Source of the DNA: a virus
Virus record (IMG/VR): IMGVR_UViG_3300035137_000026
Location: 32,001-96,000 of that record
Reading direction: 5' to 3' (one strand)
DNA length: 64,000 nucleotides
Part shown: piece after piece, positions 1 to 64,000 of the stretch
How the letters are laid out: every line of letters begins with the position of its first letter
How positions within the stretch are numbered: the stretch's first letter is position 1
The notes under the pieces: model-generated
Seen by the model: only the letters and a program-made list of their open reading frames with translations
Told to the model about the DNA's origin: nothing
The model's database searches: none
Made by a program: the position numbers and the translations under genes

Positions 1-181
1 CGGCAATCAGGTTATCGGTCTTGCTGTTAATACCACCGTCTAGTCTGTCTGGAGTAGGCTCTGCTTGTATAGTCCTTTTACTACGCAAACCAGACCTTTG
101 GTCTTGTCTTTGTGGAATGTGGATTCATTCGGAGCTAGAGCTAATTCAGCCTTTCGTGCATGCTCATTCATAATCTTCTCC

Positions 182-478
182 TTATCTTTCTTTGGTTCTC
201 CAGGCCTCCCACCTAGATTGAGCTTGGTCTGACTCGTAGCCAGATGGTTCGTTGTTCATTCTTGCTTCATATCTATCTGTCTCTGCTTCTCCTCGGGCGT
301 CCAGCATCTCATCTAGCTCATCATCGTCTAGCTCTTCGCACTGGCAGCCCTCGCAGAGGTGGTAGCTATCTCCACACCTGCTACAGGTTCCTCTGGCGTC
401 TGCTGGGTGGGGTTCTCTGAACATTTCTTCTTCTTCGGGCGAATATCCTCTATGTGGCTACTGGTAGCAAGGTCTCAT
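182..478 (-). pseudogene. Small Cys-rich acidic hypothetical gene with an in-frame TAG at codon 7 (458-460); track ORF 182..424 is its downstream part
   Basis: GGAGG lies 8 nt before ATG at 478; reads MRPCYQ*PHRGYSPEEEE then continues in frame into MFREPHP...CSRCG...CEGCQC. Confidence 0.55.
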
Positions 479-671
479 TGTCCTTACCTCCAAAGAGTCT
501 CTTCCATATGCAAGTAAGGAGTGACTTCTTACGGAGGATTGGTTGCTTGGTGGCTATTAGTCTATCAGTAGCGGCATGATCTGTTGTCCCCTAGTCGGCT
601 AGGTGCTCAATCATCCTATGAGCACTTTTGGTGCAGGTCTCATCCATCTGTTGGTCTGTTAATGTATACAT
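450..671 (-). pseudogene. Small hypothetical gene with one in-frame TAG (591-593)
   Basis: AGGAG before ATG 671; MYTLTDQQMDETCTKSAHRMIEHLAD*GTTDH...IWKRLFGGK...VAT*, ending across the start of the next gene. Confidence 0.45.
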
Positions 672-719
672 ATAGTATCTCCTTGAGTCGGCGGCCGGAA
701 TTGAACCGGAATCTCAGAA

Positions 720-884
720 TTATTGTATTCTTGTGCTGCCAAAGATAGATCGGTGTAGTAATTCTAGTGGCCAAGTCCACCATGGGACATAGAGTTCGGT
801 AATATAATTATTTGCCTTAGCTCTAAGCCACCACTTACATAAAATCTTTGGTCATCCTTTGCCTATAATATAGTTGTTACCCAT
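720..884 (-). pseudogene. Small Trp-rich hypothetical gene with one in-frame TGA (852-854)
   Basis: AAGGA before ATG 884; MGNNYIIGKG*PKILCKWWLRAKANNYITELYVPWWTWPLELLHRSIFGSTRIQ*. Confidence 0.45.
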
Positions 885-899
885 TTATTATCCTTCTAG

Positions 900-972
900 A
901 GTCTGTGACTGGATTTGAACCAGTGTCCATCTTGATTTGCAATCAAGTGCCTTGCCGCTCGGCCACACAGAC
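900..972 (-). tRNA. tRNA-Cys(GCA), CCA not encoded
   Basis: Cloverleaf: acceptor GTCTGTG/CACAGAC, D stem GCC/GGC, anticodon arm CTTGA-TTGCAAA-TCAAG, T arm ACTGG-TTCAAAT-CCAGT, discriminator U. Confidence 0.95.
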
Positions 973-1416
973 TTGATATCTATGTGTATTTTGCTCTTTG
1001 GCAGTTACTTTCCTGTGACAGTTTGCACATAGGCAGATGCATTTGTTTATCTCTTTCTCGATTATATACCACGATTTTCGGCTGCTAATTATTTCACTAA
1101 TATTCCCCACTTTAGTGTTAGGGTCTATATGGTGAAAGTCTAGAACTAATGGATTAGTTTCTCCGCATTGAGCGCAAGGATTATGTTTAAAGAGCTGTAG
1201 TAGTTGTCGTTGTACATATAGAAGGTATTTGTGTCTGTTAGATTTAGCTCTCTTAATATACTTTGTACGATTCTTTTCGTAGTGTTGTTTGTAGGTCTTC
1301 TTGCGTAATTGCTTATAGCAGTTCTTACAGTATGAGCTACGTCTAATACCCTTTTGTTTCCAGAAAAACTCAGTTTCTGGTTTTACTTGATTGCATTTTG
1401 TACACTGTTTGTCCAT
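943..1416 (-). CDS. HNH endonuclease with N-terminal zinc finger (free-standing homing-endonuclease type)
   Basis: CTKC...CKNC zinc finger; CAQCGE...LDFHHIDP...N...CICLCANCHR HNH core. Confidence 0.88.
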   Translation of the reverse strand: MDKQCTKCNQVKPETEFFWKQKGIRRSSYCKNCYKQLRKKTYKQHYEKNRTKYIKRAKSNRHKYLLYVQRQLLQLFKHNPCAQCGETNPLVLDFHHIDPNTKVGNISEIISSRKSWYIIEKEINKCICLCANCHRKVTAKEQNTHRYQVCVAERQGT

Positions 1417-1422
1417 ATGCTA

Positions 1423-1451
1423 ATTTTAGCGATATGGACTGCAAATAGCAA
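1423..1451 (-). promoter_or_regulatory. Sigma70-type promoter for the HNH gene, probably leaderless
   Basis: TTGCTA (1451-1446), 17-nt spacer, TAAAAT (1428-1423); the A of ATG 1416 is the 7th nt after the -10 box; no SD sequence. Confidence 0.55.
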
Positions 1452-1472
1452 ATCAGTTTTGGATCTGCTCAG

Positions 1473-2033
1473 CTATGCCGACGGGTAAAGTTTGTGTTCT
1501 AGAATATATTTGAATACCTCGGGAGCCAGTAGTCTACTTATTTGTTCAATGGTAAGTGCGCTGTTTATTAGCTGTCGGACCTCCGTTGAACTGGCATCAT
1601 GCTGGTGCTGAATTATTTCTCCTGGTGGGTCTTCCACTCCTGGCCGGGTAACCCAAATTGGTGGAGCTAAACTAAGTACTTCCTCTGAAGTTTTCCAATC
1701 CTTCATTTTCCAATAGTTATCAGCTCCTAGTATAAGATTGAACTCCTTGCCCTGGTTGCCAGCCTTGAGGTACTTTAAGATTTCTACTGAGTAGGTGGAC
1801 TTGATTTCAGCTTCAGCTGTGGAGACGAGCATTTGTGGGTTCTCTTTGATCATTAAATAGCACATGGCTGCACGGTGATGGAATGAGGTGGGTTCTTTAC
1901 CGAAGGCATGTTTCCAGCATGGAAGGAACCAAACTGCATCGACAAGCTTTCGGCCAAGGACTGCTTCTGCAATCGCATAGTGTCCTAGATGTGGAGGATC
2001 GAAGGTTCCGCCGAGAATTCCTACCTTTGTCAT
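1473..2033 (-). CDS. nadD: Nicotinate-nucleotide adenylyltransferase
   Basis: GILGGTFDPPHLGH (HxGH), LILGADN, W..RPG and ASSTEVR motifs; 186 aa. Confidence 0.93.
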   Translation of the reverse strand: MTKVGILGGTFDPPHLGHYAIAEAVLGRKLVDAVWFLPCWKHAFGKEPTSFHHRAAMCYLMIKENPQMLVSTAEAEIKSTYSVEILKYLKAGNQGKEFNLILGADNYWKMKDWKTSEEVLSLAPPIWVTRPGVEDPPGEIIQHQHDASSTEVRQLINSALTIEQISRLLAPEVFKYILEHKLYPSA

Positions 2034-2046
2034 CGATTACTCCTTA

Positions 2047-2817
2047 TTATACCCTTAAGTAGTGAGGGATGCCAAGGTTCTTATGTCTATTGGCTGTGAT
2101 TAGCTTCTCGATGTATATGCGTGTTTTGGAATTATCGGTTGAGCCGCTTTCTATTACCTTGAGCCACCTATCAATCTCGTCGTATGTTATTCCGAGTTCG
2201 TTCTCGTCTGTTTGTCCAAGCCAGAGGCCTGCTGAGGGAGCCTTCTCTATTACGAATTGTGGTAGCTCAAGGATTTTAGCCATCTCGAAGACTTCTGTCT
2301 TATAGAATCCCATGATGGGCTCTATGTCACAGCCACCATCTCCAAACTTGGTGGCATATCCTAGCAAGGCCTCTGTCTTGTTGGTCGTGCCGGCTACGAG
2401 TCCATTGCATTGCCCGGCTGCTGCGTATAGAGTTAGCATGCGGAATCTTGCTTTGGTGTTTGCAGGCATTAGAGCATTTAGGTCTTCAAGTGCTCCTATA
2501 GCGTGACCGAGGCAGGCAATATCTTCTCGATAATCAGCCCACCAAGAGTTGAAGGTATTTTCGAGATCCATGGTAAAGGTCCGGATGCCTAGGCAGCTTC
2601 CAATGCTTTCTGCATCTATGGCATCTTGTAACTGGGAGTAACACGGCATAATAAGGCCAATGACATTGAGTGGCCCTAGCGCCTCTGCGCAGATTCTTGC
2701 TGTCAGGGCTGAATCAATGCCACCAGAGAGGCCGACGACGGCTTTAGTCATTCCTGCTGTTAGGAAGTATTTCTTTGTCCACTGGACTACTTTCTGTATT
2801 TCTTTTCTTAAGCTCAT
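2047..2817 (-). CDS. nadE: NH3-dependent NAD+ synthetase (no glutaminase domain)
   Basis: VVGLSGGIDS P-loop, NTKARFRMLTLY, GTTNKTE..LGYATKFGDG, KAPSAGLWLGQTDENELG. Confidence 0.95.
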   Translation of the reverse strand: MSLRKEIQKVVQWTKKYFLTAGMTKAVVGLSGGIDSALTARICAEALGPLNVIGLIMPCYSQLQDAIDAESIGSCLGIRTFTMDLENTFNSWWADYREDIACLGHAIGALEDLNALMPANTKARFRMLTLYAAAGQCNGLVAGTTNKTEALLGYATKFGDGGCDIEPIMGFYKTEVFEMAKILELPQFVIEKAPSAGLWLGQTDENELGITYDEIDRWLKVIESGSTDNSKTRIYIEKLITANRHKNLGIPHYLRV

Positions 2818-3076
2818 TCTTCATTTCGCTTTCTACGCTATTGAAAGCGTCCTTAATTGTGGTCTCTACGGTTCCAGCCATTGAGTCTAGGATAAAGTTC
2901 CAGTTATGGACAAAGACTGGATCAGAGTCATTCTCTACTGGTAGTCTGTTTCCTTTGAGTTGAGTGCAGACGAGCTGCATGCCGTCAAATAGGCCTTGAA
3001 GATACAGAGCGATCTGGTCGTGACTGAAACCTTGGCCTGACAGCTTCCTTAGGAGATTCGCAATGATTTCTTGCAT
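2744..3076 (-). CDS. Hypothetical protein between pncB and nadE
   Basis: 110-aa ORF overlapping both neighbours on the same strand. Confidence 0.55.
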   Translation of the reverse strand: MQEIIANLLRKLSGQGFSHDQIALYLQGLFDGMQLVCTQLKGNRLPVENDSDPVFVHNWNFILDSMAGTVETTIKDAFNSVESEMKNELKKRNTESSPVDKEILPNSRND

Positions 3077-4245
3077 AGTGCTATCTCTTCTTCTGTGCCA
3101 GTATGCTTGCCTTCAGTATCAGATAGCTTAACAACAGGTAGCCACTTACTCTCTCCATATGGCTTGCAATGGCTCATCTTAATAACCATATTAAGTGGCT
3201 TAACGCCTTTAATGTCATTGGTAAGGTTGGTGCCAATGCCAAATGAGCACTTGATCCCTATGTTATCACATTCTTTCTTGAGTTTTGTGGCTACTAGTGG
3301 GCTCAGACTGTCTGAGAATACAATTGTTTTGGATTCAGGGCTGATTCCTAGCTCTATATAATGGTCTTTGACTCTGTGTGCAAAGGCGAATGGGTCGCCT
3401 GAGTCATGCCGTACACCGTCGAATAGCTTGGCGTACTTGGAGCCAAATACCCTAAAGAATGACCTGCTGGTGAATGTATCAGGTAAGGTAATTCCTAGGT
3501 TTCCGTGATATACGTCAACCCAGTGCTTGAGTGCCATATGGTTTGCTTCTTGGTATCCGTACTTGGCTCCATGAAACATGAACCATTCATGTGCCTGCGT
3601 TCCAATAGGTTTGGTAGCATATTCTTGAGCTAGGTGTAGGTTGCTGGTGCCAACAAAGTTGTCTGGTGCAGTAATGGAGTGAACATGCACAATACCGGCA
3701 TGGTGTTTGGCTGAGAACCTCCTGCGAGTGCCAAAGTCAGCATATGCTATGCCAGCCTTGGTAAGATCTTGTGCCTTCATTGCGGTACGGACCACTGCTT
3801 CTTGGATTGAATCTTCATCTGCTTTGGCTGTCATCCTGAAGTACAGCTCGGAGATGACTGCCATCAGCTTCACTTCCCATAGAATTGTGCGGTACCATGG
3901 ACCTTTGATCATAACCCACAATCTACCATCTGGCATGCAGGTGGCGTTCACATCTTTGTAGTTGTATTGATAACCTCTCAGGAAATCGATGAAAACTGGG
4001 GTTAGGAACGGGCAGGCTACTTGAAGCCAAGCTGCCTCATCATATGTGAGGTGCAAGTCTCCCATCATCTCTATCTCTTCCTTTAGCCGGTTAATAAACC
4101 CTTTTGGGAATTTTGTGTTCCCCCTATTGGTAAAGTTATAAATAGCTTGAGCATGTGGATAGCACTGGCATACAGCTTGGCACATGGTCAGCTTGTAGAG
4201 GTCGTCATCCAGCATGCTTTTAATGATTGGAGTGGCCGAGCCCAT
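3049..4245 (-). CDS. pncB: Nicotinate phosphoribosyltransferase
   Basis: MLDDDLYKLTM, DFGTRRRFS, GTSN, GTQAHEW (phospho-His), RHDSGDP, FSDSL, FGIGTNLTND, VKLSDTEGK; SD AGGAGG. Confidence 0.95.
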   Translation of the reverse strand: MGSATPIIKSMLDDDLYKLTMCQAVCQCYPHAQAIYNFTNRGNTKFPKGFINRLKEEIEMMGDLHLTYDEAAWLQVACPFLTPVFIDFLRGYQYNYKDVNATCMPDGRLWVMIKGPWYRTILWEVKLMAVISELYFRMTAKADEDSIQEAVVRTAMKAQDLTKAGIAYADFGTRRRFSAKHHAGIVHVHSITAPDNFVGTSNLHLAQEYATKPIGTQAHEWFMFHGAKYGYQEANHMALKHWVDVYHGNLGITLPDTFTSRSFFRVFGSKYAKLFDGVRHDSGDPFAFAHRVKDHYIELGISPESKTIVFSDSLSPLVATKLKKECDNIGIKCSFGIGTNLTNDIKGVKPLNMVIKMSHCKPYGESKWLPVVKLSDTEGKHTGTEEEIALCKKSLRIS

Positions 4246-4254
4246 TCTTTCCTC

Positions 4255-4368
4255 CTAGTCGGCGAAGATGTTAAAAGTTGCCTTGCAAATATCGCCGATG
4301 ATTGGTGCTTTGAATGCAGTGCACAGAATAAGGACTACTGCTACAATTCCTATGATCCGCTATATCAT
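4255..4368 (-). pseudogene. Small membrane protein gene with TAG at codon 3
   Basis: GAGG SD then MI*RIIGIVAVVLILCTAFKAPIIGDICKATFNIFAD*; final TAG overlaps the pncB SD. Confidence 0.55.
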
Positions 4369-4370
4369 GT

Positions 4371-4688
4371 CTACCTCTTCGTCGTAATCTTATATGTCTT
4401 GTTATCCTTAGTAAATATGAGCTGTGCTCTGTCCGCCTAGAGCTGCATGTCGTGGCTAAGGTTCGGGTCTCGGATTTTCTTTATCTCAATGGGATAGATC
4501 TCTGATAAGTCTTGTGAGGCAAGGGCATTCATCTCATTGAGGTCTACTACTAAGATGCCGGCCGTGTGGATATCTATTATGCACTGCTGGAGGCTCTGGG
4601 CTATAGTTAGCACTGTAAGTTTGTTGTGTTGTTTGAAGGCTTTTGAGAACAGTTGGCAGAATACATGAGTGTTCTTAACGTGCCTCAT
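4371..4688 (-). pseudogene. Hypothetical gene with in-frame TAG at 4437-4439
   Basis: Track ORF 4437..4688 continues in frame as *ADRAQLIFTKDNKTYKITTKR*, filling the gap up to the next gene's SD. Confidence 0.5.
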
Positions 4689-4921
4689 GCTATAGCCAAC
4701 AGGTTTTCTGCTCTTGAGGATTATGTCTTCCTGAGAACGGCCTTCATCCTTCTTTGGACGAATGCTCCTTTGTAATTCTTGAAGCTCATCAGCTCCTGAA
4801 TCACTACCAGTGCGGGTATAGGCTCGCCACAGCTGTCTACGAATGATGATATACCGTTAGAGAATACTGTAGCTAGGACTGTGGGCTTCATGGTGTTGAG
4901 GAAGTATGAGTCTTCAAGCAT
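4685..4921 (-). pseudogene. Hypothetical gene with in-frame TAA at 4721-4723
   Basis: Track ORF 4721..4921 continues *SSRAENLLAIA* and ends in an ATGA overlap with the next start. Confidence 0.45.
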
Positions 4922-4966
4922 TCTGCTGTTTTCTGTTATGCTGTTTGGTCGTTGAGCTTGGGCATA

Positions 4967-5773
4967 TTACACCAGTACTTTCGTGGTTGTGGACAGCTTC
5001 ATCCCCTTGGCTGTCATTTCTTTAATGAAGTCGTCTTGGAGGTTCTCGAAGCCTTGGACTGGAGAAGTCCCGTCAGCCAAGAGAACCAGCTTCTCGATCA
5101 CCTTGGGGTCGCTGAATCCATCAGCGACATCCCTTACGGTGTTGGCTAGGCAATGAGAGCCGGCCTCTCCTGCGATGAGGACCATGTCGGTCTTCTCGAG
5201 AGTCTGGATGAGCCTGGTGTTCAGCTGTGTTGTAGGGTCGTTGGGATCTGGCACTTCTGCCTTGACGCCGCTGTAGTGTTCGGTGAAGATATTGCTGCCC
5301 TTGGAGACGAAATCGATGGTTTTGAACTTTTTGTCGGCCCACTTGTTGAGTGCGTCCAGCACTTCAGGAACCACGGTGGCTCCAGGGCTGCCAATGAGAC
5401 AGTGGGGAGGCCAGATGCACAGTGGGTACCGCCCACTTGCTTCCAGAGCCTCAGTATAAGCTATCATCCTGGGTGTCAGGTCTGGCTGGGTGGTGTACCA
5501 GACGGCATTTTTGATGTCGTTGGATGTGATGATGGTGAAGGGGTCGGGCTGCTGGCTGCTGGCATTCTTCCACATGGCAGGGTGCGCAACGTCGATCAGG
5601 TGGTGCTGGTCCAACGTGACGTGGATATCTTCTAGCTTGCCCCCTAGCCTAGCGATCATGTCTGCTATCCGGAGCATGTCATTCTCTGCCCCTGTGACGT
5701 AAAGATTGCCTTGTGGGTTACAGAAGTCATGCTGCGGATCGATCAGCAGCAGGTGTACTTTGGCGAATGACAT
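4967..5773 (-). CDS. pncA: Nicotinamidase (isochorismatase/cysteine hydrolase family)
   Basis: LLLIDPQHDFC (catalytic Asp), TLDQH and WPPHC (metal ligands), SKG (Lys), AGEAGSHCL (catalytic Cys); adjacent to pncB/nadD/nadE. Confidence 0.88.
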   Translation of the reverse strand: MSFAKVHLLLIDPQHDFCNPQGNLYVTGAENDMLRIADMIARLGGKLEDIHVTLDQHHLIDVAHPAMWKNASSQQPDPFTIITSNDIKNAVWYTTQPDLTPRMIAYTEALEASGRYPLCIWPPHCLIGSPGATVVPEVLDALNKWADKKFKTIDFVSKGSNIFTEHYSGVKAEVPDPNDPTTQLNTRLIQTLEKTDMVLIAGEAGSHCLANTVRDVADGFSDPKVIEKLVLLADGTSPVQGFENLQDDFIKEMTAKGMKLSTTTKVLV

Positions 5774-5782
5774 TTCTTTCTC

Positions 5783-7162
5783 TTATTTTGCTTTCATATT
5801 CATGATTGGTTTTATCTGCTCAACCAGCCCGACTGTTGGAATAATAGCTTGCTGGATCTCTTCTGGGTTTTTGTATGCTTCCGGCGCTTCATCCAGTGGG
5901 ATGGCTGAGGTATAGATGCCGTTCATTGCTTTCTCGGCATCTTCTTGCTTTAGTATCTGCTTAGCTTTGGTGCGGCTCATAGCTCTACCAGCACCATGCG
6001 GAGCCGAGAAGTTCCAGGACTTTTCTGCCCATCCTGTACAGATCCAAGTACCGTCCTTCATATTGAACGGAATGATGACTTTCTCTCTGTAGGCAGCAAC
6101 GGCCCCCTTTCGGATTATGAGGTCCTTTGGGCTAATGTAGTTATGTACTGTCTCTACCTGCTCAAGTATTGATCTGCTAACCCTTTCGGTTGCAAGAAGT
6201 CTTGGTCTTAGCCTGTTCTGAACTGCTGGCTTAGGAACAATGTTGCTCAGGACATCCTGCATAATGGCAGCTCTGTTATGGGTAGCATAGCACTGGGCAA
6301 ATGCCATGTCGTATAAATAGTCATACATAGCCTTGCCCATAAGTGGTTCCAAGCCCTTCTGGCTAATGCCGCTAGTGATTCCAAGCTGTGCTCGTAGCTC
6401 TTGGATCTTCCTCTGGGTGTCTTTGGGTGATGTAGTCTTCTTGATTTGCTCAATCTGCTGCTGGTAGTTACCTTCCGTTGACTGCTTCTGCATTGCGGCG
6501 GCGAGTCTTTGGTGGTATTCGCAGACATTTTTGCCTAGCTGTCTTGAGCCGCTATGAACTATTACCCATAGAAGATCTTCGTTGGTTGATGAGATCCCTA
6601 TCTCGATGAAGTGATTCCCACCACCAAGAGTGCCAATTCCATTGAGTGCTCTTTGGAAGTCCTGTCCTATCTTGGCGCAAAGTGCTTGAAACCAAGTATG
6701 GTTGATCCTAGGTGGTTTTGGAGTGCTTGTACCAAACTTTTCACGCAACCTAATCCACAGTTGGTCCAAGCTTGATTGTGCCTCGGTGTAGAACTTGTGA
6801 CCGTCTTCGAGAGCATAGGTTCCGGTTGTATGATAATGTACTTCGAAACCGAATGGGATTCTGTCTCTGATTTGTTTATCTAGAGCGGCTAGATCCATGC
6901 CCTTCGGCTTCTGTATCTGGATACCGAGCATTCCACAGCCGATATCTACTCCAACCACGTTGGGGATAACCATCTCTGTCAGTGGCATAGTGAATCCAAT
7001 TACGGATCCTTTGCCAGTGTGGCAGTCTGGCATAATTCTGACTGGCTCAGTGAATGCCGGGTGGTTAAGCATGGTATAGATCTGACTAATACACTCTTGC
7101 TCTACATTCTCTTGCTTGGCAAAAATAATTGCCTTTGAGTATCGTCCCTGGATCTCGAACAT
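5783..7162 (-). CDS. rtcB: RNA-splicing/repair ligase RtcB (likely start MFEIQGRYS at 7162)
   Basis: MPDCH, GVDIGCGM, GTLGGGNHFIE, HSGSR, HNY, RKGA, SAPHGAGR, LDEAPEAYK: metal and guanylated-His motifs all present. Confidence 0.95.
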   Translation of the reverse strand: MFEIQGRYSKAIIFAKQENVEQECISQIYTMLNHPAFTEPVRIMPDCHTGKGSVIGFTMPLTEMVIPNVVGVDIGCGMLGIQIQKPKGMDLAALDKQIRDRIPFGFEVHYHTTGTYALEDGHKFYTEAQSSLDQLWIRLREKFGTSTPKPPRINHTWFQALCAKIGQDFQRALNGIGTLGGGNHFIEIGISSTNEDLLWVIVHSGSRQLGKNVCEYHQRLAAAMQKQSTEGNYQQQIEQIKKTTSPKDTQRKIQELRAQLGITSGISQKGLEPLMGKAMYDYLYDMAFAQCYATHNRAAIMQDVLSNIVPKPAVQNRLRPRLLATERVSRSILEQVETVHNYISPKDLIIRKGAVAAYREKVIIPFNMKDGTWICTGWAEKSWNFSAPHGAGRAMSRTKAKQILKQEDAEKAMNGIYTSAIPLDEAPEAYKNPEEIQQAIIPTVGLVEQIKPIMNMKAK

Positions 7163-7182
7163 TGCTTTATATCTCAACAGAG

Positions 7183-8028
7183 CTAAAACTCGAAGGCTGG
7201 TGGTAATGGTTCTGCGCCCTCGAAGATACACTCTACCCGGTTAGGGATACTAGTTAGCTTAGGAAACACGACCATCTCAACATCAGTTCGTTCGATTGTC
7301 ATGTTGGGGTTCTTTCGTGCATAGTGTTTGGGTGGAAGTTGTTCTATCTCTTCAGCTATGAATGGTCTTTTCCTCTTGACTCTCCTGAAGTAGGAGCCTC
7401 TCTTCTCCTGTGGAGAGTAATGGTTCCAGTTAATCCCATATTTTTGGAAGAGCATTTCCTGAAGCTCTGGTGTCTGCTTCCCTTGCATCTCCTGATGGGA
7501 GAACTTGCTTTGTGCCACTGCTAGGATGCTGTTTCTGGTGGCATCCAGCTCCCTCCAGATTAGACAGTTTACAGCCTCTGTGAGTGATGGTACCTGAAAT
7601 ACACGGCAATCGAAGGTAGCTGGCGGCTTGTGGAAGAATAGCTGTGCACGTTCGTTCATATCTGCTTTAACAGTTTTCTGTACTTCTATATTGAAGTAGG
7701 CTGTGCACATGCTTGCTAGCACACTATTCATCTTCTGGAGCTTGCCATCGAAGAAGATTTGGCTCTCTATATCGTCGCTGTAGAATATAAGGGTGATTTC
7801 ATCAGATTGGGTGTATCCAATAACAGCGCATGTCTCTTGTACGAGTCTCTTTGTGGTGATCTGCATCATCTCCATGAACTTGCTATCGAATGGGCGGTCT
7901 AGGCCTTTAGTCCATGTGTGGAATGCTCTCCCGTCGAGGCGGGCAATTATAGGCAGAAGTGGAATTGCTTTCATTGCCCAGTTCTTCTCGTAGAGCTTTA
8001 TTCTATCGCTAAGTGTTATCTTATCCAT
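7183..8028 (-). CDS. Thg1-like 3'-5' polymerase / tRNA-His guanylyltransferase family (likely start MDKITL at 8028)
   Basis: IIARLDGRAFHTWTK, YTQSDEITL, FFDGKLQKMNSVLAS, FDCRVF, WRELDATRNSI. Confidence 0.92.
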   Translation of the reverse strand: MDKITLSDRIKLYEKNWAMKAIPLLPIIARLDGRAFHTWTKGLDRPFDSKFMEMMQITTKRLVQETCAVIGYTQSDEITLIFYSDDIESQIFFDGKLQKMNSVLASMCTAYFNIEVQKTVKADMNERAQLFFHKPPATFDCRVFQVPSLTEAVNCLIWRELDATRNSILAVAQSKFSHQEMQGKQTPELQEMLFQKYGINWNHYSPQEKRGSYFRRVKRKRPFIAEEIEQLPPKHYARKNPNMTIERTDVEMVVFPKLTSIPNRVECIFEGAEPLPPAFEF

Positions 8029-8221
8029 TTGATTTATCTTTGCAGGTGTGTTGGGTTGCATCTTCTTCGAATAGTCGCCAGACTGGTCTATATCTACTAC
8101 CAATATTTCTCCAGTGTGGTGCGGTTTGCTGGCAGTGCCGGCATGTCTTAGTTCCGTTGGGGCCATATAGCATTTCTTCTATCATGCTGTTGTCATTTAT
8201 TCAGTCGGCCATATCTTCTAT
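8021..8221 (-). pseudogene. Decayed small zinc-finger gene (ATA at the start position, in-frame TGA 8201-8203)
   Basis: GGAGG 8 nt before ATA; (I)EDMAD*INDNSMIEEMLYGPNGTKTCRHC...W...VWRLFEEDATQHTC...*, ending over the Thg1 start. Confidence 0.55.
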
Positions 8222-8226
8222 TGGAG

Positions 8227-8721
8227 TTACCTCCAACTGGTGTCGCCCTCTAGGGTATAGACGACAACCTCTACATCTTGGGCAAGGAGGGTTTCTTTGA
8301 TAAGGCCCTCTATGACCTGCCATGTGCCGCCTGCTAGCCCGCAACCAATACGGGGAATATGTACACTGGCTTCTTGTTGCTTAGCATGTGTGGCTAGCTT
8401 GTTAAGGCACTGGCGGACCCTGTCGTATCTGATTGGAGGGATGTTTCCGTAGGGCTTGGTGTCGTGTTGTCCGATCATGTTGCAGACGTAAGTGTCGTCC
8501 TCAACCTGGACAAGTTGTGTCATGCCGAGAGTAAAATCTGGCATGTCATCTGCACCTTTTGCCCAGTGGCGATAACTCTTCTCGGGAAGCTCCCACTTGT
8601 TTGAAAGGGCAACCACGAAGCCACGACCCCATCTGCCTTTGTTGTTGCAGATGTGTGCAATAATTTTGTTTCCGTCGCCTTGTGGCTCGAGAGTATCACC
8701 TGTTACGTACTTGATCGTCAT
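8227..8721 (-). CDS. Macrodomain ADP-ribosylhydrolase, SCO6735-like (TARG1/DarG class)
   Basis: IKYVTGD, IIAHICNNKGRWGRGFVVAL, YVCNMIGQH, SVHIPRIGCGLAGGTW; closely matches my recollection of Streptomyces SCO6735, including its Gln motif. Confidence 0.88.
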   Translation of the reverse strand: MTIKYVTGDTLEPQGDGNKIIAHICNNKGRWGRGFVVALSNKWELPEKSYRHWAKGADDMPDFTLGMTQLVQVEDDTYVCNMIGQHDTKPYGNIPPIRYDRVRQCLNKLATHAKQQEASVHIPRIGCGLAGGTWQVIEGLIKETLLAQDVEVVVYTLEGDTSWR

Positions 8722-10028
8722 TAACTGATCTCTTCTGGGTCGACGTATTCGTCGTTATTCTTAGCAATACCTTCTAGCTCACAGAACCAGAAGCTCTTAT
8801 ATTTGTAGTGAGTCTCTACATTAGGAGCTTCTACTCTGAGAACGATACCTTCTCTGATATGGTCAGTATCGAGTAGAGAATTCCCTTGGGATAGTTCCTC
8901 ACATAGTTCTAGTAACTTACTACTATCACCATCATAAATGAATGGTTCTTTAATCTGTGGAACTGTGTCTAGTCCTAGCTCTCTACAACGTGTAACCATC
9001 TGTGTCCATGGTAATTCAGTTACCTCTCTACCTGGACCAGTTCTGGTGATTCTGTAGACTGCAATCTTGTATGTTCCTGGGTCGCAACCATATTTGTACA
9101 CCATCTTGGTTCCATACTTCTTCTTGAGTTTGGAGTCTTTGATGTTGTGCGCACCCATAATCAGGGCACCATCTTCAGAGTACCCTACAATTTCGTAGTA
9201 TAGGGTTTCTCCATCTTGAAGTCCTATATCCCTGATTTTATTATGGATAGTTGCTCTGAATTGTTTACCAGAGTAGTATCCTCCGTCGTCCACTTGTTTA
9301 GGGTCCAGGACCACACGTCGGGAACCAGTGACGTACTTGTACTCGCTGGTCTTAAATTTCTCTCCAAATATTTTATTCCAGGTTCTCTTGAACCAACCGA
9401 GTTCCTTAACCTGACGAAGCTTTCCTGTGCGTGCAGAAGTACCATGTATCTTCTCAGAGATTGAGAGTATTGCTCCAGCTGGGATGAGGTCTACCATCAT
9501 CCTAAGCTTCTGTGTATTGAAGTGCTCACGGAAGTCTGGGAATGATTCCTTTAGGATTCTCTTTGAGCTGCGGCGATCCTTATTTGTCCCACTCCCCATC
9601 ATCTTTCTAGTAGCTGGGGTGTAGTACTTATTACAGATTGGCTTACCATTTAGCTCATCGATTAGGTCACCTTTGGTGAGCCTCTCTATATCAAAGCCAG
9701 TCCACTTGAGCATCTTTAAAGGAACCCAGTAGCCCATAGACATTTCTTTACGAAACCTTTGTGCTCTCACACGTCGGTTGTCATCAAAGAATCCAGCCTT
9801 AGCTTCTGGGTTGGCATTTAGGTGTGTGTGCCTATGTAAGTTATTTCGCTGGCACATCTCCAAGCTTAGCTGTCCGTCTTCAGGAAAGAAGATGCCTAGC
9901 GTGCCTTCTACTATATCTGTAGAGATGATAACTTGATGCCCAGCGGCAGTACCCAGCATAAGCCTATCGGCATTAGAGTGAGATCTTATGTTCACGATAG
10001 GTGTAATAATTGCTTTATAGTTACTCAT
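8721..10028 (-). CDS. ATP-dependent RNA ligase (Rnl2/DRB0094-like) with N-terminal OB-like module
   Basis: N-terminal I..HSNADRL; nucleotidyltransferase motifs EKIHGTSAR, YYEIVG, YRI, REGIVLR, YKYKSF. Confidence 0.85.
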   Translation of the reverse strand: MSNYKAIITPIVNIRSHSNADRLMLGTAAGHQVIISTDIVEGTLGIFFPEDGQLSLEMCQRNNLHRHTHLNANPEAKAGFFDDNRRVRAQRFRKEMSMGYWVPLKMLKWTGFDIERLTKGDLIDELNGKPICNKYYTPATRKMMGSGTNKDRRSSKRILKESFPDFREHFNTQKLRMMVDLIPAGAILSISEKIHGTSARTGKLRQVKELGWFKRTWNKIFGEKFKTSEYKYVTGSRRVVLDPKQVDDGGYYSGKQFRATIHNKIRDIGLQDGETLYYEIVGYSEDGALIMGAHNIKDSKLKKKYGTKMVYKYGCDPGTYKIAVYRITRTGPGREVTELPWTQMVTRCRELGLDTVPQIKEPFIYDGDSSKLLELCEELSQGNSLLDTDHIREGIVLRVEAPNVETHYKYKSFWFCELEGIAKNNDEYVDPEEIS

Positions 10029-10073
10029 CTGTAAGTACCTCTAGTAGTTATTAGATCTTGCCATACGAACCTC

Positions 10074-10346
10074 TTAGTCTTCTACTGGCATCCACTTTCT
10101 AATGGTGACCTCTTTTTCTTCTACCTCTACGATTTCACTATCGTATTGGTACTCATAGTCCGTGAAGTAACTTCCTGATCTACTGGCCGATACTTTCCAG
10201 CAAGTACCATCTGCGTCTCTGAAAATTTTGGTACCAAATGAGTATTTTCCCTCATCAGTGAAACCGATATCCTTGACTAATTTATAATCAGAATGCTCTT
10301 CGTCAAAGATGCTTTCTACTTCTTCTTCTGTAAGTTTCTTCTTCAT
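10074..10346 (-). CDS. Hypothetical acidic protein
   Basis: GGAG SD then MKKKLTEEE; the track start at 10364 lies inside the tRNA 3' end. Confidence 0.7.
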   Translation of the reverse strand: MKKKLTEEEVESIFDEEHSDYKLVKDIGFTDEGKYSFGTKIFRDADGTCWKVSASRSGSYFTDYEYQYDSEIVEVEEKEVTIRKWMPVED

Positions 10347-10358
10347 TCTATTGCTCCT

Positions 10359-10444
10359 TGGCACATCCGGCAGGACTCGAACCTGCAGTGCTTTTCAGCG
10401 CCGGATTAGAAGTCCGGTGGGTTATCCGGTTACCCTACGGATGC
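10359..10444 (-). tRNA. tRNA-Arg(TCT) with a 14-nt variable arm and encoded CCA
   Basis: GCATCCG/CGGATGT acceptor, GGGT/ACCC D stem with A after GG, CCGGA-CTTCTAA-TCCGG, variable CGCTGAAAAGCACT, GCAGG-TTCGAGT-CCTGC, G73-CCA. Confidence 0.93.
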
Positions 10445-10453
10445 ATTATCTGA

Positions 10454-10552
10454 TTACTTTGATCTGTGAGCTTTCTCTTTCTTTACATTTCCTCCAGCTT
10501 CAAACTTGTCTGTATTGATGTCGAACTTTAGTTCTACTTTTGGATCAGACAT
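10454..10552 (-). CDS. 32-aa small protein MSDPKVELKFDINTDKFEAGGNVKKEKAHRSK
   Basis: GAGG SD; overlaps the upstream ORF end and stops just before the tRNA. Confidence 0.45.
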   Translation of the reverse strand: MSDPKVELKFDINTDKFEAGGNVKKEKAHRSK

Positions 10553-10688
10553 TCTGTCCTCTATGTGATGTAAGCATATCTAACAGATTCATCTTGCTAG
10601 GTAACTCGAATAGGTCCCAGTTACCAGACACCTTACAGGTGGCAAGAAACATACCAGTGTTTCTGTCTTAGAATAAGTATAGATGCAT
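10545..10688 (-). pseudogene. Small gene with in-frame TAA at codon 7 (10668-10670)
   Basis: MHLYLF*DRNTGMFLATCKVSGNWDLFELPSKMNLLDMLTSHRGQNV*; start and end both overlap neighbours. Confidence 0.45.
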
Positions 10689-11119
10689 CACTTACCTAAT
10701 ATCTTTCCTAAGCATGGTATACAGAAATACCAACTATGCCATTTACCTTCAAAGATTGCTTTATCTACTCATGCTTTTTCTCCAGGATGGATTAAATGTC
10801 TTACCTTTCCTATCTTAGAGAGATGACGGATATGATTCTTCTTTACTCTTACAATGCGACTAGACTTTAGCCTTAGGTCTGTATCATAGTCGCCATCAAA
10901 CAGATCTACTGTCAGTAGGTCTTTATAGTATTCGAGTTTTAGCTCTCTGGATTCCTTGTTAACTTTATACCAGCTATTATCTTCATATGCTCTTTCAGCC
11001 AGTTCTGCATAAGGAGCTAGCCTTTTACGAACATATGGCTCATGTATCATAAGGGTATGTTCTGGAGGAATTCCATGAATATATGTGAAGAGTTCTCTTA
11101 TCAGGTTGGTAAAGCTCAT
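10688..11119 (-). pseudogene. Hypothetical gene (start MSFTNL at 11119) with in-frame TGA at 10769-10771
   Basis: Continues *VDKAIFEGKWHSWYFCIPCLGKILGK* and ends in a TGATG overlap with the next start. Confidence 0.5.
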
Positions 11120-11129
11120 TATCTTACCT

Positions 11130-11478
11130 TGGTGGACCCATGTGGCATCGAACCGCAGTCCAAACACTATCCATGTATAGATCGTTACATGCTTAGTCTA
11201 CTCTATCCAACCATCTACCAGTGGATATCATAAATGGAGGTTTTGTCTTTTGTGTTTCGCCGCTGATATAAAGACAAACTCTGGCGGCTAGTTACATTAA
11301 ATTGCGCCTCGTCCAAATATGTAATCTCATTGGATTTGGCGGCTAGTTTGCTTACGCAGTGGCTAGCATAGGTTGTACATCGTTGCCGATTGTACTTTGG
11401 TTACTTTCTAATCTGGTACAACCATCCAGGGCATGCACTATAAGCTTCATTAGTACCCGTCGAAGCTATGTCAAGCCC
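11130..11478 (-). ncRNA. ssrA: tmRNA, 349 nt; predicted tag (A)GNDVQPMLATA at 11387-11352
   Basis: 5' GGGCTTGACATAGCTTCGACGGG...GTGCATGCC; 3' GACTAAGCATGTA...GGACTGCGGTTCGATGCCACATGGGTCCACCA; G3-U70 pair and A73-CCA (Ala identity); resume context TACAATC-GGC AAC GAT. Confidence 0.92.
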
Positions 11479-11479
11479 A

Positions 11480-11743
11480 TTATTGGTGTACTTTGACCAA
11501 CCTTAGATCATTATCATGTTCTACCCTATCGTGCAACGTTTTTACGTTTTGGAATAGTTGCCGAAGGTGTTCCATGCAGTGTTTCGCCCATTTGTCTGAC
11601 TCGGAGAGATATTTGTCTTCTGTGTTTGGGATAGGCTGTGGATACATATTCAAACTACTCTGGGCACTAATGATTTCACACATTATGCCTTGGAGAGCAG
11701 TTGCTAAGGTATCATCCTTATTTATTGTTAGCGGCTTTGACAT
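11480..11743 (-). CDS. Hypothetical protein (start MSKPLT at 11743)
   Basis: ORF ends 2 nt before the tmRNA 5' end. Confidence 0.6.
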   Translation of the reverse strand: MSKPLTINKDDTLATALQGIMCEIISAQSSLNMYPQPIPNTEDKYLSESDKWAKHCMEHLRQLFQNVKTLHDRVEHDNDLRLVKVHQ

Positions 11744-11745
11744 TA

Positions 11746-12153
11746 CTATTCTTTCCCATTGACTTTTAGCCATATCTCAGCATTACTAGGAATGGGCGTA
11801 ACTCCTTGTTTCCTCAGGCGAAACTCCCATCCTTTGCCACTAGCACATCTAAGTGGATAATGGTGTGGCTACTTGTCTTCTAGAACCTTTGGGATTATGT
11901 ATACTGTGATGTCTTTTCCATGCTTCTCCCATGTTCTGAACTCGAACTTGATGGTATTCTGGCGGCTATTCAGATTAGTCGTGGTACATCCGTGGGCGAT
12001 TCCATTGCTGTAGAGTATGGCTCCACCACCAAGGAGGGGATCGCCATAATTATTTCGCATGTGGAGCTAACCGCAAATGTAGTCATTGTTGGCTGTTGTA
12101 GTCAAGCTAACTGTTGATAATACCAACAGAATTGTGGCAATTGTTCTCTTCAT
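11746..12153 (-). pseudogene. Secreted-protein gene with two in-frame TAG codons (12067-12069 and 11869-11871)
   Basis: Signal peptide MKRTIATILLVLSTVSLTTTA; one frame throughout: ...ICG*LHMRNNYG...VLEDK*PHHYPL...AEIWLKVNGKE*, ending 2 nt before the next ATG. Confidence 0.6.
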
Positions 12154-12373
12154 GGTGTCTTCTGTTTTGTGGGAAATATTACCCTGTTTTTCCCACAAGA
12201 CTGTGGGAAGGGTAAAGGTGCTGGTTTTTGTCCCTAACACGTTCCCTGGTCATCTTTGGAGGGTGGCCGAGTGGAAAGCACCCTGTGACCTGTATGGGGG
12301 TTGTTAACCTCACCGTCCGTGCTCCGCAACTGGATTTGCTAGGGTCGCTAGGATAAACCAGCAAACCTAATTA

Positions 12374-12677
12374 GTCTGCAGTTTTAGGTCGTACAGTGGA
12401 CCGGGAGCAACACCAGAATGGTAATATGGCCCTCTACCATGGCAGCTATTTAGCGTCAGCTCCGAGACATGGAGGAATAGGCCTGCCCTTAGAGTACTGT
12501 GTGTTGTGCTCCAGGCTTGTCAGTGTGTCAGGATTCCATTACTCTTCTAAGGTCCCAAACCAACGGCGGACCAACGTGAGAAGAGGTAAGATCCTGAATG
12601 GGTTAGCGTATTCCTCCGTCTGTGAATCTGTTCTTAACCATGTATTCCGACCTATGTGGTCTTATGAACTAGCAGAC
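12374..12677. ncRNA. Unidentified multi-helix structured RNA (minus strand by context)
   Basis: Nested complementary segments: 12374-79/12672-77, 12380-83/12667-70, 12385-91/12648-54, 12465-79/12609-21, 12529-34/12591-96, 12542-48/12579-85, 12551-55/12568-72, 12418-23/12435-40; no convincing ORF. Confidence 0.6.
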
Positions 12678-12681
12678 AGAT

Positions 12682-12757
12682 TGAAAGGGGTTGGATTTGA
12701 ACCAACGTTTCCGGGCATCACACCGTGGGTGTCTTAGGCCGCTAGATGACCCTTTCA
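12682..12757 (-). pseudogene. tRNA-like element (Asp/Glu-type D arm) with an unpaired anticodon arm
   Basis: Acceptor GAAAGGG/CCCTTTC, D region TCATCTAGCGGCCTAAGAC, T arm GTTGG-TTCAAAT-CCAAC; anticodon stem does not pair. Confidence 0.65.
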
Positions 12758-12868
12758 GTTAGGCCAGTTTGACCCCTGACCCAAGGGTTCTCCAAGGAGT
12801 TGGTGGGATGGCTGGGGGCAAGCCGTTTGTCTCCCACTAACTAGAAACATTCTAGTTATAACTAATAA

Positions 12869-13396
12869 CTAATAGTACTCTCCGTCTTCATTGGAGTTGT
12901 GGAAGTACCTATCCTCTAGGTTAAGGTCATCTATAAGTCCGGTGGTCTCGCTTAACTGCAACATTGCCTCTGTAATAAATTTGGTCGTGGCTTCATGGTT
13001 CGGTTCTACTATATATTCTTCTGGTTCAGGTTTATCTGTCCATGTTCTGACTATGACTGGCCAGAATGTATTGTTTGCGAGTCCTTCTTGAGTCTTCTTG
13101 ACTGTTACTTCTCTCCCTTGTGCTTTCCTTAGGTGTGGGACTAGCACACATTTTGGTGTAAGCTTGGCTACAACTGCGTAGCCCGAGCTGAGGTCGTACC
13201 TCCTCTTACCAATGCTGTATGATACGCCAGTTACTAGGACATCTTCGCCTTCTACGTCATCGGCTGGGTGTCCCTGTATCCAGGGGAACCATTTTTTACC
13301 CTTTGGTAGGTATTCTTTACCTTTACAGATAGCACTGACGGGCAGTGATCTGCCTGGGGTTACTTTCCTATCCTTCAGGAAGATACTAATCTCCAT
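12869..13396 (-). CDS. Hypothetical protein (likely start MEISIFLK at 13396)
   Basis: GAGGAGG SD before ATG 13396; the longer track ORF overlaps the upstream gene. Confidence 0.7.
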   Translation of the reverse strand: MEISIFLKDRKVTPGRSLPVSAICKGKEYLPKGKKWFPWIQGHPADDVEGEDVLVTGVSYSIGKRRYDLSSGYAVVAKLTPKCVLVPHLRKAQGREVTVKKTQEGLANNTFWPVIVRTWTDKPEPEEYIVEPNHEATTKFITEAMLQLSETTGLIDDLNLEDRYFHNSNEDGEYY

Positions 13397-15539
13397 TGGT
13401 AGCCTCCTCGTATGTCCTGAGGGTTGGTATTTCTGTGTGTCCGAGCTGCCAGATAATCCGGCCGCACTGTTCACATTCCAGCCCCAGCAACCCTTTACCA
13501 GGGATGTGGGCTCCGCTCTGGTTACTGCCTGACTGCGTAATCTCGTACCATTTGAGTTTGCCAATGGCTTGAGCTGGTATTGCCTGTACATGTAGTGCTG
13601 GTACTCTCTTGGCCTCGTCGGCTGAAAGGCACTTGACATGAGTACATGGCAGTGAGGCCTCGATGTTAGTTTCCCTAGAGCTTGTAACCTGCTCTCGGAG
13701 CTGCTCGTACAGGACCTCTCGTCCGAGCAAATGACGCCTAAGCCTTGCGCAGCTTTTGCTCCATCTGGCTTCGTCAGTTATGGAGATTCTGTCTATCAGG
13801 CTAGGGTGGAAGTCGAAAGTCTTGACGAACCTCCACTTGGGAACCAGTTCACCACTCTTATCCCGGAAGAAGCCTCCATCCTTATGCATTGTATAGCGTG
13901 GTGGGTCGTATAGCCTAGCTTCACGCTTCCACTTACGATGTTGCGCCCATGCCATATAGGCCTTCAGGTCGTAGAGGTTATCAATACGGCTGAAGTGCTT
14001 AGCCAGTAGGTCAAGTACCTTGCGGCGCTCTTCGCTAGACTCCCGATTCAGCTTGAGCCTAGCTTTGATGATGTCTACCATCTTATAGATGGAGTCCCAT
14101 TGCTTCTTAGTCAGGAATTCTTCGGTGAATGCCTGCGCTCTGCGTTGTAGCCATATGCTATCTTTGTGTGAGCTGAAGTGGCTGACTACCTGACCATTGT
14201 TGTTGCGCTCGCCAAGGTTGACTTTCTTTCGTCGGTCGAACCATACCCAGACGGCTATTCGTAGCTGTTCTTCGTCTCCCTTCTTATTTTCTCTCCACTC
14301 ACGGATAAATTCTTCTCGGGCGATACTCAGAGCTGAACGGTGAATAACATCTCCGGTTTTGCGGTCAATATGGTCATTAATAGACCAGTTAGCCCACAAT
14401 ACTTTGTCCGAATGGTACATGCCACGAATCTTGCCGAGGAATCCACCAGAACGGCTACGCTGGCCTGTCATTGGGTCAGTAATCCAGGGTCCATAGAGGT
14501 CCCGTTCACTATCACAGCTTGCTGCTTCGCCAAGTAGCTGGTAGAAAAACTCTACCCTGTTTTCTGCTGCTACTTCTGTGTTGAACACTTCTGGCAACCT
14601 AATGCCTTTGTGGATTCTCCTTGGCTGTGAGTAGCCATAGCCACAGTATGGTGAATTTATACATGTGGTTATGTTGCGCCCGACCTCTCGGTCTAGAGCT
14701 TGTTCATATTGAAGCGTTAGTAGTGTCTGCTCTTGGTCAGTTGTAGCTTTGCTAATTAGCTCCCTGAATGTGTCAGTGATAGTTCTGATAGCGGCTTTGG
14801 TCTCGTCGTCTAGCTCTGGCAGTACTGTTGCTGTTGTGCGGGGGTCGTACCGCATTACGACCTCATCGTCGGACTGTTGAAAAGCTGTCTCAGTGTCATC
14901 GTCAGTGTATTCGTCACCCAGGACTGGGTTCTCAGAGCCGCTGGCTACTGCCGAGACGTCGGTTTCTACTCTAGTAGCAAATGGGCTGTGGTATACGTTG
15001 TGGTCTTGGCCTTTGCTATCGTAGGCGATAGCTCCGAGGATGTCGCTGACTCTCTCGGACTCTGTTTCTGGTAATACTATTCCCAGGGCTTCGAGATACA
15101 ATCTGCTGGCAGATGGCCTCTCGTTGAAAGTCTCTATATCGGCCTCTGATCTATCCGAGCCCCACTCGTTGTATTCGTAGACTTGCGTGATTGGGTCAAC
15201 AACGGCGAATAGTGCAGAATTGCTACGGTTAATGAACCATTTATCTGGATCGCCGAGGACGAACTTCAATGACTGTGGAAGCTCGTCTGTTTTGGTGCGG
15301 GCATCGCCGTAGATAATCTCGTCGTTTGCTTCCTGTAGGAGCATAAGCTCAGGAGTGTATGACCTCCTGTCGCCAGCTACATGTTCTGGTGGGGTTTTTG
15401 TCTTGGTTATATGCCAAGCTTTAACATCTTCTGGCGATGCTTCTACTCTCAGCCAGCCATGACGAGTCCAGACCAGCTTGGATGGCTGAGATGCCTTATG
15501 ACGGTTTCGTGCTCCATTGGAGATAGAATGCCTGTTCAT
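13386..15539 (-). CDS. Large hypothetical protein, 717 aa
   Basis: Long ORF with GGAGG-like SD; no family recognised; C-terminal Cys pairs (CTHVKC, CEQC). Confidence 0.8.
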   Translation of the reverse strand: MNRHSISNGARNRHKASQPSKLVWTRHGWLRVEASPEDVKAWHITKTKTPPEHVAGDRRSYTPELMLLQEANDEIIYGDARTKTDELPQSLKFVLGDPDKWFINRSNSALFAVVDPITQVYEYNEWGSDRSEADIETFNERPSASRLYLEALGIVLPETESERVSDILGAIAYDSKGQDHNVYHSPFATRVETDVSAVASGSENPVLGDEYTDDDTETAFQQSDDEVVMRYDPRTTATVLPELDDETKAAIRTITDTFRELISKATTDQEQTLLTLQYEQALDREVGRNITTCINSPYCGYGYSQPRRIHKGIRLPEVFNTEVAAENRVEFFYQLLGEAASCDSERDLYGPWITDPMTGQRSRSGGFLGKIRGMYHSDKVLWANWSINDHIDRKTGDVIHRSALSIAREEFIREWRENKKGDEEQLRIAVWVWFDRRKKVNLGERNNNGQVVSHFSSHKDSIWLQRRAQAFTEEFLTKKQWDSIYKMVDIIKARLKLNRESSEERRKVLDLLAKHFSRIDNLYDLKAYMAWAQHRKWKREARLYDPPRYTMHKDGGFFRDKSGELVPKWRFVKTFDFHPSLIDRISITDEARWSKSCARLRRHLLGREVLYEQLREQVTSSRETNIEASLPCTHVKCLSADEAKRVPALHVQAIPAQAIGKLKWYEITQSGSNQSGAHIPGKGLLGLECEQCGRIIWQLGHTEIPTLRTYEEATNGD

Positions 15540-15681
15540 ATGCCCTCCTTACTTACAGGCTAACAGCTGCTACTTTAGATTGAAGTAGAATGCAACAATT
15601 AAGCAAAATACTCTATCTGCATATCAGCTGTGTGTTGGTGTTCTGATTATATTACTCCTTTCAGTGGGAAAGGCATCCCGA

Positions 15682-15709
15682 CCGGCTCTCGGGTGGGTTT
15701 GAGAGCCGG
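15682..15709. terminator. GC-rich 9-bp hairpin downstream of the SSB-like gene
   Basis: CCGGCTCTC/GAGAGCCGG with a 10-nt loop; no clear U-tract. Confidence 0.35.
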
Positions 15710-15737
15710 CCAGGACACCCATTGGGGGAGATGGGAA

Positions 15738-16379
15738 CTACTGGTTAAAGTCGGCCTCGTTGGGATCGAGGCTCTCGGGGGCCTCGTTGTTACTTGCAAG
15801 CTCGTCGACTTTTGTACGGTCGATGATTTCCCTGACGGGTCCGTATGGCTCCTGCTGGGTAGCGAGATGGGCGAGGATGCCGTCTTTGATGGCCGCCCCG
15901 GTTTCGTCGCTGATGACTGAGCCGTTGACTTCTACCTTGGCGTCCTTCATGAGGCTCACAAGTCGGTCGATCTGGCGGTCGATGGGGGAATCCATGAACG
16001 TCAGTTCTCTCATGTAGACCTTGGTGTTGGCATACAACACCTGCTCGCCTTGGCTGTTCTTGCCAACGCTCGGCTGATGGGTCAGGCGGCCGTCGACCTG
16101 AACCAGACGTCCGGGGGCCAAGCTCTGGAAGAGTTTCAGCCCTCTGTCGTTTTCGGGAAGAATAACCTGGACGATTTCCCTGGGCCGTTGTTCACGCCCA
16201 GTGGCTGGGTTGAACTTGGGCTCCTTGGTAGTATCCTCGCATAGCATGGAGAACCGGATGAAGGGGACACGCTTGCGCTCCATCTGTCCGTTCTGTCGGT
16301 TGCGGCGTTCTTTCCAGTCCCATGTTATCATGGGCTTCATTCCGCCGTTGCCGATGATTCCTTGCACAGTAGTTTGCAT
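15738..16379 (-). CDS. Single-stranded DNA-binding protein-like (OB fold, acidic tail)
   Basis: LAPGRLVQVDGRL and V.MRELTFMD resemble SSB OB-fold motifs; tail PESLDPNEADFNQ; AAGGAG SD. Confidence 0.6.
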   Translation of the reverse strand: MQTTVQGIIGNGGMKPMITWDWKERRNRQNGQMERKRVPFIRFSMLCEDTTKEPKFNPATGREQRPREIVQVILPENDRGLKLFQSLAPGRLVQVDGRLTHQPSVGKNSQGEQVLYANTKVYMRELTFMDSPIDRQIDRLVSLMKDAKVEVNGSVISDETGAAIKDGILAHLATQQEPYGPVREIIDRTKVDELASNNEAPESLDPNEADFNQ

Positions 16380-16480
16380 TTCTTACTCCTTGGGCGTAAA
16401 GCCACTCTGTTACCGGTTTATTCAAGGAGGATGGTGGTAACATTCACCCTCCTATTGAGATTCGCCTTAAACCCTTACAA

Positions 16481-16714
16481 CTAATAATAGAAGTATTTCT
16501 TGGGATAATGTTTTCTTTCCTTTTTCTGTTTTTTCCTCTCTAGCAGTAGTATGATCATGACGCTGATGGCTATTGGCCAGGCAACTGTTGTGAGGATAAA
16601 TGCAGGGGGCTTGAATCCGAGTGGTCTCTTTCCTCCTTCTGTGATGAGAACTATGAGTAATAGAGTCATGATGCATCCGCATTCGAGCCATATTATAGTA
16701 ATTATCTCAGTCAT
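16481..16714 (-). CDS. Small membrane protein
   Basis: Two hydrophobic segments and a basic tail. Confidence 0.55.
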   Translation of the reverse strand: MTEIITIIWLECGCIMTLLLIVLITEGGKRPLGFKPPAFILTTVAWPIAISVMIILLLERKKQKKERKHYPKKYFYY

Positions 16715-17096
16715 TTGTTGTTCCTGCCTTCTTTACGCCATGCTCAGCATAGATTACAGTGAGCATGAGGGCTTCGTCCAAGTTAACTAATGCCAGCGTG
16801 CCGAAGACGATTGCTGCCCACAGCATGATTGGAAAGTCCATGCCTGCGATGAATAGTCCTGCTGGGATGCCCAGGGCGAATATCCAAACGGCTGAGGATA
16901 GCTGTGTGCTGTCGTATTTTCCATCTTTCTTGGCACGGATGCCAAAGAGCCGAGCCATGATGGTGACAATGCCCTTAGTGGCATTTGATAGCCGGCTGAT
17001 GCCATGCTTGAAGAATTTAACTATACGTTGCATTGGCTGCCTCCTTGGATGTCTGTGCTGACAGCACGGCAAACCAGATGAGTGCGGGGACAGCAA
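16707..17096 (-). CDS. Membrane protein
   Basis: Two hydrophobic helices in the C-terminal half; tiled with neighbours. Confidence 0.55.
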   Translation of the reverse strand: MLSPHSSGLPCCQHRHPRRQPMQRIVKFFKHGISRLSNATKGIVTIMARLFGIRAKKDGKYDSTQLSSAVWIFALGIPAGLFIAGMDFPIMLWAAIVFGTLALVNLDEALMLTVIYAEHGVKKAGTTND

Positions 17097-17253
17097 AGAT
17101 GAGGAACACGATAGGACTTAGTGTGTTGAATGCGAGTGCTATACCACCACCAAGGTAGTAGCAACTGACCACTGTTCCAACAAGTGGTAGTGCTTCTGGA
17201 TGGTGGGTGGCCCGCTTGAATAAGCTTTTAATCTTTGTCCACAGCTTCTTCAT
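17017..17253 (-). CDS. Small membrane protein
   Basis: GGAGG SD, basic N-terminus, two hydrophobic segments. Confidence 0.55.
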   Translation of the reverse strand: MKKLWTKIKSLFKRATHHPEALPLVGTVVSCYYLGGGIALAFNTLSPIVFLIFAVPALIWFAVLSAQTSKEAANATYS

Positions 17254-17731
17254 TGCCTCCTCCCTCCTTGCTGTCCAGTGGTTTGCAGTCGGGACAGATC
17301 AGCCTGCCATTGACCTCCTTTAACTCGGTATCGATCTGTCCACAGCTGAAGCAATGCTTGTCCTTGACTTCGTTGAATTCGGCGTCAATGGCATCAGGGT
17401 CAGTTGTGGCTGGAATGTCTCTGGTGGCGGCGAATGCACCGTATGGGATGGCTACCATACCGATGACAATAAGTACTACAAACATAGCAATGACCGCCAG
17501 TCCGGTTCCTACGATGCTACCCACCGTCCTTACGGCAATTCCGGTGCCTTTGGTTGCACGGCTCATTACGCCTGAGCACAGGCGCCTCAAGCCAGACCAT
17601 ATACGACCGAGTTGGTTTAACAGTCTCTTCATGTCTTCTCCTTTATCTCCTCTATCTCTTTGTTGAACAATCTCTTGTGCTCCTCTTCTAATAGTCTGGC
17701 GCACGTCTTGTAATACTTCATGGGACGTCAT
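17228..17731 (-). CDS. Membrane protein with C-terminal zinc ribbon
   Basis: Transmembrane segment then CFSCG...LICPDC. Confidence 0.6.
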   Translation of the reverse strand: MTSHEVLQDVRQTIRRGAQEIVQQRDRGDKGEDMKRLLNQLGRIWSGLRRLCSGVMSRATKGTGIAVRTVGSIVGTGLAVIAMFVVLIVIGMVAIPYGAFAATRDIPATTDPDAIDAEFNEVKDKHCFSCGQIDTELKEVNGRLICPDCKPLDSKEGGGNEEAVDKD

Positions 17732-17962
17732 TTACTGAAGCTAATGTAGACCCTTACGTCTCGGAATATCTTAGTATTCTTTTGGTGAGTCTTCTGTTAC
17801 ACAGTGGGCACTGCATTAGTCTTCTTCTTCGGTAAGTTTGTCGTAGCAGTCCTTACAGATAAGCTCCAGCAGGTTGTCTGGGTCCTCGTAGTGTGGACTG
17901 TAGTCACTGTCTATGTAGTTGTCGCAACGCTGGCAGTAAAACATACTCACTGGTTTTCCTCC

Positions 17963-18190
17963 CTAATCTACCACCAGCCTGAGTATCTCGCTTAGGATGG
18001 TTCTGAGGTTCAGGTCGTCTAGCTGGTGGATGGCCTTGCGGATATTGTTTATCTTGACAATCCGTATGGCCTGTTGGAACGAGCAGCCCCGTTCTTGGAC
18101 TATCTTCTTGGCTTCCTCTAGGTTTAGGGTCCTTGGGTCAGGGGTAGGTTCTATGCGACCAAGGGTGAAGTCTTCTTTATCCTGGGGCAT
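17963..18190 (-). CDS. Hypothetical protein
   Basis: GGAG SD; tiled ORF. Confidence 0.55.
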   Translation of the reverse strand: MPQDKEDFTLGRIEPTPDPRTLNLEEAKKIVQERGCSFQQAIRIVKINNIRKAIHQLDDLNLRTILSEILRLVVD

Positions 18191-18473
18191 TTAGCTCTCC
18201 TTCGCAGATATTCTTTCCAATCTCTTGGTAGCCTATTGGTGCATGCCTTTCGCAATATACCAATGGGCTGCCGGGGTTTGCCTCGTGTGTGGCTGCCCTG
18301 CGGCAATCCCACTTTGTGCAGTAGCATTGGAGCTTCTTGCCTACTGTTGGGAGATGCTTGAGCTTTGCTAGCTCGTCGGCTATGGTTTGCGTTACTGGGG
18401 TGGCGAAGTCCCTCTTGGTTCTGAGTCTTTCTACCTTCTCTGGTAGGGACTCTTCCTTTGTCCTGCTGAGCAT
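18177..18473 (-). CDS. Hypothetical protein with Cys/His cluster
   Basis: CTKWDC...YCERH. Confidence 0.55.
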   Translation of the reverse strand: MLSRTKEESLPEKVERLRTKRDFATPVTQTIADELAKLKHLPTVGKKLQCYCTKWDCRRAATHEANPGSPLVYCERHAPIGYQEIGKNICEGELNAPG

Positions 18474-18506
18474 TGTTTAGCTCCGGGTGTCTGGTTTGTT
18501 ACTCTC

Positions 18507-18887
18507 TTAATATCTTGCCCTTGCTGCAATGGCTCTGATTCTTACGATATTCATAGCCTCGTTGTGCTGTTCAGTCCAGCTCATAGTGTGCCTACCGCTG
18601 TGCCACTCGGCAGCAAGGTCAGCACGTACCTGATCATAGAGCAGTCTGGCCCGACCGCCTCCACCCCAGTCGGTGGAGCGACCCTCATACTTGGGTAGCT
18701 GGTCTGCCATGAGGTCGTTGCGGTCGGATTTGACGGATTCTTGTAGGTCGACGACTTGGTCGGGGTCACATAGGTTGTATGAGTCTCCATTAGCATGGAG
18801 CATGAAGGGCTTCTCTGGAATGGCAGCCCCGTACTCGTCCTCTTGTTCAGTATCCTCGAGAATGTCTTGGGCTGCCTCCAGGTCCAT
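18507..18887 (-). CDS. Hypothetical acidic protein
   Basis: GGAGG SD; 126 aa. Confidence 0.65.
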   Translation of the reverse strand: MDLEAAQDILEDTEQEDEYGAAIPEKPFMLHANGDSYNLCDPDQVVDLQESVKSDRNDLMADQLPKYEGRSTDWGGGGRARLLYDQVRADLAAEWHSGRHTMSWTEQHNEAMNIVRIRAIAARARY

Positions 18888-18902
18888 TAGGTCCTCCTTC
18901 CA

Positions 18903-19397
18903 TTACTCGCATTCGTCGTCTGCATCAGGAATGACGATACACCCGCCGCCTCCATCAGTGCAGTCGGACTCAGTGTAGTCTTCTTCGCAGTAGGCATCGC
19001 CATACTCGTCGACTTCGCACCATATGCCACCATAGATTTTGATGACTGTATCTGAGATGCACTCATCGTCTGGCATCTTACAGGTGACGCCGTCACACGG
19101 GTCGTGACATGCATCGTCGCCGGGTAGGATGACACAGCCCCAGTCACACTCCTCTAGTGTCTGGTCATAGATGCATTCTCCATCTATGCAGTTGTATGTC
19201 TCGTGGTAGATGATTAGTGTGTCCTCGTTCACGCAGTAATCGTTGGGTGAACTATCGCAGACACCATTGTCCAAACAGTCAGTATCTGGTTCGGGGCTGG
19301 CGTCTCCTAGGTCGGTATCGTTGCTGAAGTGTGGGGTGGGGTCCTCTGCACATGCCGCTATAGCCAGCACCATTGAAGCGATTGTCAGGTATTTCAT
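18903..19397 (-). CDS. Cys-rich acidic lipoprotein with two internal repeats
   Basis: Signal peptide with lipobox LAIAAC; two roughly 50-aa units with matching Cys spacing. Confidence 0.75.
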   Translation of the reverse strand: MKYLTIASMVLAIAACAEDPTPHFSNDTDLGDASPEPDTDCLDNGVCDSSPNDYCVNEDTLIIYHETYNCIDGECIYDQTLEECDWGCVILPGDDACHDPCDGVTCKMPDDECISDTVIKIYGGIWCEVDEYGDAYCEEDYTESDCTDGGGGCIVIPDADDECE

Positions 19398-19410
19398 TGT
19401 ATCTTTCTCC

Positions 19411-19644
19411 TTAGTTAGGATAAGCAGATATCAGATCGCACAGTACCTGCCATCCGTCGGGTCCGTATTCTTTCTCTGAACTACGGAACCATGTCTCGTG
19501 CAGGATTCGGTGTATCTCACCGTCCTGTTTGTTTCTGCATGCTTGGTGGAAGTCTGCCTCTGCGTCTGGGTAGAACTCCTGGATACAGCCGGCTAGCCTG
19601 TTTTCGAAGGTCAACAACATTTCCCACCACTCGCCAATATTCAT
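19411..19644 (-). CDS. Hypothetical protein
   Basis: Tiled ORF with SD. Confidence 0.55.
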   Translation of the reverse strand: MNIGEWWEMLLTFENRLAGCIQEFYPDAEADFHQACRNKQDGEIHRILHETWFRSSEKEYGPDGWQVLCDLISAYPN

Positions 19645-19874
19645 GCTTTCACTCCTGCCTGTTGTTCAATATCACTGAAGATATCATAGTTTGGATTCTT
19701 GGCTCTCTCTTCAGCCGACGGAGTCTTCTTCCTTGAATGCCAGCTGAAGAGCTTCTTAACTGCATGGAGGCCAATACTCAAGCCAACACCAGAGATGGCA
19801 GATGTCAGCAGTATAATGATGGCTGTGAGTAGTGTCTTGCCTCCTGCAAACAGAACGAATGAGATGAGTTCCAT
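19641..19874 (-). CDS. Small membrane protein
   Basis: Hydrophobic N-terminal half; GGAG SD. Confidence 0.55.
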   Translation of the reverse strand: MELISFVLFAGGKTLLTAIIILLTSAISGVGLSIGLHAVKKLFSWHSRKKTPSAEERAKNPNYDIFSDIEQQAGVKA

Positions 19875-20021
19875 GGGCTTACTCCTGGTCTAGTGGGCCG
19901 TGCAATTTGAATGCCCTAGCCAAATCCAACTTATTGACTTCATGCTCTGAGTTGGTGTTGTTGTCCTTGTTGCAGTAGATGTCGTTATGAGTAAGGATCC
20001 TGACTGGTTGTCCATTGACGT

Positions 20022-20252
20022 TTAGGGTTTTCGGTTCCATTGTTCCTCCTTGTCTGTAGGCCAATAGCCAGTCTCTTGTAGCTGTTTTACTTCCTCGTCG
20101 AGCCACTCGTCGGCTGACATGGTATGTCCACAGTGGCCGCAAGCGATGTGCTTTCCGTCTGGCCACTTGTATGTGACTTTGCCTTTATTCTTCTCGGCAC
20201 ACGACTTGCAGCCACAGAGGTGGCCACCCTCACACTTTGGGCAATGCATCAC
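20022..20252 (-). CDS. Small zinc-ribbon protein
   Basis: CPKC..CGCKSC...CGHCG. Confidence 0.6.
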   Translation of the reverse strand: MMHCPKCEGGHLCGCKSCAEKNKGKVTYKWPDGKHIACGHCGHTMSADEWLDEEVKQLQETGYWPTDKEEQWNRKP

Positions 20253-20610
20253 TTACCTTCTCGCCGATGATGATGACTTCGGTCTGGTCGTCGAGCAGTT
20301 TCTTGTACTGTTTCTCCCAGCGTGGCTTGAGTACCTTCTTAGTGAAGACTACTCCCATGCTGAGGCCGATGCCGGTTACAACGTTGTAGATCATCATGCC
20401 GATGCCTGTGATGGTGGTAAGCCCCACCCAACCGCCAGTCACCAGCATGATTGTGACGACCACGTCCAGAGGTCCGAGGGTCTTGCACATGAGCAACCTT
20501 GGGCTCCAGGGCCGGCCGAAGAAGGTACTCATGAGCGGAACGTAGTTGATGAGCCAGCATACTGCGAAGGCTCCTCCGAATCCTACCAGCAGAAGTGATG
20601 TAATACTCAT
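20230..20610 (-). CDS. Multi-pass membrane protein
   Basis: Three hydrophobic segments. Confidence 0.65.
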   Translation of the reverse strand: MSITSLLLVGFGGAFAVCWLINYVPLMSTFFGRPWSPRLLMCKTLGPLDVVVTIMLVTGGWVGLTTITGIGMMIYNVVTGIGLSMGVVFTKKVLKPRWEKQYKKLLDDQTEVIIIGEKVSDALPKV

Positions 20611-20613
20611 AGC

Positions 20614-21201
20614 TTACTTCCCTACATGTATTTCGGTACATGCACCTTCTTCGATGATTTCTCTGTGCCATGGATTGAAGAATGTCTCGTCTATGAAGTC
20701 GAGCTTGCCTTCTTCATCCAGTTTGTATTCCTCGCCTTCGATTATGAGGTGAGTGGGAACTCCTTCCTTGTAGTAGTAATAACACTGAGCGTCGATGGCA
20801 GTCCTATCCGCCATACGGCTCAGCATGAACATGAGCGCCAGCCCACCAATGATGGACCAGATGGTGATGAACCATAGTATCTGGTAGATTGGATTAGGCT
20901 TGGGTTTTATGACAGCAGTGGTGTAGGTATATGTAATCTCTGCCACCACGTCGATGTTGTGCTCTTTGAGGTGTTCGGGTGTAGCCAGCTCTGCGATCTT
21001 AATCTTGGGAACGCCGAGGAGCTGGTCTTCCTTCTTGACCTGATAGGCATAGCGCTTGGGCTTGGCCTTCATGTCCTCGAGGGTTGCTCTGGTCTGTGTC
21101 GGCGGAGCGGAGATGATTGAATCATTCATCCTCACGTCGTCATAGACCTTGATTATCCGGATGCCATGTTTCTTTCCCTTAAAGAAATCTGTGAGGGACA
21201 C
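20614..21201 (-). CDS. Single-pass membrane hypothetical protein
   Basis: 195 aa, one hydrophobic helix. Confidence 0.65.
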   Translation of the reverse strand: MSLTDFFKGKKHGIRIIKVYDDVRMNDSIISAPPTQTRATLEDMKAKPKRYAYQVKKEDQLLGVPKIKIAELATPEHLKEHNIDVVAEITYTYTTAVIKPKPNPIYQILWFITIWSIIGGLALMFMLSRMADRTAIDAQCYYYYKEGVPTHLIIEGEEYKLDEEGKLDFIDETFFNPWHREIIEEGACTEIHVGK

Positions 21202-21215
21202 GGTGTCTTCCGTTT

Positions 21216-22238
21216 CTACAGCTCCCTTAGCGGCACATGGAGTTTCACTAGAGCTGTGCAGTGATTCCAGGTATGAGCTGTGCCACTCTCCTTCTTTGGC
21301 TTGTCACCATCACCCCATGTAAAGGCAAGCAGGGCCTCTGCATCTCTAGCAATCTTTAGGTCTCTTGGCTTGAAACCCGGGGTGACCACTGCTTCAGCCC
21401 CCTGGGCAATGGCTTTGTTGAGACCGTTAATTGTTGATAGGCTGTTCTTACCCATAGCCATGCCGAACTCTTGGTGGTACTTGTTGGTGGCTCGGGCTGT
21501 GGAAGTGGAGCCAACGTATCCACCTTCGTCCAGCGGCGCAGGCAGGTGCAGCCTCAGCTGGTGTGCTCTGCTAGCTAGGTATAGGCTGACTGCTAAGTGG
21601 TCTGACCATGCAGCGCCACCGCTAACTAGCCGGAAATCTTGTGGATTTAGCTGGAGCTTGTTGATATACCCTTGGGCATATCTATACATGTCACCGTATA
21701 GTGTCTTGCTCATCTCGTTGCCATCGACGCCACGTCCGGCGGTGCCGATGATACCGAAGTTCAGGCCGTCGAGTTTGGCTTTAATGGTTGCTCGTGCTTC
21801 CTCTGTAGACAGTGCGGACTGTTGCTGTGTAGCGTGCCTCCTGAGGTACATATTCCTGAATTCGATGACTCGCTTGGGATCCGTCTCTCTTTCCTTAGCT
21901 CGGGCACGAAGTGTCATCTCATCCGGTACATGTAACTCAATGGTTGTCACGTCAGTCCATTGCGAGAGGATGCGGTTGATGGTGGTGTTAGTGCCTGACT
22001 CTACGAATGCTGTGAGATTCTTTTTGTTACAGTCCTCCAGAAATGCTGTGAGGGCATTGGGGATTTTGCGTTTAACGACCTCCCATTTGTCCCAGTCCAT
22101 CTGGTTGTTGACGATACATCCATATTCCTTGTAGAACTCTAGGACATCCCAGTAGTCGATGTCTGACCTATCCAGGAATGGCTGTATTATGTAGGTCTTG
22201 CCACTACACTGTGTACCTTTGATGTGAAGAATCTTCAT
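21216..22238 (-). CDS. P-loop kinase-like domain fused to a SLOG (YpsA/DprA-like) domain
   Basis: N-terminal IKGTQCSGKT Walker A; C-terminal GIIGTAGR, LVSGGAAWSDH, RDLKIARDAEALLAF, SGTAHT. Confidence 0.6.
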   Translation of the reverse strand: MKILHIKGTQCSGKTYIIQPFLDRSDIDYWDVLEFYKEYGCIVNNQMDWDKWEVVKRKIPNALTAFLEDCNKKNLTAFVESGTNTTINRILSQWTDVTTIELHVPDEMTLRARAKERETDPKRVIEFRNMYLRRHATQQQSALSTEEARATIKAKLDGLNFGIIGTAGRGVDGNEMSKTLYGDMYRYAQGYINKLQLNPQDFRLVSGGAAWSDHLAVSLYLASRAHQLRLHLPAPLDEGGYVGSTSTARATNKYHQEFGMAMGKNSLSTINGLNKAIAQGAEAVVTPGFKPRDLKIARDAEALLAFTWGDGDKPKKESGTAHTWNHCTALVKLHVPLREL

Positions 22239-22249
22239 AGCGGGGCTCC

Positions 22250-22753
22250 TTAGATGTCTTCTCTGTTGCTACTGGGGATACACGCTTGCCTGAGAACCAG
22301 ACCTGCTCTGCTCCTTGCAATATCTCTGATGGCTTGGGCCTGGGCCTCGAGGTTATCTGCGGCCTCTAGTAGGTCAGCTCTGTCTGCTGCTTCTTTGAGG
22401 CACAGGCTGACCTGATCTATCTCCTCGGCGATTTGTTCACCGAGTTTGATGCTAGCCATCAGCTCAAGGTACTTAGGTCTGATGGACTTGAAGAAGCTAG
22501 CCGCTTTTCGGATGCCTGCTTGGGCGGAGTTGACGAGTTGGCTCGCCTTGCTTCCCTGACTGGGAGTTGCTGGCTTCGACTCTTGCTTCTTCCTCTTTTT
22601 GTTCTTGGCTTTCCTCCGCTTTCTGCTTCCTTGGCGTGTCACTATCCCCTCGCTTTCTGGCGATTTCATTTGCCTGTTGTAGGAACTCCTCGTCAGTGAT
22701 GTCATCACTGTACAAAATGAGGTGATGTGTGTCTGTTGAGCCTTTCCAGTCAC
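22250..22753 (-). CDS. Hypothetical basic/coiled-coil protein (true start probably the GTG of VTRQGSRK)
   Basis: Lys/Arg-rich stretch then helical C-terminus; overlaps ORF 22497..22811. Confidence 0.5.
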   Translation of the reverse strand: MTGKAQQTHITSFCTVMTSLTRSSYNRQMKSPESEGIVTRQGSRKRRKAKNKKRKKQESKPATPSQGSKASQLVNSAQAGIRKAASFFKSIRPKYLELMASIKLGEQIAEEIDQVSLCLKEAADRADLLEAADNLEAQAQAIRDIARSRAGLVLRQACIPSSNREDI

Positions 22754-22846
22754 CTGACTGCTTGCAGAGTGCTGCCAGGTAACGGTAGGCTTGGGGTTTG
22801 TCCGTGAACATTGTGTTCCTCTCTAGTGGACTATTTGTCCTTTCTT

Positions 22847-23110
22847 CTATTGTGTGGCTGTGTTCATGTGGTAATTATGCCACATGAGGTCGATTTCGTT
22901 GGCTATTTTGAGTGCTTGGCCTATGGCATGCAGCTTGATGCTGGCTAGGTTGACGATGGTATGGGTTGGGTCCATCTCTTGTATTTCCATTGCCTTGGCC
23001 ATGACTTCAAGGTCATCCTCTATCTGAAGTATGAGGATGCTGTATGTCCTTTCGCCTGCTGCGGTCTTAAAACTTGGGGCAATAGCTTTCTTGTCTGTCT
23101 GCTTCGGCAT
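22847..23110 (-). CDS. Hypothetical protein
   Basis: AGGAG SD; 87 aa. Confidence 0.55.
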   Translation of the reverse strand: MPKQTDKKAIAPSFKTAAGERTYSILILQIEDDLEVMAKAMEIQEMDPTHTIVNLASIKLHAIGQALKIANEIDLMWHNYHMNTATQ

Positions 23111-23440
23111 GGCGTCTCAACTCCTCGTTCTTCGCTCGCTGGGCATCCTCAGCCACTCCTAGAGGGCAGTACCTTGTGCATTCGGGGCACATGTTCTTGC
23201 GTTCTAGGAATGCCTTAACTAGGAAGCCCGGTATTTTGTGAAAACAGTGTGGACACTTCATTTCCACCCTCCATCTCACAGAAATGTACACATTTCCGGG
23301 ATACCTCGGATAGCACTACCATTAAATAGTTGAAATAACTATAGAAGGCGGTACTACCTAGAGGTATTCTAGATGTATTGAAGTACATTCTGGTTGTGGT
23401 TTTTTGTGTTTACGTGTAGAAGAGAATATCTGAGGTCTGG

Positions 23441-23974
23441 CTAGGCAGCTGTTTGCTTGTGGAATCTCTTCATGGCAGAGCCAATGCCGGCTACACGGAC
23501 TGGGGTTTTGGGGGCGATGTCGCTGACTTTCTTGTTGGCTTTCTCGGTGACGACGTATAGGCTGCCATCACGGATACACCCCATTAGTTTGAGGGTGTAG
23601 AAGTCCTTGCCTTGAGTAAATCCTCCCGTACGAAGACGGACGATGACTCCGTCGCCTCTGCGCTGGCGGTATGCCCAAGCATCCAGAGTGACGATAACAT
23701 CGTCCTCCTTCAGTTCCTCGGCGGGCAACTCACCACTCCATGTGTAGGCCACCTTATCCAGGCGGCTATCACTATGGAGGTACTTACGTGGGATTGAGGT
23801 GTAGAGTTCTGCTGGCTTGGGTACGTCTTCCATGTACAGGTCCATGAGATTAGCTGATTCTTTATTATCTGACATGGCTTCTGCCTTTCTGTTGACTTCC
23901 GGCCAACGGTTGAATCCAATGAAATACATAAACTGTTGCTCATGTGTATTAGTCCTCCTCTTCCTCCTCTTCAT
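23441..23974 (-). CDS. Hypothetical protein
   Basis: 177-aa ORF with GGAGG SD. Confidence 0.6.
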   Translation of the reverse strand: MKRRKRRTNTHEQQFMYFIGFNRWPEVNRKAEAMSDNKESANLMDLYMEDVPKPAELYTSIPRKYLHSDSRLDKVAYTWSGELPAEELKEDDVIVTLDAWAYRQRRGDGVIVRLRTGGFTQGKDFYTLKLMGCIRDGSLYVVTEKANKKVSDIAPKTPVRVAGIGSAMKRFHKQTAA

Positions 23975-24533
23975 TCCCCCATGGCGCAGCTACCAACCAT
24001 GCCGCCGCCAGCTCGATGTACTGGCGATACTCCACGATCTGGGCCGCAGAATATCCATACTTTCGTCCTACTCCGCGATGATGTTCGCGCCACCACGCGA
24101 CGGGATGTTTTTCGCATCCGATCGCCAGCTCGACACGACTACAGGTGGTCAGCTGGTGCGCGGTCCCGCGAATCTGTAGAGGAGATACGCCCCAATAGTC
24201 GCCGGAGACCCTGGCGTCGTCGGTGACCCTGGCGTTGTCGGTGATACAAGCGTCGCCGGAGATCCTGGCGGAGCCGGTGACCCTGGCGGAGCCACAGACA
24301 CAGGCGGAGCCGGAGTGACTCAAATTTTCCTCTGACTCAATCCACCCACCGAGATCGCCAGCGGTAATCCCATGGAGATCTATGTCACGTAGATACTGCA
24401 CGCGATGCAGAGTGTGACCACGTTTGGTCATTTCGCCGGTCAGTCTGTATTTCGGCTGACTCGATTCTCCATTTCTCAATTTTTGTGGTGTGGCTGTCAT
24501 CTTCTTTGCCTCTCGTTGTGGGCTTTCATCCAC
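23949..24533 (-). CDS. Phage hexapeptide-like repeat protein
   Basis: KYRLTGE...GDLGGWIESEENLS followed by (G/D)xARVxGx repeats, a common phage family. Confidence 0.7.
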   Translation of the reverse strand: MDESPQREAKKMTATPQKLRNGESSQPKYRLTGEMTKRGHTLHRVQYLRDIDLHGITAGDLGGWIESEENLSHSGSACVCGSARVTGSARISGDACITDNARVTDDARVSGDYWGVSPLQIRGTAHQLTTCSRVELAIGCEKHPVAWWREHHRGVGRKYGYSAAQIVEYRQYIELAAAWLVAAPWGNEEEEEED

Positions 24534-24739
24534 CTCTCGACCTCGTGCTTAATGTCTTTGTGTGGTGCTTGGTCGCATGGGCCTTGGAGCTGTGCTATTT
24601 GCAGCTGCCCGTTGCTGGAGTTATACACCTCCAGTATTCCTTGGTACTTATCCTTACGTACTCTGTTCTTGAAACTGGCGCTCACTTTCTTTCACTCCCA
24701 TGCTCCAGCCATGGTTATCTCCATGTGAGCTGTAGAAGG

Positions 24740-24928
24740 CTATTGCAGGATGCCAAAGCCTTCACATTCTGTGCATGGTGTACCGTCTATCTCCTGACAA
24801 CTACCTTTGCACTTGGGGCAGAGACCATCTTTGAGGTTCTGCTGTTCTGTTTCAATGATGTCACGGCAGTCGTCACATACTGCGGCTGGTCCCGTTGTAT
24901 GGGTCTGACAATACTTGCACTGACTCAT
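24740..24928 (-). CDS. Small zinc-finger protein (DnaJ-like CxxCxG repeats)
   Basis: CKYC, CDDC, CPKCKGS, CTECEGFG; AAGGAGG SD. Confidence 0.6.
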   Translation of the reverse strand: MSQCKYCQTHTTGPAAVCDDCRDIIETEQQNLKDGLCPKCKGSCQEIDGTPCTECEGFGILQ

Positions 24929-25036
24929 GTCTCCTCCTTTTCTGCAAGAAATTGCAGATTATCTGCCTTACAAGGGCTTAGTAGGTAGGATATTTCGGGT
25001 TGGCCGTTAAGAAAGTAATGGCCACCCCGTATACCT

Positions 25037-25492
25037 CTAGGTACTCATCGACTCTGACTTGCAACTGTAGTTACCATTACAGTATTTATTGAGTGCAGCT
25101 GTATACTCCTTGAGTGTCCAGCTCTTGGGGATTTGGCTTGGCATGCGGTGGTGTACAGTCAGTTCTCGTTGTGTTTTGGCTGGGCGGGTCAATATCTTTA
25201 ATTGCCCACTCTCCTCGTTGATGAGACATCCAATTCTACTTGAACTGAATGTATGTGTTGAGCCATCGTATCTACGATGCTCAGTGAACTGGCTTGTGTG
25301 GATGGCTGCTACCTTCCACTTGTCTGGTGGCCACTGCTCTGGGAGAGACTTGCTCCTGTTGCGAGCACCATCTGTCCTGGCAAAGCCATCCCAGTACTTG
25401 TCCTCCTTTGCTCCAGCAATATACCTACAAGGTATCTTAGAGCCATTGGGAGTGAAGTTCTTTTGTCCCTCCAGCTTCAGTGAACCACACAT
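25037..25492 (-). CDS. Miniature SRAP/YedK-like (abasic-site-processing) protein
   Basis: N-terminal MCG, central FTEH (cf. SRAP FYEW), ILT..A and HHRMP; 151 aa. Confidence 0.55.
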   Translation of the reverse strand: MCGSLKLEGQKNFTPNGSKIPCRYIAGAKEDKYWDGFARTDGARNRSKSLPEQWPPDKWKVAAIHTSQFTEHRRYDGSTHTFSSSRIGCLINEESGQLKILTRPAKTQRELTVHHRMPSQIPKSWTLKEYTAALNKYCNGNYSCKSESMST

Positions 25493-26278
25493 GGCTTACC
25501 TCGCTGTAACAGTAGGTGGGCTGCCTTGATTCGCTGATACTTAATTGGGTTGGCTCTTAACCTTCTCATGACTCGGGCAATCCTCAGCTCGGCACACAGC
25601 TGTGTCAGCCTTGCTGCCAGTCGTGCATTGGTCATTGTCTACCTCCTACCTGTTACTTGCGGCATCTGCTGCTTCCTTTATCTTCTGGCTGACAAGTCCC
25701 ATGTCCTCTTCCGTGAAGTAGGTGATCATTGTATGTTTCTCCTATTTATTGGTAGAATGCTCTCGGTGGCTCCTCCTGAGAGTAGTACTCCACCTTGTCT
25801 GTGACGGCCTGGGTGATGAAGTTAATGAGCCATTCCTCCTCTTCATTAGGGCTATAGTAGCCATCGGGCATGACCTTGGCTGCCATTGCCATCAGTTTAG
25901 TGATCCATTCTTCTCTATTCATGACTTCTCCTTTCTAGCAGAATGCTAACAATACACTTACCAGTGTGAGGTATGCTGATGATACACCAGCCAGTACCAT
26001 AACTTGGATAAGGTACTTTCTATCTTCGGGTGTCCACATCTTAGCCTCCTGTCTGATGGCTCAACTGCCTAAGATAGGCCATCATCTGTATGATAGCCTA
26101 GGTTTAGGGAGTGGAACTGGCAGGTTAGTGGACTTTATCTATTATATCTAGGTAAGCAGCTTTATGTCTTGCTACTCTGAACATCTTGCGTCTCTCGGTG
26201 CTTCCTGGAGCGGGGTACAACACGCATACTTCAGCCCACCAGGACCTATGTCCAGGCGCTTCTTGATGTCGTTCATGA

Positions 26279-26695
26279 CTATTCCTCCAGTCCGGGGATG
26301 GAGACACGCAGCCTCTTGCCAGTGGCCTTGTCAATGATGATGAGGTACTTGTTGGTCTCGTGGTCGGCATACATGACCTCCACGTTGGTACCGATACCCG
26401 TTCCCATGTGGTAGCTGTCGTGCCAGTACGGGTTGCTGTCCTTGAGGAAGTCGGACATGGCCAACACCTTGAAACCGTTGACCTCTTTGCCGTAGTACCG
26501 CTCGATGTTGCCAGCCTCCAGCTGGTTGAACAGGTCATCGTCACCAAAGACGAACTCGGTGTTGTCATCCAGCCGGCGACAACCATACAGGCCCTCTCCG
26601 ATGTAGCCTGCTATGAACGTTGTCCCCTCGGGCAGGTCACATACCTTGTTACCTGCACTGTTCTCGACACCCTGGAAACCATTTTCACATATCAC
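26279..26695 (-). CDS. Hypothetical protein
   Basis: 138-aa ORF, visibly GC-richer than its flanks. Confidence 0.6.
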   Translation of the reverse strand: MICENGFQGVENSAGNKVCDLPEGTTFIAGYIGEGLYGCRRLDDNTEFVFGDDDLFNQLEAGNIERYYGKEVNGFKVLAMSDFLKDSNPYWHDSYHMGTGIGTNVEVMYADHETNKYLIIIDKATGKRLRVSIPGLEE

Positions 26696-26935
26696 AATGT
26701 AGCAACTTATTGCTTTCTCCTTCTATGTTGCTAGTTCTCCTGGCCTGTATCCAGGACTACTGAGGGTTGAATATATGGACCAGGTAGGGCGATGAATTTT
26801 GATTCACAGATCTCTTTAGGAGATGAGAATCATTCATGATTCAGCCTTACGTCATACCATGCCTCACAGTTAGAGGTATAGGGTATATATAGGGGATAGA
26901 CCTAGTTGAAGATGACAATATGTACTCCTTAGTGA

Positions 26936-27102
26936 CTTGAAGGCGTGATTCTTGCGTAAGCAAGAAGCATGCCTTCAAGCGAGGGAGGGCCGAAGGCCCG
27001 ACCGAGAGCTAGAAGTGACGAAGTTAGATGAAGTTTGAGTCGAAGACGGTAGATTCCCCCGTCCGGAGCAATAAGTTAGATAGAAGTACCGTACGAAGAC
27101 GG
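26936..27102. repeat. Intergenic hairpins plus an imperfect direct repeat
   Basis: Hairpin 26936-26979 (CTTGAAGGC/GCCTTCAAG and TTCTTGC-GTAA-GCAAGAA); GGGC-CGAAG-GCCC; AAGTTAGAT at 27021 and 27073; CGAAGACGG at 27041 and 27094. Confidence 0.6.
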
Positions 27103-27110
27103 CGAAAGTA

Positions 27111-27947
27111 TTAGAGTTCTTCTAATGTAGGCACCCACATAGTGGGATCTGCTTCTTGTGCTTCCATGATAGAGTAGAATGTATCTTCTACATCCTGGTG
27201 GTTGTGGCTGGCGATATATCTGGCCTGGTCCATCAGGTCTATGGCTGCCTCCATAGAGAAGCTCATATCACCACAGTAGCGATCCTCATACGAGGCCACC
27301 TTGGTGTGATTAACATGGTTGTGATTCCGCAGATTTGTGAGAGTGGAGTGCCAATCTCCCTTGGGGCAGCGCTTAGCCAGTCTGTAGCATACAGCCAGAC
27401 CACACTGGATATAGTAGTACCAGCTGATAGTCTTGCTAGCGTGCATATCCTCAAGGACATCCATGGCTATGGCCAGCTCAGGGAGAGACATTCTGTCAAT
27501 GTACATCTCAAGATAGTTGTACATGGCCGCTCCAGGGGAGAGCGTATCACAGGCATCCTCTTCCTCAGCGAGGTAGGCCATATCCACAGAGTGGCAGTAC
27601 TCTTCCAGTTCCGCCTTAAGGCGAATGCCTCTCTGTATAGCACGATCTGCCTTTTTACTAGACAGATACTTACCATCACGGTAGTAGTTCTTTAGGCAGA
27701 ACTCCCTCAGTTCATCCAGCTCATCCAGCTGGTCCTGTATATCGGTCTCTGCATCTACCAGGGCAAGAGGCACTTCCCTATTGTAGAACCAGCCGAATAT
27801 GTCACCACAGGAGGAGCCGTCCACCAGGACCTGCTCGAACTCACGCTCTTGCAGGGTGGGCCATTCCTCATCCTCTACTACAGTCAGCCCATGTACTTCC
27901 TGCTCACACAGGGGGAGTACAATGTTGTTCCTTGTCTTGATAGTCAT
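27111..27947 (-). CDS. Hypothetical acidic protein, 278 aa
   Basis: Long ORF with AGGT SD. Confidence 0.7.
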   Translation of the reverse strand: MTIKTRNNIVLPLCEQEVHGLTVVEDEEWPTLQEREFEQVLVDGSSCGDIFGWFYNREVPLALVDAETDIQDQLDELDELREFCLKNYYRDGKYLSSKKADRAIQRGIRLKAELEEYCHSVDMAYLAEEEDACDTLSPGAAMYNYLEMYIDRMSLPELAIAMDVLEDMHASKTISWYYYIQCGLAVCYRLAKRCPKGDWHSTLTNLRNHNHVNHTKVASYEDRYCGDMSFSMEAAIDLMDQARYIASHNHQDVEDTFYSIMEAQEADPTMWVPTLEEL

Positions 27948-27992
27948 TGTGATCTACCTTTCTGCCCCAGATGTGGGGCTTGCTATATAGGA

Positions 27993-28412
27993 TTACCTAC
28001 ACTGGGCCATAGGCACACTGGCCTTGCCCCTCTCTACGAACATGGCCATACAGGCTACCATGGTAGGTATACCAGGCTTTACGTCATGCTGTACTGGATA
28101 GGTAGGTGCATCATGTTGTTGGGTGTAGGTGATAGGCTTACCCATGGGTGCGGGTGCCTTCTTCTTAGGCAGGGCGCTACATACCCTACCCTCTACCTGC
28201 TTGGCAGTACTAGCCTTCTCTACTACTGCCTCTACCATAGGCTTGTTCTTCTGCTTGACTACACTACTAGCCAAGCTAATACGACCATCTACTACCTCAT
28301 CCATGGTATGCTTACTACCACACATACCCATGATCTTAGCCTCTGCTACACTGGTAGCTTCTGTGTACTTAGATACTACATGGTTGAGAATACTCTTGAT
28401 GTTGATCTTCAT
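27993..28412 (-). CDS. Hypothetical protein
   Basis: AAGGA SD; 139 aa. Confidence 0.55.
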   Translation of the reverse strand: MKINIKSILNHVVSKYTEATSVAEAKIMGMCGSKHTMDEVVDGRISLASSVVKQKNKPMVEAVVEKASTAKQVEGRVCSALPKKKAPAPMGKPITYTQQHDAPTYPVQHDVKPGIPTMVACMAMFVERGKASVPMAQCR

Positions 28413-29345
28413 TGTTCTTTCCTTTCTCTTGTTGATGATTACTCGTCCAAGTGAACCATCTTGAATGCAGAGATAGAACGAATACGGTCTACCTCATCTG
28501 CTTTGAAGTGTAGGGCATCAATTGCCTGACCGATCTCATCTTCGCTAGGAAGACTAGCGTTGATAATCTCATCGATCCAGCTCATGATTTCTTCTTGTTT
28601 TTGCCTTGACATGGCAATGTCCTTTCTGGGGATGAACCCCTTTGTTCCATAGAAGACCCGTGGGCTCCGAAAGATTAGTGGGACTCCTACTCATCATTAT
28701 CATTACTAGGTATCCAGCTATTTTTTCTTGATTCGTTTCCATATAGGAATCTTTATATCTCGGGCAGGTATATGTCATACTTTTATAAGGCGCACATCTA
28801 AAAAATATTTTTTATCGGAGGAGTTGATATATATGATTTTTAAAGGTGGAGTAATTGTCTATGGTAGAGTAGGGGAGGTTCTAGTGTCGGTATTCCTGCT
28901 CGAGCGGCGACAACACAATACAGTATGACAATCTACATTAATGCTACCAGTGGCGATGACACTACTGGAAACTAGCAGGGCCATATACTACTGTCAACAC
29001 AGCCACCACTAACACCTACTTCACTCGTGAGACGGATACGATATTGCCTTATGTGATGCAGGTATTTTACAAGACAAAGCAACAGCTTGAAGCCATGGGG
29101 ATTAACATCAGGAAGCGCCCGTTACGAGTTGCCAAGCCAAATCCATTTCCAGCAAACGATTACGGATGCACACCTCCTGCTGACTGGAATGGCTAAGATC
29201 TTGAGTTTTTAGATATGCGAACCAGAGTACAAAATCACAACAAAATTTTTCTTAATTTGTCTATATAAAGACGAATACGATATTGTGCTATACTTGTAGT
29301 CATAACGGGCACAAAAATCCGTCTATACTACAGGAGGTTCAAAAT

Positions 29346-29729
29346 ATGGGAAATAGCGGCAAACAATCTATGCATTCTTCAATCCCCCGACAGACATCTG
29401 CATCCATTGCAGTTGACAGAGCCTTGTACAAGAGATTGTCGGATTGGCCTAAAGTTCTAGCAGTCTTTCTAACCATCGTTGGTATGGCTGTAGGTATGGC
29501 GGTATGGGCAAGTAACTCTCATGCAGAAATAAAAGGCTGGACAGCCGAACAGGACTATGTTACAAAGACAGAGTTGAAAGAGACAATGAAGGAACAGTAT
29601 GTTCCTCTACATGAGTTTACGAAGGTAAAGCAGAGTCTAGAAGATTTGAAGGAAGACTCAAGGCAGATCGAAAAGAAGCTTGACAAAGTTCTCGACAAGC
29701 TAAGCGAGATCAAGCGATACAGGAAATAG
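29346..29729 (+). CDS. Single-TM coiled-coil protein (holin/XhlA-like architecture)
   Basis: CAGGAGG SD; TM VLAVFLTIVGMAVGMAVWA then heptad repeats. Confidence 0.55.
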   Translation: MGNSGKQSMHSSIPRQTSASIAVDRALYKRLSDWPKVLAVFLTIVGMAVGMAVWASNSHAEIKGWTAEQDYVTKTELKETMKEQYVPLHEFTKVKQSLEDLKEDSRQIEKKLDKVLDKLSEIKRYRK

Positions 29730-29731
29730 CC

Positions 29732-30019
29732 GTGACAACAGACCGCACCATGATGAACCTTTCTCAGTTCCGAGACAATCTAAGACAACTACTCAATCCT
29801 GAAGTCCTGAGACATATGGCTGACTTCTTAGAGGCCACAGGCTCGCAGGATGACAATAATATGCTAGCCCGCTACAAGTGGTTCTGTGAGAACGGAGAGA
29901 ACGGTCCTGACTGTAGGTATGCAGTAATGGCCAAGGAGTTCTTTCTTCGGGACCAGGCAAGCGATGCTGCCAAAGCCTTAAACTGGCTCTACCACAATTG
30001 GTCAAAACATTACGAATAA
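29732..30019 (+). CDS. Hypothetical protein
   Basis: 95-aa tiled ORF. Confidence 0.55.
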   Translation: MTTDRTMMNLSQFRDNLRQLLNPEVLRHMADFLEATGSQDDNNMLARYKWFCENGENGPDCRYAVMAKEFFLRDQASDAAKALNWLYHNWSKHYE

Positions 30020-30033
30020 CACAGGAGTTTTAC

Positions 30034-30429
30034 ATGAAGGACATTAAAGTCATTGAGGAGTGGATTCTGGTCAAGCCTGAAGAAGAGGGTGAAAAGATCA
30101 CCAAGGGAGGTATTGTTATCCCAGAGAAGGCTAATAAGCCCCAAGTGAAGCGAGCCCAGGTTATTCAGATTAGTGATGATGTGCCTCGGCTTCTGAGAGA
30201 AGAAAAGGGACCTGATGCTAAGATGGAGTATGGTGTTGGTGACACAGTACTCTTCTATGGCAAGACGGGTATTCCTATCGAAGAAGGCAAAGATAAGTAC
30301 ATGTTCCTGAAATGGGACGGTATGTTGGCTATTAGTCTGGTTCCAGTCGATGAGCCGCATATGTTAATCCCAATCTCAGACGAGATAGACGATTTGCGTC
30401 CACCGGAGGAAGAGGATGAAGAGGATTAG
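30034..30429 (+). CDS. groES: Co-chaperonin GroES/Cpn10
   Basis: WILVKP...EKITKGGIVIPEKA mobile loop, GVGDTVLF, Y.FL..D.MLA; acidic C-terminal extension. Confidence 0.88.
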   Translation: MKDIKVIEEWILVKPEEEGEKITKGGIVIPEKANKPQVKRAQVIQISDDVPRLLREEKGPDAKMEYGVGDTVLFYGKTGIPIEEGKDKYMFLKWDGMLAISLVPVDEPHMLIPISDEIDDLRPPEEEDEED

Positions 30430-30835
30430 AATCGATCCCATGGAGTATCCCTTGAAGAAGGGGGAGTTGTGGTGGATAGTTCATCCGAACGTTGCCACAG
30501 CTGAGTTCCGTGTACCTCATGGTGGAATTACGCTCTGCACGAAAGATTTTCTTACCTTTAGGCAGAATGTAGTTTACTCTGTTGTGGGGGCTGACAATCA
30601 CAATGGTTGGGTGACAGTAGTTGAGGATGGCAATCTGTATGATATGCCACAGTACTTGTTTGCCAGGTACTTTGATGCTGAAGCATTCGTGGTTGGGATT
30701 ATGGATCAGGTCGAGTTTGAAAAGGCCAAGCCGTTCAATTATAGATCTACCATTCCTGGAAAACCTAAGGAAATGGAAGTCTTCACGGACGGGCCAGTGA
30801 AACAGTCTACGACTACTTTGGGAGATGATAGTTAA
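30416..30835 (+). CDS. Hypothetical protein
   Basis: 139-aa tiled ORF. Confidence 0.65.
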   Translation: MKRIRIDPMEYPLKKGELWWIVHPNVATAEFRVPHGGITLCTKDFLTFRQNVVYSVVGADNHNGWVTVVEDGNLYDMPQYLFARYFDAEAFVVGIMDQVEFEKAKPFNYRSTIPGKPKEMEVFTDGPVKQSTTTLGDDS

Positions 30836-31656
30836 TGGGCGGTAAAGGTTCAGGTACACCGAAAGCTGCATTATTGAAGCTAGACGGTACACAGATTGAT
30901 AAGTATGGCCAGGTAAGCCAGTCTACCTTCTTTGAATTCCTTGATACTCCTGTGGAGCAGATGAGGAATCTAGAGAAGACGATGACTCCAGAGCAGGCCC
31001 TTAAGTTCCGCAATCATATTAACAGGATGGGTGTTGGAACCTCAGCAATCATGCCTATGCTCTGTGGTGGCAAGAAGTGTCCTATGAAGCTGTGTCCTTT
31101 CCACGAGGGTAGCGGCGGGTATCCGATAGGTGATCCGTGTCCTCTCGAGGCCAATCTTATTGCCAACTGGACAAAGAGCTATATCGAGGATTTATCTGTA
31201 GATATTGAGAGCCGTTCTGAGATGATCTTGGTGAATAAACTGGTAGAGTGTGACATAATTGATATGAGAGCCAATATTGGTCTTGGAGCCGACGAAGAAG
31301 GCTGGACCTTACTGAAGGTTGATATTACTGTCAGCGACAAGGGAACCGCCGAGATGACGAATGCTCATCCACTTCTTGAAGTAAAGGATAGAGTACAGCG
31401 ATCAAGGGAAAGAGTTCTTGAGTCATTAGCTGCTACACGTAAAGAGAAGTACAAGCGTGCTGCGGCTCTCAAGAAGCGTGAGGACGAGGATATTGGTACT
31501 CACTTCGACAACCTTAAAAAAGCCCTTGGTGTGGCCAGTAGTAGAGCTAAGGGAGCCTCTATCGAGCAGCTCAAGGCTGATGCCGATAAGATGACCAAAG
31601 AAGATAAAGAAAAGAATATTGAGGATGCTGACTGGACCACCGAAGAAGAATTGTAG
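30835..31656 (+). CDS. Putative terminase small subunit
   Basis: MGGKGSG N-terminus, helical core, position upstream of TerL; family not confirmed. Confidence 0.35.
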   Translation: MGGKGSGTPKAALLKLDGTQIDKYGQVSQSTFFEFLDTPVEQMRNLEKTMTPEQALKFRNHINRMGVGTSAIMPMLCGGKKCPMKLCPFHEGSGGYPIGDPCPLEANLIANWTKSYIEDLSVDIESRSEMILVNKLVECDIIDMRANIGLGADEEGWTLLKVDITVSDKGTAEMTNAHPLLEVKDRVQRSRERVLESLAATRKEKYKRAAALKKREDEDIGTHFDNLKKALGVASSRAKGASIEQLKADADKMTKEDKEKNIEDADWTTEEEL

Positions 31657-31666
31657 GTGATCCCTT

Positions 31667-33892
31667 GTGGCTATTTCACAACTGGAGGAAAAACTTCTAG
31701 AGAAAGACTATCTTCGCTGGCAGGCTAGAGAAATTGAAGCCGGCCGGATGAAGCGACCTCCAGCCCCTCCCTATGACCCTTCTAAGAAGTACGTATCTCC
31801 TCTATTAGAGTCCAACCGTAGAAAGCTTGGAGTTCCCCTCGAGGAATTACAGGATGAACTTGACCAAATTAGGCGTGCTAGATCCACGGGTCAAACTGTC
31901 GATTATAGTAAAGCACTTCGGGTGGGCGATGAAATTGCTCGGCTAAAGCAGCAAGAGGCAGACATGGCCTGGGCTCTTCGAGAGCAGGCAGAATATGAAG
32001 AATTTGTCCGAGGCCCTCGGGGCACCACCTTCACCCAACCAGCTACCAAGCCACATCCTTTGAAACGAGCAAAAGGCTGGTGGAAGAAGCTCGGTACACG
32101 AAAGAAACTCCTCTTTGGTGGCGCTGGTATTGTAGCAGCTACCCTGGCCTTTGGTGGCAAGGAAAACCATAATACTATTGAAGGGTTGCATCCATTCTCT
32201 GATGGTATGGGTACTGAGATGCTCCGTGAAATCTCTGACTTCGGTTCTGGCTTTGTTGGTCTTCGTGGAATGCTGATAGGTGAGATTACTGCCATAATGA
32301 GGGCAGGCCAGGAACAGATGTACAAGGAGGGTTTTGGAGCCTATCAGCTATATGAATGGGAGAGAACTAGAGGTGCTAGAGAGACTTTAAGCCGCTTTAC
32401 CGAGCACAAGGAGAATCAGCTGAAGTTTCCTGCTATGGGTGATAGAACTAGCTTTGCTGCTCATATGAGAGGCGAAATTACTGAGTTTAAAGAAGACTTT
32501 GCTTCTAGATGGGATCCTCTTAGAAAGCTGGCTACTAAGCTTTATGGCAAGACAAGCAATGATGCTCTTGAGACGTTAACAACTAGACCTGAGTTTAGGA
32601 CTGCTGTAAGCACAGCTCTAAAGGGAGAAGGCAAGTTACTTGGGAGAGGTCAGATGGGTGAGGCTCGAGCTTATGTAGGAGAAATGGTTCTCGAAGGGCA
32701 AAAACATAAGTTTGAGTTTGTGGCCAAGCGTACTTTGCAGCAAGGAGCCAGAACTGCTTCGGCTATCGAAAGAGAATCTGACCTTCTAGGTAAGTATGCT
32801 GTGGCTGAGGCTCAAGCCATGAGAAAGCTTGGTGCTGAGCGGACACCATCTCTCTATGGTACAGGATTGTCTTTCTGTGTAGATAGAAACACACTTATCA
32901 TGGAGAAGTTCCAGCTGACTAAGCCTCTAATAGAGACAAAGAAGATAAAACTACCGAGTGGTCTGGAAGTTACCAAGGATGTTGCAGAGAATCCACTATC
33001 AGCTGATGAGCTAGTAGACTTAAAGTCTTTCATGAAGTCAGCACACAAAAAGGGTATTACGCATACCGATATGCATGCTGACAACGTAGTTCGTGTTATC
33101 AATCCAGAAACAGGTAAAGCTGAAGTTGCTGTGCTTGACTGGGGTATGGCCAACAGGTTTGAAGCCGTTGGCGGAATTGGTGGCACGCAGGCTCATGTTA
33201 TGGAAACTGGCGCTGCGGCAGTACTCGAATCACTAGTATCCAGGAAACTTGGTCGACAGGTCGGAGCAACTGAGTTTTCACAAGTAGCTGATATGCTTAG
33301 GGTTGAGGCTCATGCTGTTGGCACTAAGGCTAGCAGATCTTCTCGTCAAGCAGTTAATGCTGTTTATCAGTTTGCTAACAAGCAAACCGAACTGAAAAAT
33401 GCTATTGACGAGTTGAACCACCTGAAACACTTGGCAGATGATACGTCTCCAGCATTCATCGACGCAGCTGAAAAAGCAGTAGTACAGAAGCAGGCTGCCA
33501 TGGATGAAGCCAGTAATCTTCTTCACGAGGTAGCTGATACTGTCTCTGGCTATATCCTCAAGGGCGAACGTGCACCATCTGTTGTCAGGAAAACAGTGGC
33601 AGATATCTTGCCTGATAATACTACTGGCTTGAAAAAAACTTTTGACAGGGTTGTTAAGCGAGAGGAGACTGCATATGCTCGGACTGAGCTGATGACAGCC
33701 ATGAGAGATACAGAAGTGGCTCCTGGTACTACAGCTTCGACAATGGCACTTAGAGCAAAGAAAGCTGCTGTTGAAAGAAACCGGAGATTTGAGGAACTTA
33801 CACGTAGAACTGTCGGTGCTGGGCTTAGAAAATCAGCTACTGCTACCAAGGGACACACTGACTTCGGATCAACTCGCTCGACAGTGGTTTAA
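31667..33892 (+). CDS. 741-aa protein with an internal Ser/Thr protein kinase domain
   Basis: LLGRGQMGEA Gly loop, FVAKR Lys, alphaC Glu, LIMEKF, HTDMHADN catalytic loop, VLDWGMA; GTG start. Confidence 0.8.
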   Translation: MAISQLEEKLLEKDYLRWQAREIEAGRMKRPPAPPYDPSKKYVSPLLESNRRKLGVPLEELQDELDQIRRARSTGQTVDYSKALRVGDEIARLKQQEADMAWALREQAEYEEFVRGPRGTTFTQPATKPHPLKRAKGWWKKLGTRKKLLFGGAGIVAATLAFGGKENHNTIEGLHPFSDGMGTEMLREISDFGSGFVGLRGMLIGEITAIMRAGQEQMYKEGFGAYQLYEWERTRGARETLSRFTEHKENQLKFPAMGDRTSFAAHMRGEITEFKEDFASRWDPLRKLATKLYGKTSNDALETLTTRPEFRTAVSTALKGEGKLLGRGQMGEARAYVGEMVLEGQKHKFEFVAKRTLQQGARTASAIERESDLLGKYAVAEAQAMRKLGAERTPSLYGTGLSFCVDRNTLIMEKFQLTKPLIETKKIKLPSGLEVTKDVAENPLSADELVDLKSFMKSAHKKGITHTDMHADNVVRVINPETGKAEVAVLDWGMANRFEAVGGIGGTQAHVMETGAAAVLESLVSRKLGRQVGATEFSQVADMLRVEAHAVGTKASRSSRQAVNAVYQFANKQTELKNAIDELNHLKHLADDTSPAFIDAAEKAVVQKQAAMDEASNLLHEVADTVSGYILKGERAPSVVRKTVADILPDNTTGLKKTFDRVVKREETAYARTELMTAMRDTEVAPGTTASTMALRAKKAAVERNRRFEELTRRTVGAGLRKSATATKGHTDFGSTRSTVV

Positions 33893-33942
33893 TAACATAT
33901 TATAATAAATACGTATAACTCTATCTAGGAGAGTGATCAAAT

Positions 33943-34407
33943 ATGGGATTTTTCGGAATGAGTATGCTGGGTAGAGCTGGCATTGGTGCTGTTGGTGGCG
34001 GTGTTCTAGGAGGTATGACCGAGGGCGGAAGTGTTCTTGGTGGTGCACTCGGCGGAGCTGCTGCTGGAGCAGCTATGACACCCGGTAATATCGGCCGGCT
34101 AAGAGGTCGTTTGGGTTCTGTTGCTGGCGCACTACGAGGCGGCTTAGGTCGAGCCGGTACTTTGTCTACCAGAATGGCTAATCGAGGTTTCGGCATGCTA
34201 GATGGTGGACCAATTGCTTCTAATCTAGGAGCGGGCATGGCCTTTGTGGGTCAGCGTGGTGCCGGCCTGGCAGGAAGAGCAGCTAGTTTTATCGGTCAGA
34301 ACTCGGTAGCCATCAACAAATATGGCCCAGCCGCCCTAGCTGGTTTGGGCATGGGCTCGATAGCTATGATTGGCTCTAGTGTCCTTGGTTCAAATAGGGG
34401 GTACTAA
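33943..34407 (+). CDS. Glycine-zipper protein, paralog 1
   Basis: GxxxG repeats; ends INKYG.AAL.GLG...IGSSVLGSNRGY. Confidence 0.75.
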   Translation: MGFFGMSMLGRAGIGAVGGGVLGGMTEGGSVLGGALGGAAAGAAMTPGNIGRLRGRLGSVAGALRGGLGRAGTLSTRMANRGFGMLDGGPIASNLGAGMAFVGQRGAGLAGRAASFIGQNSVAINKYGPAALAGLGMGSIAMIGSSVLGSNRGY

Positions 34408-34824
34408 ATGGGCTTCTTTGGTAGGACATTAGCAGGAGCTGCTGGTGGTGCTATCATTGGTGGCACAACTACACAAAGTTGGGGTGGCGCTGGATATGGT
34501 GCTGCTTTTGGAGCTGGCACTGCAGGCATGGGTCCTATGGTTGGTCGTCGTATAATGGCTGGGCGCACAGGACCTGTGGGCATAGCAGCAAGCGGACTCG
34601 GTATGCTAGGCGATGCTGCTTTGCGTGGCACCTCTAGACTAGGTAACCGAACGCTGTTCAATGCTGCCAGAGGAATGGACAGAGGACTTACCCAGGCGGC
34701 TGCCTTCCTAGGGAAGAACCAAGTCTTCATCAATAAATATGGAGGTGCAGCTCTTCTTGGCCTGGGCACCGCAGCCAGCGCACACATTGGCTCGTCGGTA
34801 CTCGCATCTAATAGAGGCTACTAA
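34408..34824 (+). CDS. Glycine-zipper protein, paralog 2
   Basis: Starts MGFFG and ends INKYGGAALLGLG...IGSSVLASNRGY like paralog 1. Confidence 0.75.
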   Translation: MGFFGRTLAGAAGGAIIGGTTTQSWGGAGYGAAFGAGTAGMGPMVGRRIMAGRTGPVGIAASGLGMLGDAALRGTSRLGNRTLFNAARGMDRGLTQAAAFLGKNQVFINKYGGAALLGLGTAASAHIGSSVLASNRGY

Positions 34825-35591
34825 TGGCATATAACAACTGGTTCAATCAGAACCCGACACCTAATGCGGGTTATTTACAGCGAAGTATGTGGAATGCTCA
34901 TGTCTTCGGCAGACAGCAGTTTGCTAAGAGTTTTGCCAGAGGCGGTATTGCCGCTACTATGTTTGCCCCAACCAGGAAGGAAATGCTACTAAGTCCTTGG
35001 CGTCTGAAGCATGCTGAAGGGAGTTCGCAATATATTAACAATCTTAGGAAGTTACAGAAACTGCACCCCAATAATCCAGGAATCAATAAGGCTTTAGGGG
35101 CAGCTGAGAAGGGTGCAACTAGGGGGATAGGTCGTGGTTTAGCTGGTGGTGCTCTTGGAGCAGCCATGGTTGCAATGCCAGCATTTATGGAAGAAGGGCC
35201 TGCTCACGAGAAAGCTCGAGCTGTTACTAAGGGAATTGGTGGATTAGCTGGTTTTGCAGCTGGAGCCAAGGTTGGAGCTGGTGTGGGTGCTGTTGTTGGT
35301 AGTTATGTGCCAGTAATTGGTACTGCTATCGGTGCAGCTGTTGGCGCAATTGTTGGTGGTATTGGGGGATCAATGACTGGAGAGAGTGTAACTGATTTTC
35401 TAACTAGAATCCCAGACAGAATGGTCGATAGAGAGAGGGCTCGGCGTGGATTTAATTGGGGGCAGCACAAGGCTGCTTTCCAGACTCAGCGAGCGTATAC
35501 AATGAGACAGCAGTCTCTTGCTTTAATGAACAGAGGCGCTATGTCCTCTAGATCTCTCCTAGGCCAGGAGGCTATGTTTGTGCATAGATAG
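34824..35591 (+). CDS. Glycine-zipper membrane-associated protein
   Basis: GAKVGAGVGAVVG...IGTAIGAAVGAIVGGIGG zipper. Confidence 0.75.
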   Translation: MAYNNWFNQNPTPNAGYLQRSMWNAHVFGRQQFAKSFARGGIAATMFAPTRKEMLLSPWRLKHAEGSSQYINNLRKLQKLHPNNPGINKALGAAEKGATRGIGRGLAGGALGAAMVAMPAFMEEGPAHEKARAVTKGIGGLAGFAAGAKVGAGVGAVVGSYVPVIGTAIGAAVGAIVGGIGGSMTGESVTDFLTRIPDRMVDRERARRGFNWGQHKAAFQTQRAYTMRQQSLALMNRGAMSSRSLLGQEAMFVHR

Positions 35592-35594
35592 AAT

Positions 35595-37532
35595 ATGGTA
35601 GATACTCACGCAGAAGATGCTTATGCAGATTTAAAAGATGTCCACCTTCCGTTCGACTTAGATGAAGTTAACGAGGACTGTGTGGAGTGTGTCCGCAAGC
35701 AGCTTGATAAATACAAAAAGCATATGGATGAGAACAGTAGAAAGACCGAAGGTCGATTTGTTGTTCCATGCCGTGGCATTCCAAAAGACTACATCGATCC
35801 TATTCTGAAGGAGACTGTCAGCGAAGAAGTCTGGGAGGAAATGGAATCTGTAGTTGATATTGTTAAGTGGGCAGCTAAGTACTTGAAGCTTCCAACCGGC
35901 AACCCATGGATTGCTAGGTGGTATCAGGAGAAGGTTCTTAGATGCAGTTCTAGACGAAAGATGCTCCGTATTGCTCGACGAACTGGCAAGACTGATTTGG
36001 TTTGTGTAGAGATTTGCTACTACATGTTCACCGAGCCGAATATCAAGATTGTTGTAGCTGGGCCTCAGAAGTCACATACAGAAGAGATTATCACTAGAGT
36101 AAGAGGATTTATTCAGAGCAATCCTGCTCTCTCGAGTATGGTTACTCGTGACGTGTCTGCACCATGGTACGAAATTAAGCTTACCAATGGTGCTAGACTC
36201 AGAGGTTTTGCGGCTGGTACCAAGGGTAAAGGAGAGGGTGTAGGTATCCGTGGCCAGGATGCTGACAGACTTTATCTCGAGGAAATGGACTATGTTGACG
36301 AGAAGGCTATTACGGGTGCTGTAATTCCCATCCTACAGACAACACCTGATACAGCTCTAGTGGGTTTTTCCACGCCCTCAGGGTTCCAGACTCCGTACTT
36401 CAAGTTCTGTACGGACAATCCTCACTATATAGAATTCCACTACAACTACAAAGTCCTTCCGCACTGGAAGAATGTAGAGATGGAGAGGTCTTCATTTACG
36501 GAAGAGGACTGGACTCATGAGTACCTTGCAGAGTGGGGCTCTTCTGAGGAAGGCGTATACAAACCGGCTTATGTTGATGAGGCTCTGCAGACTTATGTAT
36601 ATGGTGATCATGTAAGAAGTCCATCATGGAGATATTGTATTGGTACCGACTGGAATGAGAAACATGGTACGGAAATTGTAGTTGTTGGCTACAATACGCT
36701 GAACGGACTTTATAAGGTCGTAGAATCTGTTCTGGTTCCTAAATCTGAATTCACACAACTGTCTGGTGTTCAGAAGCTAATTGAGATGAACAAGAAGTGG
36801 AGACCGTCCTTTATCTATATTGATGCTGGCAATGGGAGTACTAACTATGAGTTGCTACGTAAAACAGCCTATGAGCAGAGAACAAAGGATGGAGACAGAG
36901 ACACAGCTAGATTGTTAGACATCCTCAAGAAGTATGATGCTGGTTCCTCGCTGAAGATCAAGGATCCTATCACAGGGCAGGAAGTACGCTCACCAGCTAA
37001 ACCATTTATGGTGAATGCCTCTGTTAGAATGTTCGAGCAGAAACGAATCACTATCTCTGCCAACGATCAGGTTCTAGAAAAACAGCTGCGCAACTACATT
37101 ATCGATCGGATGACGCCCACCAAGGTGCCTGTATATGGTCTTGCTAACCCTACTGTTGGTGATCACCGTCTAGATGCACTCAATCTTGCACTGGTAGCGT
37201 TTCAGTTAGAATTTAATGACTTGCATACTGTGAATGTTCTTACTACTGTTGCCGCCGTTCCAGATCCAAGAACCAAGACCACGCACATGAGAGAAGATAC
37301 TAAGCTCTACAATAAAGAGCACCAGCCTTCTGATAGGCGTCTTGAAGAGGTTAATAGAAACTCGGTATTTGGTATAATGCCTGCAAGGCTAGATACTGTT
37401 CGAAGTACAGTCAAAACTAACCGTCCAGGTTGGGAGACAGACCAAGAGCCAGAGCGTTGGCAGCAATATTTGCAAAGAAAACGTAATAGGGGTACTGTAT
37501 CTAGAGGCCGACCCAGCCGCAGCAATTTCTAG
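35595..37532 (+). CDS. Terminase large subunit
   Basis: RIARRTGKT Walker A, GQDADRLYLEEMD Walker B, STP coupling motif, IGTDWN and DHRLDA RNase H-like nuclease motifs. Confidence 0.93.
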   Translation: MVDTHAEDAYADLKDVHLPFDLDEVNEDCVECVRKQLDKYKKHMDENSRKTEGRFVVPCRGIPKDYIDPILKETVSEEVWEEMESVVDIVKWAAKYLKLPTGNPWIARWYQEKVLRCSSRRKMLRIARRTGKTDLVCVEICYYMFTEPNIKIVVAGPQKSHTEEIITRVRGFIQSNPALSSMVTRDVSAPWYEIKLTNGARLRGFAAGTKGKGEGVGIRGQDADRLYLEEMDYVDEKAITGAVIPILQTTPDTALVGFSTPSGFQTPYFKFCTDNPHYIEFHYNYKVLPHWKNVEMERSSFTEEDWTHEYLAEWGSSEEGVYKPAYVDEALQTYVYGDHVRSPSWRYCIGTDWNEKHGTEIVVVGYNTLNGLYKVVESVLVPKSEFTQLSGVQKLIEMNKKWRPSFIYIDAGNGSTNYELLRKTAYEQRTKDGDRDTARLLDILKKYDAGSSLKIKDPITGQEVRSPAKPFMVNASVRMFEQKRITISANDQVLEKQLRNYIIDRMTPTKVPVYGLANPTVGDHRLDALNLALVAFQLEFNDLHTVNVLTTVAAVPDPRTKTTHMREDTKLYNKEHQPSDRRLEEVNRNSVFGIMPARLDTVRSTVKTNRPGWETDQEPERWQQYLQRKRNRGTVSRGRPSRSNF

Positions 37533-37540
37533 GAGGACTT

Positions 37541-38002
37541 ATGGGGCTTCACTTGTATTATAAAGAAGATGATGGCTTTGTTGAGATCACCGATACTGGA
37601 GATCTTACACAGCCACTAACAACAGTGCATGACGGGAAGACAGGGGACATCCAAACAGTTCAGGTCTATCTACGGAATGATGATAGCTCTAAGTGGTTTT
37701 CAAATGTTGTTATCAAGCCTGTAGACTTAGTAGATGCAAACCCATATGGAGATATTATCTATACAGAGACTGGCTGGGGTGTAAAACTTAGTAAAGGTTC
37801 AGAAGAGCCTACAAAGGGAGAATGGGAAGATATTGACTGGGGCGACTCGATCAACATGGACGATATTGGTGCTGATATTGGTGCTGATATAGCTACCTAT
37901 TATCCTTTCTGGTTTTTAATCACCTGTCCTCCGAACACGGATGCAAAAATCAAAACCGATATAGTGCTCAACGTAGCCTATACAGAGAATTCGGTAATAT
38001 AA
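37541..38002 (+). CDS. Hypothetical virion-associated protein
   Basis: Beta-rich acidic ORF between TerL and portal. Confidence 0.7.
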   Translation: MGLHLYYKEDDGFVEITDTGDLTQPLTTVHDGKTGDIQTVQVYLRNDDSSKWFSNVVIKPVDLVDANPYGDIIYTETGWGVKLSKGSEEPTKGEWEDIDWGDSINMDDIGADIGADIATYYPFWFLITCPPNTDAKIKTDIVLNVAYTENSVI

Positions 38003-38004
38003 CT

Positions 38005-38430
38005 ATGACGCAGCCAACAGTATCCAAACTAAGAGACTTGCTGAAGCCTCGAGATAGGCAGATTATTGATGCCACAGCTGGGACTAATTGGATACCCAAG
38101 AATCCTCGAGAGCTTATTTTGCCTTATACAGAGGAAGACGAGGAAGTAGATCGTACTTCTGTCGAATTCCGTCGCAAGAAGGCTAAGGAAGTCTACGACG
38201 GCTATGGTGTTCTTATCGAAGAGTGTCAACAGCTCGAAGAGGAGATCATTGAACAAAGTAAGGACGTCGAGGTTACTCTTAATCCCGCTACACATCTTCG
38301 GGTGATAGAGGCAGTACAGAGAGTATTTCCAGGATCTGATGGCAAGACGATTACCTTTGAGATGTATCAGAAATGCATCCAGGCGCTGGCAAAGGTAAGT
38401 AACGAAAACATCCCGAAGCCGTATAGGTGA
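38005..38430 (+). CDS. Hypothetical protein
   Basis: 141-aa tiled ORF. Confidence 0.7.
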   Translation: MTQPTVSKLRDLLKPRDRQIIDATAGTNWIPKNPRELILPYTEEDEEVDRTSVEFRRKKAKEVYDGYGVLIEECQQLEEEIIEQSKDVEVTLNPATHLRVIEAVQRVFPGSDGKTITFEMYQKCIQALAKVSNENIPKPYR

Positions 38431-38442
38431 GAACAATGGCAG

Positions 38443-38811
38443 GTGACAGTTATGATGGTATTTAGTCCTATTAATGATCAGGCATATGATGAGGCAGCAA
38501 TACAGATAACATACTGTAAGTTGTTTCCCTTACTAACAGAGGATTTTCTTACACGACTAGATTCCAAAGAGATGATGTTGGCTTCTAACCTGATTGTGCA
38601 AACAGATGCTGGTCAGGCAGTTTCTACAACTGGTAGTCCAGTAGCACAATCTGGCTCAACTACTTCGCCTGGACAAGGTCGTGTTAATGCTACTTATCTG
38701 GGCGATTACAAGAAGCCTGGCACCTTGGGGCTTGAGCAAGAGAAGAAAGCTATTAAGGAGGCCGGAGGGCAGGTAACTGGTTCTGTCCTTGAGGCTGGAC
38801 TGGGTGAATAG
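38443..38811 (+). CDS. Hypothetical protein
   Basis: 122-aa tiled ORF. Confidence 0.6.
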   Translation: MTVMMVFSPINDQAYDEAAIQITYCKLFPLLTEDFLTRLDSKEMMLASNLIVQTDAGQAVSTTGSPVAQSGSTTSPGQGRVNATYLGDYKKPGTLGLEQEKKAIKEAGGQVTGSVLEAGLGE

Positions 38812-40812
38812 ATGTCGTTTACACAAGATACACATACGCAAGTGGATACTAGCCCTAAAGAGCTGTATCGTGCTGGTCCAGTAAAAGTGGATGTAAATCC
38901 GGCGAATCCATTTAGTCAAGTAGATTATGGCGTGATCATTAAGGCTTTTGAGTTTGAGGCTTCTAATATCGAGACAGAAGAAGCTGCTAAGGCCCATCAC
39001 TATAGAGATGTCTATTCTACAAAGAACTTTTCCTATCGTGTTCGTGAACAGATGAATTATTATCCTGGCATGCATCAGACTACTGGTGGTGTGCCTGGTG
39101 AAGATCCATTCTATACAAATGCCAAGAAGATAGCCGACGACAGGCTCAACTTCTGGGACAATGCAATGGATAATCCAGAGTCTTTTATGGACGGTCTACG
39201 AGATAGACAAGCGGACTTTGATTACACCAAAATCTTTGGATCAGATCTATCAGCTAAGAAAAGAGCTGAAGAGATTGGTAAGATGCTTACCGAGTGTGTT
39301 CCTTGCTTTGATAGGTTGCTGGATGGTATGCAGCTATTGCCTGATGGAGATCTTCTCGAGATACACGCTCTTAATATCAAAATCCGTACAGACTTACTTG
39401 ATAAGATTCGTGAGCTGTTTAAAGACCCAGGAGCATTTATTGATATCTGTGAACTACTCAAGATGCTGTCTCACTTGTGTCCACAAGATCTCCTGGCAAT
39501 CCTAGCTCTCTTAACACAGTACCTAGCTAAACTGAACCTGGATTTCCGATTCAACTTGGATTTCATTATTCAGCTGGTTGGGCCGATCCTCAGCCCATTC
39601 CTAGATGCTCTGTCTGCATGGTTAGACAAGTGGATACAGCTTATTCTGACTCCCATCATCTGTGTGGTAGACCACATCAATGAGACTATTCTTTTGGCTC
39701 AAAGCATGAAGATTCCATTTTCTGATGTGAGTGCCAATGTAGGTATGGATTTAGGTGTCGCAGCACCAGCACACGAGAATGCTGCTGGTAGTTTCGGTTT
39801 TGGTGGAAATACTGGTGTCGGAGATGCCTCTGGAACGAATATGGATCCACATGCTTCAGCGTGGACGGGTTGGCAGTGGGAAGAATTTAATACTCCCGAT
39901 GAGGAAAAATACAACCCCGTAGTTCCGACTCCTCCAGCAGAAGAGACCCAGATGGCGAAAGAGGAGATAGTAGAAGCCTGGAGTCCATCATTCTCAGAAG
40001 CTGAAAGAGAAGAGCGGAATGCGAGATGGAGAGAGTTGCAAGCTCGAGAAAGAGCAAAGAGAGATAGAGTACCTCCGCCTGAACAATACCGAAATACCGA
40101 TGGTACTCGTTGGAGTAAGGATGATATTCCCAATTCTGAGAAATATCAGACTGGTGGTGGCTGGGAAGGTGGCTATAATCCACCCGAAGACCAAACTGCC
40201 CCCAGTGAAGGTACGGCTTATCTAGACGCTTCTCCTCTGGTGAACTCTATCGTTCAAATGCGCAATATTCTCCAGGGTGGCATTCAGTATATCAAGGACT
40301 GGTTTACCTATATCACCCAAATGATTTATGATTTGTTGGGTACAGATTTTGGCTGGATGAGTACAAAGGCTGATAACACAATGTTGAGGTCTAGAATCAT
40401 TCAGCTTATTCTAATGGTTAAGTCCATAATCGAAGCCATCGCTAAGAATGGTTTAGAATGTGGCACGCATAGTAACTTTAATCCAGCTCAGCTGAAATAT
40501 ATTCTTGAGGATGAGCTGAATGGTAGAACAAATACAGACTTTGAGGTTAGACCAGATGGAACGATTGTTGTTCGCCCTCCCACAACTACGTGGCCCAGCG
40601 ACCAGACTGAGGAAGATTTACCTAAAGAACCTGGTCAGATTCCTGGACCGCTGCCTGGCGTTGTTATCGAAGAGCCAATACCTAGTGGAGACAAGCAAAA
40701 TTACGTAGAATCGGGTATTATTATCAAAGACTGTTTCAAGAGCATATCCGCTACAGAGCTTGAACAGGCCAGAGCATGGATTGCTGATTTTGAGAAGAAG
40801 GGTGCTGTTTAA
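38812..40812 (+). CDS. Large hypothetical protein, 666 aa, preceding portal
   Basis: Helical Cys-containing blocks flanking a Gly/Pro/acidic low-complexity centre. Confidence 0.8.
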   Translation: MSFTQDTHTQVDTSPKELYRAGPVKVDVNPANPFSQVDYGVIIKAFEFEASNIETEEAAKAHHYRDVYSTKNFSYRVREQMNYYPGMHQTTGGVPGEDPFYTNAKKIADDRLNFWDNAMDNPESFMDGLRDRQADFDYTKIFGSDLSAKKRAEEIGKMLTECVPCFDRLLDGMQLLPDGDLLEIHALNIKIRTDLLDKIRELFKDPGAFIDICELLKMLSHLCPQDLLAILALLTQYLAKLNLDFRFNLDFIIQLVGPILSPFLDALSAWLDKWIQLILTPIICVVDHINETILLAQSMKIPFSDVSANVGMDLGVAAPAHENAAGSFGFGGNTGVGDASGTNMDPHASAWTGWQWEEFNTPDEEKYNPVVPTPPAEETQMAKEEIVEAWSPSFSEAEREERNARWRELQARERAKRDRVPPPEQYRNTDGTRWSKDDIPNSEKYQTGGGWEGGYNPPEDQTAPSEGTAYLDASPLVNSIVQMRNILQGGIQYIKDWFTYITQMIYDLLGTDFGWMSTKADNTMLRSRIIQLILMVKSIIEAIAKNGLECGTHSNFNPAQLKYILEDELNGRTNTDFEVRPDGTIVVRPPTTTWPSDQTEEDLPKEPGQIPGPLPGVVIEEPIPSGDKQNYVESGIIIKDCFKSISATELEQARAWIADFEKKGAV

Positions 40813-43037
40813 TGGGAGTCAAAACTGAACAACTAGAATTCTTCGATCAGCAGGCACCGAATAACGGTTTCGGCAATACTAAAACTGGTCAGGCCAAGAG
40901 AGTGACTATTCCACGGATCATTCCGTCATCTGTCAAGGCCTTTACGGCTAATCTTGGCCGAGGCCGAGTGAATTCTATCCGTTGGGAGTTGCCCGAGTGG
41001 GATCTAGCTGAGTGCGGCCGAATCCTAGATACAGAAGCTTATGTTCGTAGAGCCTTTCGCAATAAGAAAAACCTCTTCATGAAAGAAGGCTGTCAGTTCG
41101 TAGGTGCTAAGCCTGAACGAGTAAGTTACATCAAACGTCGCTTCCAGCAAATAGAAGAAGCCACTCAAATTCCATTCAAGATTTGGCTGGGTCAGATCGT
41201 TTGGTCTTTGGTTCGGACAAATAATGCATTCTTAGCGAAGGTTCGAAATGAGAAGTCTTCTGGTGGCAGAATCCGGACTAGCGCTAATGGCAAACAACTT
41301 AAGCCGGTAGCAGGCTATTTCCCTATCTCTCCAGAGACACTTCGTTTCAAACGAGATGAATACGGTAAAATACTTAAGTATTCTCAAGAGGTTTATGGTA
41401 AGACGGCGGTAGAATTCCGCCCAGAGGACATTATCCACTTCTACTTTGATAAGCGTGAGGGCTTTGCTGTTGGTACTCCAGACCTGGTGCCTGTGAAAGA
41501 TGATATTCGTGCTCTCAGACGGATTGAAGAGAACGTGGAACTACTTGTATATCAACACCTTTTCCCACTATTCCACTACACAGTGGGTACACAGAATGAG
41601 CCAGCCAAGGTATATGCTGATGGCCGGGATGAGGTTCAGGAAGTACAGTTAAAGGTAGCTCAGATGCCGTCTGATGGTTGCTGGGTAACACCTGAACGGC
41701 ACAAGATTGAGGCAATCAGTGCTTCGAGTTCTCCTGTGGCAGTTGAAAAAGTAATTGCACATTTCAAGCAGCGTATCTATACGGGTTTGGGAGTAAGCTC
41801 TGTAGATATGGGTGAAGGCGATACGGCTAACAAGTCTACAGCTCAAACTATGTCTCGGAACCTTATTGATGATACGAAGGCCAACCAGAAAGAATTTGCA
41901 GCTCAGTTTGAAGCATTCATAATCAGAGAGCTACTCCTCGAGAGTACATTCTCTGACGCTACTTTGCTGGATGAAGAGAACGAAGTCTACCTCCAATTTA
42001 ATGAGATCGACTTTGAATCTCGTCAGGCGAAAGAGAACCATCTGGTTGATATCTTTCTTAAAAACGCCATCACACATGACGAATTACGTACTGGAATGGG
42101 CAAAGAGCCGTTCCAGGGTGAAGGTTGGCCAACATCTAGAAACAAGTCTGTTATATTCACTAAGGGCGACGGTGATTGGGCTAGAACCAATTATGGCCTA
42201 ATTGAACGTGACAAGATGCTCATTACAGCTGTAGACGAACCTCAGTCCGAGCAGGCTAAAGCAGAATCTAAATCTCGAACCACAGCCAACACGGCTAAGA
42301 CATTATCTTCTAGTGGCGGGAACTCAGTCTCCAATAAGAATACACCTAGCAACCAGCACGGAACACGCAGTACTACTAAGGTAAACAAAGACAACTTTGG
42401 TGTCCACAATACTATTCCTTCTCTAAGTGTGATATATATGCAGGGCGCTCCTCTACAGAATATGTATGATACGCTGTCTGATGACTTGGGTCGACATATT
42501 CGCACTCGAGGAGTGGTGATGTCTGAGCTAAGAGTACTAATTGACTCAGCTTTTGGACATGCTAAGGAAAGATTGATATCCTTATGTCAACGAGCTTATA
42601 GGCTAGGCCTGCAGGATGCTGGGGCTGAAGTTTGGGAAGTCCGTTCTGATGTGGCAGATAATAAGATCAATGACCATATTTCAAGATATGTGGACAAGTT
42701 AAGGAAAGATGTAGTGTCACAGCTAAATCGCCACACCCTCAAATCTAGGGATATTACTGATGCCAATGCCGTGTTTGTTAGTCTAATCATGGATTCTCTT
42801 AGACACAGAGCAACTATGATTGATAATAGTGAAGTTATGCGGGCATATAACTACGGCAAGGTTAGCGGGTTCCGGATTAGAGGCTTTGAGCGGATCGCCA
42901 GCCGTAGACATAATGCTCGAGATTGTGATATCTGTGACAGGCATATTTTGAAATACGAAAACAGTGATGTTATAATTTTTGAAGACTTACCCCCTCTGCA
43001 TCCAAATTGCACATGCACAATGGAGCGAGAGGCTTAA
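40812..43037 (+). CDS. Portal protein with C-terminal Mu gpF/SPP1 gp7-like segment
   Basis: IIHF.FDK...GTPDL.PVKDDIRALRRIEE, IYTGLGVSSVDMG portal-like core; C-terminal CDIC...PPLHPNCTC; position between TerL and protease. Confidence 0.8.
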   Translation: MGVKTEQLEFFDQQAPNNGFGNTKTGQAKRVTIPRIIPSSVKAFTANLGRGRVNSIRWELPEWDLAECGRILDTEAYVRRAFRNKKNLFMKEGCQFVGAKPERVSYIKRRFQQIEEATQIPFKIWLGQIVWSLVRTNNAFLAKVRNEKSSGGRIRTSANGKQLKPVAGYFPISPETLRFKRDEYGKILKYSQEVYGKTAVEFRPEDIIHFYFDKREGFAVGTPDLVPVKDDIRALRRIEENVELLVYQHLFPLFHYTVGTQNEPAKVYADGRDEVQEVQLKVAQMPSDGCWVTPERHKIEAISASSSPVAVEKVIAHFKQRIYTGLGVSSVDMGEGDTANKSTAQTMSRNLIDDTKANQKEFAAQFEAFIIRELLLESTFSDATLLDEENEVYLQFNEIDFESRQAKENHLVDIFLKNAITHDELRTGMGKEPFQGEGWPTSRNKSVIFTKGDGDWARTNYGLIERDKMLITAVDEPQSEQAKAESKSRTTANTAKTLSSSGGNSVSNKNTPSNQHGTRSTTKVNKDNFGVHNTIPSLSVIYMQGAPLQNMYDTLSDDLGRHIRTRGVVMSELRVLIDSAFGHAKERLISLCQRAYRLGLQDAGAEVWEVRSDVADNKINDHISRYVDKLRKDVVSQLNRHTLKSRDITDANAVFVSLIMDSLRHRATMIDNSEVMRAYNYGKVSGFRIRGFERIASRRHNARDCDICDRHILKYENSDVIIFEDLPPLHPNCTCTMEREA

Positions 43038-43051
43038 GGAGTGTTAGCAAT

Positions 43052-45151
43052 ATGACGCTAAATTTCAACTTTACAGATTACTTTAGGCTTACACAGCCTA
43101 GTGATCAGCAGGTAGAAGAGTGGAAGGATTATCTGGGTGGCATGACTGCTAGTCAGGGTCTTCGTATTATCATGGAGGCTACCCACGCTGCATATCTGAA
43201 TCGTAATGACAGAGTGTATATCCCATCTCGCATGGCTGAGGGTGTTTCTACTTTCAGAACTGGCGAGAAACCAACCAAGCTTCTCAAGCATCACCGCCCA
43301 GACGAAGATCCTGTTGGTGTTATTCGTGGGGCTAGATTTGTACCTACCGTACCCGATGAACTTGCATACAACCCTGATGTTATCAACTTGATGAGCAGCA
43401 GTGCTCCCATTAAGGATCAGCTAAAGTCTATGAGAAATCTATGGCGTTCTGGAGTCTTTCATCAGGAAGGCTGGAGAGGCCTAGGTTACATCGAACTTAT
43501 CGGTGACGTGTATGACAAGACAACGATTGAGCAGATTCAGGATGGACGTTTTGACGCTGTGTCTACTAGCTTCCGTTCCCCTGGACATGTATACTGCTTT
43601 ATCTGTGGACAGAACTGGGCCAAAGATGGCTACTGTGATCACGATCATAGCGAACTCTATACAGAAGATGGAGCAGAAGAAGATGATATGAAGTTTCCAG
43701 CAATGGCAATTGCAGGGCTTCATGACTATATAGAAACCAGCTTTATTACATTTGAAGGCGATGCATTAGCAACGGTTAAAGTAATGGATGAAGCTAATGC
43801 TGATAACAATATTACGTTCTTCTTGCCAGATACTTGGAAGGAAGAGCCAACCACTTGTGAACCCACTTTTGAGTTTAAGGACTTCAAGGAGGACGATATG
43901 GCAAAGCCAGCAACGAAAGATGAAATTACTCTTTCCGACGCCGAGCAGAAAGTTCTCGATATCATTAAGAAACTTCGTGCGGATGCTAAGGATGAAGACC
44001 TTATTCCGTTGGCCCAGAAGATTGTGGTCCTTCGGGATGAGGAAGGATTCCTTCCATTCCAGCAGGAAGCGGAGATTGATGAAGAGACGGCTATCCAGTA
44101 CGCTCTTGAAGACTTAGAGACATCCGATCAGGAAGTGGACGCAGATGCAGTGTATATGGAGATGGAGAAAGAATTAGACGAACTAGATCTTGCAGATGCT
44201 AAGCTTAGTACTAAGACTCGTAAGGGCCTACCTAGCTCAGCATTCTGTGGTCCAGATCGTTCTTTCCCAGTACCGGACTGTGCACATGTTACTGCTGCCC
44301 GCCGCCTAATTGGTCGTTACAAAGGTCCAGGCAACAAATCTTCGATTCTTGCTTGTGTATCTCGTAAGGCCAAGTCTCTAGGTTGCAACAGCAGCGATAG
44401 CGGTGAGGAACAGGGTACCAACAACGACTCTACCAACACGAACCTACTCCCATGTGAGGAAAACAGCCTAAAGAATATGGAAGACAACGATCTCCGTAAT
44501 GTTTATATGGCTGCTGAGCTAGAGCTTGTATCTCGAGGCCAGAAGATGGCATTTGAGTGCAAGGAGTGCGCTCTTCACGAGGAGAAGGTCAAGAAGGCCG
44601 AGAAATCAGTCGCAAAGGCTGAAGCTAAGGTCGAAAAACTCAATGATACTCTAGGTATTCTACGTGAGGAACTTCAGCGTGCATATGCAGATTATGCTGC
44701 TCAGGTTGACATCACAGTAGAAGCTAAGGCATCATTACACGCAGAACAGGTTGAAAATCTTGCGCTAATTGGAGTTTTGAATAAGAAGTATGATACTCTT
44801 GATGCAGCAAAAGTTGAAATCAAGGATAAAGACCTTGGTAAACTAGGAGAGGCCATCAAAGATGGCTTTGACCTTGAAAGCGTGACAGCGAAACTTAATG
44901 ACGGTATGGCTAGAGAGCCAGAGGGTATAGTGAAGGATCCCACGGTAAATCCGGATGGAGATAATCCACGGCTTCCAGAGGAACTTACAGGCCCAGCTCT
45001 GATGGCTATTGACAACATTAAAGAATTAGTCTCGGATGGCAAGATTTCTGATGCGAAGCACATTTATGCTACAATGAAGAAGTTGAAGTTGTTCCATGAT
45101 GAATTAACATTTGAAAGCCTTTCAGTGGAAGACGAAAACACCACTGAGTAG
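43052..45151 (+). CDS. Prohead protease/scaffold polyprotein
   Basis: KLLKHH...PVG (His), IQDGRFDAVSTSF (Ser), CFICG...CDH, ETSF; acidic coiled-coil C-terminus; AAGGAG SD before ATG 43052. Confidence 0.75.
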   Translation: MTLNFNFTDYFRLTQPSDQQVEEWKDYLGGMTASQGLRIIMEATHAAYLNRNDRVYIPSRMAEGVSTFRTGEKPTKLLKHHRPDEDPVGVIRGARFVPTVPDELAYNPDVINLMSSSAPIKDQLKSMRNLWRSGVFHQEGWRGLGYIELIGDVYDKTTIEQIQDGRFDAVSTSFRSPGHVYCFICGQNWAKDGYCDHDHSELYTEDGAEEDDMKFPAMAIAGLHDYIETSFITFEGDALATVKVMDEANADNNITFFLPDTWKEEPTTCEPTFEFKDFKEDDMAKPATKDEITLSDAEQKVLDIIKKLRADAKDEDLIPLAQKIVVLRDEEGFLPFQQEAEIDEETAIQYALEDLETSDQEVDADAVYMEMEKELDELDLADAKLSTKTRKGLPSSAFCGPDRSFPVPDCAHVTAARRLIGRYKGPGNKSSILACVSRKAKSLGCNSSDSGEEQGTNNDSTNTNLLPCEENSLKNMEDNDLRNVYMAAELELVSRGQKMAFECKECALHEEKVKKAEKSVAKAEAKVEKLNDTLGILREELQRAYADYAAQVDITVEAKASLHAEQVENLALIGVLNKKYDTLDAAKVEIKDKDLGKLGEAIKDGFDLESVTAKLNDGMAREPEGIVKDPTVNPDGDNPRLPEELTGPALMAIDNIKELVSDGKISDAKHIYATMKKLKLFHDELTFESLSVEDENTTE

Positions 45152-45177
45152 AATTTGATACTAGGAGGTAACCAACT

Positions 45178-46572
45178 ATGGCTATTGATAGAGGATATGT
45201 TCCGAATCACAAAGTGTGGGACAGAATGGGTCGAGTTACTCCCAATGTGGAGCACTCCCACTCCGAGCGTCCTAGCTTTGAAAGTTTTGCTGCGCCATGG
45301 CTGCCAACTCAGCGGTATGATATGGAATATGAATATTACATCACAGTCTCCGCTGGTAAGGTAGTGGCTGAGGATCGCAATGGACACATCGTTCCAGCCG
45401 GTCTCCGCAAAGCCTGGAATAAGGCAGGCGGCACGACTGTTCTTAGCTACACGGCCACAGATGCTGCAGAAAACGTAATTGACCTCACAACCGGTGTGGT
45501 CGTAGCAGGTGTAGTTTCTTACAACCAGACTCAGCTTACCGAGGCTCTTAGAACTCGTGGTCTGATTAAAGAAACAGAATATGCTATGGACTTCATTTCG
45601 AAGCCTATCGGCGTAGCATCTTACAACTACTGGAAAGCCGCAGGCGAAGATCATTACGATCCAGCTAAGCTTTATCAGCACAACTTCCGTCCACAGGCTC
45701 TCGTAGCTGTTACTTGTGACTACTGCATCACGGTGCCAGTAGTTCCAAACGTTGCTACTACAGAGGCTATGGCCAACGACAATACGGCTGGTGCAGCCAA
45801 TCTATTGTCCGACCAGCTCGACGGTACGACACCTCGTGCCAAAGGTTGGTTCAGCTCAGCACAGATTAATGCTGTAACCAAGTATGCTAGCCAGGTTGCT
45901 TCAGGTGACGACCTTGTTTGTTATCTGTTTGATGCTTATCCACTAGCACACGTTACGGACGACACTCCAATGACAGCTTCTGTAGCTGGTCTTGTAGCAA
46001 AGAAAACATCTCTCAGTGCTGTAAGTGCTGCAGGCGATTACTACATTGACCACGATCTTGGTTTGCTGTTTGTGTATGAATCTGGCGGAAACGCAATCCC
46101 GTCTCCATGGACTACAAGTTCCACAATCACATATTACAACTACGAGTCTGTCGTAAGCGGTGCTGGTAATAGTTATATGTGTGCAACGGGCGACCTGAAT
46201 TTCGGCGACTTCCTCACATATGATGAGGATAGTAACCTAATCAAGGCTAATCTAGATATTGGTACTGCAGAAGGCTACAATGCCTCCGGTACAATTTATA
46301 CTGGTGATCCTGCTTATGATTCAGGTAGCAACGATGTTATTTCGCTTCAGCTTGAGCAGGCTATTAGCAACCACTGCGCTGGTATTGTTGGCCAGATCAT
46401 TGGTGAAACAAATTACCCACGTGATTATCTTGACAGAGTAAAGACAGCCTACCATGGCTATTCCGCTGCCAACATGAGAACTCCTGGTTCTGCTACCGGC
46501 GGACGTAGTGATCAGTTGACATACACTGGCGCTGCTGAGAAGATGATCATCGTTAACCTTATCATGCGATAA
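45178..46572 (+). CDS. Structural protein upstream of the MCP (capsid decoration/minor capsid candidate)
   Basis: Position and composition only. Confidence 0.55.
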   Translation: MAIDRGYVPNHKVWDRMGRVTPNVEHSHSERPSFESFAAPWLPTQRYDMEYEYYITVSAGKVVAEDRNGHIVPAGLRKAWNKAGGTTVLSYTATDAAENVIDLTTGVVVAGVVSYNQTQLTEALRTRGLIKETEYAMDFISKPIGVASYNYWKAAGEDHYDPAKLYQHNFRPQALVAVTCDYCITVPVVPNVATTEAMANDNTAGAANLLSDQLDGTTPRAKGWFSSAQINAVTKYASQVASGDDLVCYLFDAYPLAHVTDDTPMTASVAGLVAKKTSLSAVSAAGDYYIDHDLGLLFVYESGGNAIPSPWTTSSTITYYNYESVVSGAGNSYMCATGDLNFGDFLTYDEDSNLIKANLDIGTAEGYNASGTIYTGDPAYDSGSNDVISLQLEQAISNHCAGIVGQIIGETNYPRDYLDRVKTAYHGYSAANMRTPGSATGGRSDQLTYTGAAEKMIIVNLIMR

Positions 46573-46598
46573 TCATTAGTCGAGGAGGAATTACTAAA

Positions 46599-47867
46599 AT
46601 GACTAATCAGTTTGATCCAGCAAAAGTCTTCGGCGATAGTTACGAGCTGTACCGGGACACGTGGCACAACAATGGATTTAATGTTCCTGCGCAGACGCAG
46701 GTTACATTCTCCGACTTGATGGCCACTCCCCAGGCAGCAATCTGGATGCCGAAGATAATCGAAGAGATCGTGCGTGAGCCGGTTGAACCGATGCTCATCA
46801 TCCCATCTCTACTCGATAGAATCGCCTATACACCAGCTGCTCGCATTACGTTCCCAGCAATGGGTGCTATGATAGCGTTCGACCTTGCAGAAGGCCAGAC
46901 CTACAGAGAGCAGAGCCTGAACGTCGCTCCAGGTAGCATCACGATCAACGTTGGTAAAACAGGTATCATGTTCAAGATTACTGAAGAGATGCAGAAGTAC
47001 TCTCAGTATGACATCATGAATATGCATATCCGTGCTGGCCGACGTGGTCTTGACCGCCACAAAGAGAAGAAGGGTATGGACTTTGTCTCTGGTATGGGTG
47101 TCACGCTTTTTGATAATATTGACCCAACAAGTTCTGTATATGGTACGTGCACAGGTCGTAATATCACAGGTGCTGCAAACGGCTCCTGTCGTATGGAAGA
47201 CTTACTACGTGCATATAGCCATATCATGATGCAGGGTTACACACCTGACACAATTCTCCTTCACCCACTGGCATGGTCCATGTGGATGATTGATCCGTTC
47301 CTACAGACAATTGCCAAGAATACTGGCAACGGTCAGTGGTTCCAGCGTGTAAACATGCCTAAGCAGGGTCTCCCATGGAGTTCTGCTAACCAGAGCGGTA
47401 TGGGTATGCAGGGCGGAAGCGGACAGTACACACCTCCAGGTAATGCTGCTAGTGAGACTCCGACTGACCCAACTAACGCAGGAGAATTTGATCAGAACCT
47501 TAATACTCCGGCTGTAGTTCCAAGCTACTTCCCATATCCACTACGTGTAATCGTGTCCCCGTTCGTACCATTCGACGAGGATAACGAGACATGCGACATT
47601 ATGATCTTTGATTCTGCTAACCTTGGTGCGATGGTTGTGGATGAAGATGTCATTACGGATCAGATGGAAGACTGGAACGCAGACATTATTAAAGTGAAGC
47701 TGAGAGAACGCTATGGCTTCGCAGTTTATGAAGATGGCCTTGCTGTAGGTGTTATGCGTAACATCCCAATTAAGGCCAACGAGATTGCGCTCCCAGTTCA
47801 TCCGACAATCTCTGCTGCTGGTTCTCTAGATGAGATTGATGTAACGACTGCAATCGCTGGTCTATAA
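46599..47867 (+). CDS. Major capsid protein (HK97-fold candidate)
   Basis: 422 aa; MPKIIEEIVRE, AFDLAEG..Y.E, KTGIMFKITEEM...SQYD, VKLRERYG motifs; strong SD; followed by a terminator. Confidence 0.85.
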   Translation: MTNQFDPAKVFGDSYELYRDTWHNNGFNVPAQTQVTFSDLMATPQAAIWMPKIIEEIVREPVEPMLIIPSLLDRIAYTPAARITFPAMGAMIAFDLAEGQTYREQSLNVAPGSITINVGKTGIMFKITEEMQKYSQYDIMNMHIRAGRRGLDRHKEKKGMDFVSGMGVTLFDNIDPTSSVYGTCTGRNITGAANGSCRMEDLLRAYSHIMMQGYTPDTILLHPLAWSMWMIDPFLQTIAKNTGNGQWFQRVNMPKQGLPWSSANQSGMGMQGGSGQYTPPGNAASETPTDPTNAGEFDQNLNTPAVVPSYFPYPLRVIVSPFVPFDEDNETCDIMIFDSANLGAMVVDEDVITDQMEDWNADIIKVKLRERYGFAVYEDGLAVGVMRNIPIKANEIALPVHPTISAAGSLDEIDVTTAIAGL

Positions 47868-47895
47868 GCATCGCTCGTCGTGATGTAGCTTTCAG

Positions 47896-47936
47896 AAGGG
47901 GAGGAGGAGTGCAGATTCCTCTTCCCCTTTTGTTTT
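47896..47936 (+). terminator. Rho-independent terminator after the MCP gene
   Basis: 13-bp stem AAGGGGAGGAGGA/TCCTCTTCCCCTT, 8-nt loop, then TTGTTTT. Confidence 0.85.
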
Positions 47937-47962
47937 ATAAACACCGAACCAAGGAGTTCTAA

Positions 47963-48490
47963 ATGAGACTCGTAAGATTGAAGCTAAGGGGATCTTGTCC
48001 GTTTTGGATGATGCCTCCTATTCGGCTTCACAGCAAGGAAACAACCAGTCCACTAATTGATGTTGATAAGCTAAATCATGCTCAGAAGGATATCATCAAT
48101 AAGTCTGTAAGATCACAGGAAATTATGCTAGTAGACCCTGATGGCATCAAGGTACTAGGTAGCCTAAATGATGTTGGCGTTTGTCCAGAGCCGCAGGTAA
48201 GCATCGAAGATATTGATATCGACCAAGATGTGATACCAGAGATGGTGTCTGTAACAGTAGATGATCTGCCGGAAGACAAGGACAACGAGTGGATTATGGA
48301 TCCCAAGTACTTTGATGATGCTAAACTTTTCTTGGATAAGCATTTCAGTACTGTGAAGAAAGATCTAAAAGCTCTTGAATTGACGGATGAAAACCTTATG
48401 CTGCTGCATGCATGCTTGCATGAAGAAGTAGAAGGCAAGAAGCGAAATAGTGTAATCAGTGCTATTCATACTCAGCTCGAGAGGTACTAA
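47963..48490 (+). CDS. Hypothetical protein
   Basis: AAGGAG SD; 175 aa. Confidence 0.7.
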   Translation: MRLVRLKLRGSCPFWMMPPIRLHSKETTSPLIDVDKLNHAQKDIINKSVRSQEIMLVDPDGIKVLGSLNDVGVCPEPQVSIEDIDIDQDVIPEMVSVTVDDLPEDKDNEWIMDPKYFDDAKLFLDKHFSTVKKDLKALELTDENLMLLHACLHEEVEGKKRNSVISAIHTQLERY

Positions 48491-48491
48491 G

Positions 48492-48791
48492 ATGGGAAAT
48501 ACGAAGCTCGAACAAGTCAAAGAGAAGGCTAAGGAAGAAATAGAGCTGATTCCTGATAAGAGGACCAAGAAGAATCTTACTGTATTTGAGAAGATTTCTA
48601 GGAACATTTATATTAAGAATGGCTTCAGGTTTATTCGAAATCTTCGCAAGGAGGCCGCTAGACAAAAAGCCATGAAAGTAGCCAAAGACTTTGAAAAACA
48701 GACCCGACAAATTGAGTACGTACCAGATGTTCCATCCCATGCATACGAACGTGAGTTAGCTGATAGCTTTGAGATCTATGAGGAAGACTAA
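48492..48791 (+). CDS. Hypothetical basic protein
   Basis: GAGG SD; start MGNTKLEQ. Confidence 0.6.
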   Translation: MGNTKLEQVKEKAKEEIELIPDKRTKKNLTVFEKISRNIYIKNGFRFIRNLRKEAARQKAMKVAKDFEKQTRQIEYVPDVPSHAYERELADSFEIYEED

Positions 48792-48793
48792 CT

Positions 48794-50596
48794 ATGGCAA
48801 CAACTCCAAATATTGTTGATGTTTATCCGGCTAACGGAGCCAAGGGAATTCCTATTGGAGACCAGGTTACGGTGACATTTGATCAGGAGATGGATGAAGA
48901 TACCATCAATACTGGCACATTTGTTCTAACTGGCCCAGATGAGGCACCGGTATTTGGACCTGTAGATGTTACCCCATTCGATGTACCAGGATTTGAGGAC
49001 GAAGATATTCTATCATCTCCTTATTTTGCTGGTTATGTCAAAGGAACTATTAGCTTTTCTTGGGTGGATGCCTCAGGAGGTGTCGTAGATGACGACCTTG
49101 AGGATACCACGGGTGCGGGTGACCTTTGGCAGACAGTGGCTATATTTACACCAGACAAACCTCTTAAACCAAATGTAGAATACAAGGTCATACTATTGGG
49201 TGATGAAGCTCCTGCGGATGATTTTGATACTGGAATCAAGACAAGAACAGTCTTTGATACAGAATTCACAGGCTCCGGTACTGGTCGGCTTACGTTCCAT
49301 GGTGGTTACACAGGCGATGAAGACCGGACTTATGTGGTAGAAATTACTTCTGGTGGCTCTACTGGAGATGCAGAATATATTTGGTGGAAGACTAGTGATC
49401 CTCTTACAACTTATGCAGGCATCACATCTACTGGCGCTAGAGAGCTAGAAGATGGTGTCTATATCCTCTGCGATGCAGATGGCACCTTTACAACGGGAGA
49501 TCAATTTCAAGCTGTTGTGGTGCCTGCGCTTACTCTAGAAAACAACTACAACTGGTCATTCTTTACTGGCAGTGGTTCTATCCTGACACCGCCTTCTACA
49601 AGTCCTACAAGTGGCATTGAGAGCGTTGCAGGTAACATCGTTGGTTCTGGTACTTATTCATCTTTCTCTGTCACTGAGATTAGTCCAGAGGATGGAGAAT
49701 ATGGTATACCAATTAGCGAAGACCCTTATGCCGGAGAAACCATCACAGTTACATTCTCTGACGATCCTAATCCAGCCACTCTTGCAGGCGATGCTATTAG
49801 CGTTAAGAGTATACCAGCCAATGGTGATTGGGATACATTTGATGCGACTGGAGACTTAGAGTTTGTGGCAAGTCTTGTTGATAATGTTCTCACAATTGAT
49901 CTTGATCCTGGCCAACTACTTGAAAATAATATAGTTATCTTGGAGCTAGATAAATCAATTGCTGATGCAGATGGTGTCACCTTAGGCACAGATTTGGAAT
50001 TCTACTTTGGAACGACATATACACCTCTATATTCGAGCGAGAGACGTATTCGTTTGGATATTGGGCCACTTATTACTGATGTGCCTGAAGAGACAATAAT
50101 GCTAGCCATTCTCGAGGCTAGTCTCCAGGCAGAGGCCAATACCCTCAGCACAGTAATTCATAATTACACTTATTTTAAACAGGCTAGGTGGCAGTATACT
50201 ACTTGCCTGGCAGAAATGACCCTCGTGAAAGCACTTCTGGGCGATACTAGTCTCAGCGATGGCATGTCCAAGAGGCTCGGAGAGCTGAGTGTTACACGTA
50301 CAGGTGGAACCGATTATTTACTTAATCTGCTGGCTAAATTAGAAGACTGTGCTTTCGGGTGGGAAACGTCTATACAGACAGGTGGAGATGTTACTCGAGG
50401 TACTAGCTTAAGGCCTCGGGTTAGCGTGAAGGGTGCTTTAGCAGAGGATGCTATTGTTGTACATCGTCAGTGGGAGCCGACATCATCTCTCGGTCCTACA
50501 GACCGTATGGCGGCAGCCAATGCGAATGTCTATTCCTCTGGGCGAAGAGACCTAAAGACCTTCAGACGTAGGAATGGCAATACAAATGGCTGGTAA
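48794..50596 (+). CDS. Virion protein with Ig-like (Big_5-type) domains and a helical C-terminal head-tail-adaptor-like region
   Basis: IVDVYPANGAKGIPIGDQVTVTFDQEMD...TFVL and VTEISPEDGEYGI...ITVTFS Ig-like starts. Confidence 0.6.
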   Translation: MATTPNIVDVYPANGAKGIPIGDQVTVTFDQEMDEDTINTGTFVLTGPDEAPVFGPVDVTPFDVPGFEDEDILSSPYFAGYVKGTISFSWVDASGGVVDDDLEDTTGAGDLWQTVAIFTPDKPLKPNVEYKVILLGDEAPADDFDTGIKTRTVFDTEFTGSGTGRLTFHGGYTGDEDRTYVVEITSGGSTGDAEYIWWKTSDPLTTYAGITSTGARELEDGVYILCDADGTFTTGDQFQAVVVPALTLENNYNWSFFTGSGSILTPPSTSPTSGIESVAGNIVGSGTYSSFSVTEISPEDGEYGIPISEDPYAGETITVTFSDDPNPATLAGDAISVKSIPANGDWDTFDATGDLEFVASLVDNVLTIDLDPGQLLENNIVILELDKSIADADGVTLGTDLEFYFGTTYTPLYSSERRIRLDIGPLITDVPEETIMLAILEASLQAEANTLSTVIHNYTYFKQARWQYTTCLAEMTLVKALLGDTSLSDGMSKRLGELSVTRTGGTDYLLNLLAKLEDCAFGWETSIQTGGDVTRGTSLRPRVSVKGALAEDAIVVHRQWEPTSSLGPTDRMAAANANVYSSGRRDLKTFRRRNGNTNGW

Positions 50597-51149
50597 TATC
50601 AGAAATCCCTATCGTAGCGGTGGTAGCAGTATAGAGATCGATCTTCGTGAGGAGATGGAACAGTTACTTTACGGCTCTGCTGGCGAGATAGCCAAAGGCA
50701 AGAAGGGATTGCTAAGGAAGATGCGTCGGGACTCCGAGGGCGAGCTAATTAGGTGTCCTTGCAGGAATAAAGTGACCGACGAACCTGACCGTGACTCCTT
50801 TTGCAGATACTGTCATGGTCATGGATATTTTTGGGATGAGTACGAAATAGTGTATTATAAGAATGATGACTCGTTTCGAACGATCGAGGGAAAAGTTCAA
50901 GAATATAAAGGCGATATGTTCTTCTTTCAGTACTTTGAAGATCTATCACCGTCTGACTTTATTATTGAACTAGCGCTTGACAATGATGGAGCGCCCGAGC
51001 AGCCAGTACAGAGATTGAAAGTATATGATATTATAAGTGCTGACCAGTTTAGGGCCGATTACGGCCGGGTGGAATTTTGGCAGGTTAGAGCTAAATTCCA
51101 GCGTAAATGGAGCGTGTGGTATGGTGTCAAAAATAGACAATATAACTAA
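50574..51149 (+). CDS. Putative neck/head-closure protein with Cys cluster
   Basis: CPC...PD...CRYCHGHG; position between adaptor and tail terminator. Confidence 0.5.
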   Translation: MAIQMAGNIRNPYRSGGSSIEIDLREEMEQLLYGSAGEIAKGKKGLLRKMRRDSEGELIRCPCRNKVTDEPDRDSFCRYCHGHGYFWDEYEIVYYKNDDSFRTIEGKVQEYKGDMFFFQYFEDLSPSDFIIELALDNDGAPEQPVQRLKVYDIISADQFRADYGRVEFWQVRAKFQRKWSVWYGVKNRQYN

Positions 51150-51828
51150 GCTACCTGAACTAGGTAGCAATAGTCGTTTGTCTGAGGCTGAAGTTACTCA
51201 GCAGATTGACAAGTATTTTCGAGATATTAGTGCAGTCAAACATCAGCAGCCAGCGCTCAATACTATTGTCGAATTTTTCGGCTTGGTACAGAAGGCTATT
51301 CGTTCTAGGGAAGTCTCAGAGAAGGTTCCCGAGGACAAGAGGCTTCTAGTTTTGGCAAATGACCCGCCAGAAGAGATTGATAGTGAGGCTATCACATTCT
51401 ATCTTCAGAGCAGAACGCCAGGACAGTTTAATAGGGGTTCACAAGGTAACATGAGAGTAAAAGAGGTTGTGCCCCACGTTAGAAGTATACAACAGCATCC
51501 AGAACATCTAGGTGAAAAGCTAGTGACTATGGGGCGGTTTTTCGATAACTATGTGGCATTCAATGTGTATGCCCGTGATGATTATGCAGCACTTAATAGA
51601 GTGTTGTGGCTTGAAAATGTAATGGACAGTTTCCGCTGGTACTTTGGCGTGCATGGAATAAGAAGAGTAATTGAAGAGGGTGTGGGAGACAAGGAGCGAC
51701 TCAAGATCGGCGAACTTACGTTAACTAAATATCCAATGTCCTACTTTGTTAGGACTGAAGATACATATCAGTTTGGCTCTCAGGAACTCAAGAATGTTGA
51801 GCTTAACACCTATGTATCGAGTAACTAG
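51121..51828 (+). CDS. Putative tail completion/terminator protein
   Basis: Immediately upstream of the sheath; FDNYVAFNVYA motif. Confidence 0.5.
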   Translation: MVSKIDNITKLPELGSNSRLSEAEVTQQIDKYFRDISAVKHQQPALNTIVEFFGLVQKAIRSREVSEKVPEDKRLLVLANDPPEEIDSEAITFYLQSRTPGQFNRGSQGNMRVKEVVPHVRSIQQHPEHLGEKLVTMGRFFDNYVAFNVYARDDYAALNRVLWLENVMDSFRWYFGVHGIRRVIEEGVGDKERLKIGELTLTKYPMSYFVRTEDTYQFGSQELKNVELNTYVSSN

Positions 51829-51840
51829 AGGAGGGTAATC

Positions 51841-53751
51841 ATGCCTGACACAAATGTTCAGTATGAGAATCTTGCTGGAGTCATTGTTTGGAAACAGGAC
51901 GGTAACCTAGTAGCCGAAGCACCGACGAGAGGCCCTGTGACACTTATTGTGGGTACGGCAGGCCGAGGTGTTGGAAGCACAGCTTACACCGTAGCCGATA
52001 CAGCAATAGCTAAGAATGAGTTTGGAACCGAAGGTACTCTGCTTCGTGGAATGTGGGAAGCTCGTAAGATGGGTGCCGACGATATGATGCTATATCGTAT
52101 TGGGGCAACCTCTGCTTCTGTCACAGGAATCGGTGACTCTTCTGGTAGTGGCGGTTATACGGTTGCTACAGTAGAGCAAGATGCAGATGCAGGTGGAAAC
52201 TATGCTCTGTATTACGACGACTCAGAAGATCGCCTTGTTGTTAAGCGGAATTCTGATGACCTGGTTGTTTATGACAATGATGAGACAACTCCAATCGATC
52301 TGTTTGAAGTTGTTGTAAGCGGATATCGAGCAAGTGTTGGTGGACCCGATATCGGTTCGCCCAGTGCTTATGTAAATCTAGAAGATATTGATTCAAGTTC
52401 ATATGCCGGCACTAGCTTTACTGCTGGTGACGATGGCCTTGGTCTTTCTCGTATGGAAATGTATGAGAAGCTCTATGTTGCATATGAAGACTTGAAACTA
52501 TCTAACTTTGACGTGATCGTTCCTATGGACGTGTATCTTGATGACTATAATGTTGTTAATCAGGGTCATTACTTGGGATCAGTTACTCCCGAGACTCTAA
52601 CTCTAAACACCTATCCGACACAGGGTCGTTTCCGCCCGGGCCAGGATGTAGACTCTCTCGGTAAAATATATGTAGAGGAGTATGAGGGGAACTATTACTT
52701 CTGGTGGTGGTTCAACGATGGTTCTGGCGTGTTTACAGCTGCGGACATTTATCCAGTAGATGCTCCAGGGTCTGGTTCTTCCACGACTAAGATCGACGGT
52801 ACTGCTCTCACGAAAGATGACTTCCACGAGGTAAACTTTGCTTACCAACTTGGTCGTTTTCTCTATGAGTACAGCACTAATATCGTAGATGCAACGGGTG
52901 TTATTGGTGTCCTACCACCAGTGTCTAATAGCCTTACAGATAAGGCTCGCTGGGTCGGTACATCTCCAACACTTACATTGGATACAACAAGTGGCCTTTA
53001 TTACATTGCAGCTGCAAGCGATAATGGTACGGGTCTTCTTGGTAACAAGTTCATGGGTGGTCGTTACGATCACAGATCTGGTATTGCCGGCGGTGGATTC
53101 ATTGCTACGGATACCAAGTTCATGGATGGTACGGAGATCGAAGATGACAACGAGATCGCAGTAGACCTGGGGAAATACATCAACATTACCCCAGACTATC
53201 CGCTGCTACGTAATAACTACAGCGCAACTACATATCCAGCCGCATTTGCAGCTTCATATGGTGGCTTCTACATTAACCGTGAGCCAAATAGCGCTCCAAC
53301 GAATAAGACAGTCAATAGCGCTGCTATCCTGTTCAAGTTTGGCCTCCAGACGCTAGATGATCTAGCTGGTGCTGGTTATACAGTGCTACGCCAGAAGACT
53401 ACAGGTCTGGTAATTGCCGATGCTCCAACAGCTGCTCTGGCAACTAGTGACTGGACACGCCTGTCGACGGTTCGTATCGTGAAGGCAATTATCGATGGAT
53501 GCCGTGATGCTGTAGATCGATTCCTCGGTGAAGGAATGTCCGATGCCACAAGAGCTAATATGAAGCAGTCCATTGAGAACGTTCTCATGGCAGCTAAGAA
53601 AGCTCACTACCTACAGGACTACAAGCCGTTTGAGATCATTCAGACGCCCGACATGGAGGTAGCCGGCCAGGCAACAGTCAATCTAACACTGATCCCAGCA
53701 TTCGAGCTGAGACAGGTAACATTCTCGATTTCGCTTTCGAAATCGGCGTAA
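51841..53751 (+). CDS. Contractile tail sheath protein
   Basis: 636 aa; C-terminal TRLSTVRIVKAIIDGCRDAVDRFLGEG...IENVL...LIPAFELRQV. Confidence 0.88.
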   Translation: MPDTNVQYENLAGVIVWKQDGNLVAEAPTRGPVTLIVGTAGRGVGSTAYTVADTAIAKNEFGTEGTLLRGMWEARKMGADDMMLYRIGATSASVTGIGDSSGSGGYTVATVEQDADAGGNYALYYDDSEDRLVVKRNSDDLVVYDNDETTPIDLFEVVVSGYRASVGGPDIGSPSAYVNLEDIDSSSYAGTSFTAGDDGLGLSRMEMYEKLYVAYEDLKLSNFDVIVPMDVYLDDYNVVNQGHYLGSVTPETLTLNTYPTQGRFRPGQDVDSLGKIYVEEYEGNYYFWWWFNDGSGVFTAADIYPVDAPGSGSSTTKIDGTALTKDDFHEVNFAYQLGRFLYEYSTNIVDATGVIGVLPPVSNSLTDKARWVGTSPTLTLDTTSGLYYIAAASDNGTGLLGNKFMGGRYDHRSGIAGGGFIATDTKFMDGTEIEDDNEIAVDLGKYINITPDYPLLRNNYSATTYPAAFAASYGGFYINREPNSAPTNKTVNSAAILFKFGLQTLDDLAGAGYTVLRQKTTGLVIADAPTAALATSDWTRLSTVRIVKAIIDGCRDAVDRFLGEGMSDATRANMKQSIENVLMAAKKAHYLQDYKPFEIIQTPDMEVAGQATVNLTLIPAFELRQVTFSISLSKSA

Positions 53752-53772
53752 TTAAGGAGGTCGGAAAAGACT

Positions 53773-54450
53773 ATGGCACAGCAGTCTGAATTCACCAAAG
53801 GATATAATAGTTTTTCTGGTATAGACATCAAGGCGACCTTCGGCACAAAGGTCATTGGTAGTCTACAGGGAATCTCTTATTCTATCTCCAGAGAGAAAGC
53901 ACCTATCTACACGATGGGTAGCGCAGATCCACGATCCTTTGCTCGAGGTAAACGTGGTATCGCTGGATCGCTTGTATTCGTCCAGTTTGACGCTGATCCG
54001 CTTATGTGGGAGCTGGCAAACCCAGACGACGAGACAAGACGTCTATACTTCTTGTCTGATATCGATGATCTCAGACCGGAGTACAGCAGCGAAGGCGTTA
54101 TTGACGTCGCAACCACAGGAGTATCTGCAGCACCAGGTTCTTCCAACGCACCAGGCGTGAATATTACAGGGCAGGAAAGTAAGATTACGACAGCAGGTGG
54201 CGACCAGGCCAAAGCCATTCCATGGTATGCGGATCAGATTCCACCATTCGATATCGTTCTCGCAGCTGCAAACGAATATGGCGCACTTGCCATCATGAAG
54301 GTTCTTGGCGTTGAGCTAATGAACTCGGGTTATGGTGTATCCGTGGATGACATTGTTTCAGAGCACAGTTTTACGTATATCGCCCACGGTATGCTTCCTT
54401 GGACAAGCCAGGGTATGCATACTGATATGGAAGGCGTAAACCCACGCTAA
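53773..54450 (+). CDS. Tail tube protein
   Basis: SFSGIDIKATFG...LQGISYSISREKAPIYTMG..PRSFARGKRGIAGSLVF; follows the sheath. Confidence 0.8.
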   Translation: MAQQSEFTKGYNSFSGIDIKATFGTKVIGSLQGISYSISREKAPIYTMGSADPRSFARGKRGIAGSLVFVQFDADPLMWELANPDDETRRLYFLSDIDDLRPEYSSEGVIDVATTGVSAAPGSSNAPGVNITGQESKITTAGGDQAKAIPWYADQIPPFDIVLAAANEYGALAIMKVLGVELMNSGYGVSVDDIVSEHSFTYIAHGMLPWTSQGMHTDMEGVNPR

Positions 54451-54506
54451 ACTGTAGTTTCTGAACCCGCTAGCACTCGCTAGCATCTCTCCCACGAGGT
54501 CATAAC

Positions 54507-55406
54507 ATGACTCAAAATCTTGGTACCAAAGCAGGCCCTCTGATTCCTTCCGGCGGACTTATTGCCGGTGATGTTCCACAATATGCACAGGTCTCAGAGT
54601 ATGCCAAATGGTACGGCACCTATAGTGGTGCTGATATTAAGGTAGTAGTGCACTACCCATATGACCCCTCTCTCGAGAAGGCGCTCAATGTTGTTAAGGC
54701 TGAATCCGAGGCAGAATTAGCGACTGAGGAAGCTTACTTTTGGGCCAATAGAGGCTCTATGAATACTAAAACTTTTGCTGACCAGATAGCCAAACTCCAG
54801 GCTTTGCGTGCCGATATTGATAGCCTGGATCAGGAGATAGCAAACGCCAGACTGTTACCGACTTCCAAAACTCTTGGTGAAATTCAGACAATTTCTATAG
54901 GTTCTTATCGAGACAAAGCACCGGTCAGGCCCCTGGGATCAGTGTATCCTAGGGGCTATGTCCGAGGTCCTAGATCAATCTCTGGCACCATGATTTTCAC
55001 GATCTTCCACGAGCATGTATTCTCGGATTTACTTAGACTCACTAATATGAGATATTATAGTACAGGGACTAGTGATTATGACAAATACCAGTACACGACA
55101 ATGCTATCAGACCAACTACCTCCTCTAGATATTAGTCTTGTTTTTGCCAATGAATATGGAGCAATATCTCATATGGGATTGTTTGGTGTTGAGTTCTTCC
55201 AGGAAGGCATGACTTTCTCCATCGAAGACATCTACTCTGAGAACATACTACAATATGTAGCCAGGGACTTTGATCCACTCCGCATTGTTGACCAGCGAGA
55301 AGTAGACACCCAGGGTGTTACAAAGACCTGGGCAAGCACAGCATCGGATATGCTTAGAGAGAAACAAATAGTTGCTTACAGAACACGAAGGAATCCCTTT
55401 ATCTAA
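54507..55406 (+). CDS. Tube-fold paralog (tube initiator/baseplate hub candidate)
   Basis: YSGADIK...IQTISI.S.RDKAPVRPLG...RGPRSISGTMIF, LPPLDISLVFANEYG match the tube gene. Confidence 0.7.
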   Translation: MTQNLGTKAGPLIPSGGLIAGDVPQYAQVSEYAKWYGTYSGADIKVVVHYPYDPSLEKALNVVKAESEAELATEEAYFWANRGSMNTKTFADQIAKLQALRADIDSLDQEIANARLLPTSKTLGEIQTISIGSYRDKAPVRPLGSVYPRGYVRGPRSISGTMIFTIFHEHVFSDLLRLTNMRYYSTGTSDYDKYQYTTMLSDQLPPLDISLVFANEYGAISHMGLFGVEFFQEGMTFSIEDIYSENILQYVARDFDPLRIVDQREVDTQGVTKTWASTASDMLREKQIVAYRTRRNPFI

Positions 55407-56260
55407 TGACACTACGAGATCACAGAGGGAACATTATTACTCCTCCTCTTGCTGGAGCGACACGGTACGAGTATGACTGGTTTACTGGTTCGCAGATTGG
55501 CATCATGTTTGGTGATGTCTTAGTGGATAATATAGTGGCCATTGACTTTATAGTTAACCAGAACAAGACACCTGTTTACGGATACGCAAATCAGTACTAT
55601 ACTTTTGCTGCAGATGGTAAAGTATTAGTACAAGGGCGGCTAACCGTGGCATTTAAAGAAGCAGGATATCTACTGTGGCCTATTAAACGATTTGTAAACC
55701 AGAAGGCTGCTAGTGAATGGACTACTCCACGTTATGGCAGAGATAGCGACGGTAACCTAATCAAGGGTTACGACTACAATAATAGCAATGGTACGTTTAC
55801 TACTGCAGCCAAGAGAGCTAAGGATCAACGTGTCATGCGTGGTAATATAGAGCAGGTTCTAGAATACAGTGCTAGCGGACTCGAAAATAGAGCTAGTGGT
55901 TTCTGGAAGGAACTTGCTGCCCTTCCTGATGACAGGTTTGAGGAATGGGCTGAAGTATTTGAAGATGTTATCTGGTATGGTAGCGACCCAGAGAATGCCA
56001 TGATGAGAGATCGGCTATTCTCCGGAAACCTCCCAGAGAGGTTTGAACTAAATGATGAGGAAATCCTTTCCCATCGTAGAGCGGATCAATATCCCAACCT
56101 AGATATTTGGATTGTTTACGGGGATATGAATAGACCTGCCGCAAATCACACCGTTAAGAAACTCCTTGATGTTTCATTCACCGGCCAATCCCAGGTCATT
56201 GAAGTATCAGGAGAGCCCATATATGAGCAATATAGTTTTATAGCGAGAAATCTCGTATAA
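55406..56260 (+). CDS. Third tube-fold paralog
   Basis: FTGSQI..MFG....I.F...QNKTPVYGY......ADGKVLVQGRLTVAF. Confidence 0.6.
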   Translation: MTLRDHRGNIITPPLAGATRYEYDWFTGSQIGIMFGDVLVDNIVAIDFIVNQNKTPVYGYANQYYTFAADGKVLVQGRLTVAFKEAGYLLWPIKRFVNQKAASEWTTPRYGRDSDGNLIKGYDYNNSNGTFTTAAKRAKDQRVMRGNIEQVLEYSASGLENRASGFWKELAALPDDRFEEWAEVFEDVIWYGSDPENAMMRDRLFSGNLPERFELNDEEILSHRRADQYPNLDIWIVYGDMNRPAANHTVKKLLDVSFTGQSQVIEVSGEPIYEQYSFIARNLV

Positions 56261-56276
56261 CCCCAAGGAGAAAATA

Positions 56277-57023
56277 ATGGGTAAGAAACGTCCGGTAGTC
56301 CAGAGTACTGAGGAAGCACAGCGTGCTGGTGTCGCTGAACAGCTCCTTAGTGCTGGCAAGAAAAACTTTGAAAGCGTGTATGGTCCTAAAGTTGGAGGTT
56401 CATTTGACCTCGGAGACGATATGAGAGCCATGCAAGGAGTGAAAATGATGACCGAAGAACAGGTACAACAGAACCTAGGTGCTGGTGCAGAAGCTGAGAT
56501 GTCTGAGGTACCAGATGGAGTAGACTTTACTCCTGAGTCCACTGTTCCACCTGAGCTAATACAGCCAGAGCTAACAAAGGATATGCTACCACCTGATCCT
56601 TCTCCACAGGAAGAACAGCAGGAAGAAGAAGGTCTGTCAGAGGATCCAGACAAGAGAGCACAGCAAGTTGCTGAGTTTTTGGCTTCTAAGTATCCAGGCG
56701 CACCAAATACCGATACCCTCAAAGAGTGGCGTCGCATTCACGGTGGTGCCTTTATGTTGCAGATTGCAGATAGAATCTTCATCTATCGCTACCTGAAGCG
56801 ACAGGAATGGATTCAGCTCAATGCTAATCCTAAAGCAGCAGAACTGTCTGAGGATGACGTAGAGAATGAAATCTTCAATCGATGTGTGCTGTGGCCAAAA
56901 TACAACCAGATCCAGAAGGCTGGTATGCCAGCTGGTGGTATCAGTATGGTCGTGCAGCAGATTCGCTTGCAGAGCTTGTTCCTTGATCCAGCTTATGTAG
57001 CAACACTAACAGTCAAGATCTAG
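56277..57023 (+). CDS. Putative tail assembly chaperone
   Basis: Acidic N-terminus; WRRIHG...FIYRYLKRQEW...CVLWP; position before tape measure. Confidence 0.55.
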   Translation: MGKKRPVVQSTEEAQRAGVAEQLLSAGKKNFESVYGPKVGGSFDLGDDMRAMQGVKMMTEEQVQQNLGAGAEAEMSEVPDGVDFTPESTVPPELIQPELTKDMLPPDPSPQEEQQEEEGLSEDPDKRAQQVAEFLASKYPGAPNTDTLKEWRRIHGGAFMLQIADRIFIYRYLKRQEWIQLNANPKAAELSEDDVENEIFNRCVLWPKYNQIQKAGMPAGGISMVVQQIRLQSLFLDPAYVATLTVKI

Positions 57024-57030
57024 GCTTGTT

Positions 57031-57747
57031 ATGAGCGGACTCTATCGTGCCCTCGAGGCAATACAACGAAAGTCGGATGACGTTTTCGCCGTCGAGATAG
57101 AAGGCATTGAAGTCGTGTTTCGCCTTCCTCCTGTACAGGCTGCACAACAATATTCATTACTCTTGAATATGGCCCAAACAGAGTCCGAGAGATTGATTAT
57201 TTACGAAACGATATTCCGTGATGTGGTCGAGGATGATCTGCTGGCTTCTGAAGATGGCGACATTATGGCTGGTGTGCCGGAGACAATCTCCAAACTAGTG
57301 CTCATGATGTCTGGGCTAGATAATTCTGCCAAGGAATATACTGCACAGCTATTTGGTTTGTACCGACAACAGTCAAGCTCGGTACTCATGTGTATGAAGA
57401 GGGCTATTTGTACTGCTTTTCCCGGATATACATTTGAGTCGCTTGGCCAGCTGAATTACCAGAATTTGGTTAATGTATTCATACAAGCAGAGAAGATACT
57501 CCTCGAACGGGGTATAATAGAAAGTGAATATGACTTTATGTCGTCAGAAGAGACTAAAGAAGCACCATTTGCTGTGGAGGATCTAATCAAGCAGGATAGA
57601 GATGCATATCATGATTATGAGTTTGTCGATCAGGAAGATCCACGCAAACTAGCTAGAATGAACAAGCTACGTGAGGCTGCTAGACGGCGTGCTGAAGAAG
57701 AAGAGAGAGTATTTAAGGAAAGATATCGACGGCGACAGCAAGGCTAG
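57031..57747 (+). CDS. Putative second tail assembly chaperone
   Basis: Position; charged C-terminus. Confidence 0.5.
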   Translation: MSGLYRALEAIQRKSDDVFAVEIEGIEVVFRLPPVQAAQQYSLLLNMAQTESERLIIYETIFRDVVEDDLLASEDGDIMAGVPETISKLVLMMSGLDNSAKEYTAQLFGLYRQQSSSVLMCMKRAICTAFPGYTFESLGQLNYQNLVNVFIQAEKILLERGIIESEYDFMSSEETKEAPFAVEDLIKQDRDAYHDYEFVDQEDPRKLARMNKLREAARRRAEEEERVFKERYRRRQQG

Positions 57748-60700
57748 GTGGTGTCTTTGGCAGGGCCTTACATTACAGCTACCGGACCTCAACCAGAACA
57801 GCCTGGAGAATCCGTATCAGGACTAGCGAAGCTTGGTTTTGCTAGTGCCGCTATTGCTGCCAGTGGCTTTATTTCTACTGGTCAGGGCGGACGTCTGTGG
57901 GATCATTACCTTAGAGGTATCCGCACAGCTGAGACTGCTTTCCCTGCCGCCATTCTGAGAACATTCAGAATCTCAGAGTCTCTATCTCCACTCGAGAGCT
58001 TTAAGCAAGTTGCAGTGCCAGCAGAACAGATGGCTGCTGGTGGTAAGTATGCAGAATTCTTGCGCTCTACCTTTGGTTCGAGTATTGACGAGATCAGTTT
58101 GCTGTCTAAAGGAGCTGTCTTCGGTGAAGTTCGAGCTGGCGGCAAAGCTGTAGGTATTGGTGTCCAGATGAAGGCCGGCACTCAGAAGGGTGCTGCTATT
58201 GCTGACTATTATGCCAGAATTACAGGTACACCACTATCTGCCAGACAGTCTCTCAATGAAGCTTTGCTGAAAGCTGAGTATTTTGCCACATCTCCTGGTG
58301 TCCCATACGGTCAGTGGATCGAGGCTATGGACCCCAGCCAACGAACAAGAAGACTCATCTTGGGGGCTAAGTATAGAGAAAAGCTAAGAATACTTGGCAA
58401 AGACTTTGCTCTTAGCAAGAGTATACAGCAGAAGGTAGCCAAGTTAGAGACTCTGGGTCAGCTAATGAGAGCCAAGGCTGCGTCTACAGTCGGCCGTCTA
58501 AATACCCTACTCTCTAAGCCATTTGAGTTTCTGCCAGAGCGTGTGCAGCAGTGGCCAATCATCAAGACCATGGCTGTTAAGCCTGGGTCAGCTACTCAGA
58601 TGTTTGGTCGCTTCATTAAGAAGGCTGTAATCGCTGGAGCTGCCTATAAGGGCCTAGAGTACTATGACTACCTAAGACATCAAGGAAGCCCTTGGGCGAC
58701 CGCTCTAGGGGTCTCTGGTGGAACTCTGGCCGGTGGTGCGTTGTTTAAGGGCGTAGGACGCCGTTTCTCGCCTCTTGGAATGGCTGTGGGTGCTGGTATA
58801 GGCCTCTATACCTCAATAGCTCCTAGATTCGACGAGGGGCTCTTCTATGGCGTTGCATCTATCTTTACAGATGCAAGCCTGGCTCGAGCTAGAATCTCTA
58901 GGTCAGTAGGCCTCACAGAGTCTCTACAGCGACAGGAAGCTATTACTCCTGGCTTAGTATCCGTCAAGACAGCCTTAGGCTTCACAGGCGTAGGTGCTAT
59001 GGCTGCGGGTCTTTATGGCTATGGTGGATTGATTGGCGCATCTATACGAGAGAAGTTTGGTAAGGGTGGACTAACAGCCGACATTATCGAGAATATGCGA
59101 GAGACTCGAGCCGGCAAGATGGGGAAGAGGCTTTGGGGAACTAAATTTGGTCAGAGAGTGGCTAAGACTCCAATCCTTAAGCATCTAACCAAGATTAAGA
59201 GCCCGATGGCTCTAGGAGCCCTGGGTGGTCTGGCTGCTTACGGAGTCCTGTCTACGGGCCTAAGCTTGCTGTCTGGTAACTTCGGCGCAGCCATGCCATT
59301 TGCTAGCCTTCTTGGCACCACAGAAACACCAGAAGAACTAGAGGCTCTCTACTCAGGTGAACAAGAGGTAGCTATTCGAAAGGGTAGATGGTGGGAGTTT
59401 GGTCGCAGTACGCCTTATGAAGGCGGGCGAATTGAATACTATCGCTCACACATGATACATCGTCTCAGAACCAGAGCCTACCAGAAGGGTATCTATGGCT
59501 CTGAGGAAGAGCGTTGGGAATACGATCCGCTAATGAATCCTCTCAAGGCTCTCTTTGGTTCTGACGAGTGGAAGTACCACTATGAGATGAAGTATCAGTA
59601 TGAGAGACCTGCTCCGTTGACCGGTACTTATTTCGAAGACGTGCCATTCGTAGGGCCTGCGCTAGCAGCTACAGCCGGTAAACTACTTAAGCCTCGCAAG
59701 CTGGTACGTCCAGACGAATGGAAGTATGGGGCGGGAGAATACAGGCATCTTCCAGATGTGCGTGGAGAGACAGAGCCAGCCTATGAACTAGGAGGACTAG
59801 GCCCAGGCAAGCCAGTTGAGCCCGATGAGGGCACACAGCTATTCAATGAGCTGATGTACCGTAGGCGTGAAGCTGTTGGTCTTGTAGGTTTTGCTGAGGG
59901 TGCTATCGAGAAAGCCCTGACTGGCAGAGAAGAAGTCTTCCAGAACCTGCAGATGCTCGGTGTTATGGGTAGAGAGACCGGCTCTGAGTATTGGCTATGG
60001 AGTCACCTGAATGTTGGTGGTGCTCTAGGTACATCTGAGCCTATCAGACGTTTCATCCCACGTACTAGAAGTTACCTTGAGGAATATAACCCTCTTGACA
60101 ATACAATGCCTTCTTGGATACCACAGGACTACTTCCTAGACCTGACACATGGAAATCCATTCAAGAAGATTAAGGAGGCTGAGATTAGACTCCCAGGTCC
60201 AGGATATGCTGCTCGATACCCTGAGGTCGTAGGATTGCAACCAGAAGAGTATCCATTAGTCCACAGACTCAAGATTCTTGGTGATGTGGCTATGTGGAGT
60301 GATGAATACAAGCAGGCTCTGTCTAGGGCTAAAAGAAATATGAACAGACTATCCGACCAGGAGAAACAGATGGTTCGGACAATAGAGGCACAGGTCAAGA
60401 GTAAGAAGACACGTAGAGAAATCACTCCGTATCGTTTCAGACCTGAACTACTTGCAGAAGAAGAAGTTACAGTTACAGACGTACTAGATCCTCGCAGAAT
60501 TAAGACAGTAGAATATGGAGATGCTGTTATTGAGTTACAAGGTGTTGGCGCTGTGACTAATATGGCTGGTGCGTTAGAGTTTGCTCGAGAGAAACTTGTT
60601 GGTAATAAGGTTACCATCAGAACGCCTATTCTAGAATCTAGAAAGTATGATGTTACCAAGCGTGGTAGCAGAGTTAAGGCTGTAGCAATGCTTGGAGATA

Positions 60701-61920
60701 CTGACTACGGTCAGGTATTGGTCGAGAATGAGCTAACAGCATACAAGGATCTGAGAGATGAGTTTGAACAGTTGAGATTCACACAAAGAGAGCAGCTTGC
60801 TGGTAGATTGGGCGAGGCTGCACTACACGGCATTGAAACTCCTCTGGAGATGCTAACACCTATGTCGCCAGCATCTAAACTAATCAGACAACGTTCTCCT
60901 CTTGAGGAGTACATGGCTACAGAGGCTATCGGTACTAGTAACGCTTTCTGGGATAGACCGGTAGAGAACTTCTTGAAGCCGGCAGCTAATATGGCTCTTG
61001 CTGAGATTGGCTTTGATGATATTCCAGAAGATATTCGCCAGCGAAGAGACATCAACGAATACTTTGACATGCTAGCCTGGACTAAGTCTCGCCAAGCTGA
61101 GATGGCAGCTAGACAAATAGATGACTGGAAGGCTGTTAAAGAAGCTCAGGCAGCACAGCACGAGACTCTATTTGGACTGGATGTATTTGGCTCTCCTGTA
61201 GCGGCCATGAAAGCCCTACCACGTAGAGAACGTGATTTTTTTAATGCCTTTGTGAACGCTCATTCTGCAAATGAGAGACAGAGAATCTTAGAACTTATTC
61301 CTGAGAATGAGCAGAGAATCTATATGGCTCAGTGGCTAAGACAGGAAGAAGCTGCTGCTCGAGCTAAGAAGGAAGCAGGGTTGTCCACAAAGTACGATGA
61401 GAATACTTTAGCAGCAGCTATGATGATGAGACGTTCTGAAGGCTTTGGTATTACACCAGAACTGGAAGAACTATGGATGGCTGAGACTGATGGCAAGATT
61501 CCGTTTGATGAGTGGGTTAGAGAGAAGAAGGCTGAAGAGTATTTTGCTACACACTCATTGCCAGGAGCTGACTGGTTGGGCTGGCACCCGTCTGTAGATC
61601 TGGATGATGTCAAACTAAAATACGTTGAGATGGCCGGGCTAGACCATCATGACTTTGATCTTTGGGGCGCACGCCGTAGGTCATTAGCTAGGAAGCCATA
61701 CATTGCCGATGAGCTTATTGCCGATATGTCTGCACAGACAGACTTAGAAAATCTGGCTATCTCAAGAGCAAATGCTAAGGCGATTGCTAAGATGCACGAG
61801 GAGTCAAATGTCTCTTTCTCTAATATTGGAGCAAACTTGCCTCCACGCTATGATATTGAGATAGTAGATAAGAGAGATGGATTAGTACAAGAAGCACATA
61901 AGCGTTTAGGAGCTAGATAA
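57748..61920 (+). CDS. Tape-measure-like / ejection protein, 1390 aa
   Basis: Ala/Gly-rich helical protein with hydrophobic Gly-rich stretches after the chaperones; GTG start. Confidence 0.6.
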   Translation: MVSLAGPYITATGPQPEQPGESVSGLAKLGFASAAIAASGFISTGQGGRLWDHYLRGIRTAETAFPAAILRTFRISESLSPLESFKQVAVPAEQMAAGGKYAEFLRSTFGSSIDEISLLSKGAVFGEVRAGGKAVGIGVQMKAGTQKGAAIADYYARITGTPLSARQSLNEALLKAEYFATSPGVPYGQWIEAMDPSQRTRRLILGAKYREKLRILGKDFALSKSIQQKVAKLETLGQLMRAKAASTVGRLNTLLSKPFEFLPERVQQWPIIKTMAVKPGSATQMFGRFIKKAVIAGAAYKGLEYYDYLRHQGSPWATALGVSGGTLAGGALFKGVGRRFSPLGMAVGAGIGLYTSIAPRFDEGLFYGVASIFTDASLARARISRSVGLTESLQRQEAITPGLVSVKTALGFTGVGAMAAGLYGYGGLIGASIREKFGKGGLTADIIENMRETRAGKMGKRLWGTKFGQRVAKTPILKHLTKIKSPMALGALGGLAAYGVLSTGLSLLSGNFGAAMPFASLLGTTETPEELEALYSGEQEVAIRKGRWWEFGRSTPYEGGRIEYYRSHMIHRLRTRAYQKGIYGSEEERWEYDPLMNPLKALFGSDEWKYHYEMKYQYERPAPLTGTYFEDVPFVGPALAATAGKLLKPRKLVRPDEWKYGAGEYRHLPDVRGETEPAYELGGLGPGKPVEPDEGTQLFNELMYRRREAVGLVGFAEGAIEKALTGREEVFQNLQMLGVMGRETGSEYWLWSHLNVGGALGTSEPIRRFIPRTRSYLEEYNPLDNTMPSWIPQDYFLDLTHGNPFKKIKEAEIRLPGPGYAARYPEVVGLQPEEYPLVHRLKILGDVAMWSDEYKQALSRAKRNMNRLSDQEKQMVRTIEAQVKSKKTRREITPYRFRPELLAEEEVTVTDVLDPRRIKTVEYGDAVIELQGVGAVTNMAGALEFAREKLVGNKVTIRTPILESRKYDVTKRGSRVKAVAMLGDTDYGQVLVENELTAYKDLRDEFEQLRFTQREQLAGRLGEAALHGIETPLEMLTPMSPASKLIRQRSPLEEYMATEAIGTSNAFWDRPVENFLKPAANMALAEIGFDDIPEDIRQRRDINEYFDMLAWTKSRQAEMAARQIDDWKAVKEAQAAQHETLFGLDVFGSPVAAMKALPRRERDFFNAFVNAHSANERQRILELIPENEQRIYMAQWLRQEEAAARAKKEAGLSTKYDENTLAAAMMMRRSEGFGITPELEELWMAETDGKIPFDEWVREKKAEEYFATHSLPGADWLGWHPSVDLDDVKLKYVEMAGLDHHDFDLWGARRRSLARKPYIADELIADMSAQTDLENLAISRANAKAIAKMHEESNVSFSNIGANLPPRYDIEIVDKRDGLVQEAHKRLGAR

Positions 61921-64000
61921 TGGCTAAAAACTTTCCATGGAACGTAGAGGAGCGTTCAGACTTTTGGGGATATGGTGCCACAGCAGCTGTTGCTGGTGGC
62001 GTTGGCTATGGTCTGTATCGTGCTAATCCTGCAGTTAGAGCAGCAATGTCAGTAGGCACCAGAGATGTAGCTCATGATGTGGCTGCTGAGCTTAGAACTA
62101 TGGGTAGATTTAATGTCGCTCGAAGAGGCGCTAGATCTGCTATTGACGATATTGGAGAGAATATCCTAACTAACCTTGCTGCATCCAGTAGCCCAGGCAC
62201 AGTTAAAGCAGACATTGCCCAGGCCACATATGAAGCAGCTCTCAGAGGCGGAAGAAGCACACATACAGAAGCTTATAGTGTCTATCAGAAAATCATGCAC
62301 CAAACTACTGTGAGGAATGCCTATGAGCAGGCTAAGGCTGCTATCGGTGAGCTTCAGGGTGATGTGAGCTTGTTGACCAGCCGTATAAGCGATCTGGGAG
62401 AAGGTGGTTTTTATGGTCGATTCATGGGGCAAGAGGGTGGCCGTCTTACCGAGATAGCTAAGGCTGCTACTGCCACAGGAGAATTTGTTGGTAGCAGGGT
62501 AGCTCGTGAAGAGGCTGCATGGATGTCTGGTGCTGTTGCTGATAGAGCAAAGGCAATTCAGGCACGCTTAGACGCTGCTGCTTCTCAAGCCGGCGGTAAA
62601 ATTCAATGGACCGGCATCCAAGACGTTGAAGATATTCTTGAAGGACAGAGAGTTACTACTCCTATGCTGCGTGGTCGTGTCGGTGGTGAGGCTATTAATA
62701 TTCCTCTCAAGGCTACTGGCATGACATATGGTGGCGACCAGCTAACCGCAAGGTATGTTACACGTGGAGCTTTCGGCACAACAGGCGATATTAGAGATTA
62801 CACTACTGAGTACGTTAGTAGATTAGAAGAGATGATGGGTGCTCAGAAGACTAAGACTAGTCTGAAGAATGCTGTTATTGATGCCAACCACGAGATTGTT
62901 AATGCTATGAGGAATAGAGATGCTGCTCATAGATCAATGGCTATCTGGAAAATGCCTGAAGCTATGCTACCTGCGGGTGGTAGAGTAAAGTCTAGAATGA
63001 ATCAGATGGAAGCCGTGTTTGTAGGTCAGATGACAGAAGGCTATCGCAGCAAGGTGATTGCAGAATCTCTGGCTGGCGGGCGTCAACTCTATCCAATCGG
63101 TAGCCCAGAGACGGTAGCTAAAGGAACATTCGTTCGAGGTGACATAGCAGAGCAGCTGTTTGGTCCTATGGGCAGGCTAATGGGTGTGGAGCAGAGACCT
63201 ACTCAGTTCATTCGTGAGAAGTTTGGCGTTACCGCAGAAGCCAAGGCTGCTGCTAGAGGATTCCGTGGTGAGTTTGGTAGACACTTTAGTAGGCTGGAGC
63301 GGAAGATTCAAGGTACTGAATACCAGGGTCTTCTCTATGGCGGCTATGCACCAACCGCAGCACAAGCATATACTGCACCACAGCTAACCGCATTCTATGC
63401 TAAACCTTCTCGTCTAGAAACTGGGCCACTAGCACAACAGATGTTCGCAGAAGAAGCTATCATTTCACGTAGGGTAGCTCCTATGATGGAGTATGAGCGT
63501 ACAGTACAGAAGAAGATTGCTCTTAATGAAGGCTTTAGAGTCAACAAGCAGGTGCTAGATGCTCTAAAGGCTAGAAAGGTTGGAGAGCTTGCAGAGCTTG
63601 GCGAAGTTGGCAGAGGAGGTTTCTTGGGTGTCGAGTTTGGTACGGGTAAAGAACTATGGGTAGAAGGCGCTGGTGGTGCTCGAGCAGATATTATTGGAGC
63701 ACAGCTTACAGGAGAGAACCAAGCTACCGTATTCCTTAAAGAGAGACATCGTTTGTCAGATGAGAAGTGGTGGAAGTTCTTCAGTGAGGATGTAAAGTTC
63801 CTAGGCAAGCAGGCTGATGATGTCCGCATGAGACGTCTAGCTGAGGCTGCTGGTATTGGTACTCAGGTTGCCGGTCAAGACCTTGAGGCTATTGTTAGTG
63901 GTAAGCTTGTTGGCCGTAATCGCATGGCTCTCATGACGCAGCAGATCGAAGCTTTGTCAATGATTACCGCTGGTAAGATGGAAGATAGAGCACTATCGCT
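61920..64000 (+). CDS. Second very large Ala/Gly-rich protein, truncated by the window end (more than 693 aa)
   Basis: ATG at 61920 overlaps the preceding TAA; MAKNFPWNVEERSDFWGYGATAAVAGGVGYG...; frame appears open and stays in register to 64000; absent from the ORF track. Confidence 0.75.
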   Translation, partial: MAKNFPWNVEERSDFWGYGATAAVAGGVGYGLYRANPAVRAAMSVGTRDVAHDVAAELRTMGRFNVARRGARSAIDDIGENILTNLAASSSPGTVKADIAQATYEAALRGGRSTHTEAYSVYQKIMHQTTVRNAYEQAKAAIGELQGDVSLLTSRISDLGEGGFYGRFMGQEGGRLTEIAKAATATGEFVGSRVAREEAAWMSGAVADRAKAIQARLDAAASQAGGKIQWTGIQDVEDILEGQRVTTPMLRGRVGGEAINIPLKATGMTYGGDQLTARYVTRGAFGTTGDIRDYTTEYVSRLEEMMGAQKTKTSLKNAVIDANHEIVNAMRNRDAAHRSMAIWKMPEAMLPAGGRVKSRMNQMEAVFVGQMTEGYRSKVIAESLAGGRQLYPIGSPETVAKGTFVRGDIAEQLFGPMGRLMGVEQRPTQFIREKFGVTAEAKAAARGFRGEFGRHFSRLERKIQGTEYQGLLYGGYAPTAAQAYTAPQLTAFYAKPSRLETGPLAQQMFAEEAIISRRVAPMMEYERTVQKKIALNEGFRVNKQVLDALKARKVGELAELGEVGRGGFLGVEFGTGKELWVEGAGGARADIIGAQLTGENQATVFLKERHRLSDEKWWKFFSEDVKFLGKQADDVRMRRLAEAAGIGTQVAGQDLEAIVSGKLVGRNRMALMTQQIEALSMITAGKMEDRALS

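What the first reader, a model, noticed from the sequence alone, without database searches (positions are those of the whole stretch)
900..12760. A single co-oriented rescue island coupling NAD+ supply, ADP-ribose reversal, tRNA repair, tRNA supply and ribosome rescue
Seen: within about 12 kb on one strand, NAD salvage (4 genes), a macrodomain, 3 RNA-repair enzymes, 2 tRNAs, a tmRNA and an unknown structured RNA, with small ORFs between them. Inference: each element reverses one outcome of abortive-infection systems (NAD loss, ADP-ribosylation, tRNA cleavage, stalled ribosomes on cleaved mRNA), so the island looks like a repair-based rather than inhibitor-based anti-defence system. The interspersed small ORFs are candidate additional anti-defence genes.
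Basis: inference. Interest (0 to 1): 0.7.

Follow-up and report, generated by a model that had tools for sequence, protein, structure and literature searches.

The report
Phage NAD-salvage and RNA-repair gene cluster
An uncultured 198-kb phage carries, side by side, a four-enzyme pathway that rebuilds NAD+ from nicotinamide and a four-gene RNA-end repair operon, plus tRNAs and a tmRNA; the genes are real and kept together in close relatives, but this kind of kit is already described for large phages and is not shown to be one integrated anti-defence system.

Summary
On the minus strand of window 900-12760 lie tRNA-Cys, an HNH endonuclease, NadD-like, NadE, PncB, a divergent PncA-like nicotinamidase, RtcB, a Thg1-like polymerase, an SCO6735/TARG1-type macrodomain, an ATP-dependent RNA ligase, tRNA-Arg(UCU), a tmRNA, an odd tRNA-like element and a conserved non-coding stretch.

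The boundaries are arbitrary. About 80 kb is co-oriented. Twenty-one tRNAs, Ro60, Tpt1, a CCA-adding enzyme, a second ligase, RlaP and a PARP-like ADP-ribosyltransferase share the same arm.

Three close relatives keep the order ligase-macro-Thg1-RtcB-[variable slot]-PncB-small ORF-NadE-NadD. Relatives at 43-57% ligase identity often keep NAD genes within 10 kb of the ligase, but in changing order. Beyond that the parts assort independently.

Two of the "candidate anti-defence" small ORFs are relics of a kinase/phosphatase cassette that is intact in a relative. Another small gene carries two in-frame TAGs.

The repair-based counter-defence reading is plausible but inferred. It was proposed for jumbo phages in 2021, and pncB-nadD-nadE clusters in phages were reported in 2024. 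This scan had already noted the same parts on this genome. I rate this a new variant of a known kind, of moderate interest.

The parts
899..972 (-). tRNA-Cys(GCA)
   Evidence: ARAGORN; Rfam tRNA 64.8 bits.
943..1416 (-). HNH (homing-type) endonuclease. Its 3' end overlaps the tRNA-Cys gene.
   Evidence: phrog_2255 E 2.4e-28 and other HNH PHROGs. No Pfam hit.
1473..2033 (-). NadD-like nicotinate-nucleotide adenylyltransferase
   Evidence: PF01467 E 2e-13. TIGR00482 scores 111 bits, just under its cut-off of 112.45. 50% identical homologs lie next to NadE in L027, L128 and L023.
2047..2817 (-). NadE, single-domain (ammonia-type) NAD+ synthase
   Evidence: PF02540 E 4.9e-66. TIGR00552 227 bits against a cut-off of 63.65.
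2744..3076 (-). orf110: small helical protein always found directly after PncB in the closer relatives; function unknown
   Evidence: Homologs directly after PncB in L004, L023 and L005, with invariant G16, G28, G32, D52-P53, H57, W59-N60. ORFs of the same size sit there in the P0002 and P0003 contigs. Model pLDDT 76, all helical. No Pfam, PHROG or PDB fold match.
3049..4245 (-). PncB, nicotinate phosphoribosyltransferase
   Evidence: PF04095 and PF17767. NF003704 442 bits against a cut-off of 379; TIGR01514 407 bits. Homologs in only 15 of 50,697 phage records.
4246..4966 (-). Decayed variable slot. orf83 (4437-4688) and orf66 (4721-4921) are relics of a Ser/Thr kinase and a PP2C-like phosphatase. 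A stub of a 250-aa protein gene (no Pfam hit on record) also remains.
   Evidence: tblastn and blastn against the intact L004 genes at 16124-19181. The kinase has an internal deletion of about 315 aa, has lost its N-terminus and carries a nonsense codon at 4439. Only the C-terminal 53 aa of the PP2C-like gene remain.
4967..5773 (-). Divergent 268-aa nicotinamidase-like (PncA-like) protein
   Evidence: Weak hits to M. tuberculosis PncA 3pl1 (E 8e-6) and yeast Pnc1 2h0r; the aligned stretches keep the Asp, Lys (SKG), Cys (SHC) and WPPHC motifs. PRK11609 E 9e-7 but far below its cut-off. 76% identical to the L004 265-aa protein and 55% to L105.
5783..7231 (-). RtcB RNA ligase, which joins 3'-P or 2',3'>P ends to 5'-OH ends. 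The true start is probably near 7165.
   Evidence: PF01139 E 2.2e-60. 70% identical to the L004 ortholog, aligned from 7162.
7183..8166 (-). Thg1-like 3'-5' nucleotidyltransferase
   Evidence: PF04446 102 bits against a cut-off of 29.2. The C-terminal domain is below its cut-off. Homologs annotated in jumbo phages.
8227..8721 (-). Macrodomain of the TARG1/ALC1/SCO6735/BT1257 type. Its start codon overlaps the ligase stop codon.
   Evidence: PDB 2afc E 3e-53, 2fg1 E 1e-52, 5e3b (SCO6735) E 9e-45. The DarG model scores only 33 bits against a cut-off of 250. Coordinates.
8721..10028 (-). ATP-dependent RNA ligase with an N-terminal OB-like domain (Rnl5-like, weak assignment)
   Evidence: PF09414 33.3 bits against a cut-off of 27. 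phrog_968 E 2e-55. Invariant K193-x-H-G-T-S motif in 40 homologs. Weak profile hits to the N-terminal domain of Naegleria Rnl.
10074..10364 (-). Small protein of the T4 Y04K type (probable start ATG at 10346)
   Evidence: phrog_18166 E 1e-15. PF26835 Phage_T4_Y04K is recorded for the 96-aa and 90-aa genes at the corresponding place (before PcfJ and the ligase) in the P0002 and P0003 contigs; their homology to this ORF was not tested.
10359..10444 (-). tRNA-Arg(UCU) with an enlarged variable region
   Evidence: ARAGORN. Rfam 58.4 bits, with an insert of about 10 nt in the variable region. A tRNA-Arg also lies upstream of the ligase in L004, L023, L024, L027 and L061.
10769..11167 (-). Lineage-specific ORF of unknown function (probable start ATG at 11118, just after the tmRNA)
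   Evidence: No Pfam or PHROG hit. No homolog in L004, where a different 149-aa ORF sits.
11130..11478 (-). tmRNA, with predicted tag GNDVQPMLATA
   Evidence: Rfam RF00023 71.7 bits against a cut-off of 47, full length. The L004 ortholog scores 104 bits with tag GEEIQPMLEAA in the same frame. A G3-U pair in the acceptor stem is read from the sequence.
11480..11773 (-). ORF of 97 aa, unknown function
   Evidence: No family hit. No tblastn match in relatives.
11760..12153 (-). Gene for a small signal-peptide protein, interrupted by two in-frame TAG codons (at 12069 and 11871)
   Evidence: Collinear with the intact 135-aa L004 gene at 7116-7523. Both TAGs align with Trp, and similarity continues past them.
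12221..12473 (-). Conserved non-coding stretch, 3' block (candidate RNA, identity unresolved)
   Evidence: 70% identical to L004 6440-6663 with long invariant runs. 5 of 53 predicted pairs are compensatory. No Rfam hit at E<=1.
12682..12756 (-). tRNA-like element with a non-canonical anticodon arm
   Evidence: Rfam tRNA 34.9 bits, with 15 nt where the model has 13. Not called by ARAGORN.
12751..12850 (-). Conserved non-coding stretch, 5' block
   Evidence: 78% identical to L004 6278-6377.

Best explanation
**What it is.** The region is a slice of the accessory arm of an uncultured 198-kb tailed phage. Two operon-like enzyme modules sit next to each other there, and they have stayed together in the phage's close kin.

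**Module 1: deamidating NAD+ salvage.**
- A PncA-like enzyme turns nicotinamide into nicotinate.
- PncB makes NaMN.
- NadD makes NaAD.
- NadE makes NAD+.

**Module 2: RNA-end repair.**
- RtcB seals 3'-P or 2',3'>P ends to 5'-OH ends.
- An Rnl5-like ATP ligase seals 3'-OH/5'-P ends.
- A Thg1-like enzyme refills 5' ends.
- A TARG1/SCO6735-type macrodomain, translationally coupled to the ligase, removes ADP-ribose adducts or ADP-ribose by-products.

tRNAs and a tmRNA flank the two modules.

**Most likely role (inferred).** They keep the NAD+ pool and the translation RNAs usable in an infected cell whose NAD+, tRNAs and mRNAs are being destroyed. The main cause would be host abortive-infection effectors. 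The NAD+ would also feed the phage's own NAD+ users, Tpt1 and a PARP-like transferase.

**What it is not.** It is a juxtaposition of modules in a plastic region, not one integrated, co-evolving system. Most of the small ORFs between the modules are relics or lineage-specific fillers.

**Shown versus inferred.** Shown: gene identities, synteny, and gene decay. Inferred: all enzyme activities, co-transcription, and any link to defence systems.
For: - Gene identities.
- Tight packing: NadD and NadE are 13 nt apart; orf110 overlaps both PncB and NadE; the ligase stop overlaps the macrodomain start.
- The order ligase-macro-Thg1-RtcB-[slot]-PncB-small ORF-NadE-(PncA)-NadD is kept in three relatives at 78-84% ligase identity, with tmRNA and tRNA-Arg kept in L004.
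- NAD genes lie within 10 kb of the ligase in 8 of the 11 loci that are at least 12 kb long and have at least 43% ligase identity, on either side of the ligase.
- Thg1-PncB-NadE-NadD-(Ro60) is adjacent in L027 and L128; macro and NadE are adjacent in L145, L147 and L172.
- The tmRNA tag frame is conserved between the window and L004.
- All recognisable RNA, NAD and ADP-ribose genes sit in one arm, 180.8 kb through the origin to 44.9 kb.
- Published frameworks and precedents: PMC7824862 (jumbo-phage RNA repair, tRNA provisioning, NAD+ synthesis, Macro/NADAR, KptA-2H-Macro); PMC11662467 (pncB-nadD-nadE clusters in jumbo phages); 10.1101/2024.02.11.579819 and PMC13464706 (phage NAD+ reconstitution defeats NADase defences); PMC10264068 (phage tRNAs against tRNA-targeting defences); PMC9411070 and PMC11833690 (SCO6735 activities; a ligase-PARG-PNK operon).
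Against: - No experiment, and no host is known.
- No promoter or terminator signal defines a unit: 22 promoter-like sites against 24 expected, and 19 terminator-like sites against 15 expected.
- The PncA-like protein and NadD fall below the curated NCBIfam cut-offs.
- No polynucleotide kinase of the AAA_33 type was found to heal ends for the ATP ligase.
- The slot between the modules differs in every relative.
- In five distant relatives the parts occur singly or 24-29 kb from the ligase.
- Synteny among close relatives may simply be shared descent.
- The phage's own Tpt1 and PARP-like enzyme give a defence-independent use for NAD+ and the macrodomain.
Confidence: 0.55

Rival explanations
1. 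This is one discrete, co-regulated anti-defence island. Every element, including the small ORFs, reverses a specific abortive-infection outcome.
For: Functional themes map neatly onto known defence outputs. The cluster is compact and conserved in order in three relatives. Ligase-NAD linkage persists through rearrangements.
Against: - The limits are arbitrary within a roughly 60-kb arm of like genes.
- orf66 and orf83 are pseudogene relics, and another small gene has two in-frame stops.
- One small ORF is a homing endonuclease.
- The components assort independently in distant relatives.
- No shared regulatory signal was found.
Confidence: 0.12
2. A phage-autonomous NAD+/ADP-ribose economy. NAD+ is made mainly to feed the phage's own NAD+-consuming enzymes. 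These are a PARP1/2-like ADP-ribosyltransferase used for host takeover, and Tpt1, which removes 2'-phosphates during RNA ligation. The macrodomain is the matching eraser or by-product cleaner (ADP-ribose 1''-phosphate, or ADP-ribosylated ends). RNA repair, tRNAs and the tmRNA sustain translation after host shut-off rather than countering defence.
For: - Tpt1/KptA at genome 13073-13678, E 8e-51.
- A PARP-like protein at genome 188386-189585: Pfam E 5e-27, and PARP1/2 PDB hits at E 1e-14.
- The macrodomain is of the TARG1/ALC1 type that acts on PARP-type products (PMC9411070).
- The macrodomain is embedded in the RNA ligase operon. This resembles the D. radiodurans ligase-PARG-PNK operon (PMC11833690) and the KptA-2H-Macro scheme (PMC7824862).
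- 'NAD-jumbo phages' pair NAD+ synthesis with many NAD+ consumers (PMC11662467).
Against: - Tpt1 and PARP lie 20-40 kb from the cluster.
- Relatives that keep PncB/NadE/NadD (G001, G002) show no PARP or Tpt1 in their records, though these are only 63-73% complete.
- No NAD+-dependent DNA ligase is present.
- Stoichiometric NAD+ use by Tpt1 is tiny compared with a cellular pool (established biochemistry; inference).
Confidence: 0.2
3. Neutral accretion. The genes are neighbours only because this arm is the phage's dumping ground for horizontally acquired accessory genes, seeded by tRNAs and homing endonucleases. There is no functional coupling between the modules.
For: - Endonucleases are present: HNH in the window, and HNH and Endo VII in a relative.
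- The slot is variable.
- Genes are decaying.
- Content varies among relatives.
- The upstream neighbours are unannotatable ORFans.
Against: - RNA-repair and NAD genes recur together after rearrangement in several diverged lineages (L023, L027, L128, L105; macro-NadE in L145, L147 and L172).
- PncB is otherwise found in only 15 of 50,697 phage records.
- Overlapping start and stop codons within each module.
Confidence: 0.13

Closest known systems
Jumbo-phage RNA-repair, tRNA-provisioning and NAD+-centred conflict systems (Iyer, Anantharaman, Krishnan, Burroughs, Aravind 2021, PMC7824862)
   Same: The component list matches: RtcB, ATP-grasp RNA ligases, Thg1, CCA-adding enzyme, Ro/TROVE, KptA with Macro/2H, many tRNAs, and phage NAD+ synthesis. 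The reading also matches: repair of the translation apparatus after host self-attack, and countering NAD+ restriction.
   Different: There the systems are described separately across genomes, and the NAD+ route is NAMPT/NMNAT-type. Here a deamidating four-step route sits directly beside the RNA-repair operon in conserved order, in a phage just under 200 kb, together with a tmRNA.
'NAD-jumbo phages' with Preiss-Handler gene clusters (Microbiome 2024, PMC11662467)
   Same: pncB, nadD and nadE are clustered on a phage genome. The phage also carries NAD+-consuming enzymes.
   Different: That paper's text shows no PncA step and no link to RNA repair. The genome here also adds a divergent nicotinamidase and a conserved small ORF after PncB.
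Experimentally shown phage NAD+ reconstitution pathways NARP1, NARP2 and NARP3 (10.1101/2024.02.11.579819; PMC13464706)
   Same: It would work like them: rebuilding NAD+ from the products of NADase defence effectors, in particular nicotinamide.
   Different: The enzymes differ: NARP1 uses Adps and Namat, NARP2 uses Nampt and Nmnat, NARP3 uses PnuC and a NadR-like enzyme. Here the route goes through nicotinate and needs four steps and more ATP. It is untested.
T4 Pnkp/Rnl1 repair of PrrC-cleaved tRNA-Lys (from my own knowledge; mentioned in PMC7824862)
   Same: Phage enzymes reseal tRNA cut by a host anticodon nuclease.
   Different: No T4-type polynucleotide kinase was found. Sealing would rely on RtcB, which needs no end healing, and on a different ligase family.
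Bacterial rsr(Ro60)-Y RNA-rtcB RNA repair operons (from my own knowledge; reviewed in ref. 202 of PMC7824862)
   Same: Ro60 and RtcB lie in one neighbourhood. Ro60 is about 2 kb beyond the NAD genes here and in the P0003 contig.
   Different: Here NAD genes, tRNAs and an endonuclease lie between them, and there is no RtcR regulator.
SCO6735 / BT1257 / TARG1-ALC1-type macrodomains and the D. radiodurans DRB0100-0099-0098 ligase-PARG-kinase operon (PMC9411070, PMC11833690)
   Same: The macrodomain belongs to the SCO6735 sequence family. A hydrolase of ADP-ribose adducts is encoded directly after a polynucleotide ligase.
   Different: The Deinococcus hydrolase is a PARG, not a TARG1-type macrodomain. 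The substrate of the phage protein is unknown.

Membership tests
Deamidating (PncA + Preiss-Handler) NAD+ salvage pathway | Nicotinate phosphoribosyltransferase (PncB) | tested here: met
   NF003704 442 bits (cut-off 379) and TIGR01514 407 bits. Pfam NAPRTase and NAPRTase_N.
Deamidating (PncA + Preiss-Handler) NAD+ salvage pathway | NAD+ synthase (NadE) | tested here: met
   TIGR00552 227 bits against a cut-off of 63.65. PF02540 E 5e-66.
Deamidating (PncA + Preiss-Handler) NAD+ salvage pathway | Nicotinate-nucleotide adenylyltransferase (NadD) | tested here: inconclusive
   TIGR00482 111 bits against a cut-off of 112.45. All the best NCBIfam hits are NadD models. PF01467 passes. NaMN versus NMN preference cannot be tested from sequence.
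Deamidating (PncA + Preiss-Handler) NAD+ salvage pathway | Nicotinamidase (PncA) with the Asp-Lys-Cys triad and metal site | tested here: inconclusive
   The PRK11609 model scores 28.9 bits against a cut-off of 174, and Pfam Isochorismatase is below its cut-off. Alignment to PDB 3pl1 and 2h0r keeps the Asp, SKG Lys, SHC Cys and WPPHC motifs. The protein has about 80 extra residues. Relatives P0002 and P0003 carry a canonical 184-186-aa PncA instead.
NARP2 (Nampt + Nmnat phage NAD+ reconstitution) | Nicotinamide phosphoribosyltransferase (NAMPT) as the first enzyme | tested here: not met
   The phosphoribosyltransferase matches nicotinate-specific PncB models above their cut-offs. Every NCBIfam model reported at E<=0.001 is a nicotinate phosphoribosyltransferase.
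NARP1 (Adps + Namat) | A PRPS-like ADP-ribose pyrophosphokinase and Namat | not tested
   No targeted search was made. The Pfam survey of ORFs of at least 90 aa listed no PRPS-like family, but only the top families are shown.
RtcB RNA ligase | Full-length match to the RtcB family model | tested here: met
   PF01139 205.5 bits, covering 1-425 of 426 positions.
Thg1 / Thg1-like protein (TLP) | Thg1 catalytic (palm) domain and the Thg1 C-terminal domain | tested here: inconclusive
   The N-terminal domain scores 102 bits against a cut-off of 29.2. The C-terminal domain scores 23.9 against 26.3. The protein has an N-terminal extension of about 46 aa not seen in L004.
TARG1/ALC1/SCO6735-type macrodomain | Sequence membership in the family, over the whole domain | tested here: met
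   2afc E 3e-53, 2fg1 E 1e-52, 5e3b E 9e-45, over residues 1-161.
DarG antitoxin | DarG-type macrodomain plus the C-terminal DarT-binding domain (about 338 aa) | tested here: not met
   NF048014 33 bits against a cut-off of 250. The protein is 164 aa, macrodomain only.
Rnl5 (DraRnl/NgrRnl) RNA ligases | N-terminal OB domain followed by an adenylyltransferase domain with the KxxG motif | tested here: inconclusive
   TIGR02306 21.8 bits against a cut-off of 151. The profile hits the Naegleria Rnl N-terminal domain at E 7e-4 only. PF09414 passes. The Lys-x-His-Gly motif is invariant.
tmRNA | tRNA-like domain with a G-U pair in the acceptor stem, a tag reading frame and a full-length covariance-model match | tested here: met
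   RF00023 71.7 bits against a cut-off of 47, positions 1-374. The tag frame is homologous to that of L004. ARAGORN does not call the window copy.
T4-type tRNA repair (Pnkp + Rnl1) | Polynucleotide 5'-kinase/3'-phosphatase | tested here: not met
   No AAA_33 kinase in the genome. A metallophosphoesterase next to a second ligase (genome 9605-11590) could supply phosphatase activity.

The most novel reading that the evidence does not exclude
The ligase-macrodomain-Thg1-RtcB operon is a repair pathway for ADP-ribosylated as well as cut RNA. The macrodomain would strip ADP-ribose from RNA ends or bases before resealing. That would be a phage answer to RNA-ADP-ribosylating defences such as CmdTAC, or to Tpt1-like toxins. 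It would be selected to stay next to a fourth, deamidating phage NAD+ reconstitution route (PncA-PncB-NadD-NadE plus the conserved small protein orf110), because both undo damage from NAD+-consuming immunity.
Probability: 0.15. Interest if true: 0.75.

Novelty: new variant of a known kind. Interest (0 to 1): 0.4.

Why it matters
If the two modules work as inferred, this phage lineage offers two things.

- A compact, clonable test case for counter-defence by repair. This includes an untested four-step route from nicotinamide to NAD+, distinct from NARP1-3.
- A macrodomain wired into an RNA ligase operon, whose substrate could link ADP-ribosylation to RNA repair.

The comparative result also has practical use: conserved cores, a variable slot between them, and decaying cargo. 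It shows where accessory genes are swapped in this lineage. It also warns against reading every small ORF in such regions as an anti-defence gene.

The concept itself, and the pncB-nadD-nadE cluster in phages, are already in the literature. The gain is therefore incremental.

Tried and rejected
- **Megablast against phages.** The 11.9-kb region gave no match in 50,697 phage records.
- **The search for related loci with the Thg1-like protein alone.** No relatives in viral contigs.
- **Exact-pattern scans of viral contigs with two conserved blocks of the non-coding stretch.** There were 14 hits, all chance; none aligns by blastn.
- **Identity of the non-coding stretch.**
  - Rfam at E<=1 finds nothing besides the tmRNA and tRNAs.
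  - The MFE z-score, computed on the L004 homolog only, is -0.2.
  - The two-sequence consensus fold gives only 5 compensatory pairs.
  - The identity is left unresolved. RNase P RNA and group I intron were considered from memory, but no motif or model supports either.
- **Promoter and terminator scan.** No enrichment over shuffles.
- **orf110.** No Pfam, PHROG or NCBIfam hit. The Atlas gives only generic helical neighbours. Foldseek against the PDB has no hit at E<=0.001.
- **Complex prediction of orf110 with PncB.** Not run, because gene adjacency alone did not justify it.
- **Upstream ORFs 12869-27947.** No Pfam or PHROG family, so the upstream boundary cannot be given a function.
- **Whole-record searches of the metagenome loci.** Not possible for L004, L005, L007 or L008.
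- **The P0002 and P0003 contigs.** The DNA was not retrievable; only gene tables were.
- **Stop-codon recoding as the explanation for the in-frame stops.** Rejected as a general explanation: TAG aligns with Trp twice but with Glu once, TAA aligns with Glu once, and all the enzymes are intact under table 11.

Full report
**Setting.** The window is bases 32001-96000 of a single 197,730-bp virus record with a 127-bp terminal overlap. CheckV rates it 100% complete, with direct terminal repeats. Megablast finds no near relative among 50,697 phage records. Gene calls and AT skew show that everything from about window 28,800 down through the genome origin to about 178 kb is on the minus strand. That is a block of some 80 kb. 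Co-orientation of the 12-kb stretch therefore carries no information.

**Check of the observation.** All genes below are on the minus strand, listed in the direction of transcription.

| Window coordinates | Element |
|---|---|
| 12682-12756 | tRNA-like element; Rfam 34.9 bits, not called by ARAGORN, non-canonical anticodon arm |
| 11760-12153 | broken small gene |
| 11480-11773 | ORF97 |
| 11130-11478 | tmRNA, 71.7 bits |
| 10769-11167 | lineage-specific ORF |
| 10359-10444 | tRNA-Arg(UCU) |
| 10074-10364 | Y04K-like small protein |
| 8721-10028 | ATP-dependent RNA ligase |
| 8227-8721 | macrodomain |
| 7183-8166 | Thg1-like enzyme |
| 5783-7231 | RtcB |
| 4967-5773 | 268-aa nicotinamidase-like protein |
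| 4246-4966 | 720-nt decayed slot |
| 3049-4245 | PncB |
| 2744-3076 | orf110 |
| 2047-2817 | NadE |
| 1473-2033 | NadD-like |
| 943-1416 | HNH endonuclease |
| 899-972 | tRNA-Cys |

- Pfam does not see the macrodomain. It matches BT1257 (2afc, 2fg1) and SCO6735 (5e3b) at E 1e-45 to 1e-53.
- PncB passes NCBI's curated cut-off as a nicotinate, not nicotinamide, phosphoribosyltransferase. NadE passes. NadD misses its cut-off by 1.5 bits. The PncA-like protein is far below its cut-off.
- The PncA-like protein nevertheless keeps the catalytic Asp, Lys and Cys and the WPPHC motif when aligned to M. tuberculosis PncA and yeast Pnc1.
- The tmRNA has a G3-U pair in its acceptor stem. Its tag frame, GNDVQPMLATA, is homologous to GEEIQPMLEAA in the relative L004.

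**The wider arm.**
- ARAGORN finds 21 tRNAs, all on the minus strand, from genome 195.6 kb through the origin to 42.4 kb.
- The same arm holds these genes (genome coordinates):
  - CCA-adding enzyme, 796-2295
  - CYTH protein, 2698-3180
  - a second ATP ligase, 9605-10726
  - metallophosphoesterase, 10727-11590
  - Tpt1/KptA, 13073-13678
  - methyltransferase, 21611-22264
  - Ro60, 29555-31195
  - beyond the origin: RlaP (185143-186117), a PARP1/2-like ADP-ribosyltransferase (188386-189585) and a second cytidylyltransferase-like protein (180851-181285)
- A Pfam survey of ORFs of at least 90 aa in the rest of the genome (45-180 kb) listed capsid, portal, baseplate, DnaE, primase/helicase, RNR, ThyX, TK and RecA among its hits. 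It listed no further RNA-repair, NAD or ADP-ribose genes. Five ORFs that span locus boundaries were not scanned, and one search printed only 25 of its 32 families.
- No NAD+-dependent DNA ligase, NADAR or AAA_33 kinase is present.
- The finding is thus a slice of a roughly 60-kb accessory arm, and its limits are not natural boundaries. Upstream of 12,760 the ORFs have no recognisable family.

**Relatives.**
- A protein search with the ligase found homologs at 84%, 83% and 78% identity, on contigs of 198, 19 and 109 kb.
- Their gene tables and the DNA of L004 show one shared order:
  1. tmRNA and tRNA-Arg (checked in L004)
  2. Y04K-like gene (P0002 and P0003 contigs only; not seen in L004)
  3. 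PcfJ-like gene, absent from the window
  4. ligase
  5. 0-2 small ORFs or an Endo VII gene
  6. macrodomain (63.6% identical in L004; inferred from size and position in the other two)
  7. Thg1
  8. RtcB
  9. variable cassette
  10. PncB
  11. a 91-98-aa ORF
  12. NadE
  13. canonical PncA, in two of the three
  14. NadD
  15. Ro60
- The cassette between RtcB and PncB differs in each genome. Two relatives have CxxCxxCC plus a radical SAM enzyme. L004 has a 168-aa protein, the 265-aa PncA-like protein, a 250-aa protein with no Pfam hit on record, a PP2C-like phosphatase (faint Pfam hit) and a Ser/Thr kinase.
- I then anchored on the ligase in 160 further loci from metagenomes and IMG/VR and asked which window proteins lie within about 10 kb:
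  - NAD genes accompany the ligase in L004, L023, L005, L024, L007, L027, L128 and L105 (ligase identity 43-77%). They lie upstream in some and downstream in others.
  - L027 and L128 show Thg1-PncB-NadE-NadD-(Ro60).
  - Three or four distant phages (33-36% identity) show the macrodomain adjacent to NadE, with Thg1 nearby.
  - About 90 loci below 43% identity show almost nothing.
- In five larger IMG/VR records, RtcB occurs only once, 24 kb from the ligase. PncB occurs in two. Thg1 occurs in two, once 29 kb from the ligase.
- PncB homologs occur in only 15 of 50,697 phage records. In the huge phages that have both PncB and RtcB or Thg1, the genes are more than 100 kb apart.
- **Conclusion on relatives.** The arrangement is conserved within a clade. 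A looser RNA-repair/NAD linkage recurs in its wider family. The parts are modular and are gained and lost separately.

**The small ORFs.**
- orf66 and orf83 align to the C-terminus of the L004 PP2C-like protein and to two separated pieces of its kinase. The kinase here has lost its N-terminus and about 315 internal residues, and carries a nonsense codon. The stub of the neighbouring 250-aa gene ends in a stop. These are relics.
- The frame 12153-11760 is collinear with an intact 135-aa signal-peptide protein of L004. It has two in-frame TAGs, both opposite Trp, and similarity continues beyond them.
- A fourth in-frame stop lies in an ORF at 17230. All the enzymes are intact.
- orf110 is different. 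It follows PncB directly in L004, L023 and L005, and ORFs of the same size follow PncB in the two contigs without DNA. It has a set of invariant residues and folds as a small helical protein. No family or fold match was found.
- The ORF between the tmRNA and tRNA-Arg is replaced by an unrelated one in L004.

**The non-coding stretch.** Windows 12850-12751 and 12473-12221 are 70-78% identical to L004 6278-6377 and 6440-6663, with long invariant runs. In the window they are separated by about 280 nt that include the tRNA-like element. The L004 homolog, the only copy folded alone, is no more stable than shuffles. Covariation from two sequences is thin, and Rfam is silent. It is a conserved non-coding element of unknown kind.

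**Mechanism.**
- Established enzymology of the families gives the route nicotinamide to nicotinate (PncA), to NaMN (PncB), to NaAD (NadD), to NAD+ (NadE).
- RtcB seals 2',3'-cyclic-P or 3'-P ends to 5'-OH ends without healing. The ATP ligase seals 3'-OH/5'-P ends. Thg1-like enzymes rebuild tRNA 5' ends. tmRNA frees ribosomes stalled on broken mRNA.
- Tight packing and stop/start overlaps suggest two operon-like units.
- The macrodomain is translationally coupled to the ligase and always lies between the ligase and Thg1. This argues that it works on nucleic-acid ends, or on ADP-ribose by-products of repair.
- SCO6735, the nearest studied relative, cleaves thymidine-linked ADP-ribose on DNA. It is reported as inactive on 5'-phospho-ADP-ribosylated ends in one passage of PMC11833690 and as active on phosphate-end marks in its discussion. 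The substrate here is therefore open (PMC9411070, PMC11833690).
- The counter-defence reading rests on precedent:
  - phage NAD+ reconstitution defeats NADase immunity (10.1101/2024.02.11.579819; PMC13464706);
  - phage tRNAs and RNA repair counter tRNA nucleases (PMC10264068; PMC7824862);
  - orphan antitoxin-like NADAR and macrodomain enzymes counter DarTG (PMC11825919; PMC13309987).
- The main rival is that NAD+ and the macrodomain serve the phage's own Tpt1 and PARP-like enzyme. This is consistent with 'NAD-jumbo phages' (PMC11662467) and with the KptA-2H-Macro scheme (PMC7824862). However, G001 and G002 keep PncB, G001 also shows NadE and NadD at the locus, and neither record shows PARP or Tpt1, although the records are incomplete.

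**Novelty and verdict.**
- The idea of repair-type counter-defence in large phages, with this very parts list, was published in 2021. pncB-nadD-nadE clusters in phages were published in 2024.
- Other first-stage notes of this scan had already listed the NAD pathway, the RNA repair kit, the macrodomain and the 44-kb tRNA arm on this same genome.
  - the conserved juxtaposition of a deamidating, PncA-including route with a ligase-macro-Thg1-RtcB operon;
  - the recurrent but rearranging RNA-repair/NAD linkage in the family;
  - the conserved small partner of PncB;
  - the variable slot with decaying cargo;
  - the PARP-like NAD+ consumer elsewhere in the arm.
I class it as a new variant of a known kind, with interest 0.4.

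Noticed in passing
window 12069, 11871, 4439, 17230 (minus strand): In-frame stop codons sit in accessory genes whose L004 orthologs are intact. Two TAGs lie opposite Trp in one 135-aa signal-peptide protein, with similarity continuing downstream. One TAG and one TAA lie opposite Glu. All enzymes in the region are intact. This could be recent nonsense decay, G-to-A-type mutation or read-through; it is unresolved.
   Followed up: partly
L003:8386-9585 (genome 188386-189585, minus strand): The phage encodes a 399-aa protein with a PARP1/2-like catalytic domain (Pfam E 5e-27; PDB PARP1/2 E 1e-14). It is an NAD+-consuming ADP-ribosyltransferase in the same arm as the macrodomain and the NAD+ pathway.
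   Followed up: partly
L003:5143-6117 and L003:851-1285 (genome 185143-186117 and 180851-181285): An RlaP (RNA-ligase-associated Pol-beta nucleotidyltransferase) and a second cytidylyltransferase-like protein lie far from the cluster but in the same minus-strand arm.
   Followed up: partly
L004:943-1446: The 78% relative carries a NADAR-domain gene a few kb upstream of its tmRNA. The window's genome has no NADAR.
   Followed up: no
L005:11543-15056; L005:8744-9718: In a 56% relative, the space between the ligase and PncB holds a ThiS-like/ThiF-like (ubiquitin-like activation) cassette with two unknown proteins, and a Gad2-like gene precedes the ligase. This is further evidence that the neighbourhood is a cargo slot.
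   Followed up: no
L145, L147/L148, L172 (about +8 to +10.5 kb from the ligase): In distant phages (ligase identity 33-36%) a macrodomain gene lies directly next to NadE, with Thg1 3-5 kb on the other side of the ligase. This is a recurrent macro-NAD link outside the clade.
   Followed up: partly
window 11130-11478; L004:7539-7880: The tmRNA tags begin with Gly (GNDVQPMLATA, GEEIQPMLEAA). Together with the macrodomain's close similarity to Bacteroides BT1257 over its whole length and RtcB's best phage hits in Bacteroides phages, this hints at a Bacteroidota host. The hint is weak and rests partly on memory of tag patterns.
   Followed up: no
window 10359-10444: tRNA-Arg(UCU) has an insert of about 10 nt in the variable region, in an otherwise good tRNA (Rfam 58.4 bits).
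   Followed up: partly
window 10029-10073 compared with L004:8721-9857: A PcfJ-like gene of about 378 aa precedes the ligase in all three close relatives. It is absent from the window's genome.
   Followed up: partly
window 13386-15539 and 15738-16379: A 717-aa and a 213-aa ORFan upstream of the cluster are conserved in L004 (58-67% identity) and L023 (34-39%). They have no Pfam or PHROG family.
   Followed up: partly

Follow-up and report, generated by a model that had tools for sequence, protein, structure and literature searches.

The DNA analysed here (the window) is a 64,000-nt stretch with a G+C content of 46%, which makes up bases 32001–96000 of a 197,730-bp uncultured viral (phage) record bearing direct terminal repeats. 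In a 45-kb arm of this phage all genes, tRNAs and the tmRNA lie on the minus strand. Read in transcription order on this strand, the locus comprises a 717-aa ORF (13386–15539), a 175-aa ORF (12869–13396), a non-coding stretch, a small signal-peptide ORF (from 12153 downward), a 97-aa ORF, a tmRNA (11130–11478; a separate gene scoring 71.7 bits with the Rfam model, and the sole tmRNA match), a tRNA-Arg and, after it, an RNA ligase, a macrodomain-like ORF and a Thg1-like enzyme. ARAGORN called 21 tRNAs, and five more loci matched the tRNA model, all on the minus strand; the 21 tRNAs, the tmRNA, Thg1 and the RNA ligase form a co-oriented island around the non-coding stretch. A unit of ~640 nt was delimited within this stretch, which on the minus (gene) strand runs from 12841 to 12221 and consists of a 5' module with two hairpins (U, 12757–12841), a tRNA-shaped element (T, 12682–12756), a lineage-specific domain (I, 12471–12677) and a conserved 3' domain of ~250 nt (D, 12221–12470); a 4-nt linker, AUCU (12678–12681), separates the discriminator base of T from I. 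Over 12200–12800 the AT skew is about zero and the G+C content is raised, which is consistent with paired RNA. No promoter or terminator was recognisable at the locus, and a search of the minus strand 3' of D gave no terminator-like site.

The segment 12374–12677 had been described in an earlier note as a self-contained RNA of about 300 nt with many nested helices. All of the complementary segments listed there are present, and they are contained in the minimum-free-energy folds of the segment, which are better than those of all 100 dinucleotide-shuffled controls on both strands (−107.6 kcal/mol, z −3.45 and 0/100 shuffles as good for the plus strand; −100.2 kcal/mol, z −3.77 and 0/100 for the minus strand). 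The inner helices were robust when a 670-nt ensemble was calculated (p 0.99 for the 9-bp helix, 0.92 for CAGGAU/AUCCUG and 0.97 for CUCUUCU/AGAAGAG). Of the terminal helix supposed to close the structure, the paired segments exist but the pairing was not robust in the same ensemble (p 0.29 for GUCUGC/GCAGAC and 0.02 for UAGGUCG/CGACCUA), and this helix is not conserved. The sole ORF (12396–12737, plus strand, 113 aa) runs antisense across T, has no Pfam match and is not conserved, in keeping with the claim that no credible ORF is present, and an Rfam scan of the segment at E up to 10 returned no known family on either strand. By ORF checks, folds and Rfam the segment is non-coding, structured and without a match to a known family, as had been proposed. 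The proposal of a self-contained RNA did not hold: the helix-bearing part, I, is absent from a related phage, and the conserved parts, D and U, lie mostly outside the segment. The segment consists of I and the 5' 97 nt of D, and its boundaries are not natural because 12374–12470 belongs to a conserved domain that reaches ~12221, 150 nt past the proposed end. It is one lineage-specific piece of the ~640-nt non-coding unit around a tRNA look-alike.

For the comparison between phages, homologue searches with three flanking proteins returned 11, 2 and 1 proteins, and the search with the 717-aa ORF yielded ten relatives at 31–64% identity; single-protein scans of IMG/VR with the flanking proteins gave no close relatives. 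The DNA comparison took in some of the relatives' loci, and three on Logan contigs (SRR13394437, SRR34261169 and SRR19514063) were left out. One contig of 109 kb (L005; 58% protein identity) keeps U, T and D but not I, and a second (L007; 55% protein identity) shares a smaller part, U and T. The more distant loci (L006 and L008–L016) showed no similarity to U, I or D, either by blastn or with a covariance model (R1), which for D finds the window and L005 only. Window positions 12850–12751, which contain U, match L005:8659–8758 at 78% identity, and positions 12473–12221, corresponding to D, match L005:8821–9044 at 70% identity. U and D are conserved at the level of the flanking protein genes (67–73% identical between the window and L005); the remaining intergenic DNA of the two phages gave no alignment. 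The U-T module of L007 has the opposite orientation to the neighbouring genes and lies by a 152-aa ORF, without D next to it on this short contig; the modules are therefore separable, and the four parts need not occur as a unit. Searches with blastn and tblastn against GenBank phages gave no match, nor did two conserved-block patterns in metagenome contigs or two in species genomes, and four patterns from the conserved blocks of D and U gave chance matches only, or none, in viral contigs.

Other RNA features were observed at the relatives' loci. L005 carries a second tRNA-like element (L005:9051–9183) that follows D, is ~132 nt long and has a long internal insert; it scored 25.4 bits over 9118–9182 and is followed by ~300 nt more of unaligned non-coding sequence before the next ORF. 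An ARAGORN tRNA with a four-base anticodon (aata) is present at L008:5609–5688 (49 bits with the Rfam tRNA model). At the position of the U-T-I-D unit, L010 has an unrelated stretch of ~760 nt (3323–4086; the same in L009 and L011) with a 41-aa ORF call (3682–3807) as its only called gene and without an Rfam match, and then a tRNA-Met. The island is made up of tRNA-shaped and other RNA modules in a mosaic that varies from phage to phage.

U consists of a first hairpin with a C-rich loop (H1, ~12799–12841) and a second with a 9-bp stem and a GGGGUNAA loop (H2, ~12761–12786). A flanking hairpin reported earlier near 12800–12840 is real and conserved. The nine pairs of H2 are kept across changes from C-G to U-A, from U.G to C-G and from G.U to A-U. 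Conservation of the fold was assessed by shuffling alignment columns within conservation classes; for the three U sequences this gave z −3.24 on the gene strand and −1.87 on the antisense strand. U and the blocks of D are single-copy in the genome, and a repeated promoter or terminator motif was rejected for this reason.

T scored 34.9 bits with the Rfam tRNA model on the minus strand, above the gathering cut-off of 29, which bears out the tRNA-like neighbour that had been placed 4 nt from the segment. It has a 7-bp acceptor stem (GAAAGGG/CCCUUUC), A73, no encoded CCA, a canonical D loop (A14, G18 G19, A21) and a canonical T arm. Its anticodon arm departs from the standard form and encloses 15 nt where 13 are usual: ARAGORN made no call by default and with relaxed settings returned an 8-nt loop on a stem with 3/5 pairs, and an alternative drawing has 4 bp, an internal loop and G33. 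A 5-bp anticodon stem, a 7-nt loop, U33 and a purine at 37 were looked for and not found in this arm. In L007 the counterpart of T (43 bits) has two acceptor pairs changed compensatorily and a 5-nt ‘anticodon’ loop, and in L005 it has another acceptor sequence, a compensatory change in the T stem and a loop without U33; the anticodon arm is non-canonical in all three phages and different in each. T is probably non-decoding. Selection keeps the half of T that is read by RNase P, RNase Z and the CCA-adding enzyme, not the decoding half, and since the recognition half is kept and the decoding half is not, T was read as a processing or recognition module. The acceptor stem has p 0.26 in the 670-nt ensemble, a value so low that the ensemble test says little for a long transcript. 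The linker 12678–12681 is the expected RNase Z/E cleavage zone, and AAUCUG is also found 3' of the T element in L007.

An amber-suppressor reading of T was prompted by two in-frame TAGs in the next ORF. The D-arm region can be drawn as GGGUC-AUCUAGC-GGCCU, with CUA in an anticodon-like loop; this drawing was rejected because it breaks the 7-bp acceptor stem, requires either a 9-nt gap or a fold lacking the D arm, and separates T stem and acceptor stem by 2 nt, and because a textbook D loop results when T is read canonically. A tRNA whose anticodon is convincingly CUA was not found. The signal-peptide ORF (11869–12153, minus strand) has its TAGs at 12067–12069 and 11869–11871; the intact 135-aa orthologue of L005 (L005:9497–9904) has a Trp codon (TGG) at both positions, and protein similarity to this orthologue persists past each TAG with no frameshift. 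The ORF either became a pseudogene very recently, by two G-to-A changes, or is expressed with TAG read-through. Genome-wide recoding of a stop codon was rejected, as the rise in coverage was similar for the three stops and TAG terminates 61 of 180 ORFs. Outside the window, tRNA-model matches that ARAGORN did not call were found on the minus strand at positions 15071–15197, 4899–4970 and 191866–191949 of the phage record (G000:C1). The first of these, 127 nt long, has canonical acceptor, D and T arms and an anticodon stem that runs into an insert of ~55–70 nt holding a T-arm-like hairpin, and is another non-decoding tRNA-shaped RNA; the match at 4899–4970 looks like a tRNA-Gln(CUG).

I is the body of the feature described in the earlier note and is composed of a 56-nt leader (12622–12677) and a Y-shaped core (12471–12621). 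The core is closed by the 9-bp GGAGGAAUA/UAUUCCUCC helix, which is extended by pairing of AGAC (12618–12621) with GUCU (12464–12467, within the first block of D), and holds a 90-nt three-helix arm and a short hairpin; its helices have p 0.92–0.99 in the 670-nt ensemble. All of the single-sequence stability of the flagged segment is located in I, for which z was −2.4 on the gene strand and −4.2 on the antisense (plus) strand. I is cleanly absent from L005, where the T arm and the 3' acceptor strand join the AUGUCUCGGAGCUGAC block of D directly, so the helices described earlier are specific to this phage. I is present as one copy in the genome, no homologue was found in phage, viral or other loci, and an I-specific 22-mer had no match in viral contigs.

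Several of these properties would suit a functionless or selfish insertion between T and D (a self-complementary spacer or a miniature mobile element), with only U, T and D mattering: the clean absence from L005, where T adjoins the AUGUCUC block of D, the lack of a homologue in all searches, short UGUCU repeats on either side of the I site, and main helices that are perfect Watson–Crick inverted repeats and fold on both strands. Such an insertion is nevertheless considered unlikely, since I is single-copy, its inverted repeats are not terminal, and L005 already holds both UGUCU copies, so that there is no true target-site duplication; expansion segments like I are, besides, normal in large functional RNAs, and I matches the neighbouring RNA domains in G+C content and AT skew. 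Within the overall explanation given below, which is held with moderate confidence, I would be an expansion or insertion between T and the first conserved block of D and not the functional core.

The strand preference of I also bears on the possibility that I, or the whole of 12374–12677, is a separate plus-strand RNA, antisense to the island. On the plus strand I has a fold of greater stability that is also more exceptional (z −4.2 vs −2.4), the energy of the entire segment is lower there (see above), and G.U pairs in three plus-strand helices become A.C mismatches on the minus strand. However, the minus strand carries all genes, tRNAs and the tmRNA of the 45-kb arm and is also favoured by the adjoining conserved domains, and a promoter-like site for the plus strand was not found upstream within 12100–12470; a plus-strand RNA is accordingly regarded as improbable.

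D contains the invariant blocks AUGUCUCGGAGCUGAC, UAAAUAGCUGCC, AAACUGCAGACU, AGGUUUGCUG, GAGCACGGACG, CACAGGUCA and GGAACGUGUUAG, and is 70% identical to its L005 counterpart when gaps are counted and 81% per column. The two sequences differ by indels of 1, 12, 1, 2, 6, 3 and 4 nt, and stops are present in all frames; coding was ruled out because the indels are not multiples of 3 and every frame has stops. RNAalifold with the two sequences gave 53 pairs, 10 of which (10/53) change yet stay paired. On the gene strand the consensus fold had −44.0 kcal/mol against −28.8 ± 3.8 kcal/mol for column shuffles (z −3.97, 0/100), and on the antisense strand z was −1.31. The column shuffles for D and U favour a conserved fold on the gene strand only. 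In single sequences D gave z ~0 on either strand, with minimum free energies that favour the antisense strand, and the consensus helices have p ~0 in the window's own thermodynamic ensemble; two D sequences are too few for a firm structure. The L005 region as a whole folds no better than shuffles (z −0.31), and covariation is thin throughout because only two (D) or three (U, T) sequences were compared.

The absence of a thermodynamic signal for D on both strands, together with conservation in the form of invariant blocks of 9–16 nt, could also mean that the conserved blocks of D and U are signals at the DNA level (a protein-binding, replication or recombination site) and not RNA structure. Low probability is given to this explanation: the blocks are single-copy and not iterated, the variable segments between them change with pairs kept and with a clear strand asymmetry, and the region has no AT-rich unwinding region and no skew switch. 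A leader of the downstream ORF was likewise considered and rejected, as the distance to this ORF is 66 nt in the window vs ~450 nt in L005, and as L005 has another tRNA-like element between D and the ORF.

Known RNA families were searched with Rfam, both with the gathering threshold and with E values up to 10, in slices that included window positions 9500–14000 and 12120–12880 (761 nt) and L005 8640–9500 (861 nt); three window slices and three sets of loci gave nothing besides tRNA and tmRNA. A covariance model for GOLLD, covering its conserved 3' domain, is included in Rfam; neither this model nor that for ROOL matched in the window slices or in L005, and the suggestion that the RNA could be a divergent GOLLD or ROOL was not upheld. 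As with GOLLD, the unit lies in a tRNA/tmRNA island and has a conserved D and a variable I. The models for RNase P RNA, SRP RNA, 6S RNA and tmRNA did not match within 12120–12880, and for group I introns there was no Rfam match, no conserved P7/P3/P8 core and no flanking exons, in agreement with the earlier impression that RNase P, SRP and group I signatures are lacking. By these searches, and by that for the Ro-binding motif given below, the U-T-I-D unit is not GOLLD, ROOL, a Y RNA, a group I intron, RNase P or tmRNA. For a very divergent GOLLD or ROOL one can point to the same genomic habitat and to the layout with a conserved 3' part, a variable 5' part and a tRNA between, and for a degenerate group I intron to CUGCAGACUAAU and AAAUAGCUGCC, which we take to resemble the R and S elements. 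Both are highly improbable, given that no Rfam model matched even at E up to 10 in slices of 761 and 861 nt; as for the intron, a candidate 3' strand of P7, with a P7-like pairing downstream of a P8-like hairpin, is present in the window and not in L005, exons are lacking, and T is complete on its own, so that there is no interrupted host gene.

The phage encodes its own Ro60 (TROVE) homologue (G000:C1:29555–31195, minus strand, 86 bits), and the unit might be a Y-RNA-like partner of this protein, with T as its tRNA-like module. Bacterial and phage Y RNAs carry tRNA-like domains and a Ro-binding motif, GNCGAAN0-1G, and are reported ‘within 4 kb’ of Ro60 (PMC4201824). In the leader of I, GGUCGGAA is faintly like GGUCCGA. 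Against a Y RNA, the motif is absent from both strands of positions 44100–44900 of the phage record; the unit (44221–44841 in the same numbering) is on the same strand as Ro60 but 13 kb from it, well outside ~4 kb; T has normal tRNA topology and its own ends; and the GGUC helix is missing from L005. Better motif-bearing candidates lie directly downstream of Ro60, and there is hardly any probability left for U-T-I-D in this role. In the region outside the window that holds Ro60 (G000:C1:28200–31200, minus strand), no Rfam Y RNA match was obtained, and the motif occurs just downstream of the gene on the same strand in four copies (29480, 28545, 28389 and 28221) of the form GGCCGAA(A)G; a UAUC box comes after the first three, whose sequence is GGCCGAAG. 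These four sites are candidate phage Y RNAs.

The U-T-I-D region does not code for protein, its parts U, T and D are conserved, and changes that preserve structure favour the gene strand; compensatory changes of this kind were seen in H2, in the acceptor and T stems of T and in the helices of D. U-T-D appears to be structured and belongs to no described family, and the helices flagged earlier make up a lineage-specific domain within it. The explanation preferred here, to which about even weight is given, is that U-T-I-D is a new, rare, tRNA-island-associated structured RNA that is freed by tRNA-type processing and in which I is an expansion or insertion. For this RNA we infer that it is transcribed, where it is cut, and that the products are stable and may act in trans. 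Release by tRNA-type processing, also put forward in the earlier note, is plausible because the flagged stretch directly follows a tRNA-shaped element in a tRNA/tmRNA island. The unit would be transcribed from the minus strand with the surrounding genes, as part of a long transcript of the tRNA/tmRNA island. T, which keeps the acceptor stem and the D and T arms but has no usable anticodon arm, would serve in this transcript as a processing signal, the features read by RNase P, RNase Z and the CCA-adding enzyme being kept and the decoding arm lost. Cuts at both ends of T would free an RNA of ~100 nt (U) and one of ~460 nt (I and D), and both products would then be stable structured RNAs, as are the T4 species I/II RNAs or GOLLD with linker tRNAs.

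A further reading, decidedly unlikely in our estimate, is that U-T-I-D represents a new class of GOLLD/ROOL-like large phage RNAs, in which a conserved two-domain scaffold is covalently linked to a non-decoding tRNA mimic and possibly acts as an assembly, cage or decoy. If so, this class would sit in an island for RNA repair and translation rescue, and the targets of a decoy would be host factors that recognise the acceptor/T-arm half of a tRNA, such as defence toxins that attack tRNAs, or processing enzymes. The large structured RNAs that accompany phage tRNA islands have long been puzzling, and we know of no assigned function for GOLLD, ROOL or the T4 species I/II RNAs; an unrelated further family would add a point of comparison. 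A tRNA shape that lacks decoding features but has the acceptor/T-arm half would suggest that the link of such RNAs to tRNAs is processing or shape recognition, not translation. The case for a further RNA family, judged from two to three sequences of a rare clade, is weak at present.

MALAT1-mascRNA and mitochondrial tRNA punctuation are examples of tRNA-like processing signals. T resembles them as a tRNA shape without decoding that lies between RNA segments, at which RNase P and RNase Z could cut; these systems are eukaryotic or organellar, whereas U-T-I-D is from a phage and its cleavage is predicted. With YrlA the unit shares a non-coding RNA that contains a tRNA mimic, in a genome encoding Ro60 and RNA-repair enzymes; it differs in the lack of the Ro-binding motif, in its distance of 13 kb from Ro60 and in the ordinary tRNA topology of T, the tRNA-like module of YrlA being embedded in the Ro-binding stem. 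GOLLD and ROOL are found near phage tRNA islands, GOLLD sometimes with tRNAs in a linker and with a 3' region that is conserved and a 5' region that is less so (bioRxiv 10.1101/2024.12.08.627333). They are like U-T-I-D in this location, in having many helices and in a length of several hundred nucleotides, and GOLLD with linker tRNAs and a conserved 3' region resembles the layout of the unit; unlike them, U-T-I-D has no Rfam match, its embedded tRNA is non-decoding, it has two to three members, and its covariation is too thin for the term ‘ornate’. In T4, the tRNAs and the species I/II RNAs come from one precursor of 1.75 kb, and the latter are stable non-tRNA RNAs freed from the phage tRNA precursor by tRNA-processing enzymes (PMC2330249). 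U-T-I-D is likened to species I/II by position and presumed processing only. At ~120–140 nt, the T4 RNAs are shorter than U-T-I-D. Judged by habitat and layout, U-T-I-D would work most like these tRNA-island phage RNAs, that is, GOLLD with linker tRNAs and T4 species I/II.
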